From positions 1 through 64,000 of IMG/VR virus record IMGVR_UViG_3300022305_001387: a stretch of 64,000 nucleotides of DNA; one strand, given 5' to 3'. Position 1 is the first letter of the stretch. Each line of letters starts with the position of its first letter. The notes beneath the pieces are model-generated. The model saw only the letters and a list, made by a program, of their open reading frames with translations, was not told the origin of the DNA and ran no database searches. The DNA comes from a virus (Duplodnaviria > Heunggongvirae > Uroviricota > Caudoviricetes). Positions 1 through 64,000 of this stretch are shown piece by piece. The position numbers were made by a program, and so were the translations under genes.

Positions 1-183
1 TTGTATAATAATGTAACTAATCTATATGATATTATATCTGAATCTGATTTTGGAATATATCAATTAGGAAATGTTATTTTAGACATTAAAGAATTAAAAG
101 AATCTACTTCATCATTCAAAGTAGAAAACCCACCATTTGACATGAATTTATTAACGATAGAATAATATTTATATAAAAAGAAA

Positions 184-486
184 ATGGAAGCAGCAAGACC
201 AAAAATAAATGTAAAGATAGCAGGAAAAAATCTTGGGCTATTATTTGATGTTAATGATCATGAAACAAAGAAAGGCATTAAGTTGCATTTTGTGTTAGAT
301 GAAAACTTTGATGATGTTAGAGACAAGCAAGCACTCGCATCGAAAATATCTACAGCTTTGCAAAGAAAATTCGGCCAAGCAGGAATTGTAATAGATTACG
401 ATGAAAGATCTCCATACGAAAATGCAATATCATACATAGTACCTCTACAATCAATATCAGAGATTCTTATAAAAGCATTAAAATAA
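184..486 (+). CDS. hypothetical protein (100 aa)
   Basis: ATG ORF in track; A-rich upstream; part of co-directional plus-strand array. Confidence 0.5.
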   Translation: MEAARPKINVKIAGKNLGLLFDVNDHETKKGIKLHFVLDENFDDVRDKQALASKISTALQRKFGQAGIVIDYDERSPYENAISYIVPLQSISEILIKALK

Positions 487-503
487 TAAATAAAAAATAA
501 GTT

Positions 504-857
504 GTGGCAAGAAGAAAAACGATAAGAGCTTTATTCGAAGACATCAATAATCTAACATCAGAAGATATAATAAAATCTCAAGCTCTAAAACAATTACTTA
601 AAGTACAAGTGCCTGTTTGCATATTAGATGCTCATAATACTAAGAAACAATATGCAAGTGTATTTGAAATAAATGAAACTGAAAATTACGTAGACATACA
701 TAGAAGAGATTGGGTTCAAGCTTTAGAGACATGTATATTATGGTATCTTGAAACTGAAGAATATGAGAAATGCAGTAAGATACGAATGATCATTGAAGAA
801 ATTCAAAAGAAACCGAAGACAAAGATTAATGTTAAAACAGAACAAAATGGCGAATGA
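504..857 (+). CDS. hypothetical protein (117 aa)
   Basis: ATG ORF in track, co-directional. Confidence 0.5.
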   Translation: MARRKTIRALFEDINNLTSEDIIKSQALKQLLKVQVPVCILDAHNTKKQYASVFEINETENYVDIHRRDWVQALETCILWYLETEEYEKCSKIRMIIEEIQKKPKTKINVKTEQNGE

Positions 858-1248
858 TTATAAGAATGTTCAAATAGCAGTCGAAGAACTTTTAAATACT
901 AAAACAGTGATTAGAAGAAAAAAGAAAAGCGAACAGAATAAAAAGAAAGAATTATTTATTCAAGCTATAAACAATATAGAAACTGGAATAATAAGAACTA
1001 ATATAGCTTTTGCTGATTTCGGAATTGACTATTCTAATTACGATGAGGCGTATCATATTGCTATAGACTCCCTTATTATACTTGCATTTGGTAAAGATGC
1101 CGCAGAGCTAATTGGGTTCTATCTTTGGGACAGAGTAAATCCAGATGGCTCAATAAATCCAGTACTCGATGAAGATGATAATGAAATATTACTTAAAGAT
1201 GTCCATGAATTATGGGATCTATTATGTAAATTGAATCCACAACTTTAA
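847..1248 (+). CDS. hypothetical protein
   Basis: Track ORF starts at 793; internal ATG at 847 gives an ATGGCGAATGA start/stop overlap with the upstream gene, typical of this array. Confidence 0.45.
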   Translation: MANDYKNVQIAVEELLNTKTVIRRKKKSEQNKKKELFIQAINNIETGIIRTNIAFADFGIDYSNYDEAYHIAIDSLIILAFGKDAAELIGFYLWDRVNPDGSINPVLDEDDNEILLKDVHELWDLLCKLNPQL

Positions 1249-1249
1249 T

Positions 1250-1951
1250 ATGCCTAAAGAGTTTCGTTATTTTGGATATGACTTCACAGAAGAAGATGTT
1301 CGCAGAGCTATGGCTGCGACTAGAAGTAATGCTGAAGCCGCAAGATACTTAAAAGTGGGAATCACCACATACAAAAAATACGCAAAGAAATATATTGACA
1401 TTCTCACAGGAAAAAATCTATGGTATCTTCATATGAATACCTCTTCTCGAGGTATACCAAAGAAATGGAATACTGGAGAATTAAAAGGAGATCTTGATAA
1501 GATGCTAACTGAGAAACAACACAATAGTCCAAAAAGATTGGCTGTGTTAAAAGCTCTACTTATGAAGGACGGCAGATTAGGATACTGCTGTCATGCTTGT
1601 GGCTTCAGCGAAAGAAGATTAACAGACATGAAGCTACCTTTGATAATATCATTCAAGAATGGACACAGAAATGATTGGAGAATAGATAATTTAAAATGGG
1701 TATGTTACAATTGTGCATTCGTACTTGGATTAGATTACTTCTCAAATAGAATGATAAGAGACATGGAATCGTTTACAGTACATACACCAGAAAAAAATGA
1801 AGAGATAAAAAAATTCTATGATCTCGATGAATTCTATATGCAACATTTATCAAAGCTTGGACTAGACGACAAAGGCGATATAATACAAAAAGATACTCCA
1901 CCCCCGCCTGAACATGATGATGCTGACGATCTTATAGACATAATCAATTAA
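1250..1951 (+). CDS. putative HNH-type endonuclease with N-terminal HTH-like region
   Basis: Cys/His pattern CCHAC...HRNDWRIDNLKWVCYNC resembles the HNH/zinc-finger nuclease motif; N-terminus AEAARYLKVGITTYKKYAK is HTH-like. Confidence 0.45.
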   Translation: MPKEFRYFGYDFTEEDVRRAMAATRSNAEAARYLKVGITTYKKYAKKYIDILTGKNLWYLHMNTSSRGIPKKWNTGELKGDLDKMLTEKQHNSPKRLAVLKALLMKDGRLGYCCHACGFSERRLTDMKLPLIISFKNGHRNDWRIDNLKWVCYNCAFVLGLDYFSNRMIRDMESFTVHTPEKNEEIKKFYDLDEFYMQHLSKLGLDDKGDIIQKDTPPPPEHDDADDLIDIIN

Positions 1952-1954
1952 TTA

Positions 1955-2182
1955 TACATGATGATTTTTAATCAATCATAACTATATAATATCCAATTGA
2001 AAACAACGCATTGGTAGTCAATAAGTCATGAGTTAATAATAATTTACATATGTAAAGCATTGGTTCTCCCCGAAATATTTTTGAAAATAGTTGCGAAATA
2101 ATTTTACCATGTCAACGGATAGGGGTACTTTTACACTAATCGGCCGATATTGGTTAGATATTATAAAAAAAATTAATAAGTT
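1955..2182 (+). promoter_or_regulatory. conserved intergenic promoter/5'UTR module, copy A
   Basis: Contains TGTAAAGCATTGGTTCTCCCCGAAATATTTTTGAAAATAGTTGC...AATTTTACCATGTC, shared with copies at 4.9, 9.1 and (partially) 31.3 kb; TTTG / TAnnTTT-like Bacteroidota promoter elements. Confidence 0.5.
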
Positions 2183-3262
2183 ATGGCATTATCAAAACGC
2201 AGTTTGCAACAAGCAAAGCAAGTATTGAAACAGATCTTAGAATCAGATGTAGATGTTATCGTAACACGCGCTACGTTAGACATTAAAATTGAAATTGTAA
2301 AATTCCCATGGCTCAAATCCAATCACGATCGCAATCCTAAAAGACAAACAATCTATGTAAGCAAACAATACGATCCAATTCGTTATTGGATGGTGACAAC
2401 AGGCTTTCTCAAACAAGAATATGATCAAAACAAATATTGGTACTATGTAAACAAATCTGGAATTAGACGCTTTTTAGAGACAGGCATAATTCCGCAATTG
2501 AATATATCAACTAAACGAAACGAATATATGACAAAAAAAGAAAGAACTTTACAACATGTTGAAGCGCATAACAATGAAATGCATTACACCGACATTATCA
2601 AGTTCGTCTATGAATTGAATAATGGCAAAGGCACATTCGATCCTATAGAGAATCGTGGTTATTATTCAAGTGCATTTCGTAAGAATGCTACATATCGAAA
2701 TGGCATGAGAATCCCAGACGGACACTTTGTAAAAGATAATCGTAAAGGCTATTTGTTTAAATTGCCTAATGGTCTTTGGGCTGTTTGTCGTCCAGGTGGT
2801 AAAAAGAAAGAAGAAACAAAAATTAATATAGATCGATTCCTTACTGATGCTGAATACAATCGTATGTGTAATGCATTGGCAGTGCATAGCATAACATCTG
2901 ATCAACTCGATAATCTTGCAACCAAATATTGGTACAAAGGAGATGGTGATGTAGTGTCTTGTTATAATTGGGCATACAATGATCTTCTACCTCAAAACGA
3001 AATATCGGAAACTGTTAAAGATCTCTACAAAGAATTAGATAGAATTGCAGACGAGATGATTACAGAAAATAAAGCTCAAGAGAAAAAATACATGATAGTA
3101 TGGAAAACAGATAGCGATCATGATATTGTAGAAGGCATATTCTCAGAACAACAAGTAAAGAACTTTTTCGAAGATAGAAATACTAATGCGTTCTATGTAG
3201 TTGAGATTGCAAAGATGGTAGATATAGAAAAGAAAATCACTACGACTATTTCAATAAAGTAA
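2183..3262 (+). CDS. hypothetical protein (359 aa)
   Basis: Long ATG ORF directly after module A and an AAGTTATG start context. Confidence 0.6.
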   Translation: MALSKRSLQQAKQVLKQILESDVDVIVTRATLDIKIEIVKFPWLKSNHDRNPKRQTIYVSKQYDPIRYWMVTTGFLKQEYDQNKYWYYVNKSGIRRFLETGIIPQLNISTKRNEYMTKKERTLQHVEAHNNEMHYTDIIKFVYELNNGKGTFDPIENRGYYSSAFRKNATYRNGMRIPDGHFVKDNRKGYLFKLPNGLWAVCRPGGKKKEETKINIDRFLTDAEYNRMCNALAVHSITSDQLDNLATKYWYKGDGDVVSCYNWAYNDLLPQNEISETVKDLYKELDRIADEMITENKAQEKKYMIVWKTDSDHDIVEGIFSEQQVKNFFEDRNTNAFYVVEIAKMVDIEKKITTTISIK

Positions 3263-3296
3263 TCTAATCATTATAACATAATTAAAATAATAACAT

Positions 3297-3482
3297 ATGA
3301 AACAGCAAACTACTAAGTGTTCATTAGTGAGTTACATTAAAGAATTCAATGCGTGGTGTGAAATGTTTAAAGTCGGCACCATGGTAAAATTCAGAGAAGA
3401 GAAAAGAATGTATTATCCCGGAGAGTTTGATACTGAAAAATTTAAAAAAATGGTCGCATCAAAAAAAGAACTAGTCAAATGA
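3297..3482 (+). CDS. hypothetical protein (61 aa)
   Basis: ORF; ATGA overlap with the next gene. Confidence 0.45.
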   Translation: MKQQTTKCSLVSYIKEFNAWCEMFKVGTMVKFREEKRMYYPGEFDTEKFKKMVASKKELVK

Positions 3483-3871
3483 AAAATAAATTAACGCATC
3501 ATGACGCAAAAAGAATTTTGCAATGGTGCATGGATACATATGGAAAAAGCAAATGCAATGGTAATTTCCCAGCCATAGAATTCAAAAAGCCAGATCATAG
3601 TCAGCAAGACTATGCTGGCTACTATGATGAGGACGAAGAACTAATATTTGTTAACAAAGATCTGAATACAACCATTGAAGAATTAGCTAAAACTATTATC
3701 CACGAATATACTCATTATGTTAAGCATCCAATGAAAGATTATTATACTTTGGCACGGTATTTGAAGCATGATAGTAATCCGATGGAGATCGAAGCATCAA
3801 AGATAGAGAAGCGCGACTATAAGAAATGTTTAAATGAGATAAAAAATCGATGCAAAGGCCAAAAAAATTGA
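3479..3871 (+). CDS. putative HExxH zinc-metallopeptidase-like protein
   Basis: Motif TIIHEYTHYVKH (HExxH); 130 aa. Confidence 0.4.
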   Translation: MKNKLTHHDAKRILQWCMDTYGKSKCNGNFPAIEFKKPDHSQQDYAGYYDEDEELIFVNKDLNTTIEELAKTIIHEYTHYVKHPMKDYYTLARYLKHDSNPMEIEASKIEKRDYKKCLNEIKNRCKGQKN

Positions 3872-3908
3872 TTGCAAAGCAAAATTAATAAAAGGAAAAG
3901 AATATTTA

Positions 3909-4127
3909 TTGTATATGCTAACGCAAGAAAAAATAAATAGGTTGGCAGAAATTGCAATTCCTGATAAGGTTCATCCATATCTACACATAAACTGTCAGGA
4001 AGCATGGGTAAGTGTAGTTGCAAACCTAATAAAGGAAAAGCAAATCCAACCAAAAAATTACAATCTGTTATTGCTTGTTAAACATTGGGAGATAGTGCTT
4101 TTAAATTATTACAGTACCCAAAACTAA
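3909..4127 (+). CDS. hypothetical protein (72 aa)
   Basis: ORF in track. Confidence 0.4.
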   Translation: MYMLTQEKINRLAEIAIPDKVHPYLHINCQEAWVSVVANLIKEKQIQPKNYNLLLLVKHWEIVLLNYYSTQN

Positions 4128-4132
4128 CTCAA

Positions 4133-4447
4133 ATGAACCACCTACAGATTTTAATTCCCAAAATGAATGACGTTATGCTTCAATACGGGATTCTCGGAAT
4201 ACTATCTTTTTTTCTTGGCTATTTTGCATGGCATACTTATCAATCAGTATCAAAGAAAAACGATGAAGAATACAAGAGAATGGTCACTCGTAATGAGAAA
4301 CTCGAATCTGATGTTGAAAAACTAAGAAGCGAAATGATGGACGTTATAGTAGAAGAGAGAGATAGAATGGCAAGTCTTGTTAGTGCAAATACAACTGCAC
4401 TAGTAGAATTGAGAAAAACTATTGTTGATTATCTACTTGAACACTAA
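4133..4447 (+). CDS. membrane-anchored coiled-coil protein
   Basis: Start moved to ATG 4133 just after the stop of the upstream gene (track ORF starts at 4085); hydrophobic segment GILGILSFFLGYFAW followed by a charged helical region. Confidence 0.45.
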   Translation: MNHLQILIPKMNDVMLQYGILGILSFFLGYFAWHTYQSVSKKNDEEYKRMVTRNEKLESDVEKLRSEMMDVIVEERDRMASLVSANTTALVELRKTIVDYLLEH

Positions 4448-4480
4448 AATATTATTCACGTAATCCTATCTTATGAGACT

Positions 4481-4762
4481 ATGCAAAATAGATTTACACT
4501 ACTCACTAAGATGGCGGACCGTTTATTGAAGGCAAGCAATAAGATCGAAGCCTTAAATAAATCGCGTGAACGATCAGATAAGATAAAGAAACTTCACGAA
4601 TCAATTTCTGAAAGATACAAATTCATAGTCACTAGACATGAAAGCCTTATCGATATAGAATGCGATGTGAAGTTTCTCAAACTTATAGAAAAGACATTAT
4701 CTCCTACATCGAGTCAAGAGAATAAATTAGATGCTCTTTTTAAGAAGTACAACATCAAATGA
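4481..4762 (+). CDS. hypothetical protein (93 aa)
   Basis: ORF in track. Confidence 0.45.
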   Translation: MQNRFTLLTKMADRLLKASNKIEALNKSRERSDKIKKLHESISERYKFIVTRHESLIDIECDVKFLKLIEKTLSPTSSQENKLDALFKKYNIK

Positions 4763-4764
4763 AT

Positions 4765-5024
4765 ACGACTGTTGACGCACCAGAAGCTCACCATCTCAGC
4801 ATATCTATACGCCTTATACATATATAGCCCCCTCCCCCTATCATAACTGATTGATTATCAATAGAGCAAACAAATATAACTTTGTTTAATATGTAATTGA
4901 TTGGTTCTCCCTGAAGTATTTTTAAAAAAAGTTACTAAAAATTTTACCATGTCGCGGGAACGCGGTAATTTTACCCTATTCGGCCAACGATAGGCTATCA
5001 AATTATAAAAAAAAATAATAAGTT
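4765..5024 (+). promoter_or_regulatory. conserved intergenic promoter/5'UTR module, copy B (includes C-tract element)
   Basis: CCTTATACATATATAGCCCCCTCCCCCTA at 4812-4840, then TTGGTTCTCCCTGAAGTATTTTT...AATTTTACCATGTCGCGGG...TTCGGCC, matching copies A and C. Confidence 0.5.
4812..4840. repeat. C-tract element CCTTATACATA.ATAGCCCC..CCCC (copy 1 of 2)
   Basis: Near-identical to 9008-9036; CCCCCTCCCCC runs in an AT-rich genome. Confidence 0.7.
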
Positions 5025-5810
5025 ATGACAAAATTGAATTACAAAAATGCTGCTCAAGCCAAACGCGAAACTGGATTATCTTACATTGGAGCTGTTAACT
5101 CAAGCGCTAAGATCTTAAAAAACGAAAAGTATAATGAGCTTACTTACATTATCTATCTCGCACCCGCCAACCTAAGCGGATATGAAGTGTGTCCGATGCG
5201 TACAGACGAATGTACACACGCATGTTTATTTGGTAGTGGCCAAGTTATCATGGATAAAACTAATCGTATTGTTGAATCGCGTATCAAAAAGACACAAATG
5301 TTTTTCACTGATCGTGAGTACTTTATGTCGTGGGTAGTAAAAGAGATTGAACAAGCTAAAGCAAAAGCTGAGAAGAAAGATATGAAATTCTCTGTACGTT
5401 TGAATGGTACATCAGATCTCGAACCAACACTATTCAAATTAAATAACAAAACACTATTTGAAATATTTCCAGACGTACAGTTCTACGACTATACTAAAGT
5501 GCCTAAACGTTTTAGATTGCTGCAAACATATAGTAACTACGATCTAACGTTTAGTTATTCTGGACACAATTGGTCTGCATGTGAAGATATATTAGATAGC
5601 AAATCTGGTCGTGTAGCAGTGGTATTCGAAAAGAATTTACCTGAAACTTACAAAGGTTATAAGGTAATCGACGGCGATGCATATGATATGCGATACGTAG
5701 ACGACAAGAGTGTAATTGTTGGATTGAAATTTAAACGCGTTAAGAATAAAGTAGAAAAGACAAACAACGCATTCATCGTAGCGATAGACGATATTAATAG
5801 AAATAAATAA
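5025..5810 (+). CDS. hypothetical protein with Cys cluster (261 aa)
   Basis: Long ORF after module B; CPMRTDECTHAC motif; no confident family assignment. Confidence 0.6.
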   Translation: MTKLNYKNAAQAKRETGLSYIGAVNSSAKILKNEKYNELTYIIYLAPANLSGYEVCPMRTDECTHACLFGSGQVIMDKTNRIVESRIKKTQMFFTDREYFMSWVVKEIEQAKAKAEKKDMKFSVRLNGTSDLEPTLFKLNNKTLFEIFPDVQFYDYTKVPKRFRLLQTYSNYDLTFSYSGHNWSACEDILDSKSGRVAVVFEKNLPETYKGYKVIDGDAYDMRYVDDKSVIVGLKFKRVKNKVEKTNNAFIVAIDDINRNK

Positions 5811-5834
5811 TTAATTACAATAAAAATAAAAGTT

Positions 5835-6095
5835 ATGACTAAGAAAGAAATTAAAAATGAAATTAACAAAGCGGTGTACATATATGCCGAATCATTAGGT
5901 TACGATATGTCAGACGATAATGACGGATCATGCGTAACATTCTCCAAACCCGATAGAAAAGATGCTTACGATTGTATCGAATACAGTCGTTCGTATCACG
6001 AAACGTACGTTGTAAATTGGTGCAGCAATGAATTAAAATCAGACGCAGATATAATCAACGAATTTGCAAAACAACAACAATTAAATTATCAATAA
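5835..6095 (+). CDS. hypothetical protein (86 aa)
   Basis: ORF preceded by AATAAAAATAAAAGTTATG. Confidence 0.5.
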   Translation: MTKKEIKNEINKAVYIYAESLGYDMSDDNDGSCVTFSKPDRKDAYDCIEYSRSYHETYVVNWCSNELKSDADIINEFAKQQQLNYQ

Positions 6096-6105
6096 AATAA
6101 GAGTT

Positions 6106-6351
6106 ATGAAATACATACTGACAACTAATAAAGATATTTACGAAGATTGTTATGGCTCTAAGGCGCTTAGACACAAAAAAGGTGCTAAAGTATCAATGAG
6201 CGAAAAGTACTTCAACGAATTAAAACAAAGTGGTACAGTTGAATTAATGTCAGGCTTCGGTGAATATATATCTACTGCTAAATACGCACTATCAGACTTC
6301 GAATCAGAAGTAACTGTCGAAAAACAAATTAATCAAAAAATAAAACTGTAA
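6106..6351 (+). CDS. hypothetical protein (81 aa)
   Basis: ORF preceded by AATAAGAGTTATG. Confidence 0.5.
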   Translation: MKYILTTNKDIYEDCYGSKALRHKKGAKVSMSEKYFNELKQSGTVELMSGFGEYISTAKYALSDFESEVTVEKQINQKIKL

Positions 6352-6357
6352 TAATTT

Positions 6358-6618
6358 ATGAACAAAGCTTTAATTACCACAGCATTTCAATTGTATGTAG
6401 ACACAGTTCCTATGGAAACAATGTCAGCAGATCATCCAGAATTTCACGATCTGTATTCCAAAGAGTGTCAACTATTCAATCTTCTCAGACAAATGGATTG
6501 GCAAGAATTAGAAGATTATAAATACAAAGTTAGAATCTATAATATCGATCATGGCATTTCAAACGAAAACAAGTGGTCTAAAGAAGATCTATATGAAGAC
6601 GAAGATCAAAATTATTAA
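6358..6618 (+). CDS. hypothetical protein (86 aa)
   Basis: ORF in track. Confidence 0.5.
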   Translation: MNKALITTAFQLYVDTVPMETMSADHPEFHDLYSKECQLFNLLRQMDWQELEDYKYKVRIYNIDHGISNENKWSKEDLYEDEDQNY

Positions 6619-6637
6619 TCAATAAAAAATAAAAGTT

Positions 6638-6807
6638 ATGAAGTTTCAAGAAAAAGGCAGCACTGCCAAAAAACATTTTCAAATTAGTTTAATCAAATCT
6701 ATTATTCGTATCTTCGCATGCGTATATCTTTGTTATGGAGATTATGTAGGAGCAGGTATTGTACTCGGTATTGCTGAGCTGCTTGGTATCTATGAAGAAA
6801 TTGCTTA
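6638..6807 (+). CDS. small hydrophobic protein (56 aa)
   Basis: Not in track (<60 aa); preceded by AAAAATAAAAGTTATG; hydrophobic stretch IIRIFACVYLCYGDYVGAGIVLGIAELLGI. Confidence 0.35.
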
Positions 6808-6835
6808 ATCAAATAATCAATAAAAAATAAAAGTT

Positions 6836-7084
6836 ATGAAAGTAAAATTAGAAATGTGCAAGTGCATCAAATGCGGTAATGATATGCCGCTCCTTCGTAA
6901 GATAAAATATGGTTATAAGAGTTGCATAAACTGTTCCACTGTTCAACCGGTTGGTGGAGTGCAAATCGCTAATCATAAAACAGGAAACGAGATACAAATC
7001 ATGCCAATGGAATTGGCGAATAGAATGAATACTCTAGCTTCAAGACAAGGGTACGGAGTTTGTTCTGGAATGAAACATAGTTAA
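6836..7084 (+). CDS. zinc-ribbon-like protein, paralog of 12501..12716
   Basis: CKCIKCGN...CINCS and shared ..HKTGNEIQIM.. with 12501 (..HKTADSIQII..). Confidence 0.5.
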   Translation: MKVKLEMCKCIKCGNDMPLLRKIKYGYKSCINCSTVQPVGGVQIANHKTGNEIQIMPMELANRMNTLASRQGYGVCSGMKHS

Positions 7085-7103
7085 TTAATAAAAAATAAAA
7101 GTT

Positions 7104-7358
7104 ATGAACGAAAAAGAAAAAACAATATTGACTGCTCTTGCAGTTTTGATAGGCTTGGCACTACTTTCAAGTATGACATCATGTATGTCTTCGAAAGACA
7201 TCTCAGGCAGAGATAGTTTAATTTCAGGTGCTAACCACAAATGCTCAATAAAAAGATCAATGAGATATTCCACATGGGAATATGCATCGCCTAATGTGCA
7301 GCTCATGATATCGCATAACAAATCTAATATGATTTTTGAAATAAATAAAAAGAAGTAA
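7104..7358 (+). CDS. putative lipoprotein / membrane protein
   Basis: N-terminus ILTALAVLIGLALLSSMTSC looks like a signal peptide with a lipobox-like Cys. Confidence 0.45.
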   Translation: MNEKEKTILTALAVLIGLALLSSMTSCMSSKDISGRDSLISGANHKCSIKRSMRYSTWEYASPNVQLMISHNKSNMIFEINKKK

Positions 7359-7360
7359 TT

Positions 7361-7474
7361 ATGTTTTGGATAGCATTCGCAATAGTTATTTTCGGTGCAT
7401 TAGTTTTAGAAACCGTAAAAATAATTTGTAAAACCATTTTCGATATCATTAAATTTATAAAAGAAAAGAGTTAA
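7361..7474 (+). CDS. small hydrophobic peptide (37 aa)
   Basis: MFWIAFAIVIFGALVLE...; fills the gap before 7477. Confidence 0.3.
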   Translation: MFWIAFAIVIFGALVLETVKIICKTIFDIIKFIKEKS

Positions 7475-7476
7475 TA

Positions 7477-8232
7477 ATGAAGAAAAAAAATAAAACCGTA
7501 GTTCTTGGAGACATTCATGGAAGATCAGTGTGGAAACTCATATATGAATTAGAGAAGCCTGATAAAATGATATTCATAGGTGATTACTTCGATTCCTTCG
7601 ATATCAAAGGCGTAGATCAATTAAACAACTTTCAAGACATAATCAAATTCAAAGAGAGCGGAGTGTGTGAAGTGATTATGTTAATAGGCAATCACGATCA
7701 TCATTATTTCCCAGAAATTGGAGATACAGGTACAAGTGGCTATCAACATTTATTTGCGCCATCAATTCAATATGTTGTAGATGAAAATAGACATCATTTG
7801 CAAATAGCGTATCAAATAGATGATATGTTATTTACTCATGCTGGTGTTAGTAGTGTTTTCATGGATCAAGTATTTGGAAAAGACGGATGGAAAGTAGAGA
7901 ACATTGCTATTGATCTAAATGAAATGTTCAAATACAAACCAAAAACATTTATATTCGGAGAATTTGCGCTCATGAATAAGATGTCTTATCTAGATCCTCA
8001 TGGTGATAGCGTAGATCAATCGCCTATTTGGATCAGACCTAAATCTTTAATGAGAGCAAATAAAGATACGCTTCGCAAAAAAGTTATACAAGTAGTAGGC
8101 CACACTCAACAGCACGAAATAGATAAGAAAGGCGCTGCTACAGGAGGAAGATATTATTACATAGATACTTTAGGAACAAGCGGCGAATACATGATAATAA
8201 ATGATGGAAAAATAAGTTTCAATAAAGTATAA
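7477..8232 (+). CDS. calcineurin-like metallophosphoesterase (Ser/Thr protein phosphatase family)
   Basis: Signature motifs GDIHG, GDYFD, GNHD in canonical order. Confidence 0.8.
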   Translation: MKKKNKTVVLGDIHGRSVWKLIYELEKPDKMIFIGDYFDSFDIKGVDQLNNFQDIIKFKESGVCEVIMLIGNHDHHYFPEIGDTGTSGYQHLFAPSIQYVVDENRHHLQIAYQIDDMLFTHAGVSSVFMDQVFGKDGWKVENIAIDLNEMFKYKPKTFIFGEFALMNKMSYLDPHGDSVDQSPIWIRPKSLMRANKDTLRKKVIQVVGHTQQHEIDKKGAATGGRYYYIDTLGTSGEYMIINDGKISFNKV

Positions 8233-8279
8233 ACTTTGGCATAAAATTTGCATTATAATAGATACAAAACCCACCTACT

Positions 8280-8409
8280 ATGAAAAAGCTACTTTATATT
8301 ATGATGACTCACATTACATGTTCATTTACTGGCCATGAATTGAAAACAGTTTACACATACAATGGAAGTACAAATTATAAGTGTGCTAAGTGCAATGAAC
8401 ACCAATAAG
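8280..8409 (+). CDS. small hypothetical protein (42 aa)
   Basis: Short ORF with CAKC motif; weak. Confidence 0.25.
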
Positions 8410-8496
8410 AAAAAACTTTTAACACTTATAAATTAGTTTTCTATAATCCAAATATTAGCTATATATTAGTCTTATAATTAAAAACAAATAAACGTT

Positions 8497-8775
8497 ATGA
8501 ACAAGAACACAAAACAAAGCTCAAAGAGCGTATCAAGCAATCGTCCAACATCTTACACAAAGTTGACGTACATTCAAAAAGTAAGTCGTATTAATCGTAA
8601 ACTTCGCACAGGAGACATCAGCCGTATTGCTGAAGCAACTGGCTACTCTACAACTCACGTATCAGACGTAGTTAGTGGTAAGTATTTCAACGACACCATC
8701 GTTAATCGTATCTACGATTTGACTCGTAATCGTGTATCAAACGCGGTTAAGTTGACGAAGATGGAGAATGCCTAA
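8497..8775 (+). CDS. putative HTH DNA-binding protein
   Basis: GDISRIAEATGYSTTHVSDVVSG resembles a helix-turn-helix. Confidence 0.45.
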   Translation: MNKNTKQSSKSVSSNRPTSYTKLTYIQKVSRINRKLRTGDISRIAEATGYSTTHVSDVVSGKYFNDTIVNRIYDLTRNRVSNAVKLTKMENA

Positions 8776-8819
8776 TAACAAAACATACTAACTGCTAGCG
8801 CATCGCAGCGCGGCACACA

Positions 8820-8883
8820 AGATCAGTCACCGGATTATGCTTTTCTAAGCTATCTTAAGACTGATCTTTTTTTATGTGCTCAC
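8820..8883 (+). terminator. possible hairpin terminator
   Basis: AGATCAGTC...GACTGATCT 9-bp stem (large loop) followed by TTTTTTT. Confidence 0.35.
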
Positions 8884-8989
8884 TTATACATGATAAAAAA
8901 TTCATATACACAACTGATTGATCGTAACAAATTTCAGCATATAATTGTTACGGAAATAATAGCTGCCAGATCAGTCAGGAAGCTCATGG

Positions 8990-9235
8990 CCAAAGCTTCG
9001 GATCTTACCTTATACATACATAGCCCCTGTCCCCTGTACGTACCCGCCTAGGCCCACGGCAACTGATTAAACACCAATAACTTATATATTCACTGGAAAT
9101 ATATGTGTAAAGCGTTGGTTCTCCCTGATATTTTTTTGAAAATAATTGCTTAAATATTTTTTTATGTCAAAAAATCGTCGTAGATTTCCTAAATAACAAC
9201 AAACAGACTACCTAACAATTAAAAAAAAACATAAT
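8990..9235 (+). promoter_or_regulatory. conserved intergenic promoter/5'UTR module, copy C
   Basis: CCTTATACATACATAGCCCCTGTCCCCTG, then TGTAAAGCGTTGGTTCTCCCTGATATTTTTTTGAAAATAATTGC...TGTCAAAAAATCGTCG...AAAAAAAACATAATATG. Confidence 0.5.
9008..9045. repeat. C-tract element (copy 2 of 2)
   Basis: CCTTATACATACATAGCCCCTGTCCCCTGTACGTACCCGCC; matches 4812-4840. Confidence 0.7.
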
Positions 9236-9592
9236 ATGAACAAAGCAACAACTTACAACGACGCTATCTGGAACACTTCATCTCAAGAGCAAACTGTTTA
9301 CATAGCTAAAGCTGCTACAAAGCTTACTGAAAAAGCATCTAGTGATACACGTGTAGAATATGTAGACTTCTTCGGTAAGAAGCAAATCATTGCATGTCGT
9401 ACTAACAAGCAATTAAAAGAAGCTATGCAATTCTTATCAATGTTGAAACGTGAATCTAATACAATCAATCAGATCTGCGCACAGTACAACGTTAAGAATG
9501 GTAAGTTTCAAAACTTATCAAAGCTTAAGCAACAATTAAGAGACGCTGGTCTTACTGCTTCTGCAGTTAATCGTTTAGCTGTTATTAAGTAA
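9236..9592 (+). CDS. hypothetical protein (118 aa)
   Basis: ORF after module C. Confidence 0.55.
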   Translation: MNKATTYNDAIWNTSSQEQTVYIAKAATKLTEKASSDTRVEYVDFFGKKQIIACRTNKQLKEAMQFLSMLKRESNTINQICAQYNVKNGKFQNLSKLKQQLRDAGLTASAVNRLAVIK

Positions 9593-9644
9593 TATCTATC
9601 TCAATTCAAATCAAATCATAAAAAAAATAAACAAAATAAAAGTT

Positions 9645-10073
9645 ATGAAAAAATTAGAAATTATCAATTCAGAAAAAATCAATCAAGTAGAATTTATTTC
9701 AGATCGTAAAGGCGAATACAGAGCTATCGTTAAAGTGCAAGCGGGCTTCATGACAGTTGTAGACGATTTTGGTATTCAATGTAATTGGGAAAAACCACAA
9801 TGGAATTCTGCTATCGATGTATTTCGCAACTTTAAGAAAGGAGCATTACAAACTATCCAGTTTAAAGCTAAAGGTACTGATTCATGGTTGACTATATTCG
9901 CCAAATCTGGTAACAAAGTAAAGCTTATGGACTATCAGTTGTTTAAAGATATGGAAGTTGGTGACATCAATCAAAACTGGTCTAATACCAATTTATACAG
10001 TCAAAAAAATTATGGCTTATGTAACGCAAAAACATGGGCTGATAAAGCATTCGTTGTAAACAAGTCTAAATAA
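9645..10073 (+). CDS. hypothetical protein (142 aa)
   Basis: ORF preceded by AAAATAAAAGTTATG. Confidence 0.55.
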   Translation: MKKLEIINSEKINQVEFISDRKGEYRAIVKVQAGFMTVVDDFGIQCNWEKPQWNSAIDVFRNFKKGALQTIQFKAKGTDSWLTIFAKSGNKVKLMDYQLFKDMEVGDINQNWSNTNLYSQKNYGLCNAKTWADKAFVVNKSK

Positions 10074-10100
10074 TTAATCAATAAAAATAAAATTAAAGTT

Positions 10101-10310
10101 ATGCAAAAAAACAATCCTTACATCGACAGTAACAACATTGACAGATCACAAGAGATCGAAGCGATGTTTCAACCAACGTTAGAAGACATTAAAAATGATC
10201 CTGAGTTTTATGCTGAATTGGTTAACGATCTTATGTATCACGTTAAATATGGTATAGGCATTACACAGATTATGAAAATGGCAATGGATACATTAGAAAT
10301 GCCAATATAA
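10101..10310 (+). CDS. hypothetical protein (69 aa)
   Basis: ORF preceded by AAATTAAAGTTATG. Confidence 0.5.
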   Translation: MQKNNPYIDSNNIDRSQEIEAMFQPTLEDIKNDPEFYAELVNDLMYHVKYGIGITQIMKMAMDTLEMPI

Positions 10311-10366
10311 TTAAATTTACTAAACAATCAAATCAAATAATCAATAATAAATTAAAATATATAACT

Positions 10367-10588
10367 ATGTTTAACGATTTTGACTACTCAGAATTTGACG
10401 AGCAACTTGATAATGATTACTCATTACCAATTGAAGAAAACACGAAAGCTCTTAAAGCGGCAAAGAAAGACATTGAGAAAGTTATTGTACAAGATCCAGA
10501 AGAAGAGATCGAAATAAATAATGATGACTTCGCCAAAGATTGGATAGAAATTACAGAAGATGATGGCGATGACGATTTAGATGACTAA
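10367..10588 (+). CDS. acidic hypothetical protein (73 aa)
   Basis: ORF; D/E-rich. Confidence 0.5.
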   Translation: MFNDFDYSEFDEQLDNDYSLPIEENTKALKAAKKDIEKVIVQDPEEEIEINNDDFAKDWIEITEDDGDDDLDD

Positions 10589-10652
10589 TAAAAACACTAA
10601 TATGAATCACTATCAAATCACCACTTTTATCAAAACACAAAAAAATAAAGTT

Positions 10653-11033
10653 ATGACACAAGATTACGATCAGACACTAACAAAACAAATGGCAAAAGAA
10701 GTAGTTGGCGATGGACAAACACCAAATCTATGGTTCGTTACATCGGGTCCTTATGTGGCTGTTCATGATGGAGATATATCGTACGACTTTGAATTGATCG
10801 AAGGATATAATTCAGATAAAGATACTCATACATATGGTCCTTACACAAGTTACGAAGCGGCTTTAAGATGTTACAACAAAATAGAATTAAGCTTTGATTA
10901 TGGAGTTGGACAAGCATTCATTGAAGATAGAGAATGCGGTACAGTTACAGAGAAATGGTTGGTTAAAAGAGTGAGAACAGAATATATAGAAAGCGAATAC
11001 GATAATTCAAAAAGATTCTACAAAAATAATTAA
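10653..11033 (+). CDS. hypothetical protein
   Basis: Track ORF starts at 10581; the conserved AAAAAATAAAGTTATG context sits at the internal ATG 10653. Confidence 0.5.
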   Translation: MTQDYDQTLTKQMAKEVVGDGQTPNLWFVTSGPYVAVHDGDISYDFELIEGYNSDKDTHTYGPYTSYEAALRCYNKIELSFDYGVGQAFIEDRECGTVTEKWLVKRVRTEYIESEYDNSKRFYKNN

Positions 11034-11051
11034 TCACATAAAAAAATACAC

Positions 11052-11195
11052 ATGAAATTAAGTAAATGCTGTAATGCAGAAGTAATATTTGTAATGGTAG
11101 ATGATCATGTTGGACACGGCATACATGAAGAGACAGAGTGCTCTAATTGTAGCGAACTTTATCCAGAAGTATATGATGACGAAGAGGAAGACTAG
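11052..11195 (+). CDS. small Cys-rich (zinc-ribbon-like) acidic protein (47 aa)
   Basis: CC..(20)..CSNC; flanked by the direct repeat AATTAATCACATAAAAAAA (11029 and 11213); preferred over the antisense track ORF 11058..11249. Confidence 0.35.
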   Translation: MKLSKCCNAEVIFVMVDDHVGHGIHEETECSNCSELYPEVYDDEEED

Positions 11196-11240
11196 ACAAC
11201 AATAATAAAAATAATTAATCACATAAAAAAAACAAAAGTT

Positions 11241-11531
11241 ATGAAACAAAAAAAATTAACATTCCAACAAGTGGTAACTCGCTTAGAAAAAGCTGAGATT
11301 CCATGCACAGTTAAACGTTTCGAATACGACGACGAAATAACATACTCAATTGAATTTGGCTTTAATTGGCCAGAAGAGTTGCTATCTGAGGTCGATAAAG
11401 CATTCGATGCATACGGCGATAAGGTGCCTCATTATATAGAGTTTTGTGCTAGTTCTGATGGTGGTGAAATGACTGCTAAGAAGATGATCGCTGGTGGTCC
11501 TAAAGACTACATCGGCTACAACAAATGGTAA
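11241..11531 (+). CDS. hypothetical protein (96 aa)
   Basis: ORF preceded by AACAAAAGTTATG. Confidence 0.5.
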   Translation: MKQKKLTFQQVVTRLEKAEIPCTVKRFEYDDEITYSIEFGFNWPEELLSEVDKAFDAYGDKVPHYIEFCASSDGGEMTAKKMIAGGPKDYIGYNKW

Positions 11532-11565
11532 ACAAAAACAAATTAATAAATTAAAAACAAAAGTT

Positions 11566-11925
11566 ATGAAAGCATTATTGATCGACTCAAAAAACAAAGT
11601 AGTAAAACAAATCGAAATCGGTGAACACTTCACTGAAATTTCAAAAGCAATAGATTGCGAAACATTTTCAGCTCCTCACATTTTAGAGAATGAAGACACA
11701 CTATATTGTGACGACGAAGGATTGCTGAAAGGTCCTCAACATTTCTTCTTACTCGATACTTATCCTCAGCCAATTGCAGGAAATGGTTTAATTTTAGGCT
11801 GCGACGATGAAGGAGATAGCATCGATGTTAAAACTACTCTCGATGAATTAATTAGTAGAATAACATTCATGAATATTGACGATGCATACAATTGGTCGTT
11901 TAATCAATCTTATCAATTTAACTAA
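11566..11925 (+). CDS. hypothetical protein
   Basis: Track ORF starts at 11494; conserved AAACAAAAGTTATG at internal ATG 11566. Confidence 0.5.
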   Translation: MKALLIDSKNKVVKQIEIGEHFTEISKAIDCETFSAPHILENEDTLYCDDEGLLKGPQHFFLLDTYPQPIAGNGLILGCDDEGDSIDVKTTLDELISRITFMNIDDAYNWSFNQSYQFN

Positions 11926-11941
11926 AATAAAAAAAATTATA

Positions 11942-12184
11942 ATGGCGCAAATAAAAAAAACAACTAGAATTGCAACTCAAAAAACAAATCGTCAAGTATT
12001 AACTAAAGCGATTAAAGATCTAAGTGATATTGATTTGGTATTTTTACGTGAACGCATACTCAGATCATGCGATGAAGTTCTAAGTAATAAAGAACAGATA
12101 CTAAAAGACATGCAATTTAGTTTTATAAAACCAGATTTATTTATCGAGTCTATGCAAAACATAAAAGATAAAATAGATTTCTAA
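11942..12184 (+). CDS. hypothetical protein
   Basis: Internal ATG 11942 after the upstream stop; A-rich context. Confidence 0.45.
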   Translation: MAQIKKTTRIATQKTNRQVLTKAIKDLSDIDLVFLRERILRSCDEVLSNKEQILKDMQFSFIKPDLFIESMQNIKDKIDF

Positions 12185-12252
12185 CTTGAAGTTTATATTT
12201 CTCGATTCAAAAATAATCATTTAATTTTAATACTAATCAAAAAATACAGTTT

Positions 12253-12480
12253 ATGATAATTGACAACACACTTACAAAAGAGGAATTAGAATTCTGTTAC
12301 TATAAAAGAGGTAACGCTGGTGGATTCAAAACAAAATTGATTGAAACAATATTCGCAGCTGATGATGGAAATAGAGCAAAACTAGCTCAAGCATTTCCAG
12401 ATCTTGTAGAAGTAGTTGTTAGGTATGGTAATGAGAGAGGCTATTGGAAAGATTTAGAAACTAGATTCTCAAATTTATAA
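12253..12480 (+). CDS. hypothetical protein (75 aa)
   Basis: ORF preceded by ATACAGTTTATG. Confidence 0.5.
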   Translation: MIIDNTLTKEELEFCYYKRGNAGGFKTKLIETIFAADDGNRAKLAQAFPDLVEVVVRYGNERGYWKDLETRFSNL

Positions 12481-12500
12481 ACATAAAAAAAATAAAAGTT

Positions 12501-12716
12501 ATGCAAATAGAAAGAAAATGTAAAGTATGTCAAGAAGTTATACACCCACTTCGAGTGAAAATGGGATATTCAACTACATGTGTTAAACATTCAACTGCTG
12601 AGAGATACACAGGAGTTGTTGTAGCAGATCATAAAACAGCAGACTCTATTCAAATCATTAAAGATCCAGAAGTTGGTAGAAAATTGATGGAACTTAGTAA
12701 TGTTTATGATCATTAA
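12501..12716 (+). CDS. zinc-ribbon-like protein, paralog of 6836..7084
   Basis: CKVCQ...C.KHS; shared HKT..IQI motif. Confidence 0.5.
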   Translation: MQIERKCKVCQEVIHPLRVKMGYSTTCVKHSTAERYTGVVVADHKTADSIQIIKDPEVGRKLMELSNVYDH

Positions 12717-12754
12717 TAATCGGTATTTATTATCATATAATACAATCCTCAAAA

Positions 12755-12931
12755 ATGAAATATAATTTCGAAAATCTGAGTCCTGACGAAAAAGAACAAC
12801 TCGAAGAATATGTATCGAGTGTCAAAGAAATAAAAAAAGAGATCAAGAAATTGGTTGCTAAGTCTAAAGGACATAACATAGATGAAACTGGCGGCAACAT
12901 GTCGAGCGGTTTACATATCAGCTCCAACTAA
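12755..12931 (+). CDS. small hypothetical protein (58 aa)
   Basis: Plus-strand ORF MKYNFENLSPDEKEQLEEY...; preferred over the overlapping antisense track ORF. Confidence 0.35.
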   Translation: MKYNFENLSPDEKEQLEEYVSSVKEIKKEIKKLVAKSKGHNIDETGGNMSSGLHISSN

Positions 12932-12953
12932 TTTAAAAAATAATACATAAGTT

Positions 12954-13304
12954 ATGCAAATGCAACGAATATTGTACGGAGTACTTTTTGGTGTAATAGC
13001 GCAAGTAATTACTTTCTTGCAATTACAAGGCCAAATGAAGTATAGTATATTAAAAAACAATACATGGTTTTTAGTATTGATGGGAATGCCTATATCTTTT
13101 TTATTCCTAATGTCAGTGAAAAATTTCATACTAGCTTTTAATGGAGAAATTTGGCCTTCAAGAATTATAGGATTCGGAATAGGAGTAATCATATTTACCA
13201 TTATGTCTGAAATTCTATTTAAAGAAGTTATGACATTAAAAACAATAACGTGTTTGTTTCTGTCAATGTTGATTATATTAATTCAAATTTTTTGGAAAAA
13301 TTAA
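12954..13304 (+). CDS. multi-pass membrane protein (116 aa)
   Basis: Preceded by ATACATAAGTTATG; 3-4 hydrophobic segments. Confidence 0.5.
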   Translation: MQMQRILYGVLFGVIAQVITFLQLQGQMKYSILKNNTWFLVLMGMPISFLFLMSVKNFILAFNGEIWPSRIIGFGIGVIIFTIMSEILFKEVMTLKTITCLFLSMLIILIQIFWKN

Positions 13305-13413
13305 TTCACAATGAAAATAATTAATAAAGTTTTGCAATCTTTGTATAAATTTGAAAATTGGTTTAATAACAAATTCGGATGGTTTTTTACAAACGGAAAC
13401 AAACAATAAACAA

Positions 13414-14001
13414 ATGAAAGTCTATAAAAAGTTACAGCTTCCAAAAGATTCTGCATGGGATAGAAAAACATGGAGACGATATACTCATTGGAGAATAAAA
13501 TTCTTTATTGATGGTGTCAAAAACTTATTAAGATGGGTGCCTATTATATATAAAGACAGAGACTTCGATGATTATTATATCTTAAAAATGCTCCAAAAGA
13601 AAATAGAATTTCAAAGACAATATCTCGTAGAACAAAATAGACACACTCATATAGATTGTGATAATTATTGGATGACACTCGTTTTGAATTTATTAGAAAA
13701 AGAAATAGAAAACTATTATGCTTTAGAGATATATGATTATCTAAATAGCGAAATAAAATTTGTGCCTTACGAAGATTCACTCGATAGTTATAAAATGGAA
13801 AAAACAACCATTAGCGAAAACTTAGATGACTATTTAAACAAATATCCTTTATCAATAAGAGCTGTAATGAAGCAAAATAAAGATAGAGATTTTACAGATA
13901 AAGAAACTCTTGCTTTTTATGTTGGAGAATATAATAGCAAAAAATGTAGAAACTTACTTTTTGAAATACTAAAACACAAGAGCAACCAATGGTGGGATTA
14001 A
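13414..14001 (+). CDS. hypothetical protein
   Basis: Track start 13351 is a TTG; first ATG in an A-rich context is 13414. Confidence 0.5.
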   Translation: MKVYKKLQLPKDSAWDRKTWRRYTHWRIKFFIDGVKNLLRWVPIIYKDRDFDDYYILKMLQKKIEFQRQYLVEQNRHTHIDCDNYWMTLVLNLLEKEIENYYALEIYDYLNSEIKFVPYEDSLDSYKMEKTTISENLDDYLNKYPLSIRAVMKQNKDRDFTDKETLAFYVGEYNSKKCRNLLFEILKHKSNQWWD

Positions 14002-14210
14002 TAATATCTTTAATCATTACTTTATTGATAGCAATTATATGGACGATTGGTATTAATAATGTAATCGAACAATATCCAGATTATAAAGGCGAAGACTTTT
14101 TAAATACATATGAAACAGAATACGACTTCTACAAACTCACAGAAAATAAAAGTGGTAAAAAAACAAGGCAGAAAAAGCAAGTATCACAAATCAAAGCTAA
14201 AGCTAAATAA
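13989..14210 (+). CDS. small membrane-anchored protein (73 aa)
   Basis: N-terminal hydrophobic GLIISLIITLLIAIIWTIGI; Lys-rich C-terminus. Confidence 0.45.
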   Translation: MVGLIISLIITLLIAIIWTIGINNVIEQYPDYKGEDFLNTYETEYDFYKLTENKSGKKTRQKKQVSQIKAKAK

Positions 14211-14658
14211 GGATGGATCAATTACGATATACGAATAACACAGGAGCTGTCCAATCTATTAAATTGGGGCATCCCAATAGGCAAACACAGGCATATGAAA
14301 ATAGATAGACCAATGAGCTCCCATTTCACGCAATTTAGTCAGGCAATGGATTGGAAATCAATCAGTTATAACTCATTGGAATTCAATAACTTATATATTA
14401 TCGTGTCCAATCATGGACATATCTTTCACCAAAAAATGAAGCGCATTGAAAAAAGATAAGAAAGGCTTCTACGTGGCAAATTCATTTCAGCAACTCGCTG
14501 AATTGTACAAATCGATCAACGAAAACCAACAGCAAAACCCGAATGCAAAAAAGGAACAGAAGATCAGAACACGAGAAGCAATGAAGCAAAGAAAACAAGA
14601 CTCGTAAGAATAATTTTTCTAAATAGAAAATATAGTTTAATTTAAAATAAAACAACTC

Positions 14659-14913
14659 ATGAAAGTAATTTATTTTACAGCCGAATGGTGCGGTCCATGC
14701 AAAGCACTGAAACCTATCGCACTACAAGTATCTCAAGAAACAGGAGTTTCAATAGATTTTGTAGATGTAGATATGAATAAAGATAAAGCTGCTGCTATGC
14801 AAGTGGCATCTGTACCAACTCTTATTGGTATAGATAGCGTAGGAACTATAAAGTTTAGACACACAGGCATGGCAAGTAAACAAGCACTTAAAAATCTCTT
14901 TAATAAGGTTTAA
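14659..14913 (+). CDS. thioredoxin
   Basis: AEWCGPCKALKP active-site motif (CGPC) in an 84-aa Trx-fold-sized protein. Confidence 0.85.
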   Translation: MKVIYFTAEWCGPCKALKPIALQVSQETGVSIDFVDVDMNKDKAAAMQVASVPTLIGIDSVGTIKFRHTGMASKQALKNLFNKV

Positions 14914-14914
14914 T

Positions 14915-15247
14915 ATGAAACATGAAACATACTCTCAATATCTAAAAGAAATTATAGATTTGGTTCCAGACGATGTAGATGCTGCATTCATAGAATTACT
15001 TCGAATAGCATTACTTCCAATTGTTAAAATGAGATGGGAAGAATATGTTATTGGAAAAACTGAAATATATTATTTAACAGAAGATGAATTAGAGACTTCA
15101 TGGCAAACAGCAAATATGAAACTCATTGAAAATAACTTAAGAAACCTATCAGAATTTGGTTTAATAAAGATGGGAGTCAACGAAGATGGAGAAATAGTCT
15201 ATTCTATTACTGAAGATGGATTAGAATACGTTAAAAACTTAGACTAA
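14915..15247 (+). CDS. hypothetical protein (110 aa)
   Basis: ORF immediately after thioredoxin. Confidence 0.5.
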   Translation: MKHETYSQYLKEIIDLVPDDVDAAFIELLRIALLPIVKMRWEEYVIGKTEIYYLTEDELETSWQTANMKLIENNLRNLSEFGLIKMGVNEDGEIVYSITEDGLEYVKNLD

Positions 15248-15298
15248 AGAATGTTCAGTAGAAGCCTCGATCCGTATATTTATATGTAAAGATCGCAA

Positions 15299-18200
15299 AT
15301 GGCATTAATACTTAGACTGAATCAAGCGAATGCTCTTACATATACAGAACTTGATGGAAATTTTGTTTATTTAGATGGAAGAATAACTAGTGTAAATAGT
15401 AGTTTAACTACTAATATAACAAATGTATCATCATCTATAGTAAATACTATAACTAATAATTCAAGTTCTTTTTCAACATCAATTACAAATTTATCAAGTT
15501 CTACTGCTGCTTCATATACTAGTTTATCAAGTTCAGTAGCTTCTGATACAACTGATTTAAGTGCAATTTCATCTTCACTGGTTGCAGTTTCTTCATCTTA
15601 TGCACCATTATCATCTTCATATTCTCAGTTATCTAGATCTCTTTCTGTTAATGTAGCAAATGTTATAACTACTGGTAGTGCTACTGCATTTCAAAGCATA
15701 ACTGGTAGTTTAATAATATCAAGTAGCTTTCGAGTAATTGGTAAACTAGAAACAACAGGATCTATATTTGCTACTAAATATATTGGAACATTTGGAACAA
15801 CTGCATATGGTGGAATTGGTCCAGCTTTAGATGGTGAATATAATTCAATTAGTGAGATATATAATGTAACTGCAACAAAAGTACCGGCTTTTCCTTTTAT
15901 GTTTAATAATCCTGATAGAGTTTCAACTGCAACTGTTGGTGGAGTGCAATATGTTTTTACTGATATTGGTATAGGTTATCCTGGTTTAAATTCAATAGGA
16001 TCATTAATTAGTCCTGCTGTATATTTCTCAAAAACTGCAGCATCAACAGCTCCATATCCAAAATATATGACTGTTATATCTGATAATACAACAGTTACTT
16101 TAGCAGATGTAAATAATGGAATTTATACAACAAATGGTAGAAATCATACGCTAACTGTTACGGGCAGTTTTCTATCTTTAGACGGAGTTTCTTTAGGTAC
16201 TCATTTATCTGATACACATCACATAACAGGATCTACTAAATTTACTGGATCTATGTATGTTTATGGATTAACTACTCCTCCATCTACGATCGCTTCCACA
16301 AATATATTAGTTGTTAGTAGTTCAGGTCAGATATTTTTAACAGCTTCTTCTGCCACAGGCGGAACCTTTGATACTGCAAGTTTTGTTTCTACCAGTAGTT
16401 TCAATCAGTTTACAAGTTCAGTAGTAACTACTTCAAGTTTCAATCAGTTTACGAGTAGCGTTGTTTCTACAAGCAGCTTCAACCAATTTACAAGTTCAGT
16501 AGTAACTACATCCTCATTTAATATGTTTACTGGGTCTGTTATAACAACAGGCAGCATAGGAGCGAGTCAGTCAATAACAGGATCTTTAACATTATCAGGA
16601 TCTTTTATCATAACTGGTTCAATATCTCTAAACAAGTTGGTTACCTCAAGTGCAGTAACAAATGTATTGACTTATGATACGACTAATGGAAAAGTTTATT
16701 ATACAGCATCTACAGCTATAGGAGGAGGAAATTCAGGATTTGTTACAACTACTACATTCAATGATTTTACTGGATCTGTAATAACAACAGGAAGTGTAGG
16801 ACGAACTCAATCTATAACAGGATCTTTGACAATGTCAGGATCGTATGATATAAAACCTAATTTTGCGAGTACTTATATGGCTTCGCTTACAACAGTCAAT
16901 ACAAGCATTGGTCAAGCATTTGGAGCTTTAATACTCAGAGAAGACAGTGCTGGAACAGGCAATGTAGCAACTTTAAAAACAGATAATCTTACAGCAGATA
17001 GAACAGTGGCTCTCCCTAATAATACTGGAACTTTATTAATGAGAATCAATGAGCAAGAAGGAGATGCTAATGGTAATATTACCATAACTGGAAGCATCAC
17101 AACTGGACTTCTTACAACATCTAGCTTTAATGCATTCACTTCAAGCGTAGTTACAACATCTTCATTTAATAGTTTCACAGGATCAGTAATCACTACTGGA
17201 AGTATATCAATAAGACAATCAATAACAGGATCTTTAATTATATCTGGCAGTAATACAAGTATTATAGGACTAATAACAGCTTCTGCTGCTAATTTAACAA
17301 ATGTGTTAATGATTAGTAGTAGTGGACAATTATTCACCACTGCGTCCTCTGCAATTGGCGGAGGAGGAAATACAACAAATAATTATTATACATCAGCATC
17401 ATTTATATCATCAGGTAGTGTCAGCGCGAGTGTCAATACGAATTCAGCTTCATTCAAAATTACTAGTGGTAGTAGTACATTTATGTTTGTTAGTAATAGC
17501 GGACAAATAGGATTTGGCACTACAAGTTCTCAAGATAGAGTTCAAATATATGGCGATATAGCTTTAAGAAGCGGATCAAATGTTAATACAAATTATGGTA
17601 TGATTAAGTTTGGAACAGATGATCCAAATAATCTATCTCATTATGCAGGCATAGCGTCAAGTGGATACGGAAGCAGCATAGCTAAAGCCAATCTCATGTT
17701 CATTACTGATGGCTCACAAGGTCCATCAGAAAAGATGAGAATTTATGGCGGAGGTAGTGTAACTATTGGAACAACTTCATCTTTAGGTTTTAAAGTAGAA
17801 ATAGATGCTGTAGAAGTAGCACCCGGCTCAGCACTCAGAATATATCAAGACAATACAAATACTTTAGATAAAGCTGGAACAGGTTCTCACATACATCTTG
17901 ACAATCCAAATAGTCTAGGTACAACTGCAATAACTTCATATATCAGTGGCAGTTTTAGAGGCAAGATATTAAATACGTATGAAGGAGATTATCACTATGT
18001 CGTATCAGGATCAGGCGATCATTACTTCTGGACTCAAGGTTATCAAGATAGCGGAGCTATAAGAATGTATATAAGTGCTAGTGGTAATGTTGGTATCGGA
18101 CCTAATTTTCTTGGTCCAAAACAAACTCTAACAGTATCAGGCTCTGTAGGATTTTTGAATATGGTTACAGCATCAGTGCCTGTTACTAATGTGCTAATGA

Positions 18201-20248
18201 TTAGTAGTAGTGGACAAGTTTTCTTAACAGCTTCTTCTGCAATTGGTGGCGGCGGTGGTGGATTATCAGGAGGCACTCCAAATTATATACCAAAATGGAC
18301 TAGTACATCTCAACTTTCAACATCTAGTATATATGATAATAGTGGAAATATTGGTATAGGAATTACAAGCCCTATAACAAAATTAGATGTAGATGGATTC
18401 ATACATTCAGCTGCTAGTTTAATTGGAGATGCTAATCAAGCTTCTAACGGATCTTTAGTTAGCGGCATATCAAGCTCAGCATATGGAATCTATTCACAAG
18501 CTCAAGGAGCTTTTACAGAGGCTTGGATGTATTCTACCCATGCCGAAGGATATGCTACTTTTGTTGGCAATAGAAGTCCAATTTATTATAGTGTTATAAA
18601 TGGAAATCAAGTTTATATACCTGGAAGAGTATCATATTTCAGTATTGCAGATACTATTATTGGTTTAGATACAGGTTTTGGTGGAACTCAAGTTGCAGAA
18701 GGTAATATTACAAATATTAGTTATAATTCTCAAACAGGAATAACAACTATTACCATAGATAATAGTCTATATAATGGTATTGAAGTTACAACATGGACAA
18801 AAGATGGAATCATTCCTGATAATGATCCTAATGATGCAGCACATGCTGAAGGCGTGCTATCTATAGCTGTAGGAAGTGGAGCGCATGCTGAGGGTATTGG
18901 AACATCAGCAAATAATATCTCAGCTCATTCTGAAGGATTATATACTATAGCAAGTGGAGTATCTTCACACACTGAAGGAGAATACACTAAAGCTCATGGT
19001 GAATGCAGTCACGCAGAAGGATATAGCACAATTGCTTTAGGAGACTATCAACATGTACAAGGTAAATGGAATTTGACTTCTTCTTTACAAGCTGCATTTA
19101 TACATGGAAATGGTACATCTGATAGCAATAGAAGTAATCTTATATTTGCCTCTGGATCAGAAGTACAAATTTCAGGTAGTTTAAAAATAACTGGCTCTGC
19201 GATACTTTTCGGATTAGTTACAAGTTCAACATCAAATGTTATAACATACAATACAACTACAGGTCAATTATATTATACAGCTTCATCAGCAATTGGAGGA
19301 GGAGGAAATACAACAAATAATTATTATAATACGTCTTCTTTCATAACATCAGGAAGTATTACTGCTAGCGTGAATATCGGTGCAACATCATTTCAAGTTA
19401 CTAGCGGTAGTAATACATTAATAGCCGTTCGTAATAATGGTGATACCATCATATCAGGATCATTAACAATAGTAACAGGAAGTACAGAATTTCAAGTTTT
19501 AGAAACAGGCACAAAAATAGGAAATATTAGTAGTGATTTCCACACAATCACAGGATCTTTAAATATATCAGGATCTATTAATATGACAGGATCTGCATAT
19601 TTCTCTAGTTCAAGATTCGTAATAAATGCTAATGATTTTACAATACAAAGTTCTGGAACTCAACTTGGAAATGCCACTACAGATGCTCATACAATAACTG
19701 GTAGTTTAGGAATTAATGGTAATGTTTATATAACTGCATCTTTAACTTCAAATCCTGCTCTTATTGTTGAAGGATCTGGTTCATCAAATTCAGTATTTTC
19801 AGTTAGAGGATCTTTAGGAGAATTGTTTAGCGTAAGTGATACTCTTACTGGTTCTTTATTCTCTGTAAATGATATATCTGGTCTTCCGATATTAGATGTT
19901 AATTCTGATCAAACAACAAAGATAGGCAGCTTCTTAGCACCAGGAATGTATACTTCAACAAAAGTAACTGCTAACTCAGGAATCACAGTGATATATAGTT
20001 TACCTACTGCATCATATGATGGAGCATGGTATGATTATACAATTAGATCAGGATCTATTAGCAGAGCGGGTAGTATAATAGCAATATGGAGTGGTAGTCA
20101 AGTTAATTACAGTGAAGTATCAGCATCATCATTTGGTACATCAACAGGATTTGTATTTGGTGCTAGTATTTTAGGAGGTAATATGATTCTTTCAGGATCA
20201 GCTCCAACAAATACATGGATAGTTAAAACAATAATAAGATCTATATAA
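15299..20248 (+). CDS. giant repeat-containing tail-fibre-like protein (1649 aa)
   Basis: S/T/G/N-rich; repeated modules (..NVLMISSSGQxFxTASSAIGGGG.. at four positions; SITGSLxxSGS motifs); tandem TSSFNQFTSSVVT repeats. Confidence 0.7.
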   Translation: MALILRLNQANALTYTELDGNFVYLDGRITSVNSSLTTNITNVSSSIVNTITNNSSSFSTSITNLSSSTAASYTSLSSSVASDTTDLSAISSSLVAVSSSYAPLSSSYSQLSRSLSVNVANVITTGSATAFQSITGSLIISSSFRVIGKLETTGSIFATKYIGTFGTTAYGGIGPALDGEYNSISEIYNVTATKVPAFPFMFNNPDRVSTATVGGVQYVFTDIGIGYPGLNSIGSLISPAVYFSKTAASTAPYPKYMTVISDNTTVTLADVNNGIYTTNGRNHTLTVTGSFLSLDGVSLGTHLSDTHHITGSTKFTGSMYVYGLTTPPSTIASTNILVVSSSGQIFLTASSATGGTFDTASFVSTSSFNQFTSSVVTTSSFNQFTSSVVSTSSFNQFTSSVVTTSSFNMFTGSVITTGSIGASQSITGSLTLSGSFIITGSISLNKLVTSSAVTNVLTYDTTNGKVYYTASTAIGGGNSGFVTTTTFNDFTGSVITTGSVGRTQSITGSLTMSGSYDIKPNFASTYMASLTTVNTSIGQAFGALILREDSAGTGNVATLKTDNLTADRTVALPNNTGTLLMRINEQEGDANGNITITGSITTGLLTTSSFNAFTSSVVTTSSFNSFTGSVITTGSISIRQSITGSLIISGSNTSIIGLITASAANLTNVLMISSSGQLFTTASSAIGGGGNTTNNYYTSASFISSGSVSASVNTNSASFKITSGSSTFMFVSNSGQIGFGTTSSQDRVQIYGDIALRSGSNVNTNYGMIKFGTDDPNNLSHYAGIASSGYGSSIAKANLMFITDGSQGPSEKMRIYGGGSVTIGTTSSLGFKVEIDAVEVAPGSALRIYQDNTNTLDKAGTGSHIHLDNPNSLGTTAITSYISGSFRGKILNTYEGDYHYVVSGSGDHYFWTQGYQDSGAIRMYISASGNVGIGPNFLGPKQTLTVSGSVGFLNMVTASVPVTNVLMISSSGQVFLTASSAIGGGGGGLSGGTPNYIPKWTSTSQLSTSSIYDNSGNIGIGITSPITKLDVDGFIHSAASLIGDANQASNGSLVSGISSSAYGIYSQAQGAFTEAWMYSTHAEGYATFVGNRSPIYYSVINGNQVYIPGRVSYFSIADTIIGLDTGFGGTQVAEGNITNISYNSQTGITTITIDNSLYNGIEVTTWTKDGIIPDNDPNDAAHAEGVLSIAVGSGAHAEGIGTSANNISAHSEGLYTIASGVSSHTEGEYTKAHGECSHAEGYSTIALGDYQHVQGKWNLTSSLQAAFIHGNGTSDSNRSNLIFASGSEVQISGSLKITGSAILFGLVTSSTSNVITYNTTTGQLYYTASSAIGGGGNTTNNYYNTSSFITSGSITASVNIGATSFQVTSGSNTLIAVRNNGDTIISGSLTIVTGSTEFQVLETGTKIGNISSDFHTITGSLNISGSINMTGSAYFSSSRFVINANDFTIQSSGTQLGNATTDAHTITGSLGINGNVYITASLTSNPALIVEGSGSSNSVFSVRGSLGELFSVSDTLTGSLFSVNDISGLPILDVNSDQTTKIGSFLAPGMYTSTKVTANSGITVIYSLPTASYDGAWYDYTIRSGSISRAGSIIAIWSGSQVNYSEVSASSFGTSTGFVFGASILGGNMILSGSAPTNTWIVKTIIRSI
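16391..16546 (+). repeat. 4 x 39-bp tandem repeat inside the fibre gene
   Basis: Units start at 16391, 16430, 16469, 16508; encode TSSFNQFTSSVVT x3 plus TSSFNMFTGSVIT; copies differ mainly at synonymous sites. Confidence 0.8.
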
Positions 20249-20249
20249 T

Positions 20250-21035
20250 ATGGCATTTCGTTTCGGAAATCAAATAATAACAGATGGTTTAGTACTCTAT
20301 CTTGATGCAGGAAATCCAGTTTCATATCCTCGTAGTGGTACTACATGGAGAGATTTATCAAATAATGGCAATAATTTCACTTTAACTAATTCTCCTATTT
20401 ATCAAAATTCAGCTATAAGATTTAATCTTGATGGAACAATAAATCAATACGCTACGTGTGTTAATAATACATTTGGTAATTTTGATACTCAAAATTTTAC
20501 AATAGAATATGTTGCAAATTTTCCATCCACGAATGGAGGATTCTCAGCAATATTGAGTAATAATCATGGAGCTTATCATGCTACAGGTTCAAATACAGTA
20601 GCCGGATATAGTTTAGGAATAATTAATCAAACATATTTTCAAGATAATGGATATAGAGCTAATAGTAATTCAGAACAATTTGGAGCTAATGCCACAAATA
20701 TGCCATTAAAAGACCAAATAACACATCAAGTTTATACTATTCAAAGAGGACCATCTAATGTAGACACAGTAACTGGTAAACTTTATAAAACTGGATCTTT
20801 GACTACAACAATAACATATGATATGGGACCGACTAGATACGCAACTACTGGTCTTAATCCTCTTGGAGATAGTAAAATATCTAATGTAATATATCCATTA
20901 ACTATGATGAAAGCCGCAGCAAATAACTATTATGCAAGTGGTAGCGTATACCAAATAAGAGTTTATAATAGAGTGCTATCTTCAACGGAAATTACACAAA
21001 ATTATATTATAACAAAAAATAGATTTAGAATATAA
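20250..21035 (+). CDS. LamG/concanavalin-A-like lectin-domain protein
   Basis: LVLYLDAGNPVSYPRSGTTWRDLSNNGNNFTLTNSPIY ... IRVYNRVLSSTEITQNY, typical of LamG-type domains. Confidence 0.55.
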   Translation: MAFRFGNQIITDGLVLYLDAGNPVSYPRSGTTWRDLSNNGNNFTLTNSPIYQNSAIRFNLDGTINQYATCVNNTFGNFDTQNFTIEYVANFPSTNGGFSAILSNNHGAYHATGSNTVAGYSLGIINQTYFQDNGYRANSNSEQFGANATNMPLKDQITHQVYTIQRGPSNVDTVTGKLYKTGSLTTTITYDMGPTRYATTGLNPLGDSKISNVIYPLTMMKAAANNYYASGSVYQIRVYNRVLSSTEITQNYIITKNRFRI

Positions 21036-21036
21036 T

Positions 21037-21750
21037 ATGGCAAAGAGTACAACAGAAGGAGCTGGTAGCATAGTAACAAATGGATTAGACATGTATTTAG
21101 ATGCCGCTAATAATAACTCATATCCTGGTTCTGGCACTACATGGTTTGATCTTAGCGGAAATAAAAACAATTTTACTTTAGTAAACTCTCCAACATATAC
21201 AGGCAAAACAATAGACTTTAATGGAAGTAGTCAATATGCTTTATGCGTTAATAATACTTTCGGTAATTATGGATCAAATAGTTTTACCTTTGAATATGCA
21301 ATAAGTATTACATCTTCGCCAAGCACAGGAGTAATTATGGTTAAAAGAGGCCAAATTACAAATATAGGAATAGATGGTTCGCCAGGAATATGTGATAGAG
21401 TAGGAGCAAATAATTTCTTTGCGCAAGATAATAATCCAGGCGGAGTATCAAATAATACTACAAATATAACTAGTCTTACATCATTAGCTATAGGAACAAA
21501 AGCACATATGACTTATACAGTAGAGAGAAATGGATTTGCCGCAACAGGAAGTAGATACCTCAATGGAGTATTAACAAATACCGATAAGAAAACATTTATA
21601 GGTAGCAATACTATTGATAATGCTAATACAATGCAATTAATGAATAGTAGTGCAGGAAGTATTTATATTATGAGATTCTATAATAGAGTTCTATCATCAA
21701 CAGAAGTCAGACAAAATTATTTATCAACAAAAGTAAAAGCCGGTATATAA
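21037..21750 (+). CDS. LamG-like lectin-domain protein (paralog of 20250..21035)
   Basis: LDMYLDAANNNSYPGSGTTWFDLSGNKNNFTLVNSPTY ... MRFYNRVLSSTEVRQNY. Confidence 0.55.
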   Translation: MAKSTTEGAGSIVTNGLDMYLDAANNNSYPGSGTTWFDLSGNKNNFTLVNSPTYTGKTIDFNGSSQYALCVNNTFGNYGSNSFTFEYAISITSSPSTGVIMVKRGQITNIGIDGSPGICDRVGANNFFAQDNNPGGVSNNTTNITSLTSLAIGTKAHMTYTVERNGFAATGSRYLNGVLTNTDKKTFIGSNTIDNANTMQLMNSSAGSIYIMRFYNRVLSSTEVRQNYLSTKVKAGI

Positions 21751-21751
21751 T

Positions 21752-22333
21752 ATGGCAGGAAGAACAGGACCAGGGCTAATAGGAAATCAAAGTTGGACAT
21801 TAACAAATCTCGATGTAACCACTTATAGAAACGGGGACATAATTCCCCAAGTGACATCTTTCTCTACGTGGGCCAATCTTACAACGGGAGCGTGGTGTTG
21901 GTATGGAAACAGTGAAGCATCGGGATCTAAGTACGGAAGACTATATAATTCTTATGCAGTTAAAGATTCGAGGGGTTTAGCTCCTATTGGTTGGCACGTT
22001 GCGACTCAAGCGGAGTGGAGTTCTTTATTTGATAAGTTTGGAGGTATTAATGCAGCAGCTCCTGCTTTAAGATCTAAAGGCACAGATTACTGGACTACAA
22101 ATACTGGAACAAATCAATCATCAATGAATATTAGAGGAGGTGGAGTTAGAAATAATATTGAAGTTGTTCTTGGTGATCAAGGGTTCTACTTAGAAAAAAC
22201 ATGGGCATACTACTATGCGAGCAACGCTACAAATCTATATCGAGTACAAGCAGATATTACTCAAGTAGTCGATTGGGGAACTATTCTAAGTACAAGATAC
22301 GGTGCTTATATAAGAATAATAAAGAATACTTGA
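21752..22333 (+). CDS. FISUMP (Fibrobacter succinogenes major paralogous, TIGR02145-like) domain protein
   Basis: IGNQSW..NL, AWCWY, YGRLYNSYAV, LAPIGWHVATQAEW, GGGVR, YGAYIRIIK match the family consensus as I recall it. Confidence 0.7.
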   Translation: MAGRTGPGLIGNQSWTLTNLDVTTYRNGDIIPQVTSFSTWANLTTGAWCWYGNSEASGSKYGRLYNSYAVKDSRGLAPIGWHVATQAEWSSLFDKFGGINAAAPALRSKGTDYWTTNTGTNQSSMNIRGGGVRNNIEVVLGDQGFYLEKTWAYYYASNATNLYRVQADITQVVDWGTILSTRYGAYIRIIKNT

Positions 22334-22388
22334 TAATTAAATTTATCCAAGATAAAAATATTGATTAAGTTTATCTAAACAAATAGTT

Positions 22389-22661
22389 ATGGCAGACTTC
22401 TCAAAACAATATTGCGACTTATACGATCCAGAAATGCCACACGATTTCGATATAGAAAAAGTGGCCGAAAAGTTAGACAACGATTATTACCTATCTTTTA
22501 TTTGCGAAGGCTTTGGCTTCAGTGCTATTGGCAAAGATAATGAAGGTCAAATAATACTTTATTTTAACAGTGATAATGATTTACCTCATGTTGGATGGGT
22601 AAAATATCAAGATTTTATTAATGAACATACAAAAAATCTCAATAACGAGACTCCTTCGTAA
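22389..22661 (+). CDS. hypothetical protein (90 aa)
   Basis: ORF preceded by AAATAGTTATG. Confidence 0.5.
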   Translation: MADFSKQYCDLYDPEMPHDFDIEKVAEKLDNDYYLSFICEGFGFSAIGKDNEGQIILYFNSDNDLPHVGWVKYQDFINEHTKNLNNETPS

Positions 22662-22716
22662 TTATGAACCCCTTTAGATTCTATCTAAAACAATTTTTAA
22701 ACAAAACAAAACAAAC

Positions 22717-23244
22717 ATGAAAAAAGTAGTATTATTTTTAGCTCTCGCAATCGCTACAACTATCGCGAGCGCACAATTTAAAAAAGCCGACAAATTCGTT
22801 GAAGGCACATTTATGTATTCAAAATCCACAGGAGTTGACGCAGAAACAAGTGTTAAACCAACTGTAGGTTATTTCTTATCTGACAGATTTGCAGCAGGCA
22901 TATTTGCAGTTGCGAGTAAAGATGCATCAACTAAAGACTTTGGTATTGGAGCATTCGGCAGATGTTATTTCGCCAATGTATCAAAGATCAAAGTATTTTG
23001 TCAAGCTGATCTTAGCAATCTAACAGAAAAAGACAATGCTACAGATGTCAAAGCATCTACTTTCTCAGCAGGTCTGGGACTTGGTGCCAATTATTTCGTA
23101 GGATCAAAATGGGCAGTTACAGCTAACGTGTCTAATTTAGTATCTTACGCTAGTCAGAATTCTAATTCAACGTTCTCTGTTGGATTCGACGGACTTACAA
23201 ATCCTTTTACCATTGCAAAATTCGGAGTATTATATAAGTTCTAA
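22717..23244 (+). CDS. small outer-membrane beta-barrel-like protein with signal peptide
   Basis: Signal peptide MKKVVLFLALAIATTIASAQ; alternating amphipathic strands; C-terminal ..FGVLYKF (aromatic terminal residue typical of OMP barrels). Confidence 0.55.
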   Translation: MKKVVLFLALAIATTIASAQFKKADKFVEGTFMYSKSTGVDAETSVKPTVGYFLSDRFAAGIFAVASKDASTKDFGIGAFGRCYFANVSKIKVFCQADLSNLTEKDNATDVKASTFSAGLGLGANYFVGSKWAVTANVSNLVSYASQNSNSTFSVGFDGLTNPFTIAKFGVLYKF

Positions 23245-23270
23245 TTAAATTTACGAAGGAGTTATTTCAA

Positions 23271-23301
23271 AGGAGGTCTGATTTGTCAGGCCTCTTTCAT
23301 T
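23271..23301 (+). terminator. rho-independent terminator-like hairpin
   Basis: AGGAGGTCTGA-TTTG-TCAGGCCTCT followed by TTCATTT. Confidence 0.5.
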
Positions 23302-23314
23302 TAAAAAAACAAAT

Positions 23315-24265
23315 ATGATAAACAAAATCGGTTATGCTTGTATTAACATGACTCTCGGTAAATCAGCTACCACAAACAGAGGCATGACACTCAAAACATT
23401 TAAAGCCAAAGGTCCAGATTATGTATCTGAATTGGCACTTAAGAATGCACAAGACGTTATTAAGATTCTTAAGTGGAATGAAGAACACGGCATAAAAATG
23501 TTCAGGCTCTCATCTGCGCTGATTCCATGGGGCAATGTAGTTGATATAGATTCTCTAAAAGACATAGACCAGATAGCCGCAGCACTCAAGGAAGCAGGCG
23601 ATTACGCAGCAGAACACGGACACAGAATCACTACACACCCTGGTCCATACACAGTTATTGCATCTACAAATAATATTGTAGTAGTAAATGCCATAAAAGA
23701 TTTAGAGATGCACGCTAAAGTATTTGATCTTATGGGTTTGAGTAAAACTCCATATAACAAGATAAATATACATGTCAATACAACTACAAACGGCAAGAAA
23801 GAATCTATGAAAAGATTCTGCGATGCCTATTGGCATTTGTCAGATTCTGTAAGATCAAGATTGGTTGTAGAGAATGACGATAAAGCGAGTCAGTACTCAG
23901 TAGAAGATCTGATGTATGTACATGAATTGATAGGTATTCCAATTACATTTGATTATTTCCACCACTCTCATCAACCTGGATCTCTCACAGAGGAACAAGC
24001 GCTGAAATTGGCAGCAACTACATGGCCTGAAGGTATCACTCAAGCTACTCATTATAGTGAGAGTAAAAGATTACACGAAAACAATCCTAAAGAAAATGCA
24101 CGTGCACATTCGGATATGGTAAATAGCTTACCTGAAACTTATGGACTCGACATAGATGTAATGACAGAATGCAAACTTAAAGAACTTGCACTATTACCTC
24201 ATATGGATAGCATTACTAAGAAATTAATCTTTGAAGATAAAAAAGAATCGTTTATATTTATATAA
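23315..24265 (+). CDS. uvdE: UV DNA damage endonuclease (UvdE family)
   Basis: Colinear matches to Bacillus UvdE: RLSSALIPW, INIHV, VVENDDKASQY, ITFDYFHHS, RAHSDMV, DVMTECKLKELALL. Confidence 0.85.
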   Translation: MINKIGYACINMTLGKSATTNRGMTLKTFKAKGPDYVSELALKNAQDVIKILKWNEEHGIKMFRLSSALIPWGNVVDIDSLKDIDQIAAALKEAGDYAAEHGHRITTHPGPYTVIASTNNIVVVNAIKDLEMHAKVFDLMGLSKTPYNKINIHVNTTTNGKKESMKRFCDAYWHLSDSVRSRLVVENDDKASQYSVEDLMYVHELIGIPITFDYFHHSHQPGSLTEEQALKLAATTWPEGITQATHYSESKRLHENNPKENARAHSDMVNSLPETYGLDIDVMTECKLKELALLPHMDSITKKLIFEDKKESFIFI

Positions 24266-24299
24266 ATAAAGCAAAACATTATTCATTAAAACAAAAATC

Positions 24300-24590
24300 A
24301 TGATTCCATCATTAATTTCTATGTTAGTTATTATTGCGGTAGTAACAACCTTGATTGTGGGTGTACAGAAATCTAAGAAAAACGAGATTCAAACTCAAGA
24401 TTACTGGAAACTAAAGTTATCAGAAGCTGAGGCTCAACAAAAAGAATTCGAAGAGTATGCAGAAAAAGTTCTTAATCAACCAAAAAAGAGAGCGGCAAAA
24501 ATGAAAGCAGAAACAGCTCCAATTGAAAAGAAGAAACAAACAAAAAAACCAAAGTCAACTAAAAAACAAAATACATATGAAATGCATTAA
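24300..24590 (+). CDS. membrane-anchored Lys-rich protein (96 aa)
   Basis: N-terminal TM ISMLVIIAVVTTLIVGV, K-rich tail. Confidence 0.5.
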   Translation: MIPSLISMLVIIAVVTTLIVGVQKSKKNEIQTQDYWKLKLSEAEAQQKEFEEYAEKVLNQPKKRAAKMKAETAPIEKKKQTKKPKSTKKQNTYEMH

Positions 24591-24735
24591 AGCCGTAAAA
24601 CCTACTAAACAAATTAAAGTAGGCGAAATGAAAAGAGTTCAAGATAAAGAAGCAGATCTTTCTGTTAAAGATGGATATTGGCAATACGCATCTAAATCAG
24701 AATGGAAAGCATATAAGAAACCAGTAATAGAATAA
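24577..24735 (+). CDS. small hypothetical protein
   Basis: Internal ATG 24577 of the track ORF 24523; 14-nt overlap. Confidence 0.35.
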   Translation: MKCIKAVKPTKQIKVGEMKRVQDKEADLSVKDGYWQYASKSEWKAYKKPVIE

Positions 24736-24760
24736 TTTACCACATAAAAAATAATAATAA

Positions 24761-25054
24761 ATGAATTACAAATTAAAAACATTTCCGCAAGTACAATGGT
24801 GGAGCGAGAGCAGAGATTTTAGTATTCAAGATCAAGAAGGTAATGTGTCTCATTTAAGAGTTACAGAAAGTCCTGAAGGCACATCAGTAAAAATATTTGA
24901 TGAACAAAATGAGAGTTGGAATGATGCAAATTCAGACGTTTTTTATTGGGTAGAAAATGAATTAGAAGTACAAGAAATGCAACTCGATCTCGAAAAAAGA
25001 GAACAACAACTATTAGAAAAAGAAAACAATCAACTACAAAACCAAGAAAACTAA
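24761..25054 (+). CDS. hypothetical protein (97 aa)
   Basis: ORF in track. Confidence 0.5.
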   Translation: MNYKLKTFPQVQWWSESRDFSIQDQEGNVSHLRVTESPEGTSVKIFDEQNESWNDANSDVFYWVENELEVQEMQLDLEKREQQLLEKENNQLQNQEN

Positions 25055-25245
25055 TGCCATTAGAAAATATTAACATAGCAGGATTCACAGATCAACCATC
25101 TAGTGTAGACTATAACGAAAAACCAGGTAAAAAGAAAGATAAAATGACAATTGAAGAAAAGACTCTAATTCTACAAGAATTACAAAGAGGCGATCTTCCT
25201 GATGGCGCAAGAAAAGTATTTCTTGATCTTTTACAAAACGGATAA
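25054..25245 (+). CDS. hypothetical protein (63 aa)
   Basis: TAATG stop/start overlap. Confidence 0.45.
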   Translation: MPLENINIAGFTDQPSSVDYNEKPGKKKDKMTIEEKTLILQELQRGDLPDGARKVFLDLLQNG

Positions 25246-25247
25246 TT

Positions 25248-25538
25248 ATGATAGAAGGAATATTAAATAAGTCTGAAAATAATTGGATAGTAAAGCATAA
25301 TAAACTTGTCCATACTTTAGTAGGCAATCATGATTACAAAATAACTATTGAAGATGCATATCTTGATGCTCATCCAGAACACATCATGTGGCTCAAGGTA
25401 TTTGGCAAAGAAGGCATGAAGGTTTGCTTTGAAGTAGAAACAATTGCTAAAGGCGAAAACGAATGGGATATTATGGATATAGACGTTGCTAAACTTAAAG
25501 CATGTTTTCCTGATACACATGAATATGTTCAAGACTAA
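25248..25538 (+). CDS. hypothetical protein (96 aa)
   Basis: ORF in track. Confidence 0.5.
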   Translation: MIEGILNKSENNWIVKHNKLVHTLVGNHDYKITIEDAYLDAHPEHIMWLKVFGKEGMKVCFEVETIAKGENEWDIMDIDVAKLKACFPDTHEYVQD

Positions 25539-25548
25539 AACAAAATAA

Positions 25549-26094
25549 ATGTTTGATAAACTAATAGCTATAATACAACAATTTGGAGCTGCAGCATTGC
25601 CAATCTTTATTGTAGATATGTGGGAAATGAGTATAGTTCTAAGAGCGGGAAACTTTCTAAAGATAGCAAAACCTGGTTTACATTTTAAAATACCTTTCAT
25701 CGATTCTATTTGGAAACACACAATCATAACGCAATCTTTACACATACCGCCTCAATCTATAACAACGTGCGATAACGAAAATGTAGTGGTTAAAGGGATA
25801 ATAAGATTTAAAATAAGTGACATCAAATTGTTTCTAACCACCATCACAGAGCCCAAAGACGTTCTAATAGATACCACAGCTGGCATGATAAGAGAGATAA
25901 TAGAGAACACAGATTGGGAAGACTTAGTTGAAGTAGACGAGAAACTAACTCCAGCTGTTGCCAATTTTGTTAAGAAATGGGGTATAGAAGTAGAAAAGGT
26001 GACACTTACAGACTTGCAAATGGCTAATTCAATACGAGTGATAAATGATAATATGTTTGGAGCTCATGCAATTCCACTAGATCAATCCAATTAA
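25549..26094 (+). CDS. SPFH/band-7 (stomatin/prohibitin-like) domain protein
   Basis: N-terminal hydrophobic segment, then KPGLHFKIPFID...TQSL.IPPQSITTCDNENVVVKGIIRFKISD, characteristic of SPFH domains. Confidence 0.75.
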   Translation: MFDKLIAIIQQFGAAALPIFIVDMWEMSIVLRAGNFLKIAKPGLHFKIPFIDSIWKHTIITQSLHIPPQSITTCDNENVVVKGIIRFKISDIKLFLTTITEPKDVLIDTTAGMIREIIENTDWEDLVEVDEKLTPAVANFVKKWGIEVEKVTLTDLQMANSIRVINDNMFGAHAIPLDQSN

Positions 26095-26106
26095 AAAATA
26101 TACTAT

Positions 26107-26271
26107 ATGGAATCATATGACATCTATTTTATTTCTATAATGTGTTTATTAGGAGTACTTCTAAACATTAGTATTAAAGATGAAGATATGAGATTGGGAA
26201 TAAACTCTATCATAATATTGTATACACTTGGATATATAACCCATATCATAGTTCAATACTCATTCACATAG
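26107..26271 (+). CDS. small membrane protein (54 aa)
   Basis: Two hydrophobic segments; directly downstream of the SPFH gene (possible membrane partner). Confidence 0.35.
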   Translation: MESYDIYFISIMCLLGVLLNISIKDEDMRLGINSIIILYTLGYITHIIVQYSFT

Positions 26272-26284
26272 AAAATACAAAGTT

Positions 26285-26560
26285 ATGCAAAGACAAGAAA
26301 AGATGGATTACAAATGGGATATTCAATACATGGATATAGATCCAGATAGTGGAGATACATCTGATCCCAAAACTGTGGCAACCACCAAATTTCCCAACTA
26401 CGCAAATATAATTCTCGATGCTTTTTGCAATCAAGACGAGAATCCAAACAGACATTATTTTATAGTCAAATGTATCAATCATTCTATAAAAGAGACTCAG
26501 TATAAACACGCCAAATGGTTTGATAACCATCAGCCATCATGGGATACAGGAACCAGATAA
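26285..26560 (+). CDS. hypothetical protein, paralog family A (with 30458..30664)
   Basis: Shared DIDPDSGDTS...DENPNRHYF vs DIDPDTGDVS...DDEPNRMYY. Confidence 0.5.
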   Translation: MQRQEKMDYKWDIQYMDIDPDSGDTSDPKTVATTKFPNYANIILDAFCNQDENPNRHYFIVKCINHSIKETQYKHAKWFDNHQPSWDTGTR

Positions 26561-26569
26561 AAATAAACC

Positions 26570-26770
26570 ATGTTAGAATTCAAGAATCCTATTCCAGTAG
26601 TAGTAATAGAAGGCACTAAAGATGGCTATGCTATATACGTAACGAATGGAGGATCTTTTGAGAATGATATATGGTGTGTAGTGCTTTGCGAAGGAGGAAT
26701 AGTTAGACACTATAGATCAGATCAGATAAAGATATGTCACAATGCAACATTAGATATTAAAAAACAATAA
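26570..26770 (+). CDS. hypothetical protein (66 aa)
   Basis: ORF in track. Confidence 0.45.
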   Translation: MLEFKNPIPVVVIEGTKDGYAIYVTNGGSFENDIWCVVLCEGGIVRHYRSDQIKICHNATLDIKKQ

Positions 26771-26772
26771 TT

Positions 26773-27351
26773 ATGAAAGAAACAACAAATGAACAAACCA
26801 ATGGAGAAAGGTTTGATGAGTTTCTAAGAACAATAGAAGGCTATCCAGAATTAGAAGGTACGTTTAATCTATGTAGTGATATAATAAACAAGCACGCAAA
26901 TGAAAGTGTCCCTCTTCCAGATAAACTCCAAGATGAATTGCTAAGCGTACGAGAAATGAAGAAGTTACATGTTAAAGAACAAAGATACGCACTCGCAAGC
27001 ATATACAGAGAAGCAGAGAAAGAATTGCAAAGCTTGATTATAAATCAAAGCCAAAAACCAGAAGCGGAAGAACCAACATGTTCCAACTGTCAAATGTTGT
27101 TAAGCGCCATCGGAGTCGGTCAAGGCTTGATCTGCGACTTGAACAAATGTCGTATCCCTCACAGCAAGCACACTTGCCAATACCATTTCAAGACAGTGCC
27201 AAAAAGTGCAACGAGTGCAAGTTTTGATAGCCAAGACATAACGGACGAGCGTATCTACGAGGAATCTGCAAAACAAGGTTATATGATGCTGGCAACTCAA
27301 TTGGCCTGGGAAGATGGAGCTAAATGGTGTAGGAACGAACTCAAGAAATAA
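26773..27351 (+). CDS. Cys-rich hypothetical protein (192 aa)
   Basis: CSNC...C..NKC...C motif. Confidence 0.5.
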   Translation: MKETTNEQTNGERFDEFLRTIEGYPELEGTFNLCSDIINKHANESVPLPDKLQDELLSVREMKKLHVKEQRYALASIYREAEKELQSLIINQSQKPEAEEPTCSNCQMLLSAIGVGQGLICDLNKCRIPHSKHTCQYHFKTVPKSATSASFDSQDITDERIYEESAKQGYMMLATQLAWEDGAKWCRNELKK

Positions 27352-27411
27352 TTAGTTGTAATTGATGGGAATAGATTATATTTGATATAGACAAAACATT
27401 AAACGTATAAC

Positions 27412-27687
27412 ATGAAAACAGGAACATCAACTCTAATGGACAACGTACTAAACAAAGACAGCGAAGCAAATAAATCAGGTAATTACGCAGAAGAATGGAT
27501 CATTAGTCCTCCACAAGAAGAAACTTTTACAGAACAAACTTTTACACTCAATACATCATTCACCCAAACCAATTTCGCAGGCTGCTACTCTGTAGGAGGA
27601 TTCAGTATTTACTTGGAAAAGAGACCAAAATGGTTACACAGGAAAATGATGAAGCTGTGTTTGGGATGGGAATGGATTGATAATTAA
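27412..27687 (+). CDS. hypothetical protein (91 aa)
   Basis: ORF in track. Confidence 0.45.
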   Translation: MKTGTSTLMDNVLNKDSEANKSGNYAEEWIISPPQEETFTEQTFTLNTSFTQTNFAGCYSVGGFSIYLEKRPKWLHRKMMKLCLGWEWIDN

Positions 27688-27707
27688 AACATTAAACGTA
27701 TAATACA

Positions 27708-27902
27708 ATGACTGAACAAGAACTACAAAACTTTCCACAAATGATATCTGCAAAAATGGTAGCTCAACAACAACTGATAGACTTGCTTACGAACCAAGTG
27801 GTAGACCTGAGTACGATGTCCAAGATCGAGATTGGAGACGACGTGATCGCTGAGATCAAGAGACTAAACGAAGAAATAGCCAAATTAAAACCAGAACAAT
27901 GA
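27708..27902 (+). CDS. hypothetical coiled-coil protein (64 aa)
   Basis: ORF; ATGA overlap downstream. Confidence 0.45.
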   Translation: MTEQELQNFPQMISAKMVAQQQLIDLLTNQVVDLSTMSKIEIGDDVIAEIKRLNEEIAKLKPEQ

Positions 27903-28177
27903 AACTAACAGAAGCAGAATGGCTTGAAGCCAATAATAAAACAGAAGAAGCAAATCCTGCCAAGCAAAAGGCGAGAGAGCTGCTACACAAGTTCTATTTG
28001 TCGTTGCCGAACAATGGAGGTTTTACAGGCATCAATAACATCAATGCCAGATGGGACGAAGGAAAGAAATGTGCCATAATGGCAATAAACGAGATAATAG
28101 ATGCTCTAGACAAATCCTTGATCCATTCAGACATAGAATGGTGGAAACAGGTTAAACAAGAATTAGAAAAGATATGA
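27899..28177 (+). CDS. hypothetical protein, paralog family B
   Basis: C-terminal W.QVKQELEKI shared with 28174..28443 (W.LVKQEIEKL). Confidence 0.5.
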   Translation: MKLTEAEWLEANNKTEEANPAKQKARELLHKFYLSLPNNGGFTGINNINARWDEGKKCAIMAINEIIDALDKSLIHSDIEWWKQVKQELEKI

Positions 28178-28443
28178 CAGAATATGAAGTAGAAACATGG
28201 TCGTCGTTCCATCACGACGAAGAAAGGATACTAAAAGCACAAGAAGAAGCAGAACGCTTATACAGTACGTTCTTGCCTTTAGCAAAAGGCGATACGTTAG
28301 ACGAGGTAAAGCACAACACCAAGCAGTGCGCCACAGCCGCAGCACGCATGTTGAAGGGACAGTATCTACAGCTGTGTACTGTAAAAGGACCGGCCAAATT
28401 AACCCATTGGGATCTAGTAAAACAAGAAATAGAAAAGTTATGA
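28174..28443 (+). CDS. hypothetical protein, paralog family B
   Basis: See above; ATGA overlap with the next gene. Confidence 0.5.
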   Translation: MTEYEVETWSSFHHDEERILKAQEEAERLYSTFLPLAKGDTLDEVKHNTKQCATAAARMLKGQYLQLCTVKGPAKLTHWDLVKQEIEKL

Positions 28444-28826
28444 CATCAATAGAATGGTTATATGCTGAATTAGCAAAAAATAATAACTCAAATAATTCAA
28501 TAAAAGAAAGGATATATAGACAAGCGCAAATATGGAAAGATGCAAAAGAAATGCACAAGCAAGAGATTGTAACTGCATTTTATGAAGGTCAAGAGTATGA
28601 GTACCAATACCATATTAACAATGCTCCTAAATTTGATTCAGAAACATATTATAAAGAAACATTTGTAAGTAAGGGAAGTGATGAAGCTCTTAAATGTAAT
28701 TGTAATGTAGATTCATTTCTATGTCAAATACATGGTACTTCTGACGGGGGAAACAATAACAGCCTTTTAAAACTAAAAAAGATTAATTATGAAAGAAGAA
28801 TTGCTGAAGTATTGCTACAAACATAA
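28440..28826 (+). CDS. hypothetical protein, MTSIEWL family (paralog of 35100..35483)
   Basis: Track ORF 28197 re-started at ATG 28440; shared N-terminus MTSIEWL and ETFVSKGSD/N; 3' end reads through the 19-nt boundary repeat. Confidence 0.5.
   Translation: MTSIEWLYAELAKNNNSNNSIKERIYRQAQIWKDAKEMHKQEIVTAFYEGQEYEYQYHINNAPKFDSETYYKETFVSKGSDEALKCNCNVDSFLCQIHGTSDGGNNNSLLKLKKINYERRIAEVLLQT
28773..28791 (+). repeat. 19-nt gene-boundary repeat CTAAAAAAGATTAATTATG (copy 1 of 4)
   Basis: Identical 19-mer at 29898, 35083, 35657, each ending in an ATG. Confidence 0.8.
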
Positions 28827-28924
28827 AAAAGAATATGTTTATGATGTTAGTCAACGTCAGTTTGATTCCTTAATTCTACTTATAGAAGAAGATAACATTA
28901 AAACTTATGAAGAACTAGCAAAAT

Positions 28925-29707
28925 ATGGAATGGATTATTAAAAACTTAAATAAAATGAAAAAAGAATTTATTAAATACGAACAAGCATTAGAACTTAAAG
29001 AACTTGGGTTTGATGAACCTTTTAATCCATTTGACACTTTTTATTATAGAAATGGTGATTTATGTGAAGCTAATAAAGATGCTGTAGAGTATTTTAATAG
29101 TTTTAATGATGAAGTAGTATTAGCACCACTATACCAACAAGCATTTAGATGGTTTAGAAAAAATCATGGACTTTATTCATCTATATTACCTAAAAAATCA
29201 TATCCTGACAATTATGTTTCAGGTGTAGAATGGTATGTAACAATTTGCGGTGGGGATGGAGTAGAAATTGGTCCTGATGGAACTTATACTTACGAAGAAG
29301 CAGAACTTGAATGTTTAAATAAACTTATTGAAATCGTTGGAACAATAGAATTTCCCAAACACCCATCTGTTATTTCTGAAAATGGTAATGAGTTACTTTT
29401 TGATAAAGAAGGTAATTTGATAAAAGAAGTAGTAGAAGATGATGTTGAGAAGTCGGCTGTAGAAGAATATCCTATTTATGATGGTGACTTATTAGGAATT
29501 GCAAATAACCAAAAACATAGTAGAATTGATTTTATCAAGGGTTACAACAAAGCCAAAGAAACTCTATATACAGATGAACAAGTTGATGAAAAACTTAGAA
29601 AAGGAATAGCAAAATTTCATAATTGGGCTACTGGTAAAGATTGGGATTCATTTTATGGAGATTATGAAATTAAAATTAATAATATTATACAAGAACTTAA
29701 AAAATAA
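28925..29707 (+). CDS. hypothetical protein (260 aa)
   Basis: ORF in track. Confidence 0.55.
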   Translation: MEWIIKNLNKMKKEFIKYEQALELKELGFDEPFNPFDTFYYRNGDLCEANKDAVEYFNSFNDEVVLAPLYQQAFRWFRKNHGLYSSILPKKSYPDNYVSGVEWYVTICGGDGVEIGPDGTYTYEEAELECLNKLIEIVGTIEFPKHPSVISENGNELLFDKEGNLIKEVVEDDVEKSAVEEYPIYDGDLLGIANNQKHSRIDFIKGYNKAKETLYTDEQVDEKLRKGIAKFHNWATGKDWDSFYGDYEIKINNIIQELKK

Positions 29708-29711
29708 AACA

Positions 29712-29894
29712 ATGATAAATTTAGAAAATGCAAATTTTATAGGAGAAGGAGAATGGATAAAAGATACAGCATATCAGGTATATGAACTTGATGGTAGATA
29801 TTATGCTGTCGTAGTAGTAGGTCATTCTAATAAGGAGGTTATTGATGATATGACAATAGAAATTAAAAAAGAAGACATTGGTAATTACATTTAA
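29712..29894 (+). CDS. hypothetical protein
   Basis: Internal ATG 29712 after the upstream stop. Confidence 0.45.
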   Translation: MINLENANFIGEGEWIKDTAYQVYELDGRYYAVVVVGHSNKEVIDDMTIEIKKEDIGNYI

Positions 29895-29897
29895 CAA

Positions 29898-29917
29898 CCT
29901 AAAAAAGATTAATTATG
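29898..29917 (+). repeat. 19-nt gene-boundary repeat (copy 2 of 4)
   Basis: CCTAAAAAAGATTAATTATG; ATG at 29915 starts the next gene. Confidence 0.8.
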
Positions 29918-30151
29918 AAATTCATAACACTAGCAGATAGCCAAGGACGTAGAGTCTTAATCAATCCAATGACGATAACAACACTACAGGAGGAAGAGGA
30001 TACAGATCTATTATTCAAGGCTAAGATATATACAATGGGAGGTGATAGAAGGCATGTAAGGGAGACTATAGAAGAGATCTTAGAGCTAATAAAAAAATCA
30101 GAAAACATTCATACAATCACCTGGGAGACAGAACCAAAATCAGATATATGA
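29915..30151 (+). CDS. hypothetical protein (78 aa)
   Basis: ORF after the boundary repeat. Confidence 0.5.
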   Translation: MKFITLADSQGRRVLINPMTITTLQEEEDTDLLFKAKIYTMGGDRRHVRETIEEILELIKKSENIHTITWETEPKSDI

Positions 30152-30474
30152 ATAAAGAACAACAGCAGATTGTTGATAAGGTATATGAAGAGTATGAGAG
30201 GCTTTGTCAATCACAGGAGCTTATTGATTATGACGATAAAGAGACCTTTATCAAAAGTATTAAGAATTATAGTATGGTTGCAAAGCGGTGGGGATTAAAG
30301 ATTGAGGAAAGAGAGTTGAGTGAAGAAGAAAGATACGACTTATATGAAGAAAAGTATATGTTTACTGAAACGATTGAGGAAAGGGGAATTGATTATAAAT
30401 ATAAAATACCAACCAAACTAATCACAGTAACATACGAAGGTAAAACAATAGAGAGTTATGATAGGAATAGATAG
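30148..30474 (+). CDS. hypothetical protein (108 aa)
   Basis: ATGA overlap. Confidence 0.5.
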   Translation: MNKEQQQIVDKVYEEYERLCQSQELIDYDDKETFIKSIKNYSMVAKRWGLKIEERELSEEERYDLYEEKYMFTETIEERGIDYKYKIPTKLITVTYEGKTIESYDRNR

Positions 30475-30664
30475 CATCAAACCACACTACGAGATAAGAG
30501 CAAGAGATATAGATCCGGATACGGGAGACGTGTCTAAGGATTGGGCATTGGCAATAGCAATGAAAAAAGAAGCAGCATACTTAATAGTTCATGCTATGAA
30601 TACAACAGATGACGAACCAAACAGAATGTATTACGCATTGCATAGAGAAGAAATAAAACAATAA
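30458..30664 (+). CDS. hypothetical protein, paralog family A
   Basis: See 26285. Confidence 0.45.
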   Translation: MIGIDSIKPHYEIRARDIDPDTGDVSKDWALAIAMKKEAAYLIVHAMNTTDDEPNRMYYALHREEIKQ

Positions 30665-30705
30665 CAAAAGGATAATATAATAATCATAATCCAGATAAGA
30701 CCAAG

Positions 30706-31020
30706 ATGATAGAGTGTACATGTATAAATGCAAACAATAGACCCAAAGAAATACCCAAAAACAAATGGGTAAAGAAGGGAAATACATACACCGTCATATA
30801 CACACTAACTGTATTGCCGCAACGACAGTTGGCGTTCCATCTGCAAGAGATAGATCTGGACGAATCAAATGCACCATACGAATACTTCTTAGCTAATAGA
30901 TTTGCATTTAAACCTGAAGCGCTGGATGAGTTAATGGATCTGATTAAAGCATGTAGTGATACAGACTTTTCAATGGAAGAGCTGCTAAAGCAGACAGAGC
31001 TGGTGACAGCCACGACGTAA
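30706..31020 (+). CDS. hypothetical protein (104 aa)
   Basis: Plus-strand ORF preferred over antisense 30684..31034. Confidence 0.5.
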   Translation: MIECTCINANNRPKEIPKNKWVKKGNTYTVIYTLTVLPQRQLAFHLQEIDLDESNAPYEYFLANRFAFKPEALDELMDLIKACSDTDFSMEELLKQTELVTATT

Positions 31021-31260
31021 TCAAATCGACACAAGCTCCACCGAAATCGGAAGACACACTAAATATAAACAATCACGACCACACCAACAGCAATAACCCC
31101 TATGCATAGACTGCCGCTTCTTCCCCGTGGCATACACCACCCACCTCCCCACATGGGCATCCCCATATTCTTGTATATCCGTATTAAGGATAAACATAAT
31201 ACACAACGCGTTGATGAGTCGGACACAGAATCCAAGCCTGTCCCTAACTCGTTGGTTGCC
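31021..31260. other. non-coding C/A-rich strand-asymmetric region
   Basis: No convincing ORF; CCACCCACCTCCCCACATGGGCATCCCC C-tracts; precedes promoter module D. Confidence 0.3.
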
Positions 31261-31261
31261 A

Positions 31262-31379
31262 ATAAAAACTTTTGAAAATACTTGTATAATTATTTTTTAG
31301 TGTCAAAATGTTGTCGTATATTACATATATAATCAATCAAGCAGCTGCAAACCAGCTCAAAAACTAAAAAAAACATAAT
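31262..31379 (+). promoter_or_regulatory. conserved promoter/5'UTR module, copy D (partial)
   Basis: TTTTGAAAATACTTG..TATTTTTTAGTGTCAAAATGTTGTCG...AAAAAAAACATAATATG, parallel to copy C. Confidence 0.45.
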
Positions 31380-31667
31380 ATGACACAAGCCAATGCCACT
31401 AACAGTTACACACTAACAACAATGAACAGCGACCAAGTCTACATGTATATGAAACGTAATGCCCACAAGACTTCTAACACGAACTTGGATTGTTTAGCAG
31501 AAGCCATTCTTACTTCTTATGGATTCGATACTGATATTAACAAGAGCGATCTTAAGCTTATAGCTATTATGCCAGGATATATGTCGGACTTGGACTTCAG
31601 AACTATGGAATGCCATGTATCAACGCAGATGACGGTCGTGCCTTTCTCGGTTGCACACGTTGACTAA
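31380..31667 (+). CDS. hypothetical protein (95 aa)
   Basis: ORF after module D. Confidence 0.5.
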   Translation: MTQANATNSYTLTTMNSDQVYMYMKRNAHKTSNTNLDCLAEAILTSYGFDTDINKSDLKLIAIMPGYMSDLDFRTMECHVSTQMTVVPFSVAHVD

Positions 31668-31736
31668 TCACACCAGATCCAATGCCCTATTACCTTTCAT
31701 CTAATTCTATTTAAAATAAAAAAAACAATTAAAGTT

Positions 31737-32627
31737 ATGAACAAGAACATCATCCTTTCAGCTCTTCAATCTCAGTTACAAACAGTTAAAGCAGACGCTA
31801 TCGCCCATGAGAACGACGTCTACACGCCAGCATTGGCAAAGCTTACAAGCAAGATCAAAGTTTATTTCGATCAGTACGTTGCTCAGAACATTCACGACAT
31901 CTCTATTGCTTCTGATCGTATCACTATCCAACCTAATGACGATACGTCTTACGGAAACACTATCAGCATTGATTATCGTGGCAGTTGGAGAAACGACGGA
32001 GCCTATTTCGAAACTTCTTCTTACCGTCCAGATCTAAAGTCTAACGAAGACAATACCAATACCGTCCGCTATTACAAAACTTTGGCTGCTATTGCTAACA
32101 CATTCGATTTGATCTGCGAGCAGTACAAGACCAAATGGTTGACTGCATTTGCCAAGATCGAATCAGCCAAGTCTGACAAGTACTCTGAGATCTACAAGAT
32201 CGAAAGAGAGATCAGAACCTGCGAGGCTGAGATTGCTGAATTAGAGAAAGAGAAGTATAACCAATCTGGCATTGAATTGACGTTGAAGCCTACGGCCAAT
32301 TACGATTCTTGCTATGACAACAACGAGTGCGTGTATACCAAGAAGATGGTTGAGCACCATATCAAGGCTCATTACGGTCGTAGCAAATACGATTACGCTT
32401 ACATCAATTCGTTCAAGGTTGTTTCATTCCCTAAAGCCAAGCACGGCAAGGTTATATTAGAATGGAAAGGTGGAGCTGATGACACTAAGACACGTACAGT
32501 TGAGCTGAACAAACAACGTTACGCTGAGTTCATCTCAGAAGTACACAACTGGCAAACTAAAGGTGCTGTTGAAAGAGAAGAGAGCATCGACGAAAGAATC
32601 GCTAGATACAATAAAGTAGACGCCTAA
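31737..32627 (+). CDS. hypothetical protein (296 aa)
   Basis: Preceded by AATTAAAGTTATG. Confidence 0.6.
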   Translation: MNKNIILSALQSQLQTVKADAIAHENDVYTPALAKLTSKIKVYFDQYVAQNIHDISIASDRITIQPNDDTSYGNTISIDYRGSWRNDGAYFETSSYRPDLKSNEDNTNTVRYYKTLAAIANTFDLICEQYKTKWLTAFAKIESAKSDKYSEIYKIEREIRTCEAEIAELEKEKYNQSGIELTLKPTANYDSCYDNNECVYTKKMVEHHIKAHYGRSKYDYAYINSFKVVSFPKAKHGKVILEWKGGADDTKTRTVELNKQRYAEFISEVHNWQTKGAVEREESIDERIARYNKVDA

Positions 32628-32775
32628 TCTAAATCACTAAACAATTAAACACATATGTTATGTAACACACATATAACCATACCATAATATGAGGTTAGAC
32701 TTCCTACCAAAAAGTTAATCTTCTCTATATCACCAGAATCAATTAATTTTATCTATAATCAAAACAATAAAAGTT

Positions 32776-33609
32776 ATGTCACAATCAGTATCGCCTAAGG
32801 CACAATCGTTTAAAGCAGGAGCAATCAATTCAATCAGCATGGAAGTAGCCAAGCAACAGGCACCAGCCATCTTCGCTACCGAACCCGCATCGTATATCAA
32901 CCAGAACAGGTATCACTTCACACCTACCTTCGAGATCATAGACATGATGAAGGATATGGGTTATGCATTAACCGGAGCCAAGCAGAGCAAGACTAAGATA
33001 CCTCTGCGTCATAATCACGGAGTACACATCGTAGAGTTCCAGCATCCTGATCTGTATGTAAAGGACAGCACTAACAACGAGATAGAAGCCAGACCTACCA
33101 TCGTTATGGTTAACTCATCAGATGGCTCTAGACCGTTTGACTTTCAGATGGGTATGTTCAGATTGGTATGTAGTAATGGCCTAATCGTTAAGAGCAAAGA
33201 CTTAGGTGGCTTCAAAGAGAGACACACCAAATATAACTTCACTGATCTCAAGGCCATGATCAGCAGCAAAGTAGATTCATTACCTAAGACCATAGAGAAA
33301 ATTAATACATGGACTGGCATAGAGATGGATGCCAAGACCAGACACGCATTCGCAGTAGAAGCTCTAGCTCTCAGATTAGGCAATGATCGTCAAGCAGAGA
33401 CCTACGAGATTCATTCAATCCTGTCCGCTAAACGTAAAGAAGACGAGCCAAACAATCTATGGTGCACATTCAATCGTGTACAAGAGAACCTGATCAAAGG
33501 CGGCTTTCAAATCAACGAAAGGCAAGCACGCCCTATCACCAACCCTTGGCAAGACCTACAGTTGAATCAAAGCCTGTGGACATTAGCTGAAAAGTACGAA
33601 GCCTGTTAG
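32776..33609 (+). CDS. DUF932-like protein
   Basis: VNSSDGSRPFDFQMGMFRLVCSNGLIV resembles the ..HDGS..F....G.FRLVCSNG motif I associate with DUF932 proteins of phages/ICEs (recollection, not a search). Confidence 0.45.
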   Translation: MSQSVSPKAQSFKAGAINSISMEVAKQQAPAIFATEPASYINQNRYHFTPTFEIIDMMKDMGYALTGAKQSKTKIPLRHNHGVHIVEFQHPDLYVKDSTNNEIEARPTIVMVNSSDGSRPFDFQMGMFRLVCSNGLIVKSKDLGGFKERHTKYNFTDLKAMISSKVDSLPKTIEKINTWTGIEMDAKTRHAFAVEALALRLGNDRQAETYEIHSILSAKRKEDEPNNLWCTFNRVQENLIKGGFQINERQARPITNPWQDLQLNQSLWTLAEKYEAC

Positions 33610-33770
33610 TAGTCACGAGTGGAACCGGTTGTCCACAAGTTGGACGCCGGCGACCCACTAGTTACCCACTAGCTCTCCGCAAAAGGGCTAATATTCGTAG
33701 CTAGCGCTTTGGTAAGGGGGCCCGGGGGGCTTTACTCCTCACCAACCCCAAGGAATTTTCAAAAAAGTCA
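33610..33770 (+). other. GC-rich, probably structured, non-coding element
   Basis: GTGGAACCGGTTGTCCAC hairpin; direct repeat CCCACTAG-TTA-CCCACTAG; inverted CTAGCT..AGCTAG; GGGGGCCCGGGGGGC; GC far above local background. Confidence 0.35.
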
Positions 33771-33884
33771 AATAATTTATTTACGTAAATATAAAAAACA
33801 AGTTATGCAAATCATCGAATCACAAATTCAAATCTTATCGGGTTATCCCAAGCCAATCAGTATCATTCATCTAAATTAAAGACT

Positions 33885-34001
33885 ATGAGCGACTTCGCAA
33901 TCATGGTGCTAATAGCATTACCAAACATTATATTCTGCGCCGTAATATTCGCCATGGATATAGCAAACTGCATTGAAAATCGTAAAAATAAAAACAAATG
34001 A
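33885..34001 (+). CDS. small membrane protein (38 aa)
   Basis: Hydrophobic AIMVLIALPNIIFCAVIFAM; ATGA overlap with 33998. Confidence 0.3.
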   Translation: MSDFAIMVLIALPNIIFCAVIFAMDIANCIENRKNKNK

Positions 34002-34402
34002 AAAAACTAACAGCACAACAAGAGCGAGCTTGGACGGAAACCGCATCTGTCGTACATTTCATGAACATTGTACAAGAGGCAAAAGAGAAGTTGCCAGCAT
34101 TAGCAGCAGAGCTCAACGCCAATGAGTTTCACACATCATTTAGTATCGAACAAGAGCACGACTCCAAAGACATTGAATTCTCATGTAAAATTAATTGTAC
34201 GTTTGGCAAATGGAGCAACTATCATTGTGGCAGTTACATCAATGACACGCATGACTTCGATGCAGCGGCCAACAGCATACGTGAGATGCACGCCAAATGG
34301 AAAAAGGAAGAGGACGCAAGAGAGCGCAAGCGCGAAGAAGATAGAATCAAGCAAGCACTCTACGAAGACTACCGAGCGCAATTATCCAGCACACCATTCT
34401 AA
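33998..34402 (+). CDS. hypothetical protein (134 aa)
   Basis: ORF in track. Confidence 0.5.
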   Translation: MKKLTAQQERAWTETASVVHFMNIVQEAKEKLPALAAELNANEFHTSFSIEQEHDSKDIEFSCKINCTFGKWSNYHCGSYINDTHDFDAAANSIREMHAKWKKEEDARERKREEDRIKQALYEDYRAQLSSTPF

Positions 34403-34418
34403 ACCAAAAAAACAAGTT

Positions 34419-34682
34419 ATGACACCGAGACAATACAACGAGTTAAACAGACAAGCAGACGTGATAGAGCAACACACGCACTCCGAGATCGAGCGCCAGT
34501 TGCAAGAGATGCAAGCCAACAAGAAATATATAGCTATGGAATTATGGCCTCCACCGGGACAAAATAGAATTCAGCCTCTTGGCAATGAGATGCGCATCAA
34601 CGAAGGCAGAGCCGGCAAGTGGACAGGAGTCAGCGAAGCGTTCTACGACACTATGGCCAAGAAATATGACTCACGAGGCTAA
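34419..34682 (+). CDS. hypothetical protein
   Basis: Track ORF 34122 re-started at ATG 34419 after AAACAAGTTATG; the upstream part overlaps 33998..34402. Confidence 0.45.
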   Translation: MTPRQYNELNRQADVIEQHTHSEIERQLQEMQANKKYIAMELWPPPGQNRIQPLGNEMRINEGRAGKWTGVSEAFYDTMAKKYDSRG

Positions 34683-34749
34683 AACGCACCGGGGACGGGG
34701 ATTGAATTTTTACATTCTAAACAATTATATTTACATAAATACATTACAT

Positions 34750-35097
34750 ATGAGTGGAGGAGCATTTGAATACAAGCAATATAACATCAGCCAAATTGCT
34801 GATGAGATTGAACAGTTTATCCGAGACAACGGTCGTCCTAAAACGGCGCAAGAATTGAGAGATGAAAGTTGGGGCAGAGATGCCTCATGGTATGAAAAGT
34901 ATCCCGAATATTTGAATTACCATGCATATCCAGACGACATCATCGAAGAGTTTAAACGAGGTCTGCACATAATGAGACAAGCCTACATCTATGCTCAACG
35001 CATTGATTGGTTGCTTAGCGGCGATGATGGAGAGGACTCTTTTCGCAGCCGGTTACAAGCAGAACTTAACGCATTAGAAAAAACTAAAAAAGATTAA
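34750..35097 (+). CDS. hypothetical protein
   Basis: Track ORF 34579 re-started at ATG 34750. Confidence 0.5.
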   Translation: MSGGAFEYKQYNISQIADEIEQFIRDNGRPKTAQELRDESWGRDASWYEKYPEYLNYHAYPDDIIEEFKRGLHIMRQAYIYAQRIDWLLSGDDGEDSFRSRLQAELNALEKTKKD

Positions 35098-35102
35098 TTA
35101 TG
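35083..35102 (+). repeat. 19-nt gene-boundary repeat (copy 3 of 4)
   Basis: ACTAAAAAAGATTAATTATG; the upstream gene ends ..KKD* inside it. Confidence 0.8.
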
Positions 35103-35483
35103 ACATCAATAGAATGGTTAATAGAACAATTTAATCTACAAGCATATACTCCTCACATTGAAAAAGCCAAAGAAATGCACAAAGCTGAACTTGGTAAGAC
35201 ATGGGATGCTGCATTAGATGCAGGGCAGAGTAGAGCATGGAATGTTATGAGAGCTTATGAAGACTTTGATGAATGGTATGAAACATTTGTAAGTAAGGGA
35301 AGTAATGACCATATTGTTGACACCAACGAAATGGTAGATATTTCCCAACAAGAAACTCTATATACAGAAGAACAAGTTAGGGAAGCAATATCAAAATCTG
35401 TATCTATTTTAGTTGGTCAAGAAATTAATTTAGCACAATTAAAAGAATTAACTATCCAATCACTTAAACAACCTAAACAATGA
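35100..35483 (+). CDS. hypothetical protein, MTSIEWL family
   Basis: Paralog of 28440..28826. Confidence 0.5.
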   Translation: MTSIEWLIEQFNLQAYTPHIEKAKEMHKAELGKTWDAALDAGQSRAWNVMRAYEDFDEWYETFVSKGSNDHIVDTNEMVDISQQETLYTEEQVREAISKSVSILVGQEINLAQLKELTIQSLKQPKQ

Positions 35484-35671
35484 AAAATAAACTAAAACAA
35501 TTAATAGGTTGGATTAGATTAAAAATTTGGGGTTTCTGTCCTAAATGTAATTCTGATGCACCTAAATTGTATGATTGTGAAGTTTGTAATTGGGAAAACC
35601 AATATGAAGGTTACAAATTTGTATGGTGGAATAGATTTATTAAACAACTTAAACAACCTAAAAAAGATTAA
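35480..35671 (+). CDS. small zinc-ribbon-like protein
   Basis: CPKCNS...CEVC. Confidence 0.45.
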   Translation: MKNKLKQLIGWIRLKIWGFCPKCNSDAPKLYDCEVCNWENQYEGYKFVWWNRFIKQLKQPKKD

Positions 35672-35676
35672 TTATG
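35657..35676 (+). repeat. 19-nt gene-boundary repeat (copy 4 of 4)
   Basis: CCTAAAAAAGATTAATTATG. Confidence 0.8.
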
Positions 35677-35913
35677 ACATCAAATAAAGCAGATTGGCTA
35701 ACAGAACGAGTCTTAGAACGAGCTCAATGGTATTACACAACCAGTTATCAACGCTGGGCGTTAGAACTTAGTCACGACAAAAATGTTACTATTGCCAAAG
35801 ACATTGCAGTTTTCGTTGTGATTGAACTGCAAAGCCAAACTGAAGACGATTTTTGGTCGGAAGTCAAGCACACTATTATCCGACTCCAGCATAAGGAGTT
35901 ATACAAACCTTAA
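35674..35913 (+). CDS. hypothetical protein (79 aa)
   Basis: ORF in track. Confidence 0.45.
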   Translation: MTSNKADWLTERVLERAQWYYTTSYQRWALELSHDKNVTIAKDIAVFVVIELQSQTEDDFWSEVKHTIIRLQHKELYKP

Positions 35914-35922
35914 AAATAGCAT

Positions 35923-36228
35923 ATGACACAAGAACAACAACAAGACATTCAAGACAAGTTGGATCGACTCACAGATTTGGTAAAAACATCAAACGCAGAG
36001 GCACAAGACTTTGTGATGAGCAATCGCGCAGTCACTTGCATACAAATCATCGGTAAATTCTGTGATGGTCCAGTACAGACGATATTGTCTATGGAAGCTG
36101 TCCAGAGCTGCAGGGAATGTACAACTCTGCAAGACCTTATAGAAACAATAGCTCAACACATGGACTTCGACAGCGAAGCTCAGGGCGCTTCATTCATTTT
36201 AAACTATTTAGACTATGAAATTGATTAA
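35923..36228 (+). CDS. hypothetical protein (101 aa)
   Basis: ORF in track. Confidence 0.5.
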   Translation: MTQEQQQDIQDKLDRLTDLVKTSNAEAQDFVMSNRAVTCIQIIGKFCDGPVQTILSMEAVQSCRECTTLQDLIETIAQHMDFDSEAQGASFILNYLDYEID

Positions 36229-36511
36229 GTGGAAATACAAACCAAGTGGCAACTGCCCGGTACAAGCTGAAGGAGAATTTCTCGGTTGGTACTTTTACTT
36301 TCGTGCTAGACACGACAAGGCCACCATCGAGTTTTCTCGTACCGAAGCGGGTTGGGAAAACGAATTGATTCACGCACGATATGTGCTGGCTACTGAACCT
36401 GATCCGATGGCTGGATGGATGCCAAAATGGAAATGTAGATTTCTTATATACGTCGGGTGCATGCTCTTCTTTTTTAAACGAAACAAACACGAACTCTATG
36501 TCTCACATTAA
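36215..36511 (+). CDS. hypothetical protein (98 aa)
   Basis: ORF in track. Confidence 0.4.
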   Translation: MKLIKWKYKPSGNCPVQAEGEFLGWYFYFRARHDKATIEFSRTEAGWENELIHARYVLATEPDPMAGWMPKWKCRFLIYVGCMLFFFKRNKHELYVSH

Positions 36512-36767
36512 ATATTGCTCTACATACACAAGTACCAAGTGCAACTGTCCCGATGGTGTGTGTCGCAGACAAGCGGCGGAGGCAGAAGCAGAACGATTCA
36601 AGTTAGACAAACGTCAACGTATGCAACAGTTCATAGATGATCTCACCGACTTTCAATTGTTTCTACGTGACAAAGGCTACATCACCGATCACGATTGGGC
36701 CTACGAGGACGAGGCCACCGAGTTTGCCTATCAAACTATGGCGTATAGATTGGAACTCGAAAACTAG
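36498..36767 (+). CDS. Cys-rich hypothetical protein
   Basis: Internal ATG 36498 of the track ORF 36381; CSTYTSTKCNCPDGVC. Confidence 0.4.
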   Translation: MSHIKYCSTYTSTKCNCPDGVCRRQAAEAEAERFKLDKRQRMQQFIDDLTDFQLFLRDKGYITDHDWAYEDEATEFAYQTMAYRLELEN

Positions 36768-36875
36768 ATTTTCTGGTTGTCCTGAATAGTTTTTTATTTA
36801 TGTAAATACTAACATATCGGGACCACAAAGCATTTATGTACTCGAAAGCATACCATTGGATCTGCTAAGAGTCAA

Positions 36876-36994
36876 AGTCAGATGGTGAAATGGTAGACAC
36901 TATGGCAAGTAACTGAATCCTGAAGGCTGCAACCTAATGGCAGTAAGTGAACCCATACCGGACGCGGTTGTAGGTTCGATTCCTACTCTGACTA
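36876..36994 (+). tRNA. tRNA-like gene 1 (119 nt; class-II-type D arm, long interior)
   Basis: Acceptor AGTCAGA/TCTGACT+A, D region GGTGAAATGGTAGACAC, T arm GTAGG-TTCGATT-CCTAC, stem-loop ACCG-GACG-CGGT before the T arm; ~30 nt longer than canonical, anticodon arm not placeable by eye. Confidence 0.5.
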
Positions 36995-37010
36995 CTAAAA
37001 AATAAAAGTT

Positions 37011-37113
37011 ATGAGAAATTTTGATAAAGAATTTAAAGATTGGAAATCTGAGATGATAGGGTTTTTATTAGCTGGTTTCATCTTAGGAGTTTGTTTTGGA
37101 ATATTAATATAGA
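37011..37113 (+). CDS. small hydrophobic peptide (33 aa)
   Basis: After AAAAAATAAAAGTTATG; IGFLLAGFILGVCFGILI. Confidence 0.3.
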
Positions 37114-37121
37114 TATTATTT

Positions 37122-37227
37122 AGTCAGGTGGCGGAATAGAGCAGACGCTAAAATAACGAGTGGACAGCGTGCCATTGGGGAAGAGCCATAAAAGTTACGC
37201 ATACAGGTTCGAATCCTGTCCTGACTA
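37122..37227 (+). tRNA. tRNA-like gene 2 (106 nt)
   Basis: Acceptor AGTCAGG/CCTGACT+A, GGCGGAATAGAGCAGACGC D region, T arm ACAGG-TTCGAAT-CCTGT; long interior. Confidence 0.5.
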
Positions 37228-37229
37228 CA

Positions 37230-37392
37230 GACTTTCACCTATGGCTGTGCAAAGAACTGGTGAAACCCATTAGGAGCCGCAGACTCATTGAATGGGGGCG
37301 TAGGCAACATGAACCTACAACGGTAGAGTGCCTGTAACCGGGTATACCGGCTCCGCAAGAGACCGGGTGACCGTGGAAATCTCTACCAACAT
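37230..37392 (+). other. GC-enriched structured spacer between tRNA-like genes
   Basis: GGTAGAG...CTCTACC long-range pairing, CCGG-GTATA-CCGG hairpin, GTAGG..CCTAC; the track ORF 37328..37513 here looks spurious. Confidence 0.25.
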
Positions 37393-37481
37393 AGTCAGGT
37401 GGCGGAATTGGTCGCTAGTTAATAATAAGGGTCAGTGCTTAGCTCCCGAAAATGATACAGGTTCGATTCCTGTCCTGACTA
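37393..37481 (+). tRNA. tRNA-like gene 3 (89 nt; Leu-like class II 5' half)
   Basis: AGTCAGG-TG-GCGGAATTGGTCGC closely resembles the bacterial tRNA-Leu 5' half; T arm ACAGG-TTCGATT-CCTGT; acceptor CCTGACT+A; central region atypical. Confidence 0.55.
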
Positions 37482-37502
37482 CTAATCAAAAAATAAAAGT
37501 TT

Positions 37503-37718
37503 ATGACAATTGAATTTATCAAAGAAACAAAAGCAAATGGCGACCAATTGTATTACACTAAAGTCGATGACATGTACATTAGTTCAACACTATCGTTTAA
37601 CATAGACGAAGCAAAAGCAATGTACGATAACGTAGTAAAAAACAACGGTAAGTACGTTACTATAGAAGTATTAGAATCAGTAGAGATAGATGATGCAACT
37701 GGTGGTGAAGTATTCTAA
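37503..37718 (+). CDS. hypothetical protein (71 aa)
   Basis: After AAAAATAAAAGTTTATG. Confidence 0.5.
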   Translation: MTIEFIKETKANGDQLYYTKVDDMYISSTLSFNIDEAKAMYDNVVKNNGKYVTIEVLESVEIDDATGGEVF

Positions 37719-37721
37719 TAT

Positions 37722-37794
37722 GCCGCGTTAGAAAAATTGTTAAGTCGTCTCCCTTTCACAGAGAAGATTACGGGTTCGAGTCCCGTACGTGGTA
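37722..37794 (+). tRNA. candidate tRNA (73 nt), anticodon loop CTTTCAC (UUC, Glu?)
   Basis: Acceptor GCCGCGT/ACGTGGT (two G.U), T arm ACGGG-TTCGAGT-CCCGT, anticodon stem TCTC/GAGA; weak D stem. Confidence 0.45.
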
Positions 37795-37821
37795 CAAAGA
37801 CTTTATAAATTTATAATGTTA

Positions 37822-38100
37822 TTATTTAATTTGGCCGATATATTGAAATCCACCAACAGCAGGAGGTTTTTGAAATTTCAATCCACCATCTTTTACCAGT
37901 TTTTCTTTATTCACAAAGGCAAAAGTTTTTTCACCAAAAGCAGCAATCATTTTTACATTGCATGCTTGCATCAATCTAGATTCGCCTATTGATACAGCTT
38001 TGATAGCATCTTCTTTGGTAGAGAATTTAAAATATACTGATTGAGTTTTAACGTCTTCTGTAAGATCAAAATTAATTCCTAATATTTGAATTTTTTTCAT
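37822..38100 (-). CDS. hypothetical protein (92 aa), lone minus-strand gene in the plus-strand array
   Basis: Start taken at internal ATG (MKKIQILGINFDL...); the overlapping plus-strand track ORF 37789..37992 is low-complexity. Confidence 0.5.
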   Translation of the reverse strand: MKKIQILGINFDLTEDVKTQSVYFKFSTKEDAIKAVSIGESRLMQACNVKMIAAFGEKTFAFVNKEKLVKDGGLKFQKPPAVGGFQYIGQIK

Positions 38101-38148
38101 GAGTATCTTTATTAATAAATATAAATCAATATTAAAAAACAACAAGTT

Positions 38149-38397
38149 ATGCACAAAACAATTTCATTAGTAGCAATCGCTATTGCATTAATCGCTTTAA
38201 TCGGATGGGCAGCACAAGGCTGCGTAGACACGAAACATAAATATGAGATCGAATATGGCCACGGCAAGTGGGCTTTATCTGATTTCACAGACAGCTTCGT
38301 ATTAGACGGCAGTATCAGATACATTAACGAACACGGAGATTCCGTTCGTAGATACGGTACCTTTTCAGTGAGTAATAATAGAGACTACCGAAAATAA
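38149..38397 (+). CDS. small secreted/membrane protein
   Basis: Signal-like N-terminus ISLVAIAIALIALIGWAAQGC. Confidence 0.5.
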   Translation: MHKTISLVAIAIALIALIGWAAQGCVDTKHKYEIEYGHGKWALSDFTDSFVLDGSIRYINEHGDSVRRYGTFSVSNNRDYRK

Positions 38398-38472
38398 TAC
38401 ATGTTATGCACTTGAGAATTAATCTTTCCTCTCTTCTCTTTTTTTATTACTTTTATATATAAACAATAAGTT

Positions 38473-38718
38473 ATGGCAAAAGCAATATTAGAATTTGATC
38501 TTAATGATTCAGATGATGCAATGGCTCATATGAGAGCTGTCAAGTCTCAAGATATGGCACTTGTATTATGGGAAATGGCATATAATGTTAAAAAACGAAT
38601 ACTGAGTCAATCAGAGACAGAAAAGCTAGATGCTTATGATGCAGTTGAAAAAGTATTTGAGACGCTTTGGGAAGAGATGGGAAACCATGGTATCGTTTTA
38701 GATGATTTAATATGTTAA
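38473..38718 (+). CDS. hypothetical protein (81 aa)
   Basis: After AACAATAAGTTATG. Confidence 0.5.
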   Translation: MAKAILEFDLNDSDDAMAHMRAVKSQDMALVLWEMAYNVKKRILSQSETEKLDAYDAVEKVFETLWEEMGNHGIVLDDLIC

Positions 38719-38728
38719 ATTAATTATT

Positions 38729-39196
38729 ATGGAATATATATACAAATGCCCGAATTGTGGAGAATCTAAAAATCTTCATTTTAATTATGATTATTCAAAA
38801 CAACACAGACCTATACTAGAAGTTATGTGTAATTTTTGTGGTGAATATTTTGATGGTAATATACCCGTGTCTGAATTGATAGCTAGATATGATGAGGATA
38901 GTAGATTATCTACCTATCTAGAAAAAGAAGCCAACATATCTGATGACTTTCAAATTGGACCAGATGGTGCTTATGAGCATACAGAATGGGATAACACTTT
39001 GATGGATGGATTACATGATGAAGAATTTCCAGATTTTCAAACGAAACCAGGATTTGTTGAAAGACGAATGAAACTAGGTAAAGAAATCAATGATAGAGTT
39101 TGGGATCAAATATATGAATCATACAATGGCATATCTGATCTACATAATTTTGTAGATTGGTTAAAAGCTAATTATCTTGCACCTGAAATAATATAG
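38729..39196 (+). CDS. zinc-binding hypothetical protein
   Basis: CPNCGES...CNFCGE Cys pairs. Confidence 0.5.
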   Translation: MEYIYKCPNCGESKNLHFNYDYSKQHRPILEVMCNFCGEYFDGNIPVSELIARYDEDSRLSTYLEKEANISDDFQIGPDGAYEHTEWDNTLMDGLHDEEFPDFQTKPGFVERRMKLGKEINDRVWDQIYESYNGISDLHNFVDWLKANYLAPEII

Positions 39197-39198
39197 TT

Positions 39199-39771
39199 AT
39201 GAAAATAGACAGAAAAGAATTAAAGTGGTTTTTAGATAATATCAGACGTAAAGCGGAAAGAGACAATGAAGAAGTTACTGATGAAATGCTTGCAGATAAG
39301 TTAGCACATTATATGGAAGTTAATCCAGGTTGTATTGATATGAATGAGAGCAATCGTTCAGGCCGATATTATTATTCTACTGTCGGATATGGTGTGTTTA
39401 GTTTGCTTGGCGAAAGATATAGAATGGGTAGAGTTGAAGTATTTGATAAACAAAATGATAGCGGTTATCAGGTAGATGAGGGTGTGTATTGTATGCCATT
39501 TGAAGCGGCAAACCAATTTGAGCAGTTCATAGAGACTATAGAAACTGACTTACCAATCAATATAGAGATGGGAACTATGGCTCAATGTCGTGCGGCGGTT
39601 GCTGAAGAACTTGGAATACCTGAAGATAAGTTAAATGATTCAGATACTAAGAAAGCATATTATAGTAAAAAGAATGATGAAGAGGCTCAGAAACTTGGAT
39701 ATAAAGATTTCGATGATCAACTTGCTAATAGTAGTTTAGGCGACTTAAGATTAAATAAAAAACAAGATTAA
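39199..39771 (+). CDS. hypothetical protein (190 aa)
   Basis: ORF in track. Confidence 0.5.
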   Translation: MKIDRKELKWFLDNIRRKAERDNEEVTDEMLADKLAHYMEVNPGCIDMNESNRSGRYYYSTVGYGVFSLLGERYRMGRVEVFDKQNDSGYQVDEGVYCMPFEAANQFEQFIETIETDLPINIEMGTMAQCRAAVAEELGIPEDKLNDSDTKKAYYSKKNDEEAQKLGYKDFDDQLANSSLGDLRLNKKQD

Positions 39772-39779
39772 TATAAATT

Positions 39780-39968
39780 ATGGAACAGACACAAAATTAT
39801 GATAATGTAATTACCGAGGTATTTGAAGCTAAATTTCTTGGTGAGTTAAGAACTTCTATGCGAGAGTTTTTAGAGAAATGGGCTGAACTGCCACACAGCG
39901 GATCTGTTGGCTCACCGAAGTATATTGATGGAATATGGCAAGTAGAGGCTAAAAGATTTTTAAAATAA
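39780..39968 (+). CDS. hypothetical protein (62 aa)
   Basis: ORF in track. Confidence 0.45.
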   Translation: MEQTQNYDNVITEVFEAKFLGELRTSMREFLEKWAELPHSGSVGSPKYIDGIWQVEAKRFLK

Positions 39969-39982
39969 TATAATAAAAGGTT

Positions 39983-40585
39983 ATGAATAAAAAAGAACAA
40001 GAGTTTGTCGACTTCATAAAACGACAATGTAAGATATATGGTGTTAAACTAATAATGAAAGATAAAAAACACTTGACTCTTACCGGTAATATAAAATGCT
40101 CAGGTTATTTTGATGATGGAGATGATATGAAACCAATATTAGCAGTAGCTACTAATAGAAAAGATTGGATAGAAATACTAGCTCATGAATATTGTCACTT
40201 GACGCAATGGGTTGCAAAGATAAATTTATGGGATAAAGCTGGTACCAGTTTATCATATGTAGATTCTTGGTTGTCAGGTAAAAAAGTTAGAAACATAAAG
40301 TATCATTTAGGTATTGCTAGAGATTTGGAATTAGATAACGAGAGACGTACTGCTAAGTTATTAAAAGCTTGGGATTTGGGAATAGACATAGAGCATTACA
40401 TTAGGAAAGCAAACGCATACGTACAATTCTACAACTATATGTATAAAACAAGAAAATGGTGTAGTCCTAAAAATTCTCCTTATACTAATGAGCGCCTTAT
40501 TGCACAGATGTCGAAGAGGTTCAATATGAGATATAAGAAAATGAGTAAACGAGTAGAAAAAATATTTACACAAGAAAAAATTTAA
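39983..40585 (+). CDS. putative HExxH metallopeptidase-like protein (ImmA/IrrE-like motif)
   Basis: EILAHEYCHLTQW; second HEY.H protein in the window (cf. 3479). Confidence 0.4.
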   Translation: MNKKEQEFVDFIKRQCKIYGVKLIMKDKKHLTLTGNIKCSGYFDDGDDMKPILAVATNRKDWIEILAHEYCHLTQWVAKINLWDKAGTSLSYVDSWLSGKKVRNIKYHLGIARDLELDNERRTAKLLKAWDLGIDIEHYIRKANAYVQFYNYMYKTRKWCSPKNSPYTNERLIAQMSKRFNMRYKKMSKRVEKIFTQEKI

Positions 40586-40596
40586 ATTAATATATT

Positions 40597-40773
40597 ATGG
40601 TAGAACAAGCATATCTAATCAAACCACCTAAACATGCAACAAGGGGCAGAAGAAAAGACAAATCATTATATCAAGAAGAGATTGAAAAAGCTCTTTGGAC
40701 TTTAGGTAAAAACTTTTTGCAGCTCACTAAAGAAGAAGAAGAAATAATTTTAAATCTAGCTAAAAGATTCTAA
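40597..40773 (+). CDS. small basic protein (58 aa)
   Basis: Fills the gap; KHATRGRRKDK. Confidence 0.3.
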   Translation: MVEQAYLIKPPKHATRGRRKDKSLYQEEIEKALWTLGKNFLQLTKEEEEIILNLAKRF

Positions 40774-40774
40774 T

Positions 40775-40999
40775 ATGTATGTAAAAGATAAGTATAGGTT
40801 AAATCCTCTTTCATTACAACCGGGCGGACACACCGTTCATGTAGTATTTGAAGACGGTTTCGAACAGATATATGATAAGGTGAAATATCCAAAACCTTAT
40901 ATAAAAAAAATATCTAAAGAAAGTCGTAGAAAAATAGCAAAAGTATATGTGGATAATGATCCAATGTTAGATTTTGCCAAGTATATAACTAATAATTAA
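40775..40999 (+). CDS. hypothetical protein (74 aa)
   Basis: ORF in track. Confidence 0.45.
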   Translation: MYVKDKYRLNPLSLQPGGHTVHVVFEDGFEQIYDKVKYPKPYIKKISKESRRKIAKVYVDNDPMLDFAKYITNN

Positions 41000-41103
41000 T
41001 TAGACAAAAATCCTCTCTTTTTTTATACCTCAGCATATTTATTATAGATAGTCCAAGTAAGAAATAGGTTTAAGTGTAAGGTTGTCCGACAACTCACTAG
41101 ACT

Positions 41104-41688
41104 ATGAAAACTTTACTAACTATTGTATTAGTGTTTTTGTTTTCTTTGACAAAGGCACAAAATCCGGATACAGTTCAATACAATGCTACTAATCTATCTA
41201 TATATCAAGTAGCAAATACTCCCGGAGTAGTTTACACATGGACCATTGCCTACCCAGGAATTATCCTTAGTGGACAAGGCACTAACACAATCACGGTCGA
41301 TTGGGGATTAACGAATCCCGGATACATTATAAATGCAGTTTCAGTGTTTGCGACAAATCAATCTAGTTGCAAAAGTCCAATTTCTTTTTTGGACATTTTC
41401 GTACCAATACCGTTATCTTCTATTTTTTTTCCAAACAGTTTTACTCCAAATGGTGATGGATTGAACGATGGGTGGTCTCCAATCACTTTCAATATAGTCA
41501 AAATCAAGTGGCAAGTTTACAACAGATGGGGTGAGTTAGTCTATCAGTGTAGCGATATAGGAAAAAAATGGAATGGAGAATACAAAAATGAGAAACAGCC
41601 AATAAGCAATTTTGTTTTTCAGTGTTGGTGGAAAGGGGTTGATGGTAAAACTGGATTTCAAAAAGGAAACCTAATATTAATCCGATGA
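41104..41688 (+). CDS. secreted protein with T9SS type-B (gliding-motility-associated) C-terminal sorting domain
   Basis: Signal peptide; C-terminal FFPNSFTPNGDGLNDGW...VYNRWGELVY...WNG...GNLILIR matches the T9SS type-B CTD consensus. Confidence 0.75.
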   Translation: MKTLLTIVLVFLFSLTKAQNPDTVQYNATNLSIYQVANTPGVVYTWTIAYPGIILSGQGTNTITVDWGLTNPGYIINAVSVFATNQSSCKSPISFLDIFVPIPLSSIFFPNSFTPNGDGLNDGWSPITFNIVKIKWQVYNRWGELVYQCSDIGKKWNGEYKNEKQPISNFVFQCWWKGVDGKTGFQKGNLILIR

Positions 41689-41903
41689 AAAAATATAAAA
41701 AATATACTGTAAGAATAATAATATTATTGGTTTTATTTTTATTAGCTATTTTATTAAATTCTTGCAATAAGTATTATTCGCCAGAAAAATATGCTAATCC
41801 AAGACATAAGTATATCATTCGTACGACTAAAGGAGAACGTCAAATGACAAGGCTATTAAGACAGTATACTTTTCATGATAGAAGATATGGTTGTGGTTAT
41901 TAA
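41685..41903 (+). CDS. putative lipoprotein (72 aa)
   Basis: LLAILLNSC lipobox-like signal. Confidence 0.45.
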   Translation: MKKYKKYTVRIIILLVLFLLAILLNSCNKYYSPEKYANPRHKYIIRTTKGERQMTRLLRQYTFHDRRYGCGY

Positions 41904-41912
41904 AAATAATTA

Positions 41913-43289
41913 ATGAGAAATATACTTATTACGATATTATCATTTATTCTTTATTTCGCAGGATATTCTCAATGCGGCAATACAGATTTCGAATTGGGTA
42001 ACTTTACTGGATGGAGCGCTCGATTGGGTTCGTGTTGTCCAATAAATTTACCGACAGCGGGATTTGGCAATGGCAGACAAACAATAATGACTCAAGGAAT
42101 TGATCCACACTCTTGCGGAGGACTCCGTACAGTTTACGCGGGTACATATTCAGCAAGACTTGGTAATGATAGAGTTGGCGCACAGGCAGAATCTCTATCT
42201 TATGCTTTGCAAATAACCTCGGCAAATACAATAATAAGATACGCGTATGCAGTAGTATTTCAAGATCCAGGACATGCTACCGCAGATCAACCACGATTTC
42301 AATCTCGTGTTAGATTAGCAAACGGTACAGTAATTCCATGTACGAATTATACTGTCACCGCTGCATCAAATTTACAAGGATTTCAATATTGTCCGCCACC
42401 ACCTCCAGATACGGCAAAAGTTGCGTGGAAAGATTGGACAGAAGTTGCATTAGATCTATCAGCATATGTAGGACAAACTGTGACATTAGAATTTGAAACT
42501 GGAGATTGTAACTTAGGCGGACACTATGGCTACGCATATATTGATGCTGTTCAGTGTGGACAAGTCGATACACATATACCCTATTGCGAAGGAGATACTA
42601 GTTTAACAATAAATGGCATGGGTGGATTTGCAAGTTACCATTGGGAAACAGGAGATACAACACAAAATATAACAATAAATCCACAACTATATGATACTAT
42701 TAGCTGTGTTGTTACTACAGTTTTAGGTTGTCAATTAACACTGTATTATGTATTAGATGTAGCTCCAGGTCATCCTAATTTTATGTATGTTGTTAATTGT
42801 AATGGCTTGGTTCAATTTACAAATATGAGTGTAGCGAATTATACTCCTATAAATTATCTTTGGACGTTTGACGATGGCACTACATCAACCGATGTTAATC
42901 CTGTTCATAGTTTTATATCTGGTAATCATAATGTAAATCTATCGATCTCTTCAAATTTAGGATGCGGTAAAGATACAACTATACAAATATCTGTTCCGCC
43001 TATTCTAAGTCCTAGTTTTTTAGTAAATCCAGTTTGTTTAGGAGAAACATCAATATTCAATAATACTACTCCTCAATCACCAAATTATTATATATCTTAT
43101 TTATGGGATTTTGGTGATGGTGGACAATCAATATTACAGAATCCTAGTCATATGTATTTGACTGCAAATATATTTAATGTAAGTTTAACTGCTATATCTA
43201 ATTCCTCTCCTCCATGTAGTTCAACTTATTTCGGTCAAGCTATAGTTAACGCCGTTCCAATAAGTTTAGGTCCCATCAATCACAACTAG
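41913..43289 (+). CDS. secreted PKD-repeat protein (458 aa)
   Basis: Signal peptide; WTFDDGTTSTDVNPVHSF and WDFGDGGQSILQNPSHMY PKD signatures; no C-terminal sorting domain. Confidence 0.7.
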   Translation: MRNILITILSFILYFAGYSQCGNTDFELGNFTGWSARLGSCCPINLPTAGFGNGRQTIMTQGIDPHSCGGLRTVYAGTYSARLGNDRVGAQAESLSYALQITSANTIIRYAYAVVFQDPGHATADQPRFQSRVRLANGTVIPCTNYTVTAASNLQGFQYCPPPPPDTAKVAWKDWTEVALDLSAYVGQTVTLEFETGDCNLGGHYGYAYIDAVQCGQVDTHIPYCEGDTSLTINGMGGFASYHWETGDTTQNITINPQLYDTISCVVTTVLGCQLTLYYVLDVAPGHPNFMYVVNCNGLVQFTNMSVANYTPINYLWTFDDGTTSTDVNPVHSFISGNHNVNLSISSNLGCGKDTTIQISVPPILSPSFLVNPVCLGETSIFNNTTPQSPNYYISYLWDFGDGGQSILQNPSHMYLTANIFNVSLTAISNSSPPCSSTYFGQAIVNAVPISLGPINHN

Positions 43290-43347
43290 AGTTTCGTACT
43301 CAATTAAGGATTAATTGTTAGTTTCATAACTTAAAAAATTAATCAAT

Positions 43348-44346
43348 ATGAAGTACATTCTATGCCTTTTTCTTTTATTGAATTTCTCAGTTCAAAGTAA
43401 ATCACAATGCATTGATATTTACGGAAGACAATCAGATTGCCCAACTGCTGATGATTCTCTTGTCGTATATAACAACGCTTTAAAAGTGTATGAATTTTAT
43501 GAAAAGAATCCAGATTATGTCAAGTTGAAATCTGTAAAACTTAAAACCAGACAAGAGGTTATAAATTGTTTTTACTCATTACAAGATGCTGTAGACACAT
43601 TTAATATAAGATGGCAGTTAAGGGAGCGCGTATTAAAAGGCGAATTTATACCCAGTGTTTTACTTCCAAGAGACGGTAAAAATATTGCATTAAGCGAATA
43701 TTATCAATACTTAGATGCTTATCGTTTCTATCAAAGAGAATTAGAGAACGGCATATTAAATATTAATTCTCCATTTCCTATATATGATATTAGAATTTCT
43801 CCATTAGTGGTGAATTCTTATGAAAATAGATTTGGAAGAGACGGATTTAACGGAGATTTCGTGAATGTGGCATTGTATATCCCTGTAACAGTTAAGCCAT
43901 ATAAACTATTAACCGAAGAAGAAAAAGTAATTAGAGAGCAAATACTGAAAGGTGTAATTCCAAAAAAAATAGTGCCTAAAACTAATAAGGTAATTACGCC
44001 TACTCCTCCGCCAAAATCTGAAATAAAAGAGATTATTAAAGACACCACTCCTCTACCGAGTGCAAATATAGAAATTATTTTGCCTTCTGTACAAAAACAA
44101 GTGAAAATGAAAACTAATAAGATTCCAAATGGTGCAATACCTTTTTATATTCGTAACGGCTCTGGTGGTGGTTGTCTTATAGGCTATATGATAGGTAGAA
44201 AATTTAGAAAGTATTTACCGACAGATGAATTCTATAATGAAGCAGTACCAACTATAGTTAAAGAATTTTTAAACAATGATATACAATTAGACAAATATCT
44301 TAGAATACAATTTGGAGCATACTACAATGGGTTTTATGAAGATTAA
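43348..44346 (+). CDS. secreted hypothetical protein (332 aa)
   Basis: Signal peptide MKYILCLFLLLNFSVQSKSQ. Confidence 0.55.
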   Translation: MKYILCLFLLLNFSVQSKSQCIDIYGRQSDCPTADDSLVVYNNALKVYEFYEKNPDYVKLKSVKLKTRQEVINCFYSLQDAVDTFNIRWQLRERVLKGEFIPSVLLPRDGKNIALSEYYQYLDAYRFYQRELENGILNINSPFPIYDIRISPLVVNSYENRFGRDGFNGDFVNVALYIPVTVKPYKLLTEEEKVIREQILKGVIPKKIVPKTNKVITPTPPPKSEIKEIIKDTTPLPSANIEIILPSVQKQVKMKTNKIPNGAIPFYIRNGSGGGCLIGYMIGRKFRKYLPTDEFYNEAVPTIVKEFLNNDIQLDKYLRIQFGAYYNGFYED

Positions 44347-44366
44347 CATTTAAAAAAACAAAAAAT

Positions 44367-45713
44367 ATGAAAAACCTGTTAACACTTATTGCGTTATTCG
44401 CAATATCGCTTGGACAAATTCAAGCTCAAAAACTTAGAAATTTAGGATCAAAAGTAAATTCTGTAAAACACGAAATTAGACCAATTATCTCTAAAGATGG
44501 CGGTGTAATGTTTTTTACCGTAGACGGTGGACCAGCAAACAGAAAAGGGCAAGACATTTGGATGTCTGTGAAAAGTGTAGATAGCGGATGGAGAAAAGCT
44601 GAAAGATTGCCAGATTATATCAATAGCCAAAAATATAATGGCGTTTATTGGTGCTCTGCTGATGGTAGAAAATTACTGTTAAGAGGAGAATACGATTTAA
44701 AAAAAACTCGTGGATTTTCATTTACAGAAAGAGTGGATGGTCGATGGACTACTCCTTCACCAATAAAAATAATCAACTATTCAAATATATCTCGTGGAAT
44801 ATTCACTGGAGCCACGCTATCATCGGACGAAAAAGTGATGATACTGTATTTCTGTGAGGAAACAAATGGAGATAACAATGATTTATTTATTAGTTTTTTA
44901 AACGATATAACTAATGAATATTCTTCTCCTATTAAATTAATCATTAGTAAAGAAGAAGAAGACGAGATTAGTCCATATATTTCACCTGATGATAAAACGC
45001 TTTTCTTTTCCTCAGATAAAAAAGGTGGATTGGGTAGCTATGATATTTGGATGTGTAAAAGACAAGATTCAACATGGATGAATTGGTCTGATCCTATGAA
45101 TATTGGAGCTCCATTTAATTCCAAAAAATGGGATGCTTATTTCTCAATAGGAGATAACGGAACTATGGGATATGTTGCTACAAATTGGGTACACAGTTTA
45201 CCAAGCGGATGCGGTGGAGCAGACATAGCCAGCGATACACTGCCTGATTATCTAAAGCCAGAATATCCAAAAGTAATAGAACCTATTCATGATACTATTT
45301 ACATTCATGATACAATTAGTTTTACAGTTCCTTGTAGTCCTTTCGATACTATGACAACAGAGAAATTACGTGAGCAATTAACTAGAAGCAGAGTATTATT
45401 TGATTTTGGAAGATCAGATTTAAGAAGCGATGCATATTACGCACTAGATGTGACTATAGAAATAATGAAAAGAAATCCAAATATTAAAATAGAAGTAGGC
45501 GGAAACACAGACGCAATTGGTATCAGTACAAGAAATCAAAAGCAATCTGATGAGCGAGCTCAATCTGTTAAAAGCTATTTAATATCTAAAGGAATAGATC
45601 CATCAAGAATAGTTGCTAAAGGATATTCAAATACAAGACCTGTTGGAAGTAATAAAACAGATGAAGGTCGCCAATTGAATAGACGCGTAGACATAATAGT
45701 GACTCAAGAATAA
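44367..45713 (+). CDS. OmpA-family protein with N-terminal repeat domain
   Basis: Signal peptide; C-terminal OmpA-like ..IEVGGNTDAIG....NQKQSDERAQSVKSYLISKGIDPSRIVAKGYSNTRPVGSNKTDEGRQLNRRVDIIVTQ. Confidence 0.8.
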   Translation: MKNLLTLIALFAISLGQIQAQKLRNLGSKVNSVKHEIRPIISKDGGVMFFTVDGGPANRKGQDIWMSVKSVDSGWRKAERLPDYINSQKYNGVYWCSADGRKLLLRGEYDLKKTRGFSFTERVDGRWTTPSPIKIINYSNISRGIFTGATLSSDEKVMILYFCEETNGDNNDLFISFLNDITNEYSSPIKLIISKEEEDEISPYISPDDKTLFFSSDKKGGLGSYDIWMCKRQDSTWMNWSDPMNIGAPFNSKKWDAYFSIGDNGTMGYVATNWVHSLPSGCGGADIASDTLPDYLKPEYPKVIEPIHDTIYIHDTISFTVPCSPFDTMTTEKLREQLTRSRVLFDFGRSDLRSDAYYALDVTIEIMKRNPNIKIEVGGNTDAIGISTRNQKQSDERAQSVKSYLISKGIDPSRIVAKGYSNTRPVGSNKTDEGRQLNRRVDIIVTQE

Positions 45714-45731
45714 TTTTAATTAATATATCCT

Positions 45732-46355
45732 ATGAAACTTATACTCTCAATAATCGCCTTTTTATTTGCGTCTTATGCTAATGCTAGTGTTGATACAAGT
45801 AGAGAGGCGCTTATTAGAGTGTTTAAAAAAGAAAAGGAGTTAGAGCTATGGATAAAAAGCGGAAACAAATTTACTTTATACAAAAAATACAAGGTATGCA
45901 AATTAAGTGGAAAATTTGGACCAAAAAGGGAAGAAGGCGATCTTCAAGTTCCCGAGGGAGTTTATGAAGTAAATATATTAAATCCACATAGTAATTATAA
46001 AAAATCCATAGGCATTAATTATCCAAACAAATCTGATAGTATCTTAAGCCAATATGCACATAAAGGAGGATTAATATTCATTCATGGTAATTGCGTATCT
46101 GTAGGATGCATAGCAATAGGAGATCAAAATATAGAAGAGCTATACAAATTAGTTTCTAAGTGCAATAAAACCTATGTGCATATATTTCCAGCAAAATTTG
46201 ATGAATCGAGTGATTATATTGAAAAAAATCTAGTAGAAAAACCTGAATTGACTGAATTCGAATTAGACTTATATCAAGTGTACTTGTATTTTAATCAGCT
46301 TAAAATCCTACCGAAAATTGAAATATCTGATGAGGGCAGATATATCATAGAATAA
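45732..46355 (+). CDS. L,D-transpeptidase (YkuD)-like secreted protein
   Basis: Signal peptide; IFIHGNCVSVGCIAIG resembles the YkuD catalytic H...SxGC motif. Confidence 0.5.
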   Translation: MKLILSIIAFLFASYANASVDTSREALIRVFKKEKELELWIKSGNKFTLYKKYKVCKLSGKFGPKREEGDLQVPEGVYEVNILNPHSNYKKSIGINYPNKSDSILSQYAHKGGLIFIHGNCVSVGCIAIGDQNIEELYKLVSKCNKTYVHIFPAKFDESSDYIEKNLVEKPELTEFELDLYQVYLYFNQLKILPKIEISDEGRYIIE

Positions 46356-46428
46356 TCTTCTACTTTAAAATTATATTGAATTTAAATCACGATATTTATT
46401 ACTTTACTGGTAATAAATTTATATTTTC

Positions 46429-47469
46429 ATGAAAGATTTTAATTTACACAAATTCTTAAGAGACAATCCTTTAACAAAGCAAAAACAGACTTTGAAAAAA
46501 GGAAAAATAAACGAATCGTTCGAAGGTTTCGGCGGATACAGAGATATATCGCCTATACACGAAGCTCCTATTCAAACAAAAGATTTTAATTGGGATCCTA
46601 CTGATACTGCTGATTATGATGAGCAGTCACAACCAAATAAGTGGATCGCTGATATCGATCGTATGCAACCTGAATATGGAGATTGGAAAGCTACTTGGGA
46701 ACACCCAGGAATTATTGTTTGGTCAAACGCTGATATTCCTGATGCGGTAGTTGTTGCAACTCCAGGATGGGACGGTCAAGGCACTCCAGTTGAATTTCAA
46801 TCTAATGCAGGTTCATCTCAAATGTTAAAAGTTTTGGATCAAGATCAATTCGCGACTTTTAAAGATTATCTTAATGCAATTAGACCTTATTTAGATATGG
46901 TACTTGATGCTAATGTTAATCCTACAAGTACTGACTATGAGACTAGCGATATTAAAGCTCCAGGAATGGGAGAATTTCAAGGTTTACATGAAGGTAAAGA
47001 AGATATTCTTAATAAGATTGAACGTTGGTTACACACTACAACTGAACCTTATGCTGATTACGAATTTGATGGAGATGATACAGTTACTCTTTATGATGAA
47101 GATAACAACGAAATAGAATCATTATCAGTATCTAGAGATATGGGAATAAGAAGCAAAAATTATATGGGAACTCAATACGATTCATCTGAAGACATGGCTG
47201 TAGATATGGTTAAGAAAGGTATAAGGGAAAATGATTCTTTTATCCAAGCACAAAGAGATGCTGATAGTGTGACATCTGATAAAGGTTGGCAATATGATGA
47301 TGAAGAAGAGATGCCAAGTAGAATTGAAGGTCTTGTAAACCTTAGAGAATTAGCTAAATTTGCAGAAGCTGTTATGGCAATTGCTCAAGATTTAGACGAT
47401 GAAGGCTTTGATTCAATTGATATTAAAAAGTTGTTGAAAGACAAACTTGATGATATGATTATTGGATAA
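46429..47469 (+). CDS. acidic hypothetical protein (346 aa)
   Basis: D/E-rich; followed by a strong terminator. Confidence 0.55.
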   Translation: MKDFNLHKFLRDNPLTKQKQTLKKGKINESFEGFGGYRDISPIHEAPIQTKDFNWDPTDTADYDEQSQPNKWIADIDRMQPEYGDWKATWEHPGIIVWSNADIPDAVVVATPGWDGQGTPVEFQSNAGSSQMLKVLDQDQFATFKDYLNAIRPYLDMVLDANVNPTSTDYETSDIKAPGMGEFQGLHEGKEDILNKIERWLHTTTEPYADYEFDGDDTVTLYDEDNNEIESLSVSRDMGIRSKNYMGTQYDSSEDMAVDMVKKGIRENDSFIQAQRDADSVTSDKGWQYDDEEEMPSRIEGLVNLRELAKFAEAVMAIAQDLDDEGFDSIDIKKLLKDKLDDMIIG

Positions 47470-47493
47470 TATATCATTGTACATAAAAAATAT

Positions 47494-47516
47494 AAGCCCC
47501 TTTTTGGGGCTTTTTT
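47494..47516 (+). terminator. rho-independent terminator
   Basis: AAGCCCC-TTTTT-GGGGCTT followed by TTTTT. Confidence 0.75.
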
Positions 47517-47540
47517 ATTATATTTAATTAAATAAAAGTT

Positions 47541-47834
47541 ATGCAACCATATTCAGTTTATTATTTACATTTTCAAGATGGCAGAGAAGTTGAATCCAAT
47601 TGGAATAGATGCCAAGATTTTGTCTGTTGTGTTATGGCAGATAGTCAACAGCATGCTATAGATCAAACAACATATATAGCTCTTAATCAAAAAAATGCCA
47701 GGCATATAAAAGTATTAGGCGTTGGACATTGTAAAGAAGAGTGGACAAAAGAACCTCAACCAATGAGAACTGATGAGCAAGAAATGCGCACTCAATTAGA
47801 CTCCATGTTTGAAAGAATACACGCAAAAAAGTAA
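47541..47834 (+). CDS. hypothetical protein (97 aa)
   Basis: After AAATAAAAGTTATG. Confidence 0.5.
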   Translation: MQPYSVYYLHFQDGREVESNWNRCQDFVCCVMADSQQHAIDQTTYIALNQKNARHIKVLGVGHCKEEWTKEPQPMRTDEQEMRTQLDSMFERIHAKK

Positions 47835-47867
47835 GAATTTACATATTTATAATAAAACAAAAACGTT

Positions 47868-49040
47868 ATGAGTTTACTTTCGATGACAGATTACTATCCG
47901 GAGTTTCTTCGCTATTATGCGATGGCAAAAACACAACAAGAAGAATGCAACTTAGGTCTTATACCGCACGCAGAATCTTCAATTCCAGACGATTTAATGA
48001 AACACGTAGAACTCTACGATGTAGTTGAAAGAAAATATGCTGGATTTTCTCAGATCGTTAACGATATATTCTATGGTTGGACAGAGGATCATCCTTACTG
48101 GAAGCGTATGCAAGCCGGTTTAGCGAGTGGACCAAGAGAAGAGATTGCTCCTAAATGGAATGGTAAAAGAACTCAATTAAAAACAGAAGATTGGTTCTTT
48201 TTATTTTTAGTGCATCGATTAACAGGTTCAGCTATTAACTATGCCAAAAAACCAAGCGGATATCACAATAGTATTCTATTTGATCTTCACGAATGTGAGA
48301 ATATTCCACAAATGGTAGAAAAAATAAAAAATAGAATTTCTCCATTTTATACATCAGTTGGATATCAGATTGCCGCATTTCCAAAACCTCAAGGATCATA
48401 TAAAAGAGGGGGAGATTATTTCATTTGTGAATGGGTTCCTCAATTGGCAAAAGACGTTTTAGCCTTCTTAGAAGAAGGAGGAACTAAAAAAGACTTTAGA
48501 CAAGTGGGAGATTTCATGTTTGCATGGAATAAAGAAAGAGGATTTAGAGCATTTAAGTTTCAATATTCCGCTTTTATTGCTGATATTGCAGATTGGTTTC
48601 CTCAATATATAAACAAAGAGAGTCCATTCTATTATGGTACAAATGCTATAGAGTGTTTAAATTATTTAGCAAAAAAAATCAAAGGTGTGCCTCAAGAAGT
48701 ATTTTTAGACATGATAACTAAAAAAATATATGAAGACACTGGAGCTTATCCTTATAATAGCGAGGACGTTACCTGTGATTTTATTCGTTATGTAGAAAAT
48801 TATGTAAAACCAGGAAATGATTATAGACATTTGGATTACGATAATCTTTGGAATAGCAGTAATATAAAAGATCATCCATACGGTAGACAAAAAGCTATGT
48901 TAGATCTAGGGCTAGTTCCCACATTTAAAAATATAACTGATCATCCATCTGATGATAAGATTATTAAATCTGTTAATGTAACACCTGAGCAATATAAAGA
49001 AAAAGTAAAAGAGTTTAATTTTAATTATCAAGTACAATGA
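47868..49040 (+). CDS. large hypothetical enzyme-like protein (390 aa)
   Basis: After AACGTTATG; ATGA-coupled to the next gene. Confidence 0.6.
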   Translation: MSLLSMTDYYPEFLRYYAMAKTQQEECNLGLIPHAESSIPDDLMKHVELYDVVERKYAGFSQIVNDIFYGWTEDHPYWKRMQAGLASGPREEIAPKWNGKRTQLKTEDWFFLFLVHRLTGSAINYAKKPSGYHNSILFDLHECENIPQMVEKIKNRISPFYTSVGYQIAAFPKPQGSYKRGGDYFICEWVPQLAKDVLAFLEEGGTKKDFRQVGDFMFAWNKERGFRAFKFQYSAFIADIADWFPQYINKESPFYYGTNAIECLNYLAKKIKGVPQEVFLDMITKKIYEDTGAYPYNSEDVTCDFIRYVENYVKPGNDYRHLDYDNLWNSSNIKDHPYGRQKAMLDLGLVPTFKNITDHPSDDKIIKSVNVTPEQYKEKVKEFNFNYQVQ

Positions 49041-50041
49041 CTGACATCATATATCAAAACACCTGCGAAGTTGAATTTAAAGGCAAGAAACCAAAAGATA
49101 GTTGGATGGCCAATTGGTCATTAGACCAAAGATTAGATAAGTTTTTTGAATTTTGTAGAGTATTCGACGACAGACAAGACAGATTACTTAAAGACGAATA
49201 TCAAATATTCTCTCATCGTTTGCATTGGCACGAGCATCCATTTTGCGATCTAATGCAATCTGTAACTGACAACAAACTTAGACTATATTATACACTTGTT
49301 TTTTCTTTTACTAACGAGCATTGGGGAACTCTAAATAAATTGATGGGAGAAGGAGCTGATGCTACTGAGACTCATTTTGAGAACAATAGGCACGCTCGTA
49401 ATGATTTGTTTCAGATATATTATCCCAAAGGCACAAACGTAAAGCAGTGGCTTCTGAGAGGTCCTCTACAAGCCGCAGGAGCTTTGAAGTATGTATTGGA
49501 TGAAGTAGAAAGAGGCGACCGTAGAAGATTCACAATGATGGAGTTCGCTAAATTACTCGAAGGTTATTTCAAAACTTATCTAAACTTTAGAAGTCCTTTA
49601 TATCCGTGTAAGAACACTGCAAGATATATTGCTATGGCCTATCCACACTTAGTAGATCCAGAATCTATTCTTTTTGGTGGAACTGGTCACTTCGATGGTC
49701 TACATCAAATTTTCGGTGGACACAATCTAAATGGAAAAGTTAAGTACTCTATCGATGAAAATGGTTTATTCGTTCCAGAAAACAAACAAGCAGAAACATG
49801 GTTGTATCAAATGGATGTTCTTGTAAATGATCCTCGCAACCCTATGATTTCTCAAAAGTATTTAAACGTAGAAGATAAAACTTGTTTCTTCTGGAAGCAC
49901 ATAGGCATCCATCACGGAGCAAAGAAGCCCACTAAAAATATTCCATACACATGGATATTCTCAGACAATTTCAATCTTGGCAATCACTCAGATTTTTTAG
50001 AAAATATTAAAGAAAGAAGTTTAATGTATGAAGAGGCTTAA
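49037..50041 (+). CDS. large hypothetical enzyme-like protein (334 aa)
   Basis: Translationally coupled to 47868; His/Cys-containing conserved-looking blocks. Confidence 0.6.
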   Translation: MTDIIYQNTCEVEFKGKKPKDSWMANWSLDQRLDKFFEFCRVFDDRQDRLLKDEYQIFSHRLHWHEHPFCDLMQSVTDNKLRLYYTLVFSFTNEHWGTLNKLMGEGADATETHFENNRHARNDLFQIYYPKGTNVKQWLLRGPLQAAGALKYVLDEVERGDRRRFTMMEFAKLLEGYFKTYLNFRSPLYPCKNTARYIAMAYPHLVDPESILFGGTGHFDGLHQIFGGHNLNGKVKYSIDENGLFVPENKQAETWLYQMDVLVNDPRNPMISQKYLNVEDKTCFFWKHIGIHHGAKKPTKNIPYTWIFSDNFNLGNHSDFLENIKERSLMYEEA

Positions 50042-50052
50042 TATTTATAGAT

Positions 50053-50610
50053 ATGAAATTAATGAGCATCTTATTAGAAGCTGATGCTGAAAGCAAATCA
50101 GCTGAGGTAGTAGACCAACTAAAATCCCAAATGTCTTCTTTAATTAAGAACATAGATGCTTCGTTAGAAGATACTACAGATCAAAAAAACGAAGGTTTAT
50201 TAACAGTAGCTAGCATAGCGGTGGCATTACCGTCTATTATGGGATTGGCAGCTAAATTCGGTAAATCTGCATCTAACGTAATAAATAAAATTATTGGTAA
50301 AAAACCAACTGCAAAAGAAGAAGAGGAGAATTGGTTCGCAAAATTAGGGAAAATTGCAGACGATTTACATCATTTATATTTATCTCCGCTTGAAAAAGTT
50401 ACTGCGAAATTTATAAAAGATCCTGTTAAATCTAAAAAAGTAGCTCACGCTATATTTCACGTTATTGTTGCTATCATGTTAATTGCATCAGGCGCGACAG
50501 CGGTGAAAGCTTTACAATCAAAAGAAATATCTCTTGCTACATTAGAAACAGCATTGGCGGCTGTAAAAGGCGGAGAAATAAAAGCCTACATAACTAAATT
50601 ATTAGCATAA
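50053..50610 (+). CDS. membrane-associated hypothetical protein (185 aa)
   Basis: Hydrophobic segments TVASIAVALPSIMGLAA and AIFHVIVAIMLIASGATAV. Confidence 0.5.
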   Translation: MKLMSILLEADAESKSAEVVDQLKSQMSSLIKNIDASLEDTTDQKNEGLLTVASIAVALPSIMGLAAKFGKSASNVINKIIGKKPTAKEEEENWFAKLGKIADDLHHLYLSPLEKVTAKFIKDPVKSKKVAHAIFHVIVAIMLIASGATAVKALQSKEISLATLETALAAVKGGEIKAYITKLLA

Positions 50611-50614
50611 TTAT

Positions 50615-51544
50615 ATGAAAAAAGAATATTTAAAAAGATTAATAGAAGGTTTATTAGAAGCCGAGGAAGAAGAGACTCAAGAAGATCCTAAAGTTAGTGA
50701 TACTGATGATGCTGCGTCAAAATTAGATTCAGCATTTAAATCAGCCGATGTAGCTGATTTTGTATCTCAATTTAAAAGTATAGCATCTGATCCTAAAGTT
50801 CAAGCAGTATTGAAAGCCGGTACTACTGATGGAAATCCTAAAGATGAACAAGTTACATACTCAAAAGGCAATATAAAAGTTACTTATTTAATACCAACAC
50901 AAGCCGAAATTGGATTTGATCAAAGTATAGCAAATATATTAACTGATCAATATGGTAGTTTAGAGAGTATACTTAAAGGAAATGCTGATGTGGGTGGACC
51001 AATTGTTACTTATAACGGAAAATATGTAATTGATGGACATCATAGATGGAGTCAAGTATATGCCGCTAATCCAAATGCAACAATGGCTAATTTAGATATT
51101 AAAGGTAAATTAAAAGCCACTGATATTTTAAAAATAGTTCATGCTTCTATTGCTGCTAAGGTGGGAAAGGTGCCATCTGCAAATCCAAAAGGAATCAATA
51201 TCTTAAAAGGCATTAATTTTAATCAAGTATTAGATGCCGTTAATGAAAAACTTTCTGATAAGGCTAAGAAAATTTGGGATGCGAATGGTCAAAAAAGTAA
51301 TGAGGCAATAGCAAAATTAATATACAATAATCTAAAAAGATTAATAAGTAAGAATAAACCAGTAGATGGCGCACCAGGTAGAAAAGACATGCCTCAAACA
51401 GATGTTGGCGGAAAACCTGCTGAGAAGTTGGCAATGATTCAAAAAGGCGCGGTTAATTTCAAAGATCCAAAAGGATCAGACGTTAAAAATAAAGCTTTAG
51501 CCGAAGTAAAACGTCTTCAAAAGAGGGCCGGCATAATAAAGTAA
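50615..51544 (+). CDS. ParB-like nuclease-domain protein
   Basis: IPTQAEIGFDQS...KYVIDGHHRW resembles the ParB/Srx N-terminal DGHHR motif. Confidence 0.5.
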   Translation: MKKEYLKRLIEGLLEAEEEETQEDPKVSDTDDAASKLDSAFKSADVADFVSQFKSIASDPKVQAVLKAGTTDGNPKDEQVTYSKGNIKVTYLIPTQAEIGFDQSIANILTDQYGSLESILKGNADVGGPIVTYNGKYVIDGHHRWSQVYAANPNATMANLDIKGKLKATDILKIVHASIAAKVGKVPSANPKGINILKGINFNQVLDAVNEKLSDKAKKIWDANGQKSNEAIAKLIYNNLKRLISKNKPVDGAPGRKDMPQTDVGGKPAEKLAMIQKGAVNFKDPKGSDVKNKALAEVKRLQKRAGIIK

Positions 51545-51570
51545 TAGTCAAAATGCTATATAAATGTATT

Positions 51571-51599
51571 GGGAGCTCATGGTAGCTCCCTTTCTTTTT
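51571..51599 (+). terminator. rho-independent terminator at the convergent strand switch
   Basis: GGGAGCT-CATGGT-AGCTCCC followed by TTTCTTTTT. Confidence 0.7.
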
Positions 51600-51699
51600 G
51601 TCCTATAGTTACTATAAATAAGCTTTTTTAGTTGAGCCATGATTAAAGGGTGAGCTCTAAATCAGTTGGGTATCTAATTGATTATCAATATGTTATAAT

Positions 51700-52158
51700 C
51701 TATTGATTTTCAACGAGTTGCTTAACGTCTCTTCTGAACCATTTACCTTGAATATTTTCATTATAGCTGTTTGTAGATAGCACTTCATATACCATTTGAT
51801 GGTAAACTTCATAATAAGATAATTGCTTTTTAGAGTAGCAAAATTCTATGATTTCTCTTTTGAATTTATGTGGGCCTAAAACTTTAACATCTTCTAAAAG
51901 AGGCTTACAACTACCATAATATTTTATCCAATCGCTTTCTTTAATTATTTTTTGTTTAGATGGTACTTTTCCTGGTTTCGACCAAGCTTCTTTCTCTTTT
52001 AGAGTCAGTTTTTTTGTGAGAAGATTTCTTAGAATTTTTTTACCTATATAGATTTTTCCGTTATCTGTATTATAAATCTTATAAACGAATCCTATGCAAT
52101 TTTGAGGAAAGTCTTCCATAGAAACATATTCTTTCCCAGAATATAACCAATTTGTCAT
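51700..52158 (-). CDS. GIY-YIG-like endonuclease (putative free-standing homing endonuclease)
   Basis: CIGFVYKIYNTDNGKIYIGKK resembles the GIY...YIG motif; sits in the strand-switch gap. Confidence 0.55.
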   Translation of the reverse strand: MTNWLYSGKEYVSMEDFPQNCIGFVYKIYNTDNGKIYIGKKILRNLLTKKLTLKEKEAWSKPGKVPSKQKIIKESDWIKYYGSCKPLLEDVKVLGPHKFKREIIEFCYSKKQLSYYEVYHQMVYEVLSTNSYNENIQGKWFRRDVKQLVENQ

Positions 52159-52180
52159 GATGTTTATTATAAATATATAA

Positions 52181-52864
52181 TTACGGAGTAAATTGTACGT
52201 ATTCTGATGTTGCGCTGGTTTCTGTATAACTTTGATTATATGGCGTACTTATAGATGCAGTTGGTGAATAATATGGATCAGGTGGTGACGTTGGTATTAT
52301 GAAGCCAGGAGAATATTCAGTATTTGTTATTATTGCCAATCCTTGAGAATATATTATATTTCCAACATGAATATTACTATTTTCTAAATCTATTAAATTA
52401 CCATTTCCATCATCAATTATATTATATTCATTTCCTATTATTGGTCTTAGATTAAATGTATTTTTAGATACTTGTTCTCCAAAAATTTGAGGAGATATAT
52501 TAATTACTGCTATGAGATCACCGGATCCAGTAGGAATATATCTATATTCATATTCTGAAGAACCTGAATACGCTGAGGATTGTGCATTCCAATTCCAACA
52601 ACTCGCAGAATTATTTAAAGATCCTGTTAGATATTCTTCATAATATAAATGTTTTATAGATCTATACATTATACTTTGAGATCCAGTTATTCCAAATTTT
52701 TGTACATCACCATTTTTAGCTCCATTCACAGATATACTTACAGATATAAAAGTATCTCCAGTTGCATATCCATCCCAACTACTTGTATATGTAGAAGTGC
52801 ACTTTAACTTTATTGGGGTTATTGTAGTACTTTTTGGTGATATGGAATTTTTAGATAGGCTCAT
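52181..52864 (-). CDS. tail-fibre/structural protein, paralog pair member
   Basis: Shares NAQSSAYSGSSEYEYRY.PTGS, IDDGNGNLID, YSQGLAIITN with 52871..53806. Confidence 0.55.
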   Translation of the reverse strand: MSLSKNSISPKSTTITPIKLKCTSTYTSSWDGYATGDTFISVSISVNGAKNGDVQKFGITGSQSIMYRSIKHLYYEEYLTGSLNNSASCWNWNAQSSAYSGSSEYEYRYIPTGSGDLIAVINISPQIFGEQVSKNTFNLRPIIGNEYNIIDDGNGNLIDLENSNIHVGNIIYSQGLAIITNTEYSPGFIIPTSPPDPYYSPTASISTPYNQSYTETSATSEYVQFTP

Positions 52865-52870
52865 TTTTTA

Positions 52871-53806
52871 TTAGCAAGTTCCATTCATTAATATAATTTT
52901 TATATAACTATTTTCATCTATAACACCATCATAAATTAATGTTGGACTAACATTAACTGGTGGGTTTCCTATAAATGGAGGATTAGGCACAGTAAATTGT
53001 TGATCAGTATTATATGTAGCTAAAAGATTTCCATATTGATCTCTTGATTCATGCTTACATCTTACACACCAGTCTCCATTAGAACTAAATCTAATAGTCG
53101 GTTTTATTGTTGATACATTTCCAGAATTAGGATATATTGTAGTTGATGTGTCTCTAGTTACAGGAAAACTTCCGCCAGCATAGCCTATAGCGCCATTATC
53201 TAAGGATATAGATAATATAGAGGCCTTTATAGATGCATTAACTATATCAATTTTTAATCTATTATGGTAAAAAGCAAAAGAATAATCTTGATTTGTTATT
53301 AATACTATTCCTTGAGAATATATTACGCTTCCTACATGAGTCGATGTATTTTTATCTATAAGATTACCATTTCCATCATCAACAATTAAATAATTATTTC
53401 CTGTTTCTGGTTTTATAACTAAAGTGTTTCTTGATATTTGTTCACCAATTACTATTGGAGGAGAGCTTATTATTCCAACAATTGCTTCAGATTGAGTAGG
53501 AAAATATCGTAATTCGTATTCTGATGAACCTGAATAAGCCGTTGATTGAGCATTCCAATCCCAAGAACTACCAGAATTTAAAACAGATCCGGTTAAATAA
53601 TTTTGACCATACAACTGTCTCATACTATGGAAATTGAGAGTTGATTGCGGAACTGATCCTGAGATAGATATTGGAGAATTTACGCCAACTTTAGAAGATA
53701 TACCATAATCTTCAAATGAGTAAAAAGCATAACTAGAAGAATACTTCAACTTTATTTGAGTCGTAGATATGTCTGATTGTTTTATGGTCTTCTTACAGTT
53801 ATTCAT
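52871..53806 (-). CDS. tail-fibre/structural protein, paralog pair member
   Basis: See 52181. Confidence 0.55.
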   Translation of the reverse strand: MNNCKKTIKQSDISTTQIKLKYSSSYAFYSFEDYGISSKVGVNSPISISGSVPQSTLNFHSMRQLYGQNYLTGSVLNSGSSWDWNAQSTAYSGSSEYELRYFPTQSEAIVGIISSPPIVIGEQISRNTLVIKPETGNNYLIVDDGNGNLIDKNTSTHVGSVIYSQGIVLITNQDYSFAFYHNRLKIDIVNASIKASILSISLDNGAIGYAGGSFPVTRDTSTTIYPNSGNVSTIKPTIRFSSNGDWCVRCKHESRDQYGNLLATYNTDQQFTVPNPPFIGNPPVNVSPTLIYDGVIDENSYIKIILMNGTC

Positions 53807-53818
53807 AATCAGTTTACA

Positions 53819-54121
53819 CTATGAATCCCATCTAACCACAAAAGTTATGTCTGTATTTGGTGGAATGGGATATGGTTGTGATAGCTTGGCCACCACTAAT
53901 AATTGATCCATATCGTTATATAATCCTATTGTAGTCGCATATGGTCTAAAATCTGATCCTGTTACAGCATCTATATAAGATCCTGTCGTACCAGATTTTA
54001 TTGCACTTAAATTTTGCGTATAATTAAAATCATTTTCATTGACATGACATCTATATTCATTTTGATATATAGTTGTTTCTGAGCAAAAGCTCATTGAATA
54101 TGGTTCGAATACAAGTGGCAT
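53819..54121 (-). CDS. small structural protein sharing a C-terminal domain with 54160..55191
   Basis: TTIGLYNDMDQLLVVAKLSQP vs TTVGMYNDNNELLAVAKLSKP. Confidence 0.5.
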   Translation of the reverse strand: MPLVFEPYSMSFCSETTIYQNEYRCHVNENDFNYTQNLSAIKSGTTGSYIDAVTGSDFRPYATTIGLYNDMDQLLVVAKLSQPYPIPPNTDITFVVRWDS

Positions 54122-54159
54122 TTAACAATAAAAAATTAAAAAATCAAAAACAAAATTTA

Positions 54160-55191
54160 TTACCAATCTAATTTAACTCTTATTAGAGCTTCTTTTGTAA
54201 AATCTTTTACAAGTGGCTTAGATAGTTTTGCGACAGCTAATAATTCATTATTGTCATTATACATTCCTACAGTTGTTATATATGTTTGGGAACTGTTTAT
54301 AAAATTTGTATAAATAAGATCGCCTGATCCTGTTATAAATGATGGATTTGTTGTGTAATTATATTCTGCATTTTTGATTCTAACAAAAACATAATCAGAA
54401 GAAATTGTCTCTTGAGAATTTAATTGAAAAGAACCTCCTGATTTAATAATATCATACATTTGATTATTATTAGCTTTACTAATTGCAGATGTTCCGGTGC
54501 CTGAATATAATGTTGCCGCTAATCCTCCGTTTGCAGAGGTTTGCTGTAAAGCTAGAGGATTTAAAACTATAAGTCCAACATCAGGTAAAAATAATCCATA
54601 AGAACCAGATGCTGTAAATCCTTTTTGAGAAGCTCCTGATAATTGAGTTACGCTTCCAGCAGTTCCATTAGATCCTGATACTATATTAAATACTCTTCCA
54701 CAATCCAAATAGTTTATTACATTTGAATCTAAAGAATCATCTGTTAAAAAAAGAGTATTAGATCCTGATACTAGTTTTAGATTAAATGTACCGGTCATCA
54801 TAGATTCTTTATATCTATTTCTATCAATTTGAATAGAGAATACATTTAAAGATCCAGTATTTCCTTGTCCAAAATTAAAAAGACCTTCATTATCTCCATA
54901 AACTATATTTCTATATTGTCCATAATTTATTCTAGAGTATGTATTTGCAACTACTAAACTATTTAAAGGAGCTGAGCCTGTGCCTTGAATATGACCATAA
55001 GCTATACTAAATTGAATTGCTGAGCTACTTCCTGTTGGATCTCCATTATAAACATCAGTAAAAAAATTACTTGTTGAGGTCGAAGAAGTAAAAAATGTAG
55101 ACAACGTTGGAGTATTAGAACTCCATGCTGGTGCAGTTACAGTGTCTGATGAAACTACTATATCTGTTGGATCAAATCTTGTGAATGACAT
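54160..55191 (-). CDS. structural (tail/baseplate-like) protein (343 aa)
   Basis: S/T/G/N-rich; shared C-terminal motif. Confidence 0.55.
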   Translation of the reverse strand: MSFTRFDPTDIVVSSDTVTAPAWSSNTPTLSTFFTSSTSTSNFFTDVYNGDPTGSSSAIQFSIAYGHIQGTGSAPLNSLVVANTYSRINYGQYRNIVYGDNEGLFNFGQGNTGSLNVFSIQIDRNRYKESMMTGTFNLKLVSGSNTLFLTDDSLDSNVINYLDCGRVFNIVSGSNGTAGSVTQLSGASQKGFTASGSYGLFLPDVGLIVLNPLALQQTSANGGLAATLYSGTGTSAISKANNNQMYDIIKSGGSFQLNSQETISSDYVFVRIKNAEYNYTTNPSFITGSGDLIYTNFINSSQTYITTVGMYNDNNELLAVAKLSKPLVKDFTKEALIRVKLDW

Positions 55192-55193
55192 AA

Positions 55194-55856
55194 TTATGCT
55201 TTATTTACGTATGATATATTTACTGGTATTGTTAATCTTGCTCCTGAATCTCTGCCAGTGATTGTTAATGTTGTATAAATAGTGGTATTTGAACCGAATA
55301 TAGTATTTACAGTTGTAGCTGTTAAGTTTATAGTTGTGCCTATTACTGTTTTACTAACATTAGTTCCTATAGTTGATGTTGTATTTAATTGATTAGCTTC
55401 AGGTGTATTTATTCCAACGCCAGTGAAAGTAGACATTGTTCTAACATCTCCTATTGTAGCGACATATCCTGATTGCTCATATGATGAATTAGCACCAAGA
55501 TAATTTAAAGTTTGAGGAGTAATCGCTAAAGAAGATCCTTGTTTCAAATTTATAGTTGCAAACCCAGCATCTATAAAAGGTAGTTTTGCTGTTCCTCTTG
55601 GAAGAGTTATAAGTTTGTATTTCATTATCTCTTGATCATTAGGATAAGCCTGGAGAACTGGCATATTTTCAATTGATTCTCCATAAAATGCAGAGCCTGA
55701 TGGATGGGATGGATTATATAAACTATAATCTATTTCATCATCACCAAGAGAAAATTGAGTTATTCTAAAAGATCCATCGTTTCTTGATAACAACTCTCTT
55801 CCTTTTTTTGTTAGTATCGCGTCTACTACGACTGATGTGCTACTTAAATATGACAT
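55194..55856 (-). CDS. structural hypothetical protein (220 aa)
   Basis: Co-directional and tightly packed. Confidence 0.5.
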   Translation of the reverse strand: MSYLSSTSVVVDAILTKKGRELLSRNDGSFRITQFSLGDDEIDYSLYNPSHPSGSAFYGESIENMPVLQAYPNDQEIMKYKLITLPRGTAKLPFIDAGFATINLKQGSSLAITPQTLNYLGANSSYEQSGYVATIGDVRTMSTFTGVGINTPEANQLNTTSTIGTNVSKTVIGTTINLTATTVNTIFGSNTTIYTTLTITGRDSGARLTIPVNISYVNKA

Positions 55857-55899
55857 ATTTTATTTCGTTGTTTTTTATAAATATTTGTATTTTCAAAAA

Positions 55900-56676
55900 T
55901 TAAAATGTACCAAGACCAAGGAAATCACTTCCTGCTGTATTTGATTGGCCTGTATTTTGTGTTGATAATAATTGATTTTGAACGTTTGTTTGAATTGTTG
56001 ATATATTTGCTATTAACATTGGATCAATATCATCTGATATTAAAAAACCATAAGATGTTGCTCCAGGTGATTTCTTAAATTGTAATATAATATTTTGTTC
56101 ATCTTTTATTTTTTTTACAAATACAACAGTATCTATATTCTCTGGATTTGTTATAAAGATTGAATTTAGTGTATCCAAAGTATTAATACGAACTAGCCCA
56201 TCAGAATATGTCGTTACCACTGATTCTACTGTTAATTCTTGTATAGATCCATTTGTCGATCTTATTACTATCTTATCAGCAGGATTTATAAAAAATGGTT
56301 CATTTATATCTAGATATTTTTGATAAAGACTAGAAGTAACAAGAGATACATTGCCACCTGAACCTGATTCAAAATAAGGAATTTGATAATAACTTGAACC
56401 GTAAAAAGAAGATATGCTATAGTTTAAAATTAATTGATTTGGTGCTAGTGTGCCTGTTATAAAATTTCCGTATGTTACACTTGATGTTGCATATGGATAT
56501 GCTCCATTTAAAGGGGGAACTATATTCACAGTTAAACTGCCTTCTCCAAAAGACGCAGTATAGTTTTTAGAAGTTGGTAGATTTTCACTAATAAATTCAA
56601 AAGTGATTTTATCATTTGGTAGCAACTGTCCTGCAGTTGTATCTATTGAAAATGTATATGATCCTGAGTATGCCAT
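55900..56676 (-). CDS. structural hypothetical protein (258 aa)
   Basis: Abuts the giant gene (shared coordinate 56676). Confidence 0.5.
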   Translation of the reverse strand: MAYSGSYTFSIDTTAGQLLPNDKITFEFISENLPTSKNYTASFGEGSLTVNIVPPLNGAYPYATSSVTYGNFITGTLAPNQLILNYSISSFYGSSYYQIPYFESGSGGNVSLVTSSLYQKYLDINEPFFINPADKIVIRSTNGSIQELTVESVVTTYSDGLVRINTLDTLNSIFITNPENIDTVVFVKKIKDEQNIILQFKKSPGATSYGFLISDDIDPMLIANISTIQTNVQNQLLSTQNTGQSNTAGSDFLGLGTF

Positions 56677-59600
56677 TATAAACGTACGCCTAAAGTAAAA
56701 TATGGGTTAGTAATTATTGTTGATCCATTTGCATCTGTTACGCCTTGAAAAAGATCTATGTATTCCGTAAGTCCTATATCAGATAAAGTTATATAACCAT
56801 TAGCCGTTTGAGCTAAATGACGTGTATCAAATGCTGCTCCTCCTGGATATGACCAAAATTTAAAATTCACAATCACAAATGGAGTAGTACCACTACTACG
56901 AACATTTGGTGGATTAGGTGCTTGAGGACTTGGAATTATAGGTGTAAACGTAGTCCATGTAGTAGGAGAATTTGGATTATCAAAACTATTATTTGCATAA
57001 TTAAGATTATTATCAATATCTCGATATGGCATCAAATAGTCTGCTTTGCCTTGATTATACATAAATTGTATTGCAATACTTGCAGTATATTGTCCTGCAG
57101 GCATCCAATATTTTCCATTATAACTAAATCTATCTGTTCCAATATATTCAGCAGAAAATCTAATTCTTTTTGTAGAATTTGGATCTTGATTCATAGTAAC
57201 TCTCCAATTACTATAATTTTGAACTGAGCTTGGAATTCCAATAGGTATATCTATTGGTAAACCTGAACTTGCGTTGCTAAATACATAGTTTTTAGAAGAT
57301 ATTATTATATCGTTTTTCTTTATTAAAAATGTTACAGATCCTGATTGTGTATCATCACTAACTTCATAATTAAATGGTAAATTAACTTTTATATTATAGT
57401 CTCCTGGTGCCACAATTGAATATGTCGGGCTTTGAACATCTCCACCAGCTCCACCATTTCCAAATCCGGGCGTATATGCATTAGCAGGATCGCTTATATC
57501 ATTATTAAAAATATTATATATAGATTGAGTTGTACTGATACCGGTAGGTTCAAATATGTAGTATGGACTAATAGCTCCACTTCCACTTATGAATCTGTTA
57601 TTTACTGAACCGGTTGGGTCAGGATTATTAGAAGCTTCATTTCCAACGTCTGGAGCATTGGTGAAATTGAAGTATACTTTTTTATCTTGAGTATTTGAAA
57701 AATAAACAATTGGAGTATAGCTATATCCGCTTTCAAAAATATTTTTTATTCCGTCTGTATTTTTTTGATTACTATATTTTGTATTATCAAATTGTTTTAC
57801 TGTAAGATCTTTACCTGATTTAAATATATTTTGAACCTCAAACCAGTTTTTATTCTCTAAATTTAATTCATATAAGCCGCTTATATTATCTACTAAATAA
57901 ACTAATTTAGCATTCACTTTTCCTGAGAAAAACGAACTTGTGGACATTTGTGTAAATAGAGCTATTTTTTTAGATCGTCTTTCGATAACCGAATAATTTC
58001 CATAAGATGTATCTCCTTTCCAATTTTTAGAAGAAGTAGAATATACATTATAGTAAAGAGCTTCTAATTTAGATCCATAGTATCTAGGAATAGTACTTCT
58101 TTGTATATAGTAATTATAGTCTTGCACATATGCATACGGCGTATTTATATCATTATATGTAGATTCATTATTAACTAGAGATCTTGATATTGTATTCTGT
58201 ATCGTAGATATATTTACTGGTGTTATTGGATTAGTTGAATAATCTACGTCTAAAAATCTTTTAGATCTTTCTGCATTTACTACATTTTGATAAATTGCAG
58301 ATCTTTGTATAGATATTGGAGATGTTCTAGCATCAGTATTTTGAGAAAAAAATACTGTATCGCCAAAATAAGTTCCTTGAGAATTACCATTTAGTGTAAC
58401 TGAATTAAGAATAGTTGGATTATTTGATGGTTCTTTTTGACTAAATTCATTAGAATCTATTGCACTAAATTCAGTATTTTGAAATTCTCCTGTATATTTC
58501 TCAAAACCAAAAGAACTTGTATACGGCACATATCCTATTGAAGTAGGTATATTTTTATTTGTTGTCGTATTAATTGTATAAGAAGTAGCATGATCTCCAG
58601 AAATATTTACCATATCTATAGATTGAGTAAATATATCAATACTCATAGATGGCTCATGCCTTGCATACTTATTTCTTTCTAAAATATGTGGCTTAATAAT
58701 TATTCCAGATGATACAGTAGATCTTGCAGGAACAAAATCTTTTACCATCTTAAATAGTGAATTATTATAATACTTTATAAGTCTAATATATTCCCAAACA
58801 TTGTGCTTTTTATCATATGTTGAGAAATAAGTATTTTTTTGAGACTCTAAAGAAGGATAACTATTTAGATATTGATCCGCAGGATTTCCTATTAAATTAT
58901 CTATATTAAAATAACCTAGAGAAGAAGATATTTCTCTATTTAATTGATCAGCTGGAGAGAACCCTATTTCTACTACTGGTGTATTTTGTCTATTATCATC
59001 ATCAAAATATTGAAGAGTAGAATATGGAGATAAAACTGATTGAGATAATTCTAGACTTTGACTAATAATTCTGATCTTATCATTATTTATATCAACAACG
59101 CCTATTTTATCGAATCTATCATATCCTCCAAATTGATTTATGGTTAATATATCGCTTGGTATTCCATAACAAGAAATAAGAGCTTTTACTCCTCTTTCTG
59201 TGCCTCTTGTTTTTAATAGATACGGCAAGTTGTGATATATTCTTTTATATATCTCTTTTTGAATTTGATCATATGGTAGTGTATCGTAACTAGATGTTAC
59301 ATATGTTTTTATTACTTCAGATCCAGTTGGCGGTAATAATGTGCCTGATTGACCTATACCGAATAATGTATAATAAACGTTATCTGACAGATTAGTATTT
59401 GTATAAAGTTCTATTCCAAAACTTTTTATTGAATCAGCCACTAAGTCTAAAGATATGCCGGTTTTTGGATTATTTGTTGCATTATATCTATTAGAAACAT
59501 CTTTATAGTATACCCAAATATTATCAAAGTGTTGACCAATCATATTGATAAAAGTTCCATATGGAGCATTATCTGGATCATCTGTTAGATATGATGGCAC

Positions 59601-60863
59601 GCTATTAACCAAATTGTCTATATTACTATTATCATACGAAGATGCTGAATACAACATAGACATGGCAGCTCCTAAAGGCAATTGATCTTCAGATCCTATC
59701 CAATCTATTGCTTGAGAAGATGTTACTGAATATAATTGATATGGTTTTTTTGTAGTGCTTTTTGGCCAAGCAAACGATTCTGAGGTATAATATAGATAAT
59801 AGTCGTAGATGTCAAATTTATTTATTATACTGTCTATATTATTTTGTAAAATTTGAACAGATGAAGATACAACACTAGAATTTCCAGATATAGATTGTTG
59901 ACTATTTATTTGACCATAATAAGATTCTATTAAACTTAATTTATATTGAAAGTTTTTTAATCTCTCTGTTGCGCTTGAAAAATGTACAAAGTTAGAAAAA
60001 TCACTATAATCTATATTTATCGAAATTGATTTATCATCATAATACGACATTAGCTGCTGCATTGAAGATGATGTATTTGCAGAAAATAGACTATTGTAAT
60101 TATAATAAGGCGTTGTTTGGCCTATTTTTTCAATTATTTTTACATTATAATTAGGGCCTCTTAATGCAAATTGCTGATTTATATCTTCCGCTTCTATTTG
60201 AATATCTACAAGATATTCTACAGATTGAGATAATTTATCTACCATCCAAAGAGTAGATTTTATATCGTAGTCGAATGGAAGAGGTTCATATAACTTAATT
60301 AATATGTATGGATTTCCATCAGTATCTTCTATGTATGCTGCATTAACAGCGAGTATTAGATTATTATTTCCAAAATTTAAATAAAAATCAGAATAATAAT
60401 TTTTTGTAGTTATATAAGATTGGAATGATTGAATTCCAGATCTCATTGCATCTCCAGATATGGTTTGAGAGGTAAGCTTTATTTCTTTTCTACTTGGAGA
60501 AATATCTTTTATCCAATATCTAGCTGCTGTTGAAGATGCAAATAAAGTCTTTAAAAAATTGTATTGTATATTTACTCGACCTCTAGTGTATCCTGAAGAT
60601 TTAGCATCTGCTTCTGGATCTAAAACTATTGATGAGTATTTTGATGTGCCTAATGCCGCAAGATCACCTAAAGAGTATCCTTGAAAATTATAATCAGAAT
60701 CTAATAATGTATTTATTTCATCGTATATAAAACGCTCTACATAATCATTTGTATCACCAAAAGAAGAATTAATATAATTAACCCTTATAAGATTGTCGTC
60801 TACTGATGAATAATCAGAAACCTTTATGCCTTCTCCTAAAAAATTTACATTTACAATCTCCAT
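56676..60863 (-). CDS. giant virion structural protein (1395 aa)
   Basis: Uninterrupted 4.2-kb ORF in the structural block; S/N/Y-rich. Confidence 0.7.
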   Translation of the reverse strand: MEIVNVNFLGEGIKVSDYSSVDDNLIRVNYINSSFGDTNDYVERFIYDEINTLLDSDYNFQGYSLGDLAALGTSKYSSIVLDPEADAKSSGYTRGRVNIQYNFLKTLFASSTAARYWIKDISPSRKEIKLTSQTISGDAMRSGIQSFQSYITTKNYYSDFYLNFGNNNLILAVNAAYIEDTDGNPYILIKLYEPLPFDYDIKSTLWMVDKLSQSVEYLVDIQIEAEDINQQFALRGPNYNVKIIEKIGQTTPYYNYNSLFSANTSSSMQQLMSYYDDKSISINIDYSDFSNFVHFSSATERLKNFQYKLSLIESYYGQINSQQSISGNSSVVSSSVQILQNNIDSIINKFDIYDYYLYYTSESFAWPKSTTKKPYQLYSVTSSQAIDWIGSEDQLPLGAAMSMLYSASSYDNSNIDNLVNSVPSYLTDDPDNAPYGTFINMIGQHFDNIWVYYKDVSNRYNATNNPKTGISLDLVADSIKSFGIELYTNTNLSDNVYYTLFGIGQSGTLLPPTGSEVIKTYVTSSYDTLPYDQIQKEIYKRIYHNLPYLLKTRGTERGVKALISCYGIPSDILTINQFGGYDRFDKIGVVDINNDKIRIISQSLELSQSVLSPYSTLQYFDDDNRQNTPVVEIGFSPADQLNREISSSLGYFNIDNLIGNPADQYLNSYPSLESQKNTYFSTYDKKHNVWEYIRLIKYYNNSLFKMVKDFVPARSTVSSGIIIKPHILERNKYARHEPSMSIDIFTQSIDMVNISGDHATSYTINTTTNKNIPTSIGYVPYTSSFGFEKYTGEFQNTEFSAIDSNEFSQKEPSNNPTILNSVTLNGNSQGTYFGDTVFFSQNTDARTSPISIQRSAIYQNVVNAERSKRFLDVDYSTNPITPVNISTIQNTISRSLVNNESTYNDINTPYAYVQDYNYYIQRSTIPRYYGSKLEALYYNVYSTSSKNWKGDTSYGNYSVIERRSKKIALFTQMSTSSFFSGKVNAKLVYLVDNISGLYELNLENKNWFEVQNIFKSGKDLTVKQFDNTKYSNQKNTDGIKNIFESGYSYTPIVYFSNTQDKKVYFNFTNAPDVGNEASNNPDPTGSVNNRFISGSGAISPYYIFEPTGISTTQSIYNIFNNDISDPANAYTPGFGNGGAGGDVQSPTYSIVAPGDYNIKVNLPFNYEVSDDTQSGSVTFLIKKNDIIISSKNYVFSNASSGLPIDIPIGIPSSVQNYSNWRVTMNQDPNSTKRIRFSAEYIGTDRFSYNGKYWMPAGQYTASIAIQFMYNQGKADYLMPYRDIDNNLNYANNSFDNPNSPTTWTTFTPIIPSPQAPNPPNVRSSGTTPFVIVNFKFWSYPGGAAFDTRHLAQTANGYITLSDIGLTEYIDLFQGVTDANGSTIITNPYFTLGVRL

Positions 60864-60881
60864 TAAGATAACTTCTTTTTA

Positions 60882-61220
60882 TTATTTTGTTATGTTACTT
60901 ATAGTTAAATAAGTTTCACTTAAGTCTATTATTTGTTGTTTCAACGTATTAATCTCTTCTATTAGAGCTCTTTTTTCTTCATCTATAACTTCTGTTCCAA
61001 GATATTGGCTGCTTCTTTCTACAAGTGTTGTATGAGAATTAGTGCCTGTTATTGGAATATCATAAAACAATTGATTATATAATCTAAAAAGATCATTAAT
61101 ATCTAGTGAAATTGTAGGAGTAGTAATTACAGGTTTTACAAATTCAGTAAAATCAACGTCTACTACATTTCTATACGTATTTATTCCACGTATTTCTTTT
61201 ACTAGTCCTATTTTTTCCAT
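60882..61220 (-). CDS. structural hypothetical protein (112 aa)
   Basis: ORF in track. Confidence 0.5.
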   Translation of the reverse strand: MEKIGLVKEIRGINTYRNVVDVDFTEFVKPVITTPTISLDINDLFRLYNQLFYDIPITGTNSHTTLVERSSQYLGTEVIDEEKRALIEEINTLKQQIIDLSETYLTISNITK

Positions 61221-62278
61221 TATCTAGTTATTTTAAAAATATCACCGTTATCAATAACTATCGTCTCTCCAGAATTTAATACAGTTTTGATTAATATTTT
61301 ATAATATCTTTCAGGTTCTAATCCCGACATATAAATATTAAAATAATTTCCTTCTGTATCGCAGCTTACTTTTGTATATTGATTATCGAAATCTATTATT
61401 GTATCTTCTGTTTTTACGTCTTTAACTGACCAATATGAACTGCTTGGCAATCTTTTATTAGTTGTATATAAAGAAGATGTAGTAAAAACTCTAGCAGGAT
61501 ATGTATCTCTTGCAGAAACTCTAAATTGAAATTTATCAGTAGTATTTTTAACTATATCAGGATTATTTGAAACATGAATAGTTGATCTATTTGAAGTGAC
61601 TTCTACAAGAGATCCAGTAATATATGAGCTATCATCCCAACGTACTTCTAAACATGGAGGATATATAGTTGGACTATCTACACTATAAAAATTAAGTTTT
61701 ATATAACTGCCTGAATAATTTTCTATTGATGATGAATGCTTAAGTATAAATCCATAATTATTTGCTCCATTAAACCAATTAGTAACTATAGGTGTAACTA
61801 AAGCATTAATATCTTTTTCATCTTTATAATCAAAAGATTGAGAACATTTAGTGTTCCATGATCCACCACCAGGAGTTATATAATAAGATGGAGAAGACCA
61901 ATTATTAGAAGCGCTAACATATGAAGAAGTATTATACCAAGAAACTCCATTTCTTATTTCAGGACTTGCAATAAATTTTCCAGTTCCCATAGTCCAAAAA
62001 TCAGAAATTTGATTTATTTCTATTTTATAAGTAGTTGAAAGATTTTCTGCATTAGACAAATATAATTTTAAATATGCATCCCAAGATCCTGATTTTAGGT
62101 TTTTAATTTTTTGAATATCATCATTGGAAAATAAAATTAAAGATCTTCTAATATTATCAGAGCTTTGATTATTATTTAAAACAGATACTTCAAGAAGTTC
62201 ATCTAACCCTGTATTTTTTGAGGGATAATAAGAATAAATCGATGCGTCAGCAGTAGGAAATATTTTATATATTGCCAT
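61220..62278 (-). CDS. structural hypothetical protein (352 aa)
   Basis: ORF in track. Confidence 0.55.
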   Translation of the reverse strand: MAIYKIFPTADASIYSYYPSKNTGLDELLEVSVLNNNQSSDNIRRSLILFSNDDIQKIKNLKSGSWDAYLKLYLSNAENLSTTYKIEINQISDFWTMGTGKFIASPEIRNGVSWYNTSSYVSASNNWSSPSYYITPGGGSWNTKCSQSFDYKDEKDINALVTPIVTNWFNGANNYGFILKHSSSIENYSGSYIKLNFYSVDSPTIYPPCLEVRWDDSSYITGSLVEVTSNRSTIHVSNNPDIVKNTTDKFQFRVSARDTYPARVFTTSSLYTTNKRLPSSSYWSVKDVKTEDTIIDFDNQYTKVSCDTEGNYFNIYMSGLEPERYYKILIKTVLNSGETIVIDNGDIFKITR

Positions 62279-62301
62279 TTTTATGTTTTATTATAATTAT
62301 T

Positions 62302-63912
62302 TTAATAAGCAACTACTTTGCCTTGAATATCTGTATTAAGATATTTTATTTCAAAGATTGATGGATCTAAAGATGGATATATAACATTTTTAAGTGTAGC
62401 GCCTTTTATATCATATGCATATTTAGAATATCCACTAGACTCTCCAACTTTATTGACTATTTCAACTGTTGAAACTGTTTGTACACCATCTATTTGATCT
62501 AATAATGAATATACATTAGATAATATTATTGGTTGATTTATTTGCCAATTCGCTATGTTAAAATAATCTTTTAATGCAGTTATACATCTAGCAATTACAT
62601 CTTGACCTGAGAAACTTGGACGAATTATTATTTCAAAGTTGCATCCTATGTTTATTATATAAGCATTTTTTATATTAATTGCATCAGTTAATAATTTATA
62701 TTCATTCAAATATGTTTTTAAGTTTTGCAATAATGCTGGTGATGTGTTGGCTAGATTTGCATTTATATTATAGCTTAAAACATAAAGTGTTATTAGTAAT
62801 GGATCTTTTTGATAGTTAGTACCATCCGTATAGCTATTAAATATAGCATCATCTTTTGTGACAAATATTTTAGATATTTTACCAAATTTAGCAGGCATTG
62901 CAGTAACTCTTGACATATAGTCTTGTTGAGTAACTGCTCTCATTTGACTTGAGAATTGAGAAAGCGTATTATATCTTAATTCTTCTGTGGTTTCTCCATC
63001 GCCGCCTCCGGCAGCAGGATTTGGATTATCAATTACAACAGTATTAACTCTTGATGGAGATCCAATAGAAGTAGCAGAAATACTTGTTACTCTATTTAAT
63101 TGATTTGATAAAACATTAGAAGCAGCTCCACCGCCAGTAAGATAACTTACAGTTAGTGTAGTATTTTTTGGTACTAATCCATAAGTTTGTGTTACTACGA
63201 AATTAGTAGGATCGAATGCCGTTGTCAAAAAAGATAGTCCATCAATAGAGCCTAAGCTTGCACTCATTGGAATAGGCAGGATCTGATTATCAGCCTTTGT
63301 ACTATCGATTCCAGAACCAAATTCTAATAAAAGAGTTCCATTAGATAAAAATCTAGATGTAAATCTTCTTGGAACTGATAGCTTTTCAATCATATAAGGA
63401 ACCTGATTATTATATTGATAAAGATCAGGATAGTTTGAGGCAATGTTTGCAACTGGATTAAGTATATAATCTTGAGCGAGATATGGAACTTCGTACCATT
63501 TCTTACCATCGCTATCTACAACACTAACAATTTCTATTATATTAGAGTCCTGAATAGCTATAGATGGAAATCTATCAGAATTTCCAAAAGAATAATTTGA
63601 AGATTTTAATTGACCAGATATTGCTTTAATAGATTTTTTCAATAAAAAAGTATCAGGTCTTCCAGCTGTTGTTGAATATACAGTAATATCAGTTGGATTC
63701 ATAGATGATGACATAGTGAAATCTATTTTTTCAGGTACATAGAAACCAATACCTTGATTTACACCCGATCCTACTTGCATGCCTTCTGATATTGTTAAAG
63801 CATAGTCAAAATCAGGATTCCAATTAGATCCATTTTGTTTTGCTAATACAGTTTGATATACATCTAAATCTACAACAGCTGCTGATGTTATTTTTGGTCT
63901 ATATCCTAACAT
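62302..63912 (-). CDS. baseplate/tail structural protein (536 aa; N-terminus may extend upstream)
   Basis: Long ORF; reading frame stays open upstream of the ATG towards the window edge. Confidence 0.55.
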   Translation of the reverse strand: MLGYRPKITSAAVVDLDVYQTVLAKQNGSNWNPDFDYALTISEGMQVGSGVNQGIGFYVPEKIDFTMSSSMNPTDITVYSTTAGRPDTFLLKKSIKAISGQLKSSNYSFGNSDRFPSIAIQDSNIIEIVSVVDSDGKKWYEVPYLAQDYILNPVANIASNYPDLYQYNNQVPYMIEKLSVPRRFTSRFLSNGTLLLEFGSGIDSTKADNQILPIPMSASLGSIDGLSFLTTAFDPTNFVVTQTYGLVPKNTTLTVSYLTGGGAASNVLSNQLNRVTSISATSIGSPSRVNTVVIDNPNPAAGGGDGETTEELRYNTLSQFSSQMRAVTQQDYMSRVTAMPAKFGKISKIFVTKDDAIFNSYTDGTNYQKDPLLITLYVLSYNINANLANTSPALLQNLKTYLNEYKLLTDAINIKNAYIINIGCNFEIIIRPSFSGQDVIARCITALKDYFNIANWQINQPIILSNVYSLLDQIDGVQTVSTVEIVNKVGESSGYSKYAYDIKGATLKNVIYPSLDPSIFEIKYLNTDIQGKVVAY

Positions 63913-64000
63913 ATACGCTAATGTGTAAAGATTATTAGGCTGTTTAGCGTATTGTAAAAAACTTTCTTGGATTTGATTATCTAAATAAAAAGATAGTACA

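Follow-up and report, generated by a model that had tools for sequence, protein, structure and literature searches.

Four intergenic cassettes in a Flavobacterium-type phage that look like a known kind of phage regulatory repeat, with some unusual details

Introduction

The UP element of Escherichia coli rrn P1-type promoters is an A/T-rich region at −60 to −40 that is contacted by the C-terminal domains of the alpha subunits. Phages also place dispersed operators upstream of promoters, such as the p4 sites of phi29 near −82 and the C1 operators of P1. The PeSLs of T4-type myoviruses are promoter-early stem-loops (Arbiol et al., 2010, PMC2839356; Comeau et al., 2014, PMC4122927), and the intergenic repeats of halovirus HF2 carry promoters, as tested with reporters (PMC8707807). 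In Bacteroidota promoters, the −7 box spans −12 to −5 and is followed by 4–5 nt to the start (PMC6847099); leaders average 33 nt, and Flavobacterium has a weak −33 element (PMC6847099; PMC9723704).

Here, we describe an intergenic cassette of about 180 bases that occurs in four copies (n = 4; A to D) in a Flavobacterium-type phage, within a window of 64,000 nucleotides, which is the whole stretch of DNA that was analysed. The cassettes look like a known kind of phage regulatory repeat with some unusual details. They resemble PeSLs in apparently joining a promoter of host type to AT-rich DNA (PMC2839356), in being intergenic cassettes of about 100 bp repeated where small ORFs of unknown function abound, in placing the AT-rich stretch 5′ of a host-sigma-type promoter that is strong in PeSLs and may be strong here, in having an associated element that should halt upstream transcription, and in having enough common sequence for small ORFs to be deleted or inserted by homologous recombination, which is indicated here once, at copy A. 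They differ from PeSLs in that there is no sequence relationship, with Bacteroidota −33/−7 elements instead of sigma-70 −35/−10 elements; in that there are only four copies per at least 64 kb rather than dozens; in that two palindromic operator-like sites are present, whereas PeSLs are not described with any; and in that a C-rich, largely unstructured tract takes the place of the constant stem-loop, GGGG..CCCC hairpins being found in the upstream tract of some relatives only. The promoter, terminator and mini-circle functions of PeSLs were demonstrated by experiment, whereas the promoter function of the cassettes is predicted. The HF2 repeats are likewise repeated intergenic blocks in a virus genome, and are promoters in reporters where ours are predicted ones; however, HF2 has an archaeal host and promoter grammar, and its repeats are shorter (29–58 bp) and have no operator-like sites described.

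Results

Four copies of the cassette upstream of genes

A first-pass annotation of the window had reported a near-identical module upstream of four genes, and the sequences it quoted were found by sequence inspection. The repeat is real, and all four copies were located on the + strand, with anchors at 2060 (A), 4901 (B), 9115 (C), and 31252 (D). A repeat search of the window grouped positions 2045, 4886, and 9100 in one family of 88 nt (D5; 64–75% identity) and joined 2079, 9134, and 31270 in another (D12). A profile made from the four copies, whose alignment the annotation had suggested, matched exactly these four places when both strands of the 64 kb were searched (E 6e-26 to 7e-20); the next-best match had an E of 1.6. 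The sequence TTGGTTCTCCC occurs exactly three times in the window, at 2060, 4901, and 9115, and TAANNNRTTGGTTNNC occurs four times against 0.09 expected, a count reached in 0 of 100 shuffles.

The copies precede the genes that the annotation had named, on the same strand and at a near-fixed anchor-to-ATG distance of about 121–129 nt (123 for the ATG at 2183, 124 for 5025, 121 for 9236, and 128 for 31380). Each lies in a gene-free gap, one of the largest in the window:

1952–2182, gap with copy A, 231 nt non-coding
4763–5024, gap with copy B, 262 nt non-coding
9052–9235, gap with copy C, 184 nt non-coding
31021–31379, gap with copy D, about 360 nt non-coding

The module length of 120–250 nt was upheld only in part: conservation runs from about 55 nt 5′ to about 75 nt 3′ of the anchor, and the remainder up to the ATG is specific to the gene type. 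Copy D, listed earlier as a variant, is more divergent and is still a true family member.

Conservation in related phages

A search of related phages, another proposal of the annotation, located the cassette at orthologous positions, gapless and in register, in nine or more contigs from uncultured relatives. Beyond the four in the window, more than 20 copies, equally gapless and in register, precede the orthologous genes at orthologous positions in the IMG/VR contigs of relatives. Paralogous copies have their 5′ 75 nt in common and differ by gene type from about +75 to the ATG, as would be expected where a transcript follows a promoter. The 11-mer TTGGTTCTCCC is identical across all A-, B-, and C-type copies of eight genomes. 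In their gene-strand orientation, fixed distance, retention in relatives, and register with Bacteroidota promoters, the blocks behave as the promoter cassettes that they were first taken for.

The predicted promoter core

The elements assigned to the core of each copy are as follows:

2076–2098, + strand, copy A UP-like element TATTTTTGAAAATAGTTGCGAAA, at about −62 to −40 relative to the predicted start, in register with Chryseobacterium and Cellulophaga phages and at least 99 Bacteroidota chromosomal loci
2099–2108, + strand, copy A −33 zone TAATTTTACC, a T-run in place of the TTTG of host promoters
2126–2133, + strand, copy A predicted −7 box TACTTTTA; predicted start at about 2138–2139, leader 2138–2182
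4917–4948, + strand, copy B UP-like element and −33 zone TATTTTTAAAAAAAGTTACTAAAAATTTTACC
4966–4973, + strand, copy B predicted −7 box TAATTTTA; predicted start at about 4978–4979, leader to 5024
9131–9163, + strand, copy C UP-like element and −33 zone TTTTTTTGAAAATAATTGCTTAAATATTTTTTT, matched by the host-promoter profile and by blastn to other Flavobacteriia phages
9181–9188, + strand, copy C predicted −7 box TAGATTTC; predicted start at about 9193–9194, leader to 9235
31267–31299, + strand, copy D UP-like element and −33 zone AACTTTTGAAAATACTTGTATAATTATTTTTTA
31317–31324, + strand, copy D degenerate −7 box TATATTAC; predicted start at about 31329–31330, leader to 31379

The start of copy A was predicted from the published 4–5 nt rule between box and start (PMC6847099), and the UP-like element lies at about −62 to −39 relative to the predicted start. 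The −33 position reads TTTT, not TTTG; about six copies do have a TTTG, with a spacer of 16 nt rather than 19–21 nt. The −7 box never has the near-invariant G at −5 and is TAnnTTTA in 20 of the 22 copies. In the window, copy C instead reads TAGATTTC and copy D reads TATATTAC, which has a 1-nt deletion relative to the TATATTTAC of its orthologues. The A at −5 and the T-run at −33 are clade-specific and non-consensus.

Of the promoter elements noted in the first-pass annotation, the TAnnTTT-like one was reassigned. The perfect TAnnTTTG (TATTTTTG), found at +16 to +23 in many copies, could itself serve as a −7 box; most likely, however, it is part of the UP-like upstream element, and the functional −7 box is most likely the TAnnTTTA(C) at +66 to +73. 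The supposedly conserved TGTC box falls within the variable spacer, and no more than about half of the copies have it. The elements are best read as a promoter for the host sigma-A, preceded by an UP-like element, with a predicted start about 78 nt past the anchor and predicted leaders of about 43–51 nt.

Match to host and other-phage promoters

The core register, consisting of a T-rich stretch with GAAAATAnTTGCTnAAA, a −33 TTTG zone, and TAnnTTTG 26–27 nt on, is found Bacteroidota-wide. The sequence TTTT(G/A)AAAATAATTGCTTAAA occurs in unannotated intergenic DNA of Chryseobacterium phage MA9V-1 and of the phages Cellulophaga phi4:1 and phiSM, in all three with a perfect TAnnTTTG exactly 26 nt past it, just 5′ of a gene. 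Counted without the clade of the present phage, three groups of Flavobacteriia phages show this register, with a perfect TAnnTTTG placed 26 nt past GCTTAAA.

Genomes were scanned with the pattern AAAATAnTTGCTnAA-N26-28-TAnnTTTG. Both the upstream element and the −7 box are prescribed by this pattern; the independent evidence is confined to the positions that it leaves free and to the taxonomic distribution. At least 120 loci were detected; among the matches listed, 99 were in Bacteroidota and 21 elsewhere, and the unrequired TTTG in the −33 zone was present at 61 of these 99 loci versus 1 of these 21. It falls exactly at the register of the −33 zone of copy A. Among the matches listed, a tRNA gene follows 18–64 nt downstream at eight loci, and a 16S gene lies within 180–385 nt at four. 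A profile built from 36 of these host promoters had copies C (9131–9186; E 1e-6) and A (2075–2132; E 0.044) as its two best matches in the window, both in register; copies B and D were not reported at E < 10 over the window.

Compared with Bacteroidota primary-sigma promoters (PMC6847099; PMC9723704), the cassettes have the upstream element, −33 zone, spacer, and −7 box in the same register, a C after the box, and a leader length within the normal range, and copies C and A are recognised by the host-derived profile. The likeness is in particular to the promoters that have the T-run-GAAAATAATTGCTnAAA element upstream, which this analysis located ahead of tRNA and rRNA genes. The cassettes differ in that every copy has A (or C) for G at −5 and TTTT for TTTG at −33, and that the phage cassettes have extra clade-specific sites further upstream. 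No description of the T-run element of Bacteroidota promoters was found in the searchable literature, and one may exist elsewhere in print. The element is like E. coli UP elements in position, A/T richness, and association with stable-RNA or strong promoters; it differs in its consensus, with a conserved TTGC, and contact by alpha is putative in Bacteroidota.

These matches bear on a different placement of the promoter, in which the upstream box TATTTTTG would direct a start at about +28/+29 and +30 to +75 would belong to a leader of about 95 nt, acting at the RNA level or by protein binding, for example in antitermination or stability. The box is an exact TAHHTTTG consensus in many copies, and +24 to +74 is conserved between paralogues. 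However, its T, A, and G vary (TTTTTTTG, TATTTTTA, and ACTTTTG in copy D), the DNA 5′ of it is G+C-rich where Flavobacterium promoters are AT-rich at −18 and −28 (PMC6847099), T-run-G-AAAATA precedes a separate canonical −33/−7 pair both in the promoters of hosts and in phages of three other groups, and +24 to the ATG has neither a consensus RNA structure nor excess folding energy nor an Rfam match. We consider this placement improbable.

C-rich tracts and leaders

C-rich tracts, also a feature specific to the phage clade, precede three of the four copies and are the three most C-rich 60-mers of the + strand (window mean C 0.154, sd 0.054):

4778–4837, + strand, C-rich, G-poor tract 5′ of copy B, C 0.40, G 0.08; third most C-rich
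9004–9063, + strand, C-rich tract 5′ of copy C, C 0.42, G 0.15; second most C-rich
31105–31164, + strand, C-rich tract 5′ of copy D, C 0.48, G 0.15; most C-rich

In a folding comparison, the tract at 4778–4837 had no more structure than shuffled sequence. A small hairpin (ATGGG/CCCAT) at 31153–31166 is a terminator-like match.

The regulated leaders that had been suggested were rejected as structured RNAs: there was no consensus structure, the folding energy was no better than that of shuffled sequence, and Rfam gave no match. The copy B leader has a CCTAT/ATAGG hairpin.

The annotation had also pointed to a short upstream peptide (MS..RG.FTL.G), which could control the downstream gene. An ATG or GTG ORF with R-G/R-x-F-T-L does run across the TAnnTTTAC box in copies A and B, L009+2186, and L008-2505, but the start codon is absent in at least seven copies (L001+2542, L001+5140, L002, L004-3492, L004-884, L005, and L008-6160), a stop follows after 1–3 codons in L003 and L008-9308, and the remaining copies disagree in frame, length, and end point. 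The common residues are the translation of the conserved −7-box nucleotides. The peptide was therefore rejected as contradicted by the relatives' copies, and its chance of being real is close to nil.

Palindromic operator-like sites

Further upstream, each cassette contains two sites or half-sites of a 23-bp palindromic family, which also has members outside the cassettes:

2005–2027, + strand, copy A distal palindromic operator-like site AACGCATTGGTAGTCAATAAGTC, one mismatch to AACNNRTTGNNNNNCAAYNNGTT
2047–2075, + strand, copy A proximal block CATATGTAAAGCATTGGTTCTCCCCGAAA, which matches the left half of this motif and includes the invariant TTGGTTCTCCC
4845–4867, + strand, copy B distal palindromic site AACTGATTGATTATCAATAGAGC
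4888–4916, + strand, copy B proximal block with TTGGTTCTCCC
9061–9083, + strand, copy C distal palindromic site AACTGATTAAACACCAATAACTT, with two mismatches when set against the 23-bp pattern
9102–9130, + strand, copy C proximal block with TTGGTTCTCCC
31205–31227, + strand, copy D distal half-site AACGCGTTGATGAGTCGGACACA, of which the left half alone fits the motif
31246–31268, + strand, copy D proximal site AACTCGTTGGTTGCCAATAAAAA, core fully palindromic
14345–14392 (14345–14367 and 14370–14392), no strand assigned, tandem pair outside the cassettes, one mismatch each
51672–51719 (51672–51694 and 51697–51719), no strand assigned, tandem pair, one mismatch each

The core motif has seven exact matches in the window against 0.45 expected. 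The sites are palindromic on both strands and conserved in place in relatives; the position of the copy A distal site is kept in all related copies, and in contig L135 a single motif accounts for both the distal and the proximal site. The right flank CAATAACTTATATATT is identical between the copy C distal site and the site at 14370–14392. The pair at 51672–51719 lies at a junction of convergent + and − gene blocks, a position kept in relatives L140–L142.

Within the cassettes, the sites look like a clade-specific operator-like pair upstream of the promoter. They resemble the phi29 p4 and P1 C1 operators in their symmetry, in their several dispersed copies, and in that some lie just 5′ of the polymerase-binding region of a predicted early promoter; they differ in that the binder is putative and in that sites occur with no evident promoter at 14.35 kb and at the 51.7-kb convergent junction. 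Given these two pairs, the sites may not be transcriptional operators.

The invariant TTGGTTCTCCC might instead be the key to a phage-specific promoter, read by a phage sigma factor, an activator, or a modified polymerase, with the host-like elements alone insufficient. It is the most conserved part of the cassette, its block belongs to a site family also found elsewhere in the genome, and the −33 (T for G) and −5 (A for G) positions are systematically non-consensus. On the other hand, no sigma factor, RNA polymerase, helix-turn-helix protein, or other DNA-binding protein was identified among the ORFs scanned in the window, which holds only part of the genome; copy D and L135 alter the block (TTGGTTGCCAA and TTGGTTCCCAA) yet keep the host-like core; and the block, about 63–90 nt 5′ of the predicted start, occupies an activator or operator position rather than that of a core promoter. 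We regard such a dedicated phage system as rather unlikely.

A proposed composite cassette

The reading that we favour, with a probability of roughly 0.62, is a composite cassette read by the host Bacteroidota sigma-A, with operator-like sites and an UP-like element. From 5′ to 3′, the C-rich tract of three of the four copies would probably terminate the upstream transcription unit; there follow the distal 23-bp palindromic site, the proximal related site or half-site with TTGGTTCTCCC, an UP-like element rich in A/T (T-run-GAAAATAnTTGCTnAAA), such as precedes many Bacteroidota promoters, those of tRNA and rRNA genes among them, a T-run at −33, a variable spacer of 17 nt, the −7 box TAnnTTTA(C), a start predicted about 78–79 nt past the anchor, and a gene-specific, A-rich, mostly unstructured leader of 43–51 nt that ends in the start codon. 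RNA polymerase would initiate at the cassettes, its alpha subunits using the upstream element, and a dimeric DNA-binding protein may bind the two sites, centred near −74 and −122, and tune or shut promoters whose −33 and −5 positions are non-consensus. We infer that the promoters may be early and, separately, that they may be strong.

Possible recombination at the cassettes

The cassettes could also be substrates for homologous recombination, because about 75 nt are common between copies. That they serve chiefly for recombination or mobility, as PeSL- or MITE-like linkers, and play no part in transcription themselves is very unlikely: they keep orthologous positions in all relatives, always in gene orientation and with a fixed spacing to the start codon, the breakpoints of other rearrangements between relatives are not at cassettes, and the in-register match to host promoters would be left unexplained. 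Speaking for mobility, the gene content between cassettes varies among relatives, and the leader of copy A is of the B type, while a 76-aa ORF located between cassette and gene in four relatives is missing there. This chimeric leader, together with the missing small ORF, supports one event of PeSL-like recombination at copy A, and the T4 PeSLs, to which the blocks had been likened, are apt as an analogy.

Number and placement of the repeated module

The first-pass annotation described an intergenic module repeated four times, and the window contains it at exactly four sites: a profile built from the four copies recovered them with E-values from 6e-26 to 7e-20, and the next-best match in the whole window had an E-value of only 1.6. 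We refer to the cassettes as copies A, B, C, and D and number their positions from the first T of TTGGTT (the anchor, position 0), which lies at 2060, 4901, 9115, and 31252, respectively. A repeat search paired 2045, 4886, and 9100 (88 nt, 64–75% identity) and also joined 2079, 9134, and 31270. The 11-mer TTGGTTCTCCC occurs exactly three times in the window, and TAANNNRTTGGTTNNC occurs four times, against an expected 0.09. All copies are on the + strand, are intergenic and co-oriented with the downstream gene, and occupy four of the largest non-coding gaps. The distance from anchor to ATG is 123, 124, 121, and 128 nt (ATGs at 2183, 5025, 9236, and 31380). The genes identified near the cassettes were, downstream, GP88 (PF17338), a metallophosphoesterase, DUF932, and DUF3846 and, upstream of copy A, an HNH endonuclease; among the ORFs scanned, no function was recognized for the remaining downstream genes. 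The HNH endonuclease-like ORF (1250–1951; phrog_10822, E 1.4e-8) ends just before copy A. It is not a recent insertion, because its region is conserved in four relatives at ~70–73% identity.

Conservation and anatomy of the cassette

An exact-pattern scan of IMG/VR yielded 15 further copies in seven contigs of related uncultured phages, and four more contigs (L133, L134, L135, and L137) came from a looser pattern and from searching with the protein encoded after copy D. The alignment of the copies is gapless between about −15 and +65. Four orthologous types are distinguished, A, B (upstream of the GP88-family gene), C, and D, and for each type the downstream gene is the same in every genome. 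The first-pass annotation had named absence of the module from relatives as a refuting result; this refutation fails, because each type precedes the same gene across relatives. A reading of the copies as MITEs or other mobile elements was likewise ruled out, because in all relatives they occupy orthologous positions with matching orientation. The part common to all types extends from about −55 to +75. The stretch from about +75 to the ATG is type-specific and has an A-rich translation start region at its end. The consensus cassette is composed of the following parts, with coordinates relative to the anchor:

About −57 to −35, + strand: dyad-symmetric site, CAAC-NN-ATTG-N5-CCAA(T/A)-NN-
−13 to +15, + strand: TGTGTAAAGCG-TTGGTTCTCCC-TGAAG
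+16 to +38, + strand: TATTTTTGAAAATAGTTGCTAAA
+39 to +48, + strand: TAATTTTTTT
+49 to +65, + strand: variable stretch
+66 to +74, + strand: TAnnTTTAC

A conserved TGTC box had also been proposed. An ATGTC is indeed seen, but only in about half of the copies and within the variable stretch.

Comparison with promoters of other phages and of host genomes

Taken alone, the cassette offered three TAnnTTT-like boxes, none of which (0/3) had a canonical TTTG 19–21 nt upstream. When TTTG (+20 to +23) was taken as the −33 element and TAATTTTT (+39 to +46) as the −7 box, the spacer was only 15 nt; with TTGG and TATTTTTG in the same roles it was 12 nt. Both pairings were superseded by the comparison with other phages and hosts, which settled the assignment of the boxes. 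In a scan around the cassettes, sigma-70-type promoter sites were no more numerous than in shuffled sequence, with nothing notable in the cassettes, and the count of intrinsic terminators was not above that of shuffled sequence, with none of note inside them. Sigma-54 and ECF readings of the TTGC and CGTC motifs were rejected by eye, since neither the required spacing nor the GG/GC dinucleotides match.

In a sensitive blastn search of phage genomes, copy C matched intergenic sequence without annotation in Chryseobacterium phage MA9V-1 (E 6e-7) and in two Cellulophaga phage groups. All three phage groups carry TTTT(G/A)AAAATAATTGCTTAAA followed exactly 26 nt later, just before a gene, by a perfect Bacteroidota −7 box (TATATTTG, TAAATTTG, and TATATTTG), and the register of these boxes is that of the third box of the cassette. 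Phage phi4:1 has TTTG where the cassette has its T-run, with a 20-nt spacer. Host genomes, one per prokaryotic species, were scanned with the pattern AAAATAnTTGCTnAA-N26-28-TAnnTTTG, which gave at least 120 loci; among the matches listed, 99 of 120 belonged to Bacteroidota, from several orders. The consensus of these listed matches, tt.tt.aAAAATAaTTGCT.AAAAATTTG...gTA.cTTTGcA, is conserved also at positions that the pattern did not require. Among the same listed matches, an unrequired TTTG occurred in the −33 zone at 61 of the 99 Bacteroidota loci versus 1 of the 21 other loci, a tRNA gene started 18–64 nt downstream at eight loci, and a 16S gene lay within 180–385 nt at four. When a profile of 36 host promoters was run over both strands of the window, copy C (E 1e-6) and copy A (E 0.044) were its best two matches, both in register; its reported matches did not include copies B and D. 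This in-register match to phage and host promoters supports, in silico, the first-pass reading of the repeats as promoter cassettes.

From these comparisons we conclude that the predicted −7 box is at +66 to +73, that the T-run at +42 to +45 takes the predicted −33 position, and that +16 to +38 is a putative upstream element of the type that precedes many Bacteroidota promoters, including those of stable RNAs. This conserved, A/T-rich, UP-like element would lie at about −62 to −40 from the predicted start, which is the position of an UP element, and may stimulate transcription through contact with the alpha subunit. Because the start lies 4–5 nt after the −7 box (PMC6847099), a box at +66 to +73 gives predicted starts at ~2138, 4978, 9193, and 31329. 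The predicted leaders of 43–51 nt fall inside the reported range, with published mean lengths of 33–52 nt (PMC6847099, PMC9723704).

Predicted core boxes below consensus

The consensus −7 box is TAnnTTTG, in which T−12, A−11, T−8, T−7, T−6, and G−5 are nearly invariant; the near-invariant G at −5 is reported for Flavobacterium, where the −33 element is weak (PMC6847099). TAnnTTTA occupies +66 to +73 in 20 of 22 copies and thus retains five of the six invariant positions, and G at −5 is found in 0 of 22. The −33 position reads TTTT where the host matches have TTTG; a true TTTG is present in only ~6 copies, there with a 16-nt spacer. The predicted −7 box of window copy C is TAGATTTC. That of copy D is TATATTAC versus TATATTTAC in its orthologues in L133 and L134, a 1-nt deletion (31317–31324) because of which the predicted promoter of copy D may be weakened.

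Palindromic sites

Conservation within the cassette is highest upstream of the core, in a part that belongs to a family of palindromic sites. In the window, AACNNRTTGNNNNNCAA occurs seven times against 0.45 expected, and the sites, alike on both strands, define a 23-bp dyad, AAC-NN-RTTG-N5-CAAY-NN-GTT (for example, AACTCATTGGAATTCAATAACTT). Each cassette has a distal and a proximal site. The proximal site is fully palindromic in copy D and L135, and in copies A–C it consists of a conserved left half (TAAAGCGTTGGTTCTCCC). Measured between centers, the two sites are separated by ~41–49 bp, and relative to the predicted start they are centered near −122 and −74. Two tandem pairs lie outside the cassettes:

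14345–14392: tandem site pair, in a mostly non-coding stretch (14.2–14.66 kb)
51672–51719: tandem site pair, at the junction of the convergent + and − gene blocks

The second pair is kept in place in three relatives (L140–L142), downstream of the orthologue of a 309-aa gene (window 50615–51544). For the pair at 14.35 kb, conservation was sought through relatives of the 14.9-kb gene, and none were found. The sites thus combine the properties sought in an operator, i.e., dyad symmetry, above-chance recurrence, and conservation in relatives, and look like candidate operators of a dimeric protein. The ORFs scanned included no candidate dimeric DNA-binding protein, sigma factor, or helix-turn-helix protein. 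Under this interpretation, the palindromic sites would form the regulon of a DNA-binding protein, from phage or host, with a role in the timing or shut-off of early transcription.

A possible UP-element counterpart in Bacteroidota

The T-run-GAAAATAATTGCTnAAA directly 5′ of the −33 TTTG recurs in Bacteroidales, Chitinophagales, Cytophagales, Sphingobacteriales, and Flavobacteriales (chromosomal loci L013–L132). It also occurs in three or more further groups of Flavobacteriia phages (L010, 1501–1555; L011, 1501–1532; L012, 1501–1530).

Repeated host-type promoter cassettes in a phage are an already known kind of element, and the cassettes are best read as such. What deserves testing is the seemingly phylum-wide UP-like element, the systematically sub-consensus core boxes, and the dispersed family of palindromic sites. 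The T-run-GAAAATAATTGCTnAAA, abutting the −33 box, may be the Bacteroidota counterpart of the UP element for tRNA, rRNA, and other strong promoters, and may have been copied by phages of at least four groups. In the phage clade studied here, this upstream element may be combined with −33 and −7 boxes that are deliberately kept below consensus and with a pair of 23-bp palindromic sites. To our knowledge, the promoters of Flavobacteriia-infecting phages are essentially uncharted, and the literature searched described neither the upstream element nor any promoters of these phages. We put at roughly 0.3 the probability of the joint proposal, i.e., that the T-run-GAAAATAATTGCTnAAA is a phylum-wide UP counterpart, that the clade couples sub-consensus boxes with a palindromic-site regulon, and that both are new. 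Strong portable Bacteroidota promoters are sought as genetic tools, and, if the promoter prediction holds, the cassette would provide an immediately usable strong promoter, ~140 bp long and with its leader defined, a candidate equivalent of the UP element for the unusual Bacteroidota sigma factor, and a compact set of operator-like sites for tracing the regulator of early transcription in this phage group.

Leader RNA, upstream peptide, and C-rich tracts

Two further proposals of the first-pass annotation, a short conserved upstream peptide and a regulated leader, were abandoned. The ATG of the peptide is absent in at least seven copies, two copies have a stop after one to three codons, and the ends vary; the common R-G/R-x-F-T-L residues are the translation of the predicted −7-box nucleotides. 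Neither folding nor an Rfam comparison supported a structured leader: RNAalifold gave no consensus structure (0.0) for −15 to +80, +24 to the ATG, and −75 to +25, the mean MFE was within one standard deviation of the shuffled mean, and Rfam at gathering thresholds reported tRNAs only. Folding of single copies gave a hairpin in B-type leaders only, and none appeared in the alignment folds.

Ranked by C content, the top three 60-mers of the whole + strand are each closely followed by a cassette, one by each of copies B, C, and D (C fraction 0.40–0.48 versus a mean of 0.154, standard deviation 0.054):

4778–4837, + strand: C-rich, G-poor 60-mer upstream of copy B
9004–9063, + strand: C-rich, G-poor 60-mer upstream of copy C
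31105–31164, + strand: C-rich, G-poor 60-mer upstream of copy D

Compared with shuffled sequence, their structure had z-scores of +0.6 (B), +2.3 (C), and −3.0 (D), so that those of B and C are not more structured. Some relatives have GGGG..CCCC hairpins at this position, and copy A has no C-rich tract. A reasonable guess is that the tracts are putative terminators, possibly Rho-dependent.

Comparison with T4-type PeSLs

T4-type PeSLs combine a strong host-type promoter, an AT-rich upstream stretch, and a stem-loop, with ~100 bp conserved, and recombination between them removes or inserts small ORFs (PMC2839356, PMC4122927). The cassettes resemble them in having, in silico, a predicted strong host-type promoter and an AT-rich upstream region and, in one case (copy A), a small-ORF indel bounded by the cassette. 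They differ in having no sequence relationship to the sigma-70 −35/−10 consensus and a different promoter grammar. A T4-type PeSL has an adjacent stable stem-loop that acts as a terminator; here, C-rich tracts that may be terminators precede cassettes B, C, and D, are no more structured than shuffled sequence at B and C, and are matched in some relatives by GGGG..CCCC hairpins.

Window copy A matches its orthologue in the related contig L008 up to +75, after which its leader is ~80% identical to the B type. It lacks a 76-aa ORF (MTKQILQQLKTL...) that lies between the cassette and the 359-aa gene in L008, L004, L005, and L007. The leader event maps to 2135–2182 of the window versus 9233–8919 of L008. 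The first-pass annotation had suggested that the modules may double as recombination hot spots, citing T4 PeSLs for comparison. The event at copy A supports a PeSL-like side role in silico; the breakpoints of the other gene-order differences between relatives lie away from the cassettes, and the hot-spot idea therefore rests on one case. The cassettes would extend the PeSL idea, that of a regulatory cassette as a recombination linker, to non-T4 phages and a host with another promoter grammar.

Genome setting and other repeats

The source is an uncultured myovirus. The window has a G+C content of ~31%, and its genes switch from the + to the − strand at about 51.5 kb. Megablast of window positions 1–12000 against phage genomes found no close DNA match among sequenced phages; a baseplate wedge protein shares 45% identity with its counterpart in Flavobacterium phage vB_FspM_immuto. 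A textbook intrinsic terminator at 51571–51599 (GGGAGCT-CATGGT-AGCTCCC, then TTTCTTTTT) ends the + gene block and is kept in relatives L141 and L142. A tRNA cluster at 37122–37795 contains tRNA-Ile (aat; 37393–37482) and tRNA-Glu (37722–37795), as called by ARAGORN, and a third, long tRNA-like match (37122–37227) that was reported by Rfam at 31.5 bits and was not called by ARAGORN.

Within 6607–12518 and 28767–35683, many small genes have near-identical A-rich start regions upstream (AATAAAAAATAAAAGTTATG or AAAAAAGATTAATTATGA; repeat families D4, D6, D7, D13, and D14). These are translation start contexts without a Shine-Dalgarno sequence, typical of Bacteroidota, and as short homologies they could mediate recombination. 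Three further repeats, which suggest paralogous tail-fiber-like genes, are internal repeats at 16298–19602 in a 1649-aa ORF (15299–20248), repeated 3′ ends and starts of the adjacent genes 20250–21035 and 21037–21750 (at 20955–21766), and, on the − strand, a duplication with 966-nt spacing at 52388–53624.

Follow-up and report, generated by a model that had tools for sequence, protein, structure and literature searches.

A recurrent A-tract and GTT start context in an immuto-like myophage probably serves translation initiation

The 64,000-nt stretch of DNA analysed here (the window) belongs to a novel myophage whose nearest isolate is Flavobacterium phage immuto. Given this relationship, and because one ORF of the window matches a Type IX secretion domain, the host is probably a member of the Bacteroidota. 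On the + strand, a short A-rich element ending in GTT immediately precedes the start codons of many genes, most of them small (Table 1). Its consensus is A(-13..-9) T/A(-8) AAA(A/G)(-7..-4) G(-3) U(-2) U(-1) AUG A. The GTT adjoins the start codon in all instances, the GTG start at 504 among them, and, within gene arrays, spacers of just 10-27 nt can hold the motif. Each of the 20 coordinates listed for it in the initial annotation is an ATG that follows the motif or a close variant. The recurrence described there is real, but the count of ~35 genes was slightly generous, since relaxed scoring gives 31-32 motif-bearing starts (504 included). Three instances (504, 2183, and 5025) lie upstream of the range 5815-47870 originally given.

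Table 1. Motif-bearing starts of the window, all on the + strand, with scores from the 16-nt matrix.
Span	Context and start	Product	Score (bits)	Remarks
488..506	AAATAAAAAATAAGTT + GTG 504	117 aa (ORF 504-857)	21.7	Sole GTG-start instance
2167..2185	motif + ATG 2183	359 aa	18.9	GTT also in both aligned orthologues of relatives
5009..5027	motif + ATG 5025	261 aa, phrog_1617	21.6	GTT in 5/5 orthologues; motif kept relative to L045 although upstream flank diverges
5819..5837	motif + ATG 5835	86 aa	23.2	
6090..6108	variant AAGAGTT + ATG 6106	81 aa	18.6	
6622..6640	motif + ATG 6638	56 aa	24.6	Spacer of 19 nt from upstream stop
6820..6838	motif + ATG 6836	82 aa	24.6	
7088..7106	motif + ATG 7104	84 aa	24.6	
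8481..8499	variant AAACGTT + ATG 8497	92 aa	19.4	CGTT kept in orthologues
9629..9647	motif + ATG 9645	142 aa	22.0	
10085..10103	motif + ATG 10101	69 aa	21.6	
10637..10655	motif + internal ATG 10653	126 aa	17.7	Re-annotated start of ORF 10581-11033
11225..11243	motif + ATG 11241	96 aa	23.8	
11550..11568	motif + ATG 11566	119 aa	20.3	Supersedes GTG 11494 of mechanical ORF list
12485..12503	motif + ATG 12501	71 aa	25.7	Best score in window; AAAGTT in L045 orthologue
12938..12956	variant CATAAGTT + ATG 12954	116 aa	17.5	Orthologues without GTT, hence turnover
22373..22391	weak, AATAGTT + ATG 22389	90 aa	13.7	
26269..26287	ACAAAGTT + ATG 26285	91 aa	14.5	GTT in 3/3 orthologues
28424..28442	motif + internal ATG 28440	128 aa	15.4	ATGA overlap with upstream ORF
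30442..30460	weak, AGAGAGTT + ATG 30458	68 aa	13.8	
31721..31739	motif + ATG 31737	296 aa	19.9	GTT kept in L245 and L246 despite diverged flank
32760..32778	motif + ATG 32776	277 aa, PHROGs phrog_12094	20.0	Kept in L245 and L246; immuto homologue annotated DUF932
33789..33807	motif + ATG 33805	24 aa	19.1	Very short ORF, uncertain gene
34403..34421	AACAAGTT + internal ATG 34419	87 aa	12.8	
36995..37013	motif + ATG 37011	33 aa	22.1	Uncertain gene; immediately follows tRNA-like 3' end, same layout in L081
37487..37505	variant AAAAGTTT + ATG 37503	71 aa	11.7 in register, 18.1 shifted one base	Immediately follows tRNA; context reads AAAAGTTTATG
38133..38151	ACAAGTT + ATG 38149	82 aa	16.8	
38457..38475	ATAAGTT + ATG 38473	81 aa	18.4	
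39183..39201	weak, ATATAGTT + ATG 39199	190 aa	10.7	
39967..39985	variant AAAAGGTT + ATG 39983	200 aa	14.3	GGTT common among relatives
47525..47543	motif + ATG 47541	97 aa	18.6	3' of terminator-like GGGCTTTTTT
47852..47870	variant AAAACGTT (CGTT) + ATG 47868	390 aa	17.4	

The whole window contains 26 copies of AAGTTATG on the + strand and a single copy on the - strand; the corresponding counts for TAAAAGTTATG are nine and zero. With up to one mismatch allowed, AATAAAAGTTATG was found 15 times, always on the + strand and at ORF starts, versus 0.63 matches expected from shuffles. GTT occupies positions -3 to -1 at 25 of the 98 predicted + strand starts (25.5%), versus 19 of 1163 other + strand ATGs (1.6%; OR 20.6, p=3.7e-18). 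The matrix scan against annotated starts suggested earlier (16 nt, -16 to -1, cut-off >=16 bits) returned 28 + strand matches. ATG follows 23 of them and GTG another (that of ORF 504-857); the GTTT variant at 37503 also belongs to the 28. ATG followed neither of the two matches on the - strand. The scan is partly circular, because the 25 GTT starts above also served to construct the matrix; the shuffle test and a sample of related contigs provide evidence independent of it. It could be argued that an A-rich coding strand followed by ATG yields such a pattern by chance, given that A makes up 38% of the + strand and that leaders rich in A are a general feature of AT-rich genomes. The shuffles, the non-start ATGs, and 1515 distinct start contexts from relatives chosen independently of the motif (GTT 328, next triplet AAT 126) rule out chance or base composition as the cause.

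The motif had also been proposed to mark true starts, including some at internal ATGs. Homology backs this at 10653, where the longer ORF aligns with its L045 orthologue from residue 25 onwards, and at 28440, where the long ORF aligns with a homologue from residue 82 onwards and the N-terminus MTSIE is common to gene 35100. The case is weaker at 34419: the local match there is short (45 aa, 47%), pairs residue 98 of ORF 34122 with residue 36 of an L045 ORF where it begins, and says little about the N-terminus because it begins that far into the L045 ORF. The end of the adjacent upstream ORF at 34402 also speaks for this start.

The leaders carrying the motif have a distinctive composition. Their A frequency peaks at -13 to -10, and they contain hardly any G apart from that of GTT. 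As initially stated, there is no Shine-Dalgarno (SD) sequence: SD-like tetramers between -20 and -4 were found in 0/31 motif genes. An upstream ATG lies within 25 nt of 0/31 motif starts versus 9/72 other starts. Folding energies were -1.6 kcal/mol for motif starts, -3.25 for other starts, and -6.7 for random 60-mers; the motif leader is the least structured RNA of the window. U-1 is the most conserved upstream base: 68% of + strand starts overall have it, and 100% of those in the motif class. In the window, G at -3 is nearly confined to the unit GTT, which bears out the view that the context is far more conserved than a generic AT-rich landing site; in relatives, TT follows in 328 of 444 G-3 contexts, while A-3, unlike G-3, precedes many different dinucleotides. 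The non-SD motif of Flavobacterium is TAAAA(A) (PMC6028130, PMC8565351), and by sequence the A-tract matches the known non-SD initiation region of Bacteroidia (TAAAA, A-12/-13, purine at -3).

The motif is class-restricted: neither structural or late genes nor genes under translational coupling carry it. It is present on 0/11 structural genes of the - strand (51.7-64 kb), was not found on coupled or overlapping genes of the window, and GTT was not found on the portal, capsid, sheath, and tube genes of immuto. In relatives, GTT precedes 6/101 late-box genes versus 324/1433 others (OR 0.22, p=1.5e-5). Its use centres on small genes of early or middle type, and it is retained on orthologues, whose GTT status is conserved (33/62 vs 10/55, OR 5.1, p=1e-4).

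GTT was found at 3/140 Bacteroidota gene starts (~2%, a small sample that does not come from the true host), at 2/65 starts of Flavobacterium phage 11b, which favours another triplet (ATT, 14/65), and at 4/76 starts of Cellulophaga phage phi38:1. The proportion rises to 12% in immuto and to 21% across 80 relative contigs, which were fetched independently of the motif, encode a phosphoesterase 56-84% identical, and have GTT as their top start triplet. Frequencies span 12-25% within the clade versus 2-5% in hosts and in Flavobacteriia phages unrelated to it. Judged by these frequencies (~2% in Bacteroidota genes, 3-5% in unrelated phages, and more in the clade), the GTT triplet is not host-derived, and the consensus is specific to the immuto-like myophage clade. 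The earlier suggestion of a phage-specific signal therefore applies to GTT but not to the A-tract/TAAAA, which is ordinary in Flavobacterium.

Two roles had been suggested for the element, promoter-proximal or in translation initiation. A promoter or promoter core, used by host or phage-modified RNA polymerase, would place transcription start sites a few bases before the ATG and give leaderless or nearly leaderless mRNAs. The element does recur upstream of many genes, like phage early promoters, and is AT-rich; moreover, 13% of predicted F. johnsoniae transcripts have leaders of <=10 nt (PMC6847099). However, TAnnTTTG, the -7 element of Bacteroidota, was not seen in the required register on inspection of the sequence; matches of sigma-70 type across 1-20 kb did not exceed chance (94 vs 108 expected); and one instance of the motif stands, in exact register, before a GTG start. 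It is repeated each 200-300 nt in packed arrays, and no terminator-like sites were found on the + strand across 5.8-13 kb. Besides, the same sequence is found 3' of recognisable promoter boxes. The 15-mer recurs, unchanged, where ORFs of ordinary Bacteroidota genes begin (L180, L211, and L150, which we take from their translated N-termini to be rpsF-like, rpmB-like, and thioredoxin-like, respectively), and in many such genes it is 3' of a TAnnTTTG -7 box, i.e., in the 5' UTR. The leader in immuto lies downstream of a separate cassette of 30 nt that resembles a promoter (TTCnTATATTTAGGTATCAATAATTAAAAC), and GTT accompanies only some TTCnTATATTTAGGTATCAATAATTAAAAC cassettes, so promoter and GTT are separable. 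The fixed start register, the packed arrays, and the lack of a host -7 box match thus make a promoter very unlikely, while the translation-initiation alternative fits every test that was run.

Two other explanations accept the position of the motif but account for it differently. AAAGUU(AUG) might be a clade-specific operator for a phage-encoded RNA-binding translational repressor or activator, or for a sequence-specific endoribonuclease, in which case temporal control of early/middle gene translation would be added atop the basic role of a translation initiation region (TIR). In T4, RegB cleaves GGAG in early Shine-Dalgarno sites/TIRs, and RegA operators overlap early start codons; these too are short words within initiation regions of one temporal gene class, absent on late genes, but the word in our phage differs and the factor is putative. 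The behaviour of GTT as a discrete unit, its clade-specific enrichment, and its depletion on late-box genes would suit an operator. Yet cassette copying can also yield a unit-like triplet, and neither RegA, RegB, a sigma factor, nor another RNA-binding family is present in the Pfam matches of the 109 window ORFs or in the PHROGs matches of the 20 largest proteins, in a window that is part of a genome and most of whose ORFs are without a family. We regard an operator as possible but unlikely. The other explanation, which we consider distinctly unlikely, is that the consensus arose chiefly as a by-product of evolution: a leader cassette of ancestral origin would have spread among the small accessory genes of the clade by duplication and recombination, with GTT no better than other good contexts such as ATT or AAT. 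T4-type hyperplastic regions hold comparable promoter-early stem-loop (PeSL) cassettes, which are likewise short intergenic repeats flanking many small novel ORFs of a myophage accessory region; our motif differs in having neither stem-loop nor promoter consensus and in being in register with the start codon. Spread is suggested by the spacers at 6638, 6836, and 7104, which are nearly identical and 22-24 nt long, by longer words common to spacers (TTAATCAATAAAAAATAAAAGTT), by small ORFs inserted or deleted in the window relative to L045, by turnover between GTT and ATT/AAT in orthologues and paralogues (e.g., 28440 vs 35100), and by the different triplet preferred in phage 11b. On the other hand, GTT persists on orthologues of 60-85% amino acid identity despite diverged upstream flanks and ranks first in contigs as distant as the 80 relatives, which points to selection rather than recent copying; and the motif, at ~16-25 nt without a stem-loop, would be a poor recombination substrate.

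The explanation we favour, and consider probable, is that the motif acts in cis as a translation initiation consensus, specific to the clade, on early/middle genes that are initiated independently, and is not a promoter. Its position, register, strand bias, statistics, low structure, class restriction, and clade distribution are direct observations, to which published work adds a possible mechanism. For a subset of phage genes, the element would be a transcribed TIR, either in a 5' leader or in the spacer between two cistrons, that lets SD-blind Bacteroidia ribosomes initiate de novo on genes uncoupled from the upstream gene. The unstructured A-tract (TAAAA and A-12/-13 determinants) may recruit and position the 30S subunit, the -3 purine, here the sole G in the leader, may stack on 16S G693, and U-1, possibly with U-2, may extend pairing with A37 (and A38) of the initiator tRNA. 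E. coli tRNAfMet reads CAUAAC at nt 34-39, so GUUAUG would be complementary to six bases, one of which, C39, normally forms a pair within the anticodon stem. Pairing of U-1 with A37 is known from E. coli, where it gives a subtle boost of translation (PMC10018350), and quadruplet pairing is known from chloroplasts as well; the phage has a strongly conserved U-1 despite the subtlety of the published effect, and such pairing in Bacteroidia is putative. Stacking of a -3 purine (A or G) on G693 has been described in F. johnsoniae 70S initiation complexes, and mFjoh_4413, a well-translated mRNA of that species, has G-3 (PMC13000457). A -3 purine is also the key upstream determinant of the eukaryotic Kozak context, but the phage system is bacterial and without scanning, and the remaining consensus is unrelated.

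Among the closest known likenesses is the SD-independent TIR of Bacteroidia (the 'Kozak-like' A-12/-13, A-6, and A-3 of F. johnsoniae; TAAAA(A) of Flavobacterium). In favour of a TIR, the phage leaders share with the published F. johnsoniae traits (PMC6847099) the absence of SD and of a nearby upstream AUG, the A peak at -13 to -10, and low structure, together with TAAAA at -8 to -4 and a -3 purine, and the motif fits the 10-27 nt spacers of packed arrays such as that at 5.8-7.4 kb. The differences are that the host consensus prefers A-3, with GTT at background (~2%) in Bacteroidota genes, while 25% of genes in the phage carry G-3 U-2 U-1 as one fixed unit, and that TAAAA lies 3 nt from the start in the phage versus a ~7-nt spacer in Flavobacterium by GeneMarkS-2. 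Against a TIR, GUU, were it simply optimal for Flavobacteriia ribosomes, would be expected in hosts and unrelated phages, which do not share it; putative late/structural genes, usually the most highly translated, avoid GTT; and an A-3 to G change in the EF-Tu TIR lowers expression by ~70% in F. johnsoniae (PMC6847099). The A-rich non-SD signal of Bacteroidia is known; the fixed, clade-specific GTT unit is new and would represent a variation on this known biology.

The window is AT-rich (28-41% GC), and its genes are oriented on the plus strand up to ~51.6 kb and on the minus strand from 51.7 to 64 kb. Direct reading of the sequence revealed AATAAAAGTT immediately 5' of the ATG of successive genes between 5.7 and 13.1 kb. 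The string AAGTTATG occurs 26 times on the plus strand and once on the minus strand, and TAAAAGTTATG nine times on the plus strand only. When up to one mismatch was allowed, AATAAAAGTTATG gave 15 matches, all on the plus strand, while 0.63 were expected from dinucleotide shuffles, so chance has a negligible claim as an explanation. Where GTTATG has an A-rich 5' side, its ATG is nearly always the ORF's first, and a stop codon lies in frame a few codons upstream. Among the 98 plus-strand genes of a simple gene model, GTT occupies positions −3 to −1 at 25 starts, compared with 19 of 1163 other ATGs (odds ratio 20.6, p = 3.7e-18); the motif is thus not as frequent away from start codons. A 16-nt weight matrix (−16 to −1) located 28 plus-strand sites at 16 bits or more. 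ATG comes next in 23 of them, one precedes ORF 504-857, which starts with GTG, and another is a GTTT variant at 37503; two sites were found on the minus strand, neither adjoining an ATG. The scan is partly circular, because the matrix was built from the same 25 GTT starts. The initial annotation had described a conserved start context on ~35 genes between 5815 and 47870. The context is real, as all 20 coordinates listed for it were verified, while relaxed matrix scoring put the number of motif-bearing starts at 31-32, and further instances (504, 2183, and 5025) lie before that range.

G was found at −3 in 28% of all starts and in 3% of non-GTT genes, which means that GTT defines a discrete class of starts and not a graded preference. 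In this class, A has a frequency of 0.72-0.92 at −13 to −10, T of 0.48 at −8, and A of 0.80-0.88 at −7 to −4 (0.80 at −6), followed by GTT. The −3 purine, G in the motif class, is A in 56% of the other genes, which have A at 0.64-0.68 at −13 to −10 and T at −1 in 58% of cases. G does not exceed 12% at any position from −30 to −4, and motif leaders contain on average 0.55 G between −25 and −4, G−3 being practically the sole one. In agreement with the earlier statement that a Shine-Dalgarno (SD) sequence is lacking, none of the 31 motif leaders contains an SD-like tetramer (GGAG, GAGG, AGGA, or AAGG) between −20 and −4; such tetramers precede two of the 72 other genes. An upstream ATG within 25 nt was seen in none of the 31 motif genes versus nine of the 72 others. 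The motif starts are also the least structured, with a mean minimum free energy from −30 to +30 of −1.6 kcal/mol; other starts average −3.25 and random 60-mers −6.7 (p = 2e-12).

The gap upstream of motif genes is nearly always at least 10 nt (median 33), with spacers of 10-27 nt in the 5.8-7.4 kb array, and the motif is missing where a gene overlaps its upstream neighbor or directly adjoins it (ATGA, TAATG). The motif would then serve genes that recruit ribosomes on their own, and coupled genes could dispense with it. Every reading frame contains a TAA no more than 30 nt from the start in 13 of 31 motif spacers versus 19 of 72 other genes (e.g., 6618-6640, 6808-6838, and 7084-7106; an example is TAATCAATAAAAAATAAAAGTT). 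Whatever its frame, a ribosome reaching such a spacer would terminate immediately ahead of the start codon, which could aid termination-reinitiation, or the pattern may be a mere consequence of TAAAA-rich sequence. No terminator-like sites were found on the plus strand between 5.8 and 13 kb by a simple scan, which missed a strong hairpin with a T-run at ~8820-8875. This hairpin opens a 460-nt non-coding gap (8776-9235), which also holds an oddly GC-rich stretch at ~9020-9060, CCCCTGTCCCCTGTACGTACCCGCCTAGGCCCACGG, in surroundings of otherwise 30% GC.

A pattern scan of viral contigs returned many with strand-specific arrays of AAAGTTATG, several of which encode relatives of window proteins; IMGVR_UViG_3300046003_006680 has 16 copies of AAGTTATG in 14.7 kb, and the related contig L045 has ten. 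Since these contigs had been chosen by the motif itself, 80 contigs were fetched instead, independently of the motif, by homology to the window phosphoesterase (56-84% identity). In these relatives GTT is by far the commonest triplet, with 428 of 2021 predicted starts (21%), followed by AAT with 8%. Of 444 distinct contexts with G at −3 (1515 contexts in all), 328 are GTT, while many different dinucleotides come after A−3; AAAATAAAAGTT is the most frequent 12-mer. GTT is also the top triplet, at 27 of 225 starts (12%), in the deposited annotation of the first 150 kb of Flavobacterium phage vB_FspM_immuto (immuto). Two unrelated Flavobacteriia phages have no excess: phage 11b, with GTT at two of 65 starts and ATT on top at 14 of 65, and Cellulophaga phage phi38:1, with four of 76. 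The GTT triplet is a trait of the immuto-like clade. In orthologues from the related contigs L045, L245, and L246, GTT is kept at genes 5025, 8497, 10101, 12501, 22389, 26285, 31737, and 32776, and at several of them (e.g., 5025, 12501, 22389, and 31737) the flank further upstream has diverged. Conservation of GTT status is also seen when all orthologue pairs with aligned N-termini are taken together (33 of 62 versus 10 of 55; odds ratio 5.1, p = 1e-4), with turnover in both directions, as at 12954, 23315, and 26773.

Other repeated start contexts were observed. In the 26-36 kb module, AAC(C/T)TAAAAAAGATTAATT-ATG, ~20 nt nearly identical with ATT at −3 to −1, is repeated four to six times (see the table), and the paralogues 28440 and 35100, both with the N-terminus MTSIEW, carry the GTT and the AAC(C/T)TAAAAAAGATTAATT type, respectively. 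The TATAATATGGCA junctions at 20250, 21037, and 21752 were considered as a third signal and reattributed: the repeat consists of a TAA stop, T, and ATG GCA, and separates the tandem genes 15299-20248, 20250-21035, 21037-21750, and 21752-22333. Matches to one and the same L245 ORF show that at least genes 20250 and 21037 are paralogous, and the repeats look like tandem duplication, not a signal. In phi38:1, (A)ACACTATCAAAAA lies upstream of many minus-strand genes between 11 and 33 kb at a variable distance from the ATG; it is presumably a promoter or leader motif belonging to phi38:1 itself.

Positions of repeated contexts, boxes, and tRNA-like genes in the window
Feature	Positions	Strand	Remark
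AAC(C/T)TAAAAAAGATTAATT-ATG context	28769-28798		
AAC(C/T)TAAAAAAGATTAATT-ATG context	29895-29924		
AAC(C/T)TAAAAAAGATTAATT-ATG context	35080-35109		
AAC(C/T)TAAAAAAGATTAATT-ATG context	35654-35683		
AAC(C/T)TAAAAAAGATTAATT-ATG context	26753-26782		weaker
AAC(C/T)TAAAAAAGATTAATT-ATG context	31360-31389		weaker
TATAATATGGCA junction	20240-20255		
TATAATATGGCA junction	21027-21042		
TATAATATGGCA junction	21742-21757		
Late-promoter-like box	15273-15290	+	
Late-promoter-like box	24251-24275	+	
Late-promoter-like box	47841-47857	+	
Late-promoter-like box	upstream of gene starting 52158	−	
Late-promoter-like box	upstream of gene starting 55856	−	
tRNA-like gene, about 118 nt	36878-36995		called by neither Rfam nor ARAGORN
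tRNA-like gene, about 106 nt	37122-37227		Rfam call
tRNA-like gene, about 89 nt	37393-37481		Rfam call; sole ARAGORN call, as 37393-37482, tRNA-Ile, anticodon AAT

The claim that the motif marks true starts was backed by homologue alignments at two genes. At ORF 10581-11033 the alignment with the L045 orthologue begins at residue 25, which places the start at 10653, and a homologue aligns from residue 82 of ORF 28197-28826, which places the start at 28440; the product of the latter has the N-terminus MTSIE in common with gene 35100. The case of 34419 is weaker, with a short local match from residue 98 of ORF 34122 and residue 36 of the L045 ORF; the upstream ORF ends at 34402, before this start.

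No near-identical DNA to the 1649-aa gene was found among isolated phages, and a tblastn search of these phages with the 458-aa ORF gave no matches, so the phage is novel. The nearest isolate is immuto (160 kb, host Flavobacterium sp. LMO8), whose baseplate wedge protein is 45% identical at the amino acid level, and which is also the best match for a DUF932-type protein and part of the tail spike. A Pfam search of all 109 window ORFs detected a CHU_C Type IX secretion domain, Fib_succ_major, OmpA, and PD40, and the host, judged from sequence, is likely one of the Bacteroidota and probably of the Flavobacteriia. Such envelope-type domains are unusual in a virus; the CHU_C sorting, OmpA, OMP beta-barrel, PD40, and Fib_succ_major domains are joined by a YkuD L,D-transpeptidase and a Band-7/SPFH protein, and the window ORFs also include a UvdE UV endonuclease and a SegE-like GIY-YIG homing endonuclease. 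The Pfam matches reported for the 109 ORFs, most of which are family-less, and the PHROGs matches of the 20 largest proteins include no family of sigma factors, RNA polymerases, RegA/RegB, or RNA-binding proteins, the window being part of the genome. Rfam gave three tRNA-like matches and no cis-regulatory family. The region 36878-37482 contains three unusually long tRNA-like genes with common acceptor and T-arm sequences, AGTCAG(A/G)...GGTTCGA(A/T)TCCT...CTGACTAC, which may be tRNAs lengthened by insertions, introns, or a long variable arm; the 160-nt spacer at 37229-37392 is relatively GC-rich and has no Rfam match.

Ribosomes of F. johnsoniae disregard SD sequences, and initiation is favored by A at −12/−13, −6, and −3, low structure, and depletion of nearby AUGs (PMC6847099). 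A TAAAAA core motif was reported in 30 of 30 Flavobacterium genomes examined by GeneMarkS-2 (PMC6028130), and the Flavobacterium ribosome-binding site has been taken as TAAAA (PMC8565351). In F. johnsoniae 70S initiation complexes a purine at −3, either A or G, stacks on 16S G693, and the well-translated mRNA mFjoh_4413 has G at this position (PMC13000457). The A-tract, the TAAAA, and the −3 purine are thus ordinary for the host group. The motif resembles the SD-independent translation initiation region (TIR) of Bacteroidia, where A is enriched around −14 to −11 and at −6, in the lack of SD, A at −13 to −10 and −6, the −3 purine, low structure, and upstream-ATG depletion, but its G−3 is atypical, since A−3 is the published preference and a change of A−3 to G was detrimental in one F. 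johnsoniae leader (PMC6847099).

The exact 15-mer AAAATAAAAGTTATG was scanned across one genome per species. In Bacteroidota loci it is often at the first ATG of ordinary genes, which by our reading of translated N-termini appear to include rpsF, rpmB, and genes for thioredoxin, a SusD-like protein, and a response regulator; its sites in loci from outside the Bacteroidota seldom coincide with an ORF start. At many of the Bacteroidota sites a TAnnTTTG −7 box lies another 10-25 nt upstream, so that the 15-mer falls within the 5' UTR. Among other genes of the same loci, GTT at −3 to −1 was at background frequency (3/140 in Bacteroidota, 1/45 in Flavobacteriales, and 5/242 elsewhere), so the triplet is not a general host preference. 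From these frequencies and those of the two unrelated phages, GTT as a host-wide optimum was rejected.

The Bacteroidota sigma-A promoter has a −7 element TAnnTTTG, located 4-5 nt upstream of the transcription start, and a −33 element TTTG. The motif TAAAAGTT mismatches three of the four TTTG positions of the −7 box. TAHHTTTG occurs within 80 nt of a plus-strand start at three sites only, none at arrayed motif genes, and a scan of 1-20 kb for sigma-70 promoters and terminators gave no excess over shuffles. At 66.8-76.3 kb of immuto (16800-26300 of contig L242), there is an array of at least 15 small ORFs, often with a GC hairpin after them. Upstream of each lies a nearly invariant 30-nt cassette, TTCnTAT(A/C)TTTAGGTATCAATAATTAAAAC, whose TAnnTTTAG resembles the Bacteroidota −7 box; these cassettes are probably an early promoter set. 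The cassette is followed by ~8-10 variable bases and the ATG, with GTT in only some cases, so promoter box and GTT are separable; GTT would lie ~20 nt into the transcript. In a matrix scan based on 15 cassettes, only weak matches (up to 14.3 bits) were obtained on the plus strand of the window. Two of them, at 38439 and 47510, are ~30 nt upstream of motif genes 38473 and 47541, and none is in the 5.8-13 kb motif array.

Structural genes avoid the motif. It is absent from all 11 minus-strand baseplate/structural genes of the window and from the immuto portal, major capsid, sheath, tube, tail-spike, and terminase genes. A box, (C/G)(T/A)TATTTATAA(A/T)AAA or in shorter form (C/G)TATTTATAA(A/T)AAA, was found 15-35 nt upstream of structural genes, including those for the immuto portal, sheath, tube, and tail spike (contig L243, immuto 119-150 kb) and the 1649-aa tail-spike-like gene of the window. 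The T4 late promoter is TATAAATA, and by resemblance to it the TATTTATAA box looks like a late promoter. In the 80 relatives, GTT is present on six of 101 genes with the late-like box versus 324 of 1433 others (odds ratio 0.22, p = 1.5e-5). On the minus strand of IMGVR_UViG_3300046003_006680 (2.3-12.2 kb), a 37-nt cassette, TTCGTATATTnnnGTATAAATAAAAAGAAAAAGTT-ATG, is repeated about a dozen times, once per small gene, and combines a CGTATATT box with an exact T4-late-like TATAAATA and with the AAAGTT-ATG context.

We consider the element to be, more likely than not, a plain TIR. Its fixed start-codon register (GTG included), the short intercistronic spacers, and TIR-like physical properties argue for a cis-acting TIR and not a promoter, as do the lack of a promoter consensus and its location 3' of promoter boxes, seen in both hosts and relatives. 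Lying 3' of host −7 boxes and immuto promoter cassettes, the motif would act in the transcribed leader to enhance initiation. The initial annotation had allowed for either a promoter or an initiation signal; register, spacers, and low structure favor the latter, and the absence of a consensus disfavors the former. A promoter or near-leaderless start is accordingly quite improbable: beyond the −7 box mismatch, the arrayed motif genes do not have the immuto cassette and there is no sigma-70-type excess, while the conserved upstream element, 16-25 nt long and in exact register, would suggest a leader rather than a leaderless start. For the A-tract and the −3 purine there are mechanistic counterparts in published work, and for U−1 there is pairing to A37 of the initiator tRNA, as shown in E. 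coli (PMC10018350). The plain TIR reading leaves unexplained why GUU is fixed as a unit, restricted to a clade, and avoided by late genes, and the A−3 to G effect in F. johnsoniae also speaks against it. The GUU unit, the clade restriction, and the late-gene pattern leave room for a trans-acting factor, for cassette spread, or for a peculiarity of the true host.

It is unlikely that AAAGUU-AUG is read by a trans-acting factor specific to the clade, exerting temporal control by analogy with T4 RegA/RegB; no such Pfam family is among the matches reported, in a partial window with mostly family-less ORFs. We likewise see a small chance that AAAGUU-AUG is the clade's dedicated recognition word, either as a factor operator or cleavage site or through six-base pairing with initiator tRNA. 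In the former version, a phage-encoded RNA-binding repressor, activator, or endoribonuclease would switch translation of early/middle genes on or off, as the counterpart of T4 RegA or RegB in an SD-less host. In the latter, GUUAUG-CAUAAC pairing would give phage mRNAs the advantage over host mRNAs in competing for SD-blind ribosomes. Positions 34-39 of bacterial tRNAfMet (E. coli sequence) are CAUAAC, to which GUUAUG is complementary, but the six-base interaction is speculative, because C39 is normally base-paired. A mainly historical explanation, in which an ancestral leader cassette spread through the accessory gene pool, is also rather unlikely. The PeSL mobile cassette consists of an early promoter and a stable stem-loop flanking small ORFs; unlike it, the motif has no promoter consensus and no stem-loop, and folds most weakly in the window.

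That Bacteroidia have a non-SD, A-rich, Kozak-like initiation region is already known. In a limited literature search, we found no description of a phage-clade GUU-AUG unit on a fifth of genes that is avoided by late genes, and nothing relevant on promoter or TIR motifs of Flavobacterium phages. The motif provides a start-site rule for annotating immuto-like phages, by which three or four window starts are corrected. How Bacteroidia ribosomes choose start codons without SD pairing is still being worked out, and the clade is a natural data set for this: 328 of 1515 distinct contexts in relatives are one sharply defined context, an A-tract and then G−3 U−2 U−1, which departs from the average host context and is confined to a single gene class. 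It offers directly testable variants for reporter, toeprinting, and cryo-EM work in Flavobacterium, and may yield compact, strong TIRs for Bacteroidota engineering. Interest would be greater if a factor or the extended tRNA pairing were demonstrated; should the triplet be read by a phage factor, it would represent a new mode of temporal translational control.

Follow-up and report, generated by a model that had tools for sequence, protein, structure and literature searches.

What do the genes packed immediately behind a giant phage fibre gene contribute to the virion, and how might their products be attached to it? The question was raised by a locus in a 64,000-nucleotide stretch of caudoviral DNA from IMG/VR (the whole stretch being referred to here as the window), where a first-pass annotation had placed two tandem LamG-like paralogs and a FISUMP protein directly downstream of a giant fibre and had proposed that they form a receptor-binding cassette. 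This gene order was confirmed, as was the translational packing, which takes the form of three identical junctions (ATATAATATGGCA) of a stop codon, 1 nt and a start codon (Table 1). A known phage was rejected as the source, since megablast of positions 15000-24500 against 50,697 phage records returned zero matches; the window belongs to an uncultured phage. It was compared with relatives L001, L002, L004, L005, L007 and L046, the comparative loci being all metagenomic except for a distant relative, immuto. A promoter and terminator scan of positions 14500-23400 gave counts equal to those expected by chance, and the only Rfam matches were to tRNAs far from the cassette.

Table 1. Features of the fibre locus in the window.
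Feature	Position	Strand	Basis or remark
Giant Ser/Thr/Gly-rich fibre protein, 1649 aa	15299..20248	+	ORF; ends conserved with L001/L002/L004
fibC, conserved 162-aa fibre C-terminal domain	19760..20245	+	Alignment; fibre residues 1488-1649
Junction 1, ATATAATATGGCA: fibre stop TAA, 1 nt, ATG GCA of slot A	20243..20255	+	
Tag A, MAFRFGNQ, N-terminal peptide ahead of jellyroll	20250..20273	+	
Slot A head (LamG1), LamG/ConA-like jellyroll protein (predicted), 261 aa	20250..21035	+	
Junction 2, ATATAATATGGCA	21030..21042	+	
Tag B, MAKSTTEGAGS	21037..21069	+	Motif class common to L001, L002 and L046 heads
Slot B head (LamG2), LamG/ConA-like protein (predicted), 237 aa	21037..21750	+	Slot A paralog
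Junction 3, ATATAATATGGCA	21745..21757	+	Identical to junctions 1 and 2
Tag C, MAGRTGPGL	21752..21778	+	Same tag on FISUMP, LRR and LamG heads of relatives
Slot C head, stand-alone FISUMP domain, 193 aa, C-type-lectin-like fold (predicted)	21752..22333	+	

The fibre and its conserved C-terminal domain

The N-terminus (MALILRLN..LTYTELDGNFVYLDG) and the C-terminus of the fibre are conserved in the relatives, the middle being variable and internally repetitive. The protein gave zero matches in Pfam or PHROG, and homology-based annotation points to a tail fibre, as opposed to a fibre of the neck or of some other part of the virion. A fibre family found in the relatives ('M[AP]NEF.IKNGL') was also considered for the window, but the matches obtained there were weak (E 3e-4 to 6e-3) and confined to the fibre itself, and no gene of this family was seen.

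The C-terminal domain, fibC, is 52-77% identical between the window and L001, L002, L004, L005, L007 and L046. It was found in 233 IMG/VR stretches, forms 536 clusters of 50% identity at E<=1e-30, occupies the very C-terminal end in 75 distinct IMG/VR loci, and ends at the protein C-terminus in 150/150 proteins among those listed. No Pfam, PHROG or PDB match was obtained by sequence, no names or Pfam domains were on record, and a full-length match was absent from the 50,697 GenBank phage records searched. Among 185,579 species genomes, fibC was found on one contig only, a 4.5-kb piece of a Flavobacteriaceae MAG. Judged from these searches the domain appears to be essentially virus-only, and the single MAG match is a weak hint as to the host.

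Genomic context places the module among structural genes. In L005 and L007 it lies between a Portal_T4 gene and a Peptidase_S77 prohead protease gene. The cultured Flavobacterium phage immuto (vB_FspM_immuto, on Flavobacterium sp. LMO8) has a fibre of the same N-terminal class, annotated as 'tail fiber-like protein', and behind it three LamG genes with the deposited name 'structural protein'. In the window, the GC3 values of the fibre, LamG1 and LamG2 genes are 0.11-0.16 (fibre 0.129), with most baseplate-block genes at 0.10-0.14 and a window median of 0.23.

Predicted folds and origin of the downstream proteins

Profile searches, which the first-pass annotation had suggested as a check, gave scores above the curated cut-offs for the FISUMP protein and just below the cut-off for both LamG-like ones. 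Slot C scored 105.5 bits against PF09603 (cut-off 33.9), spanning profile positions 3-187 of 187, and 48.3 bits against TIGR02145 (cut-off 41.65). Against PF13385 (Laminin_G_3), with a gathering cut-off of 27.6 bits, LamG1 reached 23.9 bits (E 5e-05) and LamG2 27.5 bits (E 3.9e-06). Many LamG1 homologues carry a precomputed PF13385 match, and both LamG1 and LamG2 match PHROG 8510 ('virion structural protein'). Neither LamG1 nor the FISUMP protein had a PDB match by sequence. Predicted models showed a LamG/ConA-type beta-jellyroll in LamG1 and LamG2 and a C-type-lectin-like fold in the FISUMP protein, so that the head folds are modelled as LamG, LamG and C-type-lectin-like FISUMP. The proteins might alternatively be enzymes, with the LamG/ConA-like pair acting as glycoside hydrolases or lyases (GH16- or PL-like) and the FISUMP protein being FGE-like, together making up a depolymerase set against capsule or exopolysaccharide; we regard this as quite unlikely.

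Because of its C-type-lectin-like fold, and as FISUMP has been reported as a DGR target, the slot C gene was also considered as the target of a diversity-generating system. A direct-repeat search of the whole 64-kb window found no repeat involving positions 21752-22333 except the LamG paralogy; as no template-like repeat was present, the idea was rejected for this window.

The wider FISUMP family bears on where the slot C protein came from. Its N-terminal two-thirds are 53-59% identical to many metagenomic homologues, the best of which has a signal peptide and lipobox, and the few source-named homologues include Flavobacterium and Chitinophagaceae proteins at about 50%. A hydrophobic N-terminus was seen in 29 of the 46 homologues aligned and a lipobox-like motif in 13; the N-terminus of the window protein (MAGRTGPGLIGNQSW) has no hydrophobic stretch and no signal peptide. 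Cys49 of the WCW motif is kept in the window and is invariant across 47/47 sequences. At the C-terminal SVRC position the window protein has Ile, where 37/46 homologues have Cys, and it does not therefore show both cysteines; variants with Leu at this position lacked a signal peptide in 7/8 cases. In distinct FISUMP ORFs from IMG/VR loci (n=73) the domain was at the extreme C-terminus in 60, and 41 exceeded 400 aa, in line with use of FISUMP as a tip module in other proteins. Secreted-looking FISUMP ORFs made up only 5/95 in a set that retains duplicates and includes the window, L001 and L004. For bacterial FISUMP proteins, a cellulose-binding or cohesin-like role has been proposed (PMC4704652). 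The description of the domain as Bacteroidota-restricted, and of the set as host-phylum-specific, was incorrect as stated.

It is conceivable that the FISUMP gene was acquired recently from among the surface-protein genes of a host, as a moron without a fibre role that was inserted by chance beside the LamG genes. Its resemblance to metagenomic FISUMP proteins, the closest of them bearing export signals, would fit such an origin, as would a GC content (39.3%) and GC3 (0.247) exceeding those of the fibre and LamG genes. The higher GC3 implies that its expression class or history may differ from that of the other cassette genes. However, this GC3 is at the level of the window median and the gene is therefore no outlier; as a test of recent host-to-phage transfer, base composition was ambiguous. 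The gene product, moreover, no longer has a signal peptide and begins with tag C, as do LamG and LRR heads of the same slot; the junction in front of it is identical to the other two; and the arrangement recurs in L004, with FISUMP heads also occupying slots of L001, L046 and L166. Capture by chance is thus considered very improbable.

Linkage of fibC to short tags and exchange of heads behind them

The three downstream proteins each begin with a short peptide belonging to a class that recurs across loci: M-A-F-x-[YF]-[SG] in slot A, M(x)STV.G in slot B and MAGR... in slot C. Linkage was counted in 68 distinct loci with enough downstream sequence, and 571 ORFs were screened for tags. The gene next after fibC carries tag A in 60/68 loci at a spacing of -4 to +8 nt (in the window, 1 nt past the fibre stop codon). 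All of the tag-A matches among the 571 ORFs (60/60) were at the first position after fibC, and 42/45 tag-C and 35/38 tag-B matches were within the fibC chain, genes with tags C and B usually following next after slot A. A strict linkage therefore runs from fibC to tag A and on to tags B and C. The commonest order was A-C-small-B (14/68 loci), and the order seen in the window, A-B-C, belongs to a minority (4/68). A conserved protein of ~87 aa (METQ.YENR[EK]FMIF...; 43 ORFs across the fetched loci, duplicates included) is usually located between slots C and B; it had no tblastn match in the window and is therefore not obligatory for the module.

The tags are retained while the domains behind them change. 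Most tagged heads are LamG, with FISUMP, BspA-type LRR and DUF285 also found behind the same tags. Tag A fronts FISUMP heads in L046 and L166, an LRR_5 head in L127 and others, and the first position after fibC is taken by DUF285+PKD in L138 and by an ArabFuran-catal-like domain in L137. The tag B class is found on a LamG head in L002 (MARSTVEGPNG) and on FISUMP heads in L001 (MANSTVQGGPS) and L046 (MNSTVEGGPEP). Tag C precedes FISUMP in L004 (MAGRIGPLP) and L046 (MSGKTGT), a BspA-type LRR in L002 (MAGRIGPLPP) and 36 LamG heads (MAGRIAYYGG). Viewed by fold, LRR_5 is found both in slot A (L127) and in slot C (L002), and FISUMP in each of the three slots; in L046 all three are filled by FISUMP, the heads being 53-63% identical and carrying three different tags. 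Tags are thus retained over at least four head families. FISUMP heads are nevertheless uncommon (7/137 tagged heads), which bears out part of the earlier description of the set as unusual; in a large phage family, by contrast, a LamG run is the norm after this fibre type. The trio of the window is a rare form of a large phage module that has gone unannotated.

Are the tags conserved as peptides? In slot A, Ser6 is encoded by both TCN (31) and AGY (8) codons and Pro7 by all four of its codons; Gly3 of slot C is invariant (40/40) and uses all four Gly codons, and Thr3 of slot B is likewise invariant (24/24) with all four codons used. The conserved residues thus employ several synonymous codons, including both Ser families, and selection therefore acts on the tags at the amino-acid level. 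In the predicted model of slot A, residues 1-6 have a pLDDT<50 and the first strand lies at 14-19; N-termini of such low model confidence are as expected of free tails. The heads have no signal peptides. At 8-11 residues, the tags are far shorter than the known anchors of receptor-binding proteins, which measure about 100 aa or more.

This conservation could have a different cause if the heads were virion binding proteins attached via their globular domains, the tags being kept by re-initiation or coupling constraints, N-terminal processing, shared ancestry or preferred recombination break-points at gene starts. At every junction stop and start indeed overlap or lie 1-8 nt apart, and the next gene opens with ATG GCA/AGT; in genomes without clear Shine-Dalgarno use this puts the first codons within the re-initiation context, and homologous recombination would be favoured exactly at conserved gene starts. 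Against this stand the variety of synonymous codons, the fact that each of the three tag classes keeps its identity despite changes of head fold while the related heads of L046 differ in tag, and the difficulty of seeing how globular domains of unrelated folds could share a docking surface. We consider this explanation unlikely.

The heads diverge fast and fibC slowly. Median pairwise identity was 58% for fibC compared with 31-34% for the heads, and even in comparisons with a fibC identity of at least 70% (median 77%), head identity was only 34-40%. In the window, the slot B head is 38% identical to slot A, 29% to slot B of L004 and 51% to slot B of L002. In the closest relatives, slot A ranks with the best conserved proteins (75-86%). 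Such conservation is uncommon in a specificity determinant and would suit an adaptor or a function in assembly just as well.

It is for slot A, accordingly, that the strongest case can be made for the heads being assembly chaperones or transient caps that help the fibre tip to fold and are absent from, or only transient on, the virion, like T4 gp38/gp57A, lambdoid Tfa or Alteromonas phage caps. Fibre chaperones are classically encoded where these genes lie, right behind the fibre gene and translationally coupled to it; slot A is conserved along with fibC in close relatives, and fibre-tip chaperone caps have been documented (PMC10579305). Searches of Pfam, NCBIfam and PHROGs, however, linked none of the three proteins to a chaperone family (T4 gp38/gp57A, Tfa, Mu U and S74-type caps), and their predicted folds are those of lectins and adhesins, whereas the chaperones of PMC10579305 resemble intramolecular chaperone domains. 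The presence of 2-5 different heads per fibre, the exchange of unrelated folds and fast divergence would be expected of specificity determinants rather than folding helpers, and the solved Pan3 gp15, a LamG-like protein of similar size, is a permanent tail appendage. A chaperone role is therefore given little weight.

A proposed multivalent fibre tip and its relation to known systems

Our preferred reading, which we hold to be probable though by no means certain, is that the three genes encode distal binding heads of a virion fibre, docked through their tags on fibC. Under this proposal fibC would serve as a docking platform at the fibre end, and each head would consist of an N-terminal tag of about 8-11 residues and one globular ligand-binding domain. 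Fibre and heads would be expressed as one unit by way of the stop-1 nt-start junctions, the tags would fix each head to fibC or to another head, possibly through beta-strand addition, and the heads would bind host surface glycans, giving a multivalent, multi-specific fibre tip. Host range would then evolve by replacement or divergence of heads behind a fixed tag. Incorporation into the virion, docking by the tags, carbohydrate ligands and the role in host range are what we infer from these data. The receptor-binding cassette of the first-pass annotation is thus supported in part, by the ligand-binding folds, the tight linkage to fibC in dozens of viral contigs, the fast divergence of heads, the structural-block position in relatives and the baseplate-like GC3 of LamG1 and LamG2; that account had overlooked the conserved fibC and the persistent tags.

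More broadly, and only tentatively, fibC and its three address-tagged slots may represent an undescribed and widespread plug-and-play arrangement for host recognition in large aquatic phages, probably infecting Bacteroidota. Peptides of 8-11 residues would then suffice to dock unrelated folds (LamG, FISUMP, BspA-type LRR and DUF285), perhaps in a donor-strand-like manner, heads would be swapped between slots, phages and bacterial surface-protein genes, and FISUMP would be a glycan-binding adhesin module, which would place this enigmatic domain in a functional context for the first time. A literature search found no description of the module, its coverage being incomplete and such absence not proof. 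Receptor-binding proteins decide phage host range, and almost nothing is known of them for phages of aquatic Bacteroidota. If the proposal is true, specificity determinants could be read from metagenomes by locating fibC and then the tagged genes that follow; three new annotation families could be set up, for fibC, for the classes of tag and for the ~87-aa partner, none of which has a Pfam or PHROG match today; an unusually small attachment tag would be available for engineering interchangeable binding heads; and FISUMP, which is common in Bacteroidota and reaches tens to more than a hundred copies in a Fibrobacter genome, would be linked to adhesion. Should the proposal prove wrong, the fact that tag A is so strictly linked to fibC would still call for an explanation.

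The gp38 adhesin of T2/T6-type phages is a small separate protein that sits at the end of the long tail fibre formed by gp37, is encoded directly downstream of it and sets receptor specificity; in T-even gp38 the variable parts evolve fast, and the fibre tip that gp38 binds is conserved. The heads described here resemble it in being encoded by separate downstream genes, in their presumed position at the tip and in having fast-evolving parts on a conserved fibre tip. There is, however, no sequence or family match and the fold differs, the present heads being LamG, C-type-lectin-like or LRR domains. Furthermore, gp38 is present as one per fibre with a folded N-terminal anchor, whereas here there are 2-5 heads with a presumed anchor of an 8-11-residue tag.

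The DGR variable proteins Mtd of Bordetella phage BPP-1, TvpA and TaqVP have the C-type-lectin-like fold that is also predicted for the FISUMP head, at 10-13% identity, and no template/variable-repeat pair accompanies the FISUMP gene in the 64-kb window. Mtd has additional N-terminal regions, whereas the FISUMP head is a bare single domain, and diversity in the DGR proteins arises by mutagenic retrohoming, unlike the gene replacement and divergence of the heads. Bacterial FISUMP proteins (TIGR02145/PF09603) of Fibrobacterota and Bacteroidota share the domain family with slot C; many of them have a signal peptide or lipobox, often with extra FN3 or other domains, in place of which the phage protein has tag C. 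The tailspike gp15 of cyanopodophage Pan3 (PDB 9vyh, chain q) is only 12% identical; Pan3 is a podovirus of cyanobacteria, and gp15 is without a known fibC-type partner or tag system.

As an analogy only, the umbrella toxin particles of Streptomyces (PMC13274773) carry a diversified set of lectins per particle that decides which cells are bound, as a form of bet-hedging; these are a secreted bacterial toxin complex, an unrelated system with unrelated proteins, and no homology is implied. Closer in organization are the branched systems of CBA120 (TSP1-4), G7C (gp63.1/gp66), DT57C (LtfA/LtfB) and phiKp24, which have several receptor-binding proteins per appendage, as proposed here. They likewise pair conserved N-terminal attachment parts with exchangeable C-terminal binding parts. 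In those systems, however, the known anchors are folded domains with a length of some 100 aa or more, and most heads are enzymes built as trimeric beta-helices, whereas the module described here would rely on a peptide of about 8-11 residues and on small lectin-type heads of unrelated folds.

Layout of the cassette and identity of its heads

The three genes directly downstream of the giant fibre, designated slots A, B and C, each start 1 nt after the preceding stop codon. The first ATG was taken as the ORF start throughout, a choice supported by the stop/start junctions and by conserved N-termini. The 13-mer ATATAATATGGCA is present as an exact copy at all three cassette junctions; with one mismatch allowed it matches five times in the window against 0.46 expected, a number reached in 0/100 shuffles. 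The tight packing claimed in the first-pass annotation was therefore confirmed, as was the location of the cassette far from the minus-strand baseplate block, to which a gp6-like wedge gene belongs.

Features of the window
Feature	Coordinates	Strand	Details
A-rich leader AATAAAAAATAAAAGTTATGA	6600-12520	+	precedes many small genes (repeat families D4, D6, D9)
~90-nt intergenic element, four copies	2045-2132, 4886-4973, 9100-9187, 31270-31332	+	core GTTGGTTCTCCCTGAA..TTTTTGAAAATA.TTGC..AATTTTACCATGTC
Giant fibre	15299-20248	+	1649 aa
Internally repetitive part of fibre	16298-19436	+
39-nt fibre unit	16383-16538	+	tandem copies, encoding TSSFNQFTSSVV
~70-nt fibre unit	at 16298, 17297, 18185, 19235	+	about every 1 kb; encodes VLMISSSGQ.F.TASSAIGGGG
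Slot A, LamG1	20250-21035	+	261 aa
Slot B, LamG2	21037-21750	+	237 aa
Slot C, FISUMP	21752-22333	+	193 aa
Protein with clear signal peptide MKKVVLFLALAIATTIASAQ	22717-23244	+	175 aa; PF13505 (outer-membrane beta-barrel) 26.3 bits, cut-off 28.7
UvdE (UV damage endonuclease)	23315-24265	+	PF03851 209.8 bits; TIGR00629 210.2 bits
GC-rich island	30000-38000		GC 0.38-0.41, about 0.30-0.34 elsewhere
Three high-GC3 genes	31737-34682		GC3 about 0.49, twice the window median
tRNA cluster	37122-37227, 37393-37482, 37722-37795	+	ARAGORN: tRNA-Ile (90 nt; length and anticodon position unusual), tRNA-Glu; Rfam: third tRNA-like match (106 nt, 31.5 bits, barely over threshold)
PKD-domain protein	41913-43289	+	PKD_4 74.8 bits
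PD40 + OmpA protein	44367-45713	+	OmpA 70.8 bits
Tandem paralogs, in block with wedge gene	52181-52864, 52871-53806	-	repeats 76% identical, 966-nt spacing (families D8, D12, D17); GC3 0.11-0.14, as in other structural genes
gp6-like baseplate wedge gene	62302-63912	-

The two LamG-like proteins are tandem paralogs, as had been proposed (38% identity, E 9e-38), and PHROGs 24074, 8510 ('virion structural protein') and 38104 match both. Profile searches upheld the FISUMP assignment of the third protein, with PF09603 (105.5 bits) and TIGR02145 (48.3 bits) both above their curated cut-offs, but left LamG1 (23.9 bits) and LamG2 (27.5 bits) slightly under the Laminin_G_3 gathering cut-off of 27.6. 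The cassette had thus been described correctly in ORF layout, paralogy, domain matches and baseplate gene position. The claim that FISUMP is restricted to Bacteroidota did not hold, as the family is named for Fibrobacter, Fibrobacteres genomes hold 17-119 copies each (PMC4704652), and it is also found in a Microcystis phage.

FISUMP is a common phage module in IMG/VR, where it occurs in 413 stretches and lies at the extreme C-terminus in 60 of 73 distinct ORFs (41 of the 73 being longer than 400 aa). Head folds were predicted from models of monomers only; fold comparison of the FISUMP model gave figures of 6.5 for the Legionella Lcl C-terminal domain, 6.2 for TaqVP, 6.1 for Bordetella phage Mtd and 5.7 for the Bdellovibrio Bd2740 C-terminal domain. 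Its C-terminal third, where model confidence is lowest, is the likely ligand face if Mtd and TvpA are taken as guides. The protein has no signal peptide and carries Ile at the position of a C-terminal Cys found in 37/46 homologues; eight homologues have Leu there, seven of which also lack a signal peptide. The absence of both features would fit cytoplasmic folding.

Elsewhere in the window, the phage may encode an outer-membrane protein of its own in the 175-aa ORF that closely follows the cassette, a candidate for a moron or for superinfection exclusion. The ~90-nt element probably serves the phage as a promoter or in regulation, and the A-rich leader has the look of a common start context, for translation or transcription, in an early-gene block. 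The three high-GC3 genes may be recently acquired or host-derived, and the PKD and PD40+OmpA proteins have typical cell-envelope-associated architectures.

Conserved tags in front of exchanged heads

No close DNA relative of the window was present among 50,697 phage records, and related viral contigs were found by protein-guided searches; these comparative loci are metagenomic viral predictions. The cassette recurs in them as a module and is not an oddity. The fibre is followed by LamG, LamG, FISUMP and UvdE in locus L004, by LamG, FISUMP (57.5 bits) and UvdE in L001, and by LamG, a 360-aa BspA-type LRR protein (LRR_5, 120.6 bits) and LamG in L002; UvdE adjoins the cassette in all three and is 78-91% conserved in them. 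In L005 and L007, a T4-type portal gene precedes the fibre, and three LamG genes and then further genes follow, with the prohead protease gene lying farther downstream in L005.

The cassette N-termini recur whatever domain comes behind them. Tag A (MAFRFGNQ in the window; family M-[AGS]-F-x-[YF]-[SG]-P-K) marks the first gene after fibC, the conserved C-terminal domain of the fibre; tags C (MAGRTGPGL; MAG[RKN][IV]...) and B (MAKSTTEGAGS; M(x)STV.G...) are carried by genes after slot A. Linkage was assessed in 75 distinct fibC loci, 68 of them with at least 900 nt downstream, and tag matches were counted among 571 ORFs (minimum length 150 aa). A tag-A gene lay at -4 to +8 nt from the fibC stop in 60/68 loci, and all 60 tag-A matches among the 571 ORFs were at the first position after fibC; matches to tags C and B fell within the post-fibC chain in 42/45 and 35/38 cases. 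In the commonest order, found in 14 of 68 loci, slots A and C come first, then a conserved ~87-aa protein and then slot B; the A-B-C order of the window was found in four. The loci examined contained 43 ORFs for the ~87-aa protein (METQ.YENR[EK]FMIF..IDFTQV.ETS.DTVRKS.DG.KTFVKW...), which mostly sits between slots C and B (within the cassette at 9043-9333 in L093 and 8885-9154 in L156) and is absent from the window.

Behind these fixed tags the heads are exchanged across folds. With HMMs built in this analysis (E<=1e-4), slot A heads were classed as LamG in 55 cases, FISUMP in two and other in three, slot C heads as 36, three and three, and slot B heads as 32, two and one, some of the 'other' class possibly being divergent LamG. 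LRR_5 heads occupy slot A in L127 and slot C in L002, and the first position after fibC holds DUF285+PKD in L138 and an arabinofuranosidase-B-like jellyroll in L137; several heads of the 'other' class received no domain assignment. In L046, related FISUMP heads (53-63% identical) fill all three slots, each with its own tag.

The tags might be kept for translational coupling and not for docking. However, Ser6 of slot A is encoded by TCN in 31 cases and AGY in 8, and all four codons are used for Pro7, for the invariant Gly3 of slot C (40/40) and for the invariant Thr3 of slot B (24/24). Tag conservation is thus at the peptide level, which weakens the coupling explanation, although it still stands.

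The heads diverge faster than fibC. Across 28 loci with all three slots, median pairwise identity was 58% for fibC, 34% for slot A and 31% for slots C and B, and where the fibC identity of a pair reached 70% or more (median 77%), that of the heads was just 34-40%. The closest relatives of the window differ from this trend, with slot A 75-86% identical, similar to UvdE (73-96%), and slot B 29-51% identical; for the FISUMP head, identity is 50% over 141 residues, its C-terminal third being unaligned. A role of the cassette proteins as chaperones or caps remains a rival, above all for the slot A protein with its high conservation.

GC3 is 0.13 in the fibre and 0.10-0.14 in most baseplate-block genes, and with values of 0.11 and 0.16 LamG1 and LamG2 share the composition of structural genes; the FISUMP gene, at 0.247 (window median 0.23), may be a more recent acquisition. 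That it is an unrelated captured host gene is still an alternative, weakened by the tag it carries and by the several loci in which it recurs.

The fibre C-terminal domain

Fibres of related loci range from 403 to 1947 aa with completely different middle parts, and have in common the last ~162 residues (52-77% identical to the window). This fibC domain had no Pfam or PHROG family and no sequence relative in the PDB, and it bore neither name nor Pfam domain in a 5.8-billion-protein collection. The domain is abundant all the same: at 50% identity, its matches formed 536 clusters at E<=1e-30 and 1231 at E<=1e-10; fibC ended at the C-terminus in 150/150 proteins among the matches listed. It was found in 233 IMG/VR stretches. 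In the proteins of L090-L169, the N-termini combined with fibC fall into five or more recurring classes (MALILRLN..ELDGNF; MPNWKKV.SGS; MANRNNTFLLKRS..GELAINT; MPNEF.IKNG; MSG.LQIKRG..GEFYLN), with shafts of about 190 to 2300 aa, so that the tip module has been placed on a variety of attachment parts and shafts. The repeats within the window fibre suggest a shaft built from duplicated segments.

The GenBank phage collection searched held no full-length fibC match. The first ~60 residues match a 'tail fiber protein' of Flavobacterium phage immuto, and a protein of a 735-kb uncultured phage with a LamG match 2-4 kb away. In Synechococcus phage S-SKS1 (NC_020851.1; L171), the first ~55-60 residues of the motif lie near the C-terminus of a 1727-aa protein (9990-15173, deposited as 'baseplate wedge subunit'), and a LamG-containing protein (8157-9626) is encoded two genes downstream, 2-4 kb off; in cyanophages, this pair may correspond remotely to the module. 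The cultured phage immuto (MW353176.1; L009) is the best available experimental proxy: its 'putative tail fiber-like protein' (fibre and LamG region 7238-11744) starts with MPSWKKVILSGS, the N-terminal class of many fibC fibres, and three LamG genes follow, although the C-terminal domain differs and fibC-type tags are absent.

Three observations hint at a Bacteroidota host: a Flavobacterium phage is the nearest cultured relative to carry LamG homologues, homologues with source names come from Flavobacterium and Chitinophagaceae, and the sole fibC match among 185,579 species genomes lies in a Flavobacteriaceae MAG, on a contig of 4.5 kb.

A candidate fibre-tip module and known systems

On the best-supported reading, the distal binding heads of a virion fibre are encoded by the cassette. 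fibC would serve as a conserved platform, the heads as specificity determinants and the tags as attachment elements that may dock through beta-strand addition, the aromatic residues of tag A being in alternating positions. We infer that the heads are present in the virion, bind glycans and influence host range, with the rival that they are enzymes rather than lectins still standing.

A conserved attachment part is likewise combined with an exchangeable binding part in the gp38 adhesin of T2-type fibre tips and in branched multi-receptor-binding-protein systems, and Mtd has the fold predicted for the FISUMP head. Diversity-generating retroelements reportedly target FISUMP domains (PMC11661182), but the window contained no repeat resembling a template for the FISUMP gene. 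The cassette belongs to none of these families, having no sequence-family match to any, and its presumed attachment part is a short peptide, about 8-11 residues long, in place of a folded domain. No description of fibC, the tags or the module was found in curated libraries or the searched literature, the coverage of which was incomplete. Fibre-tip adhesin cassettes are already known; what seems to be new here is the three-slot, cross-fold, minimal-tag arrangement.
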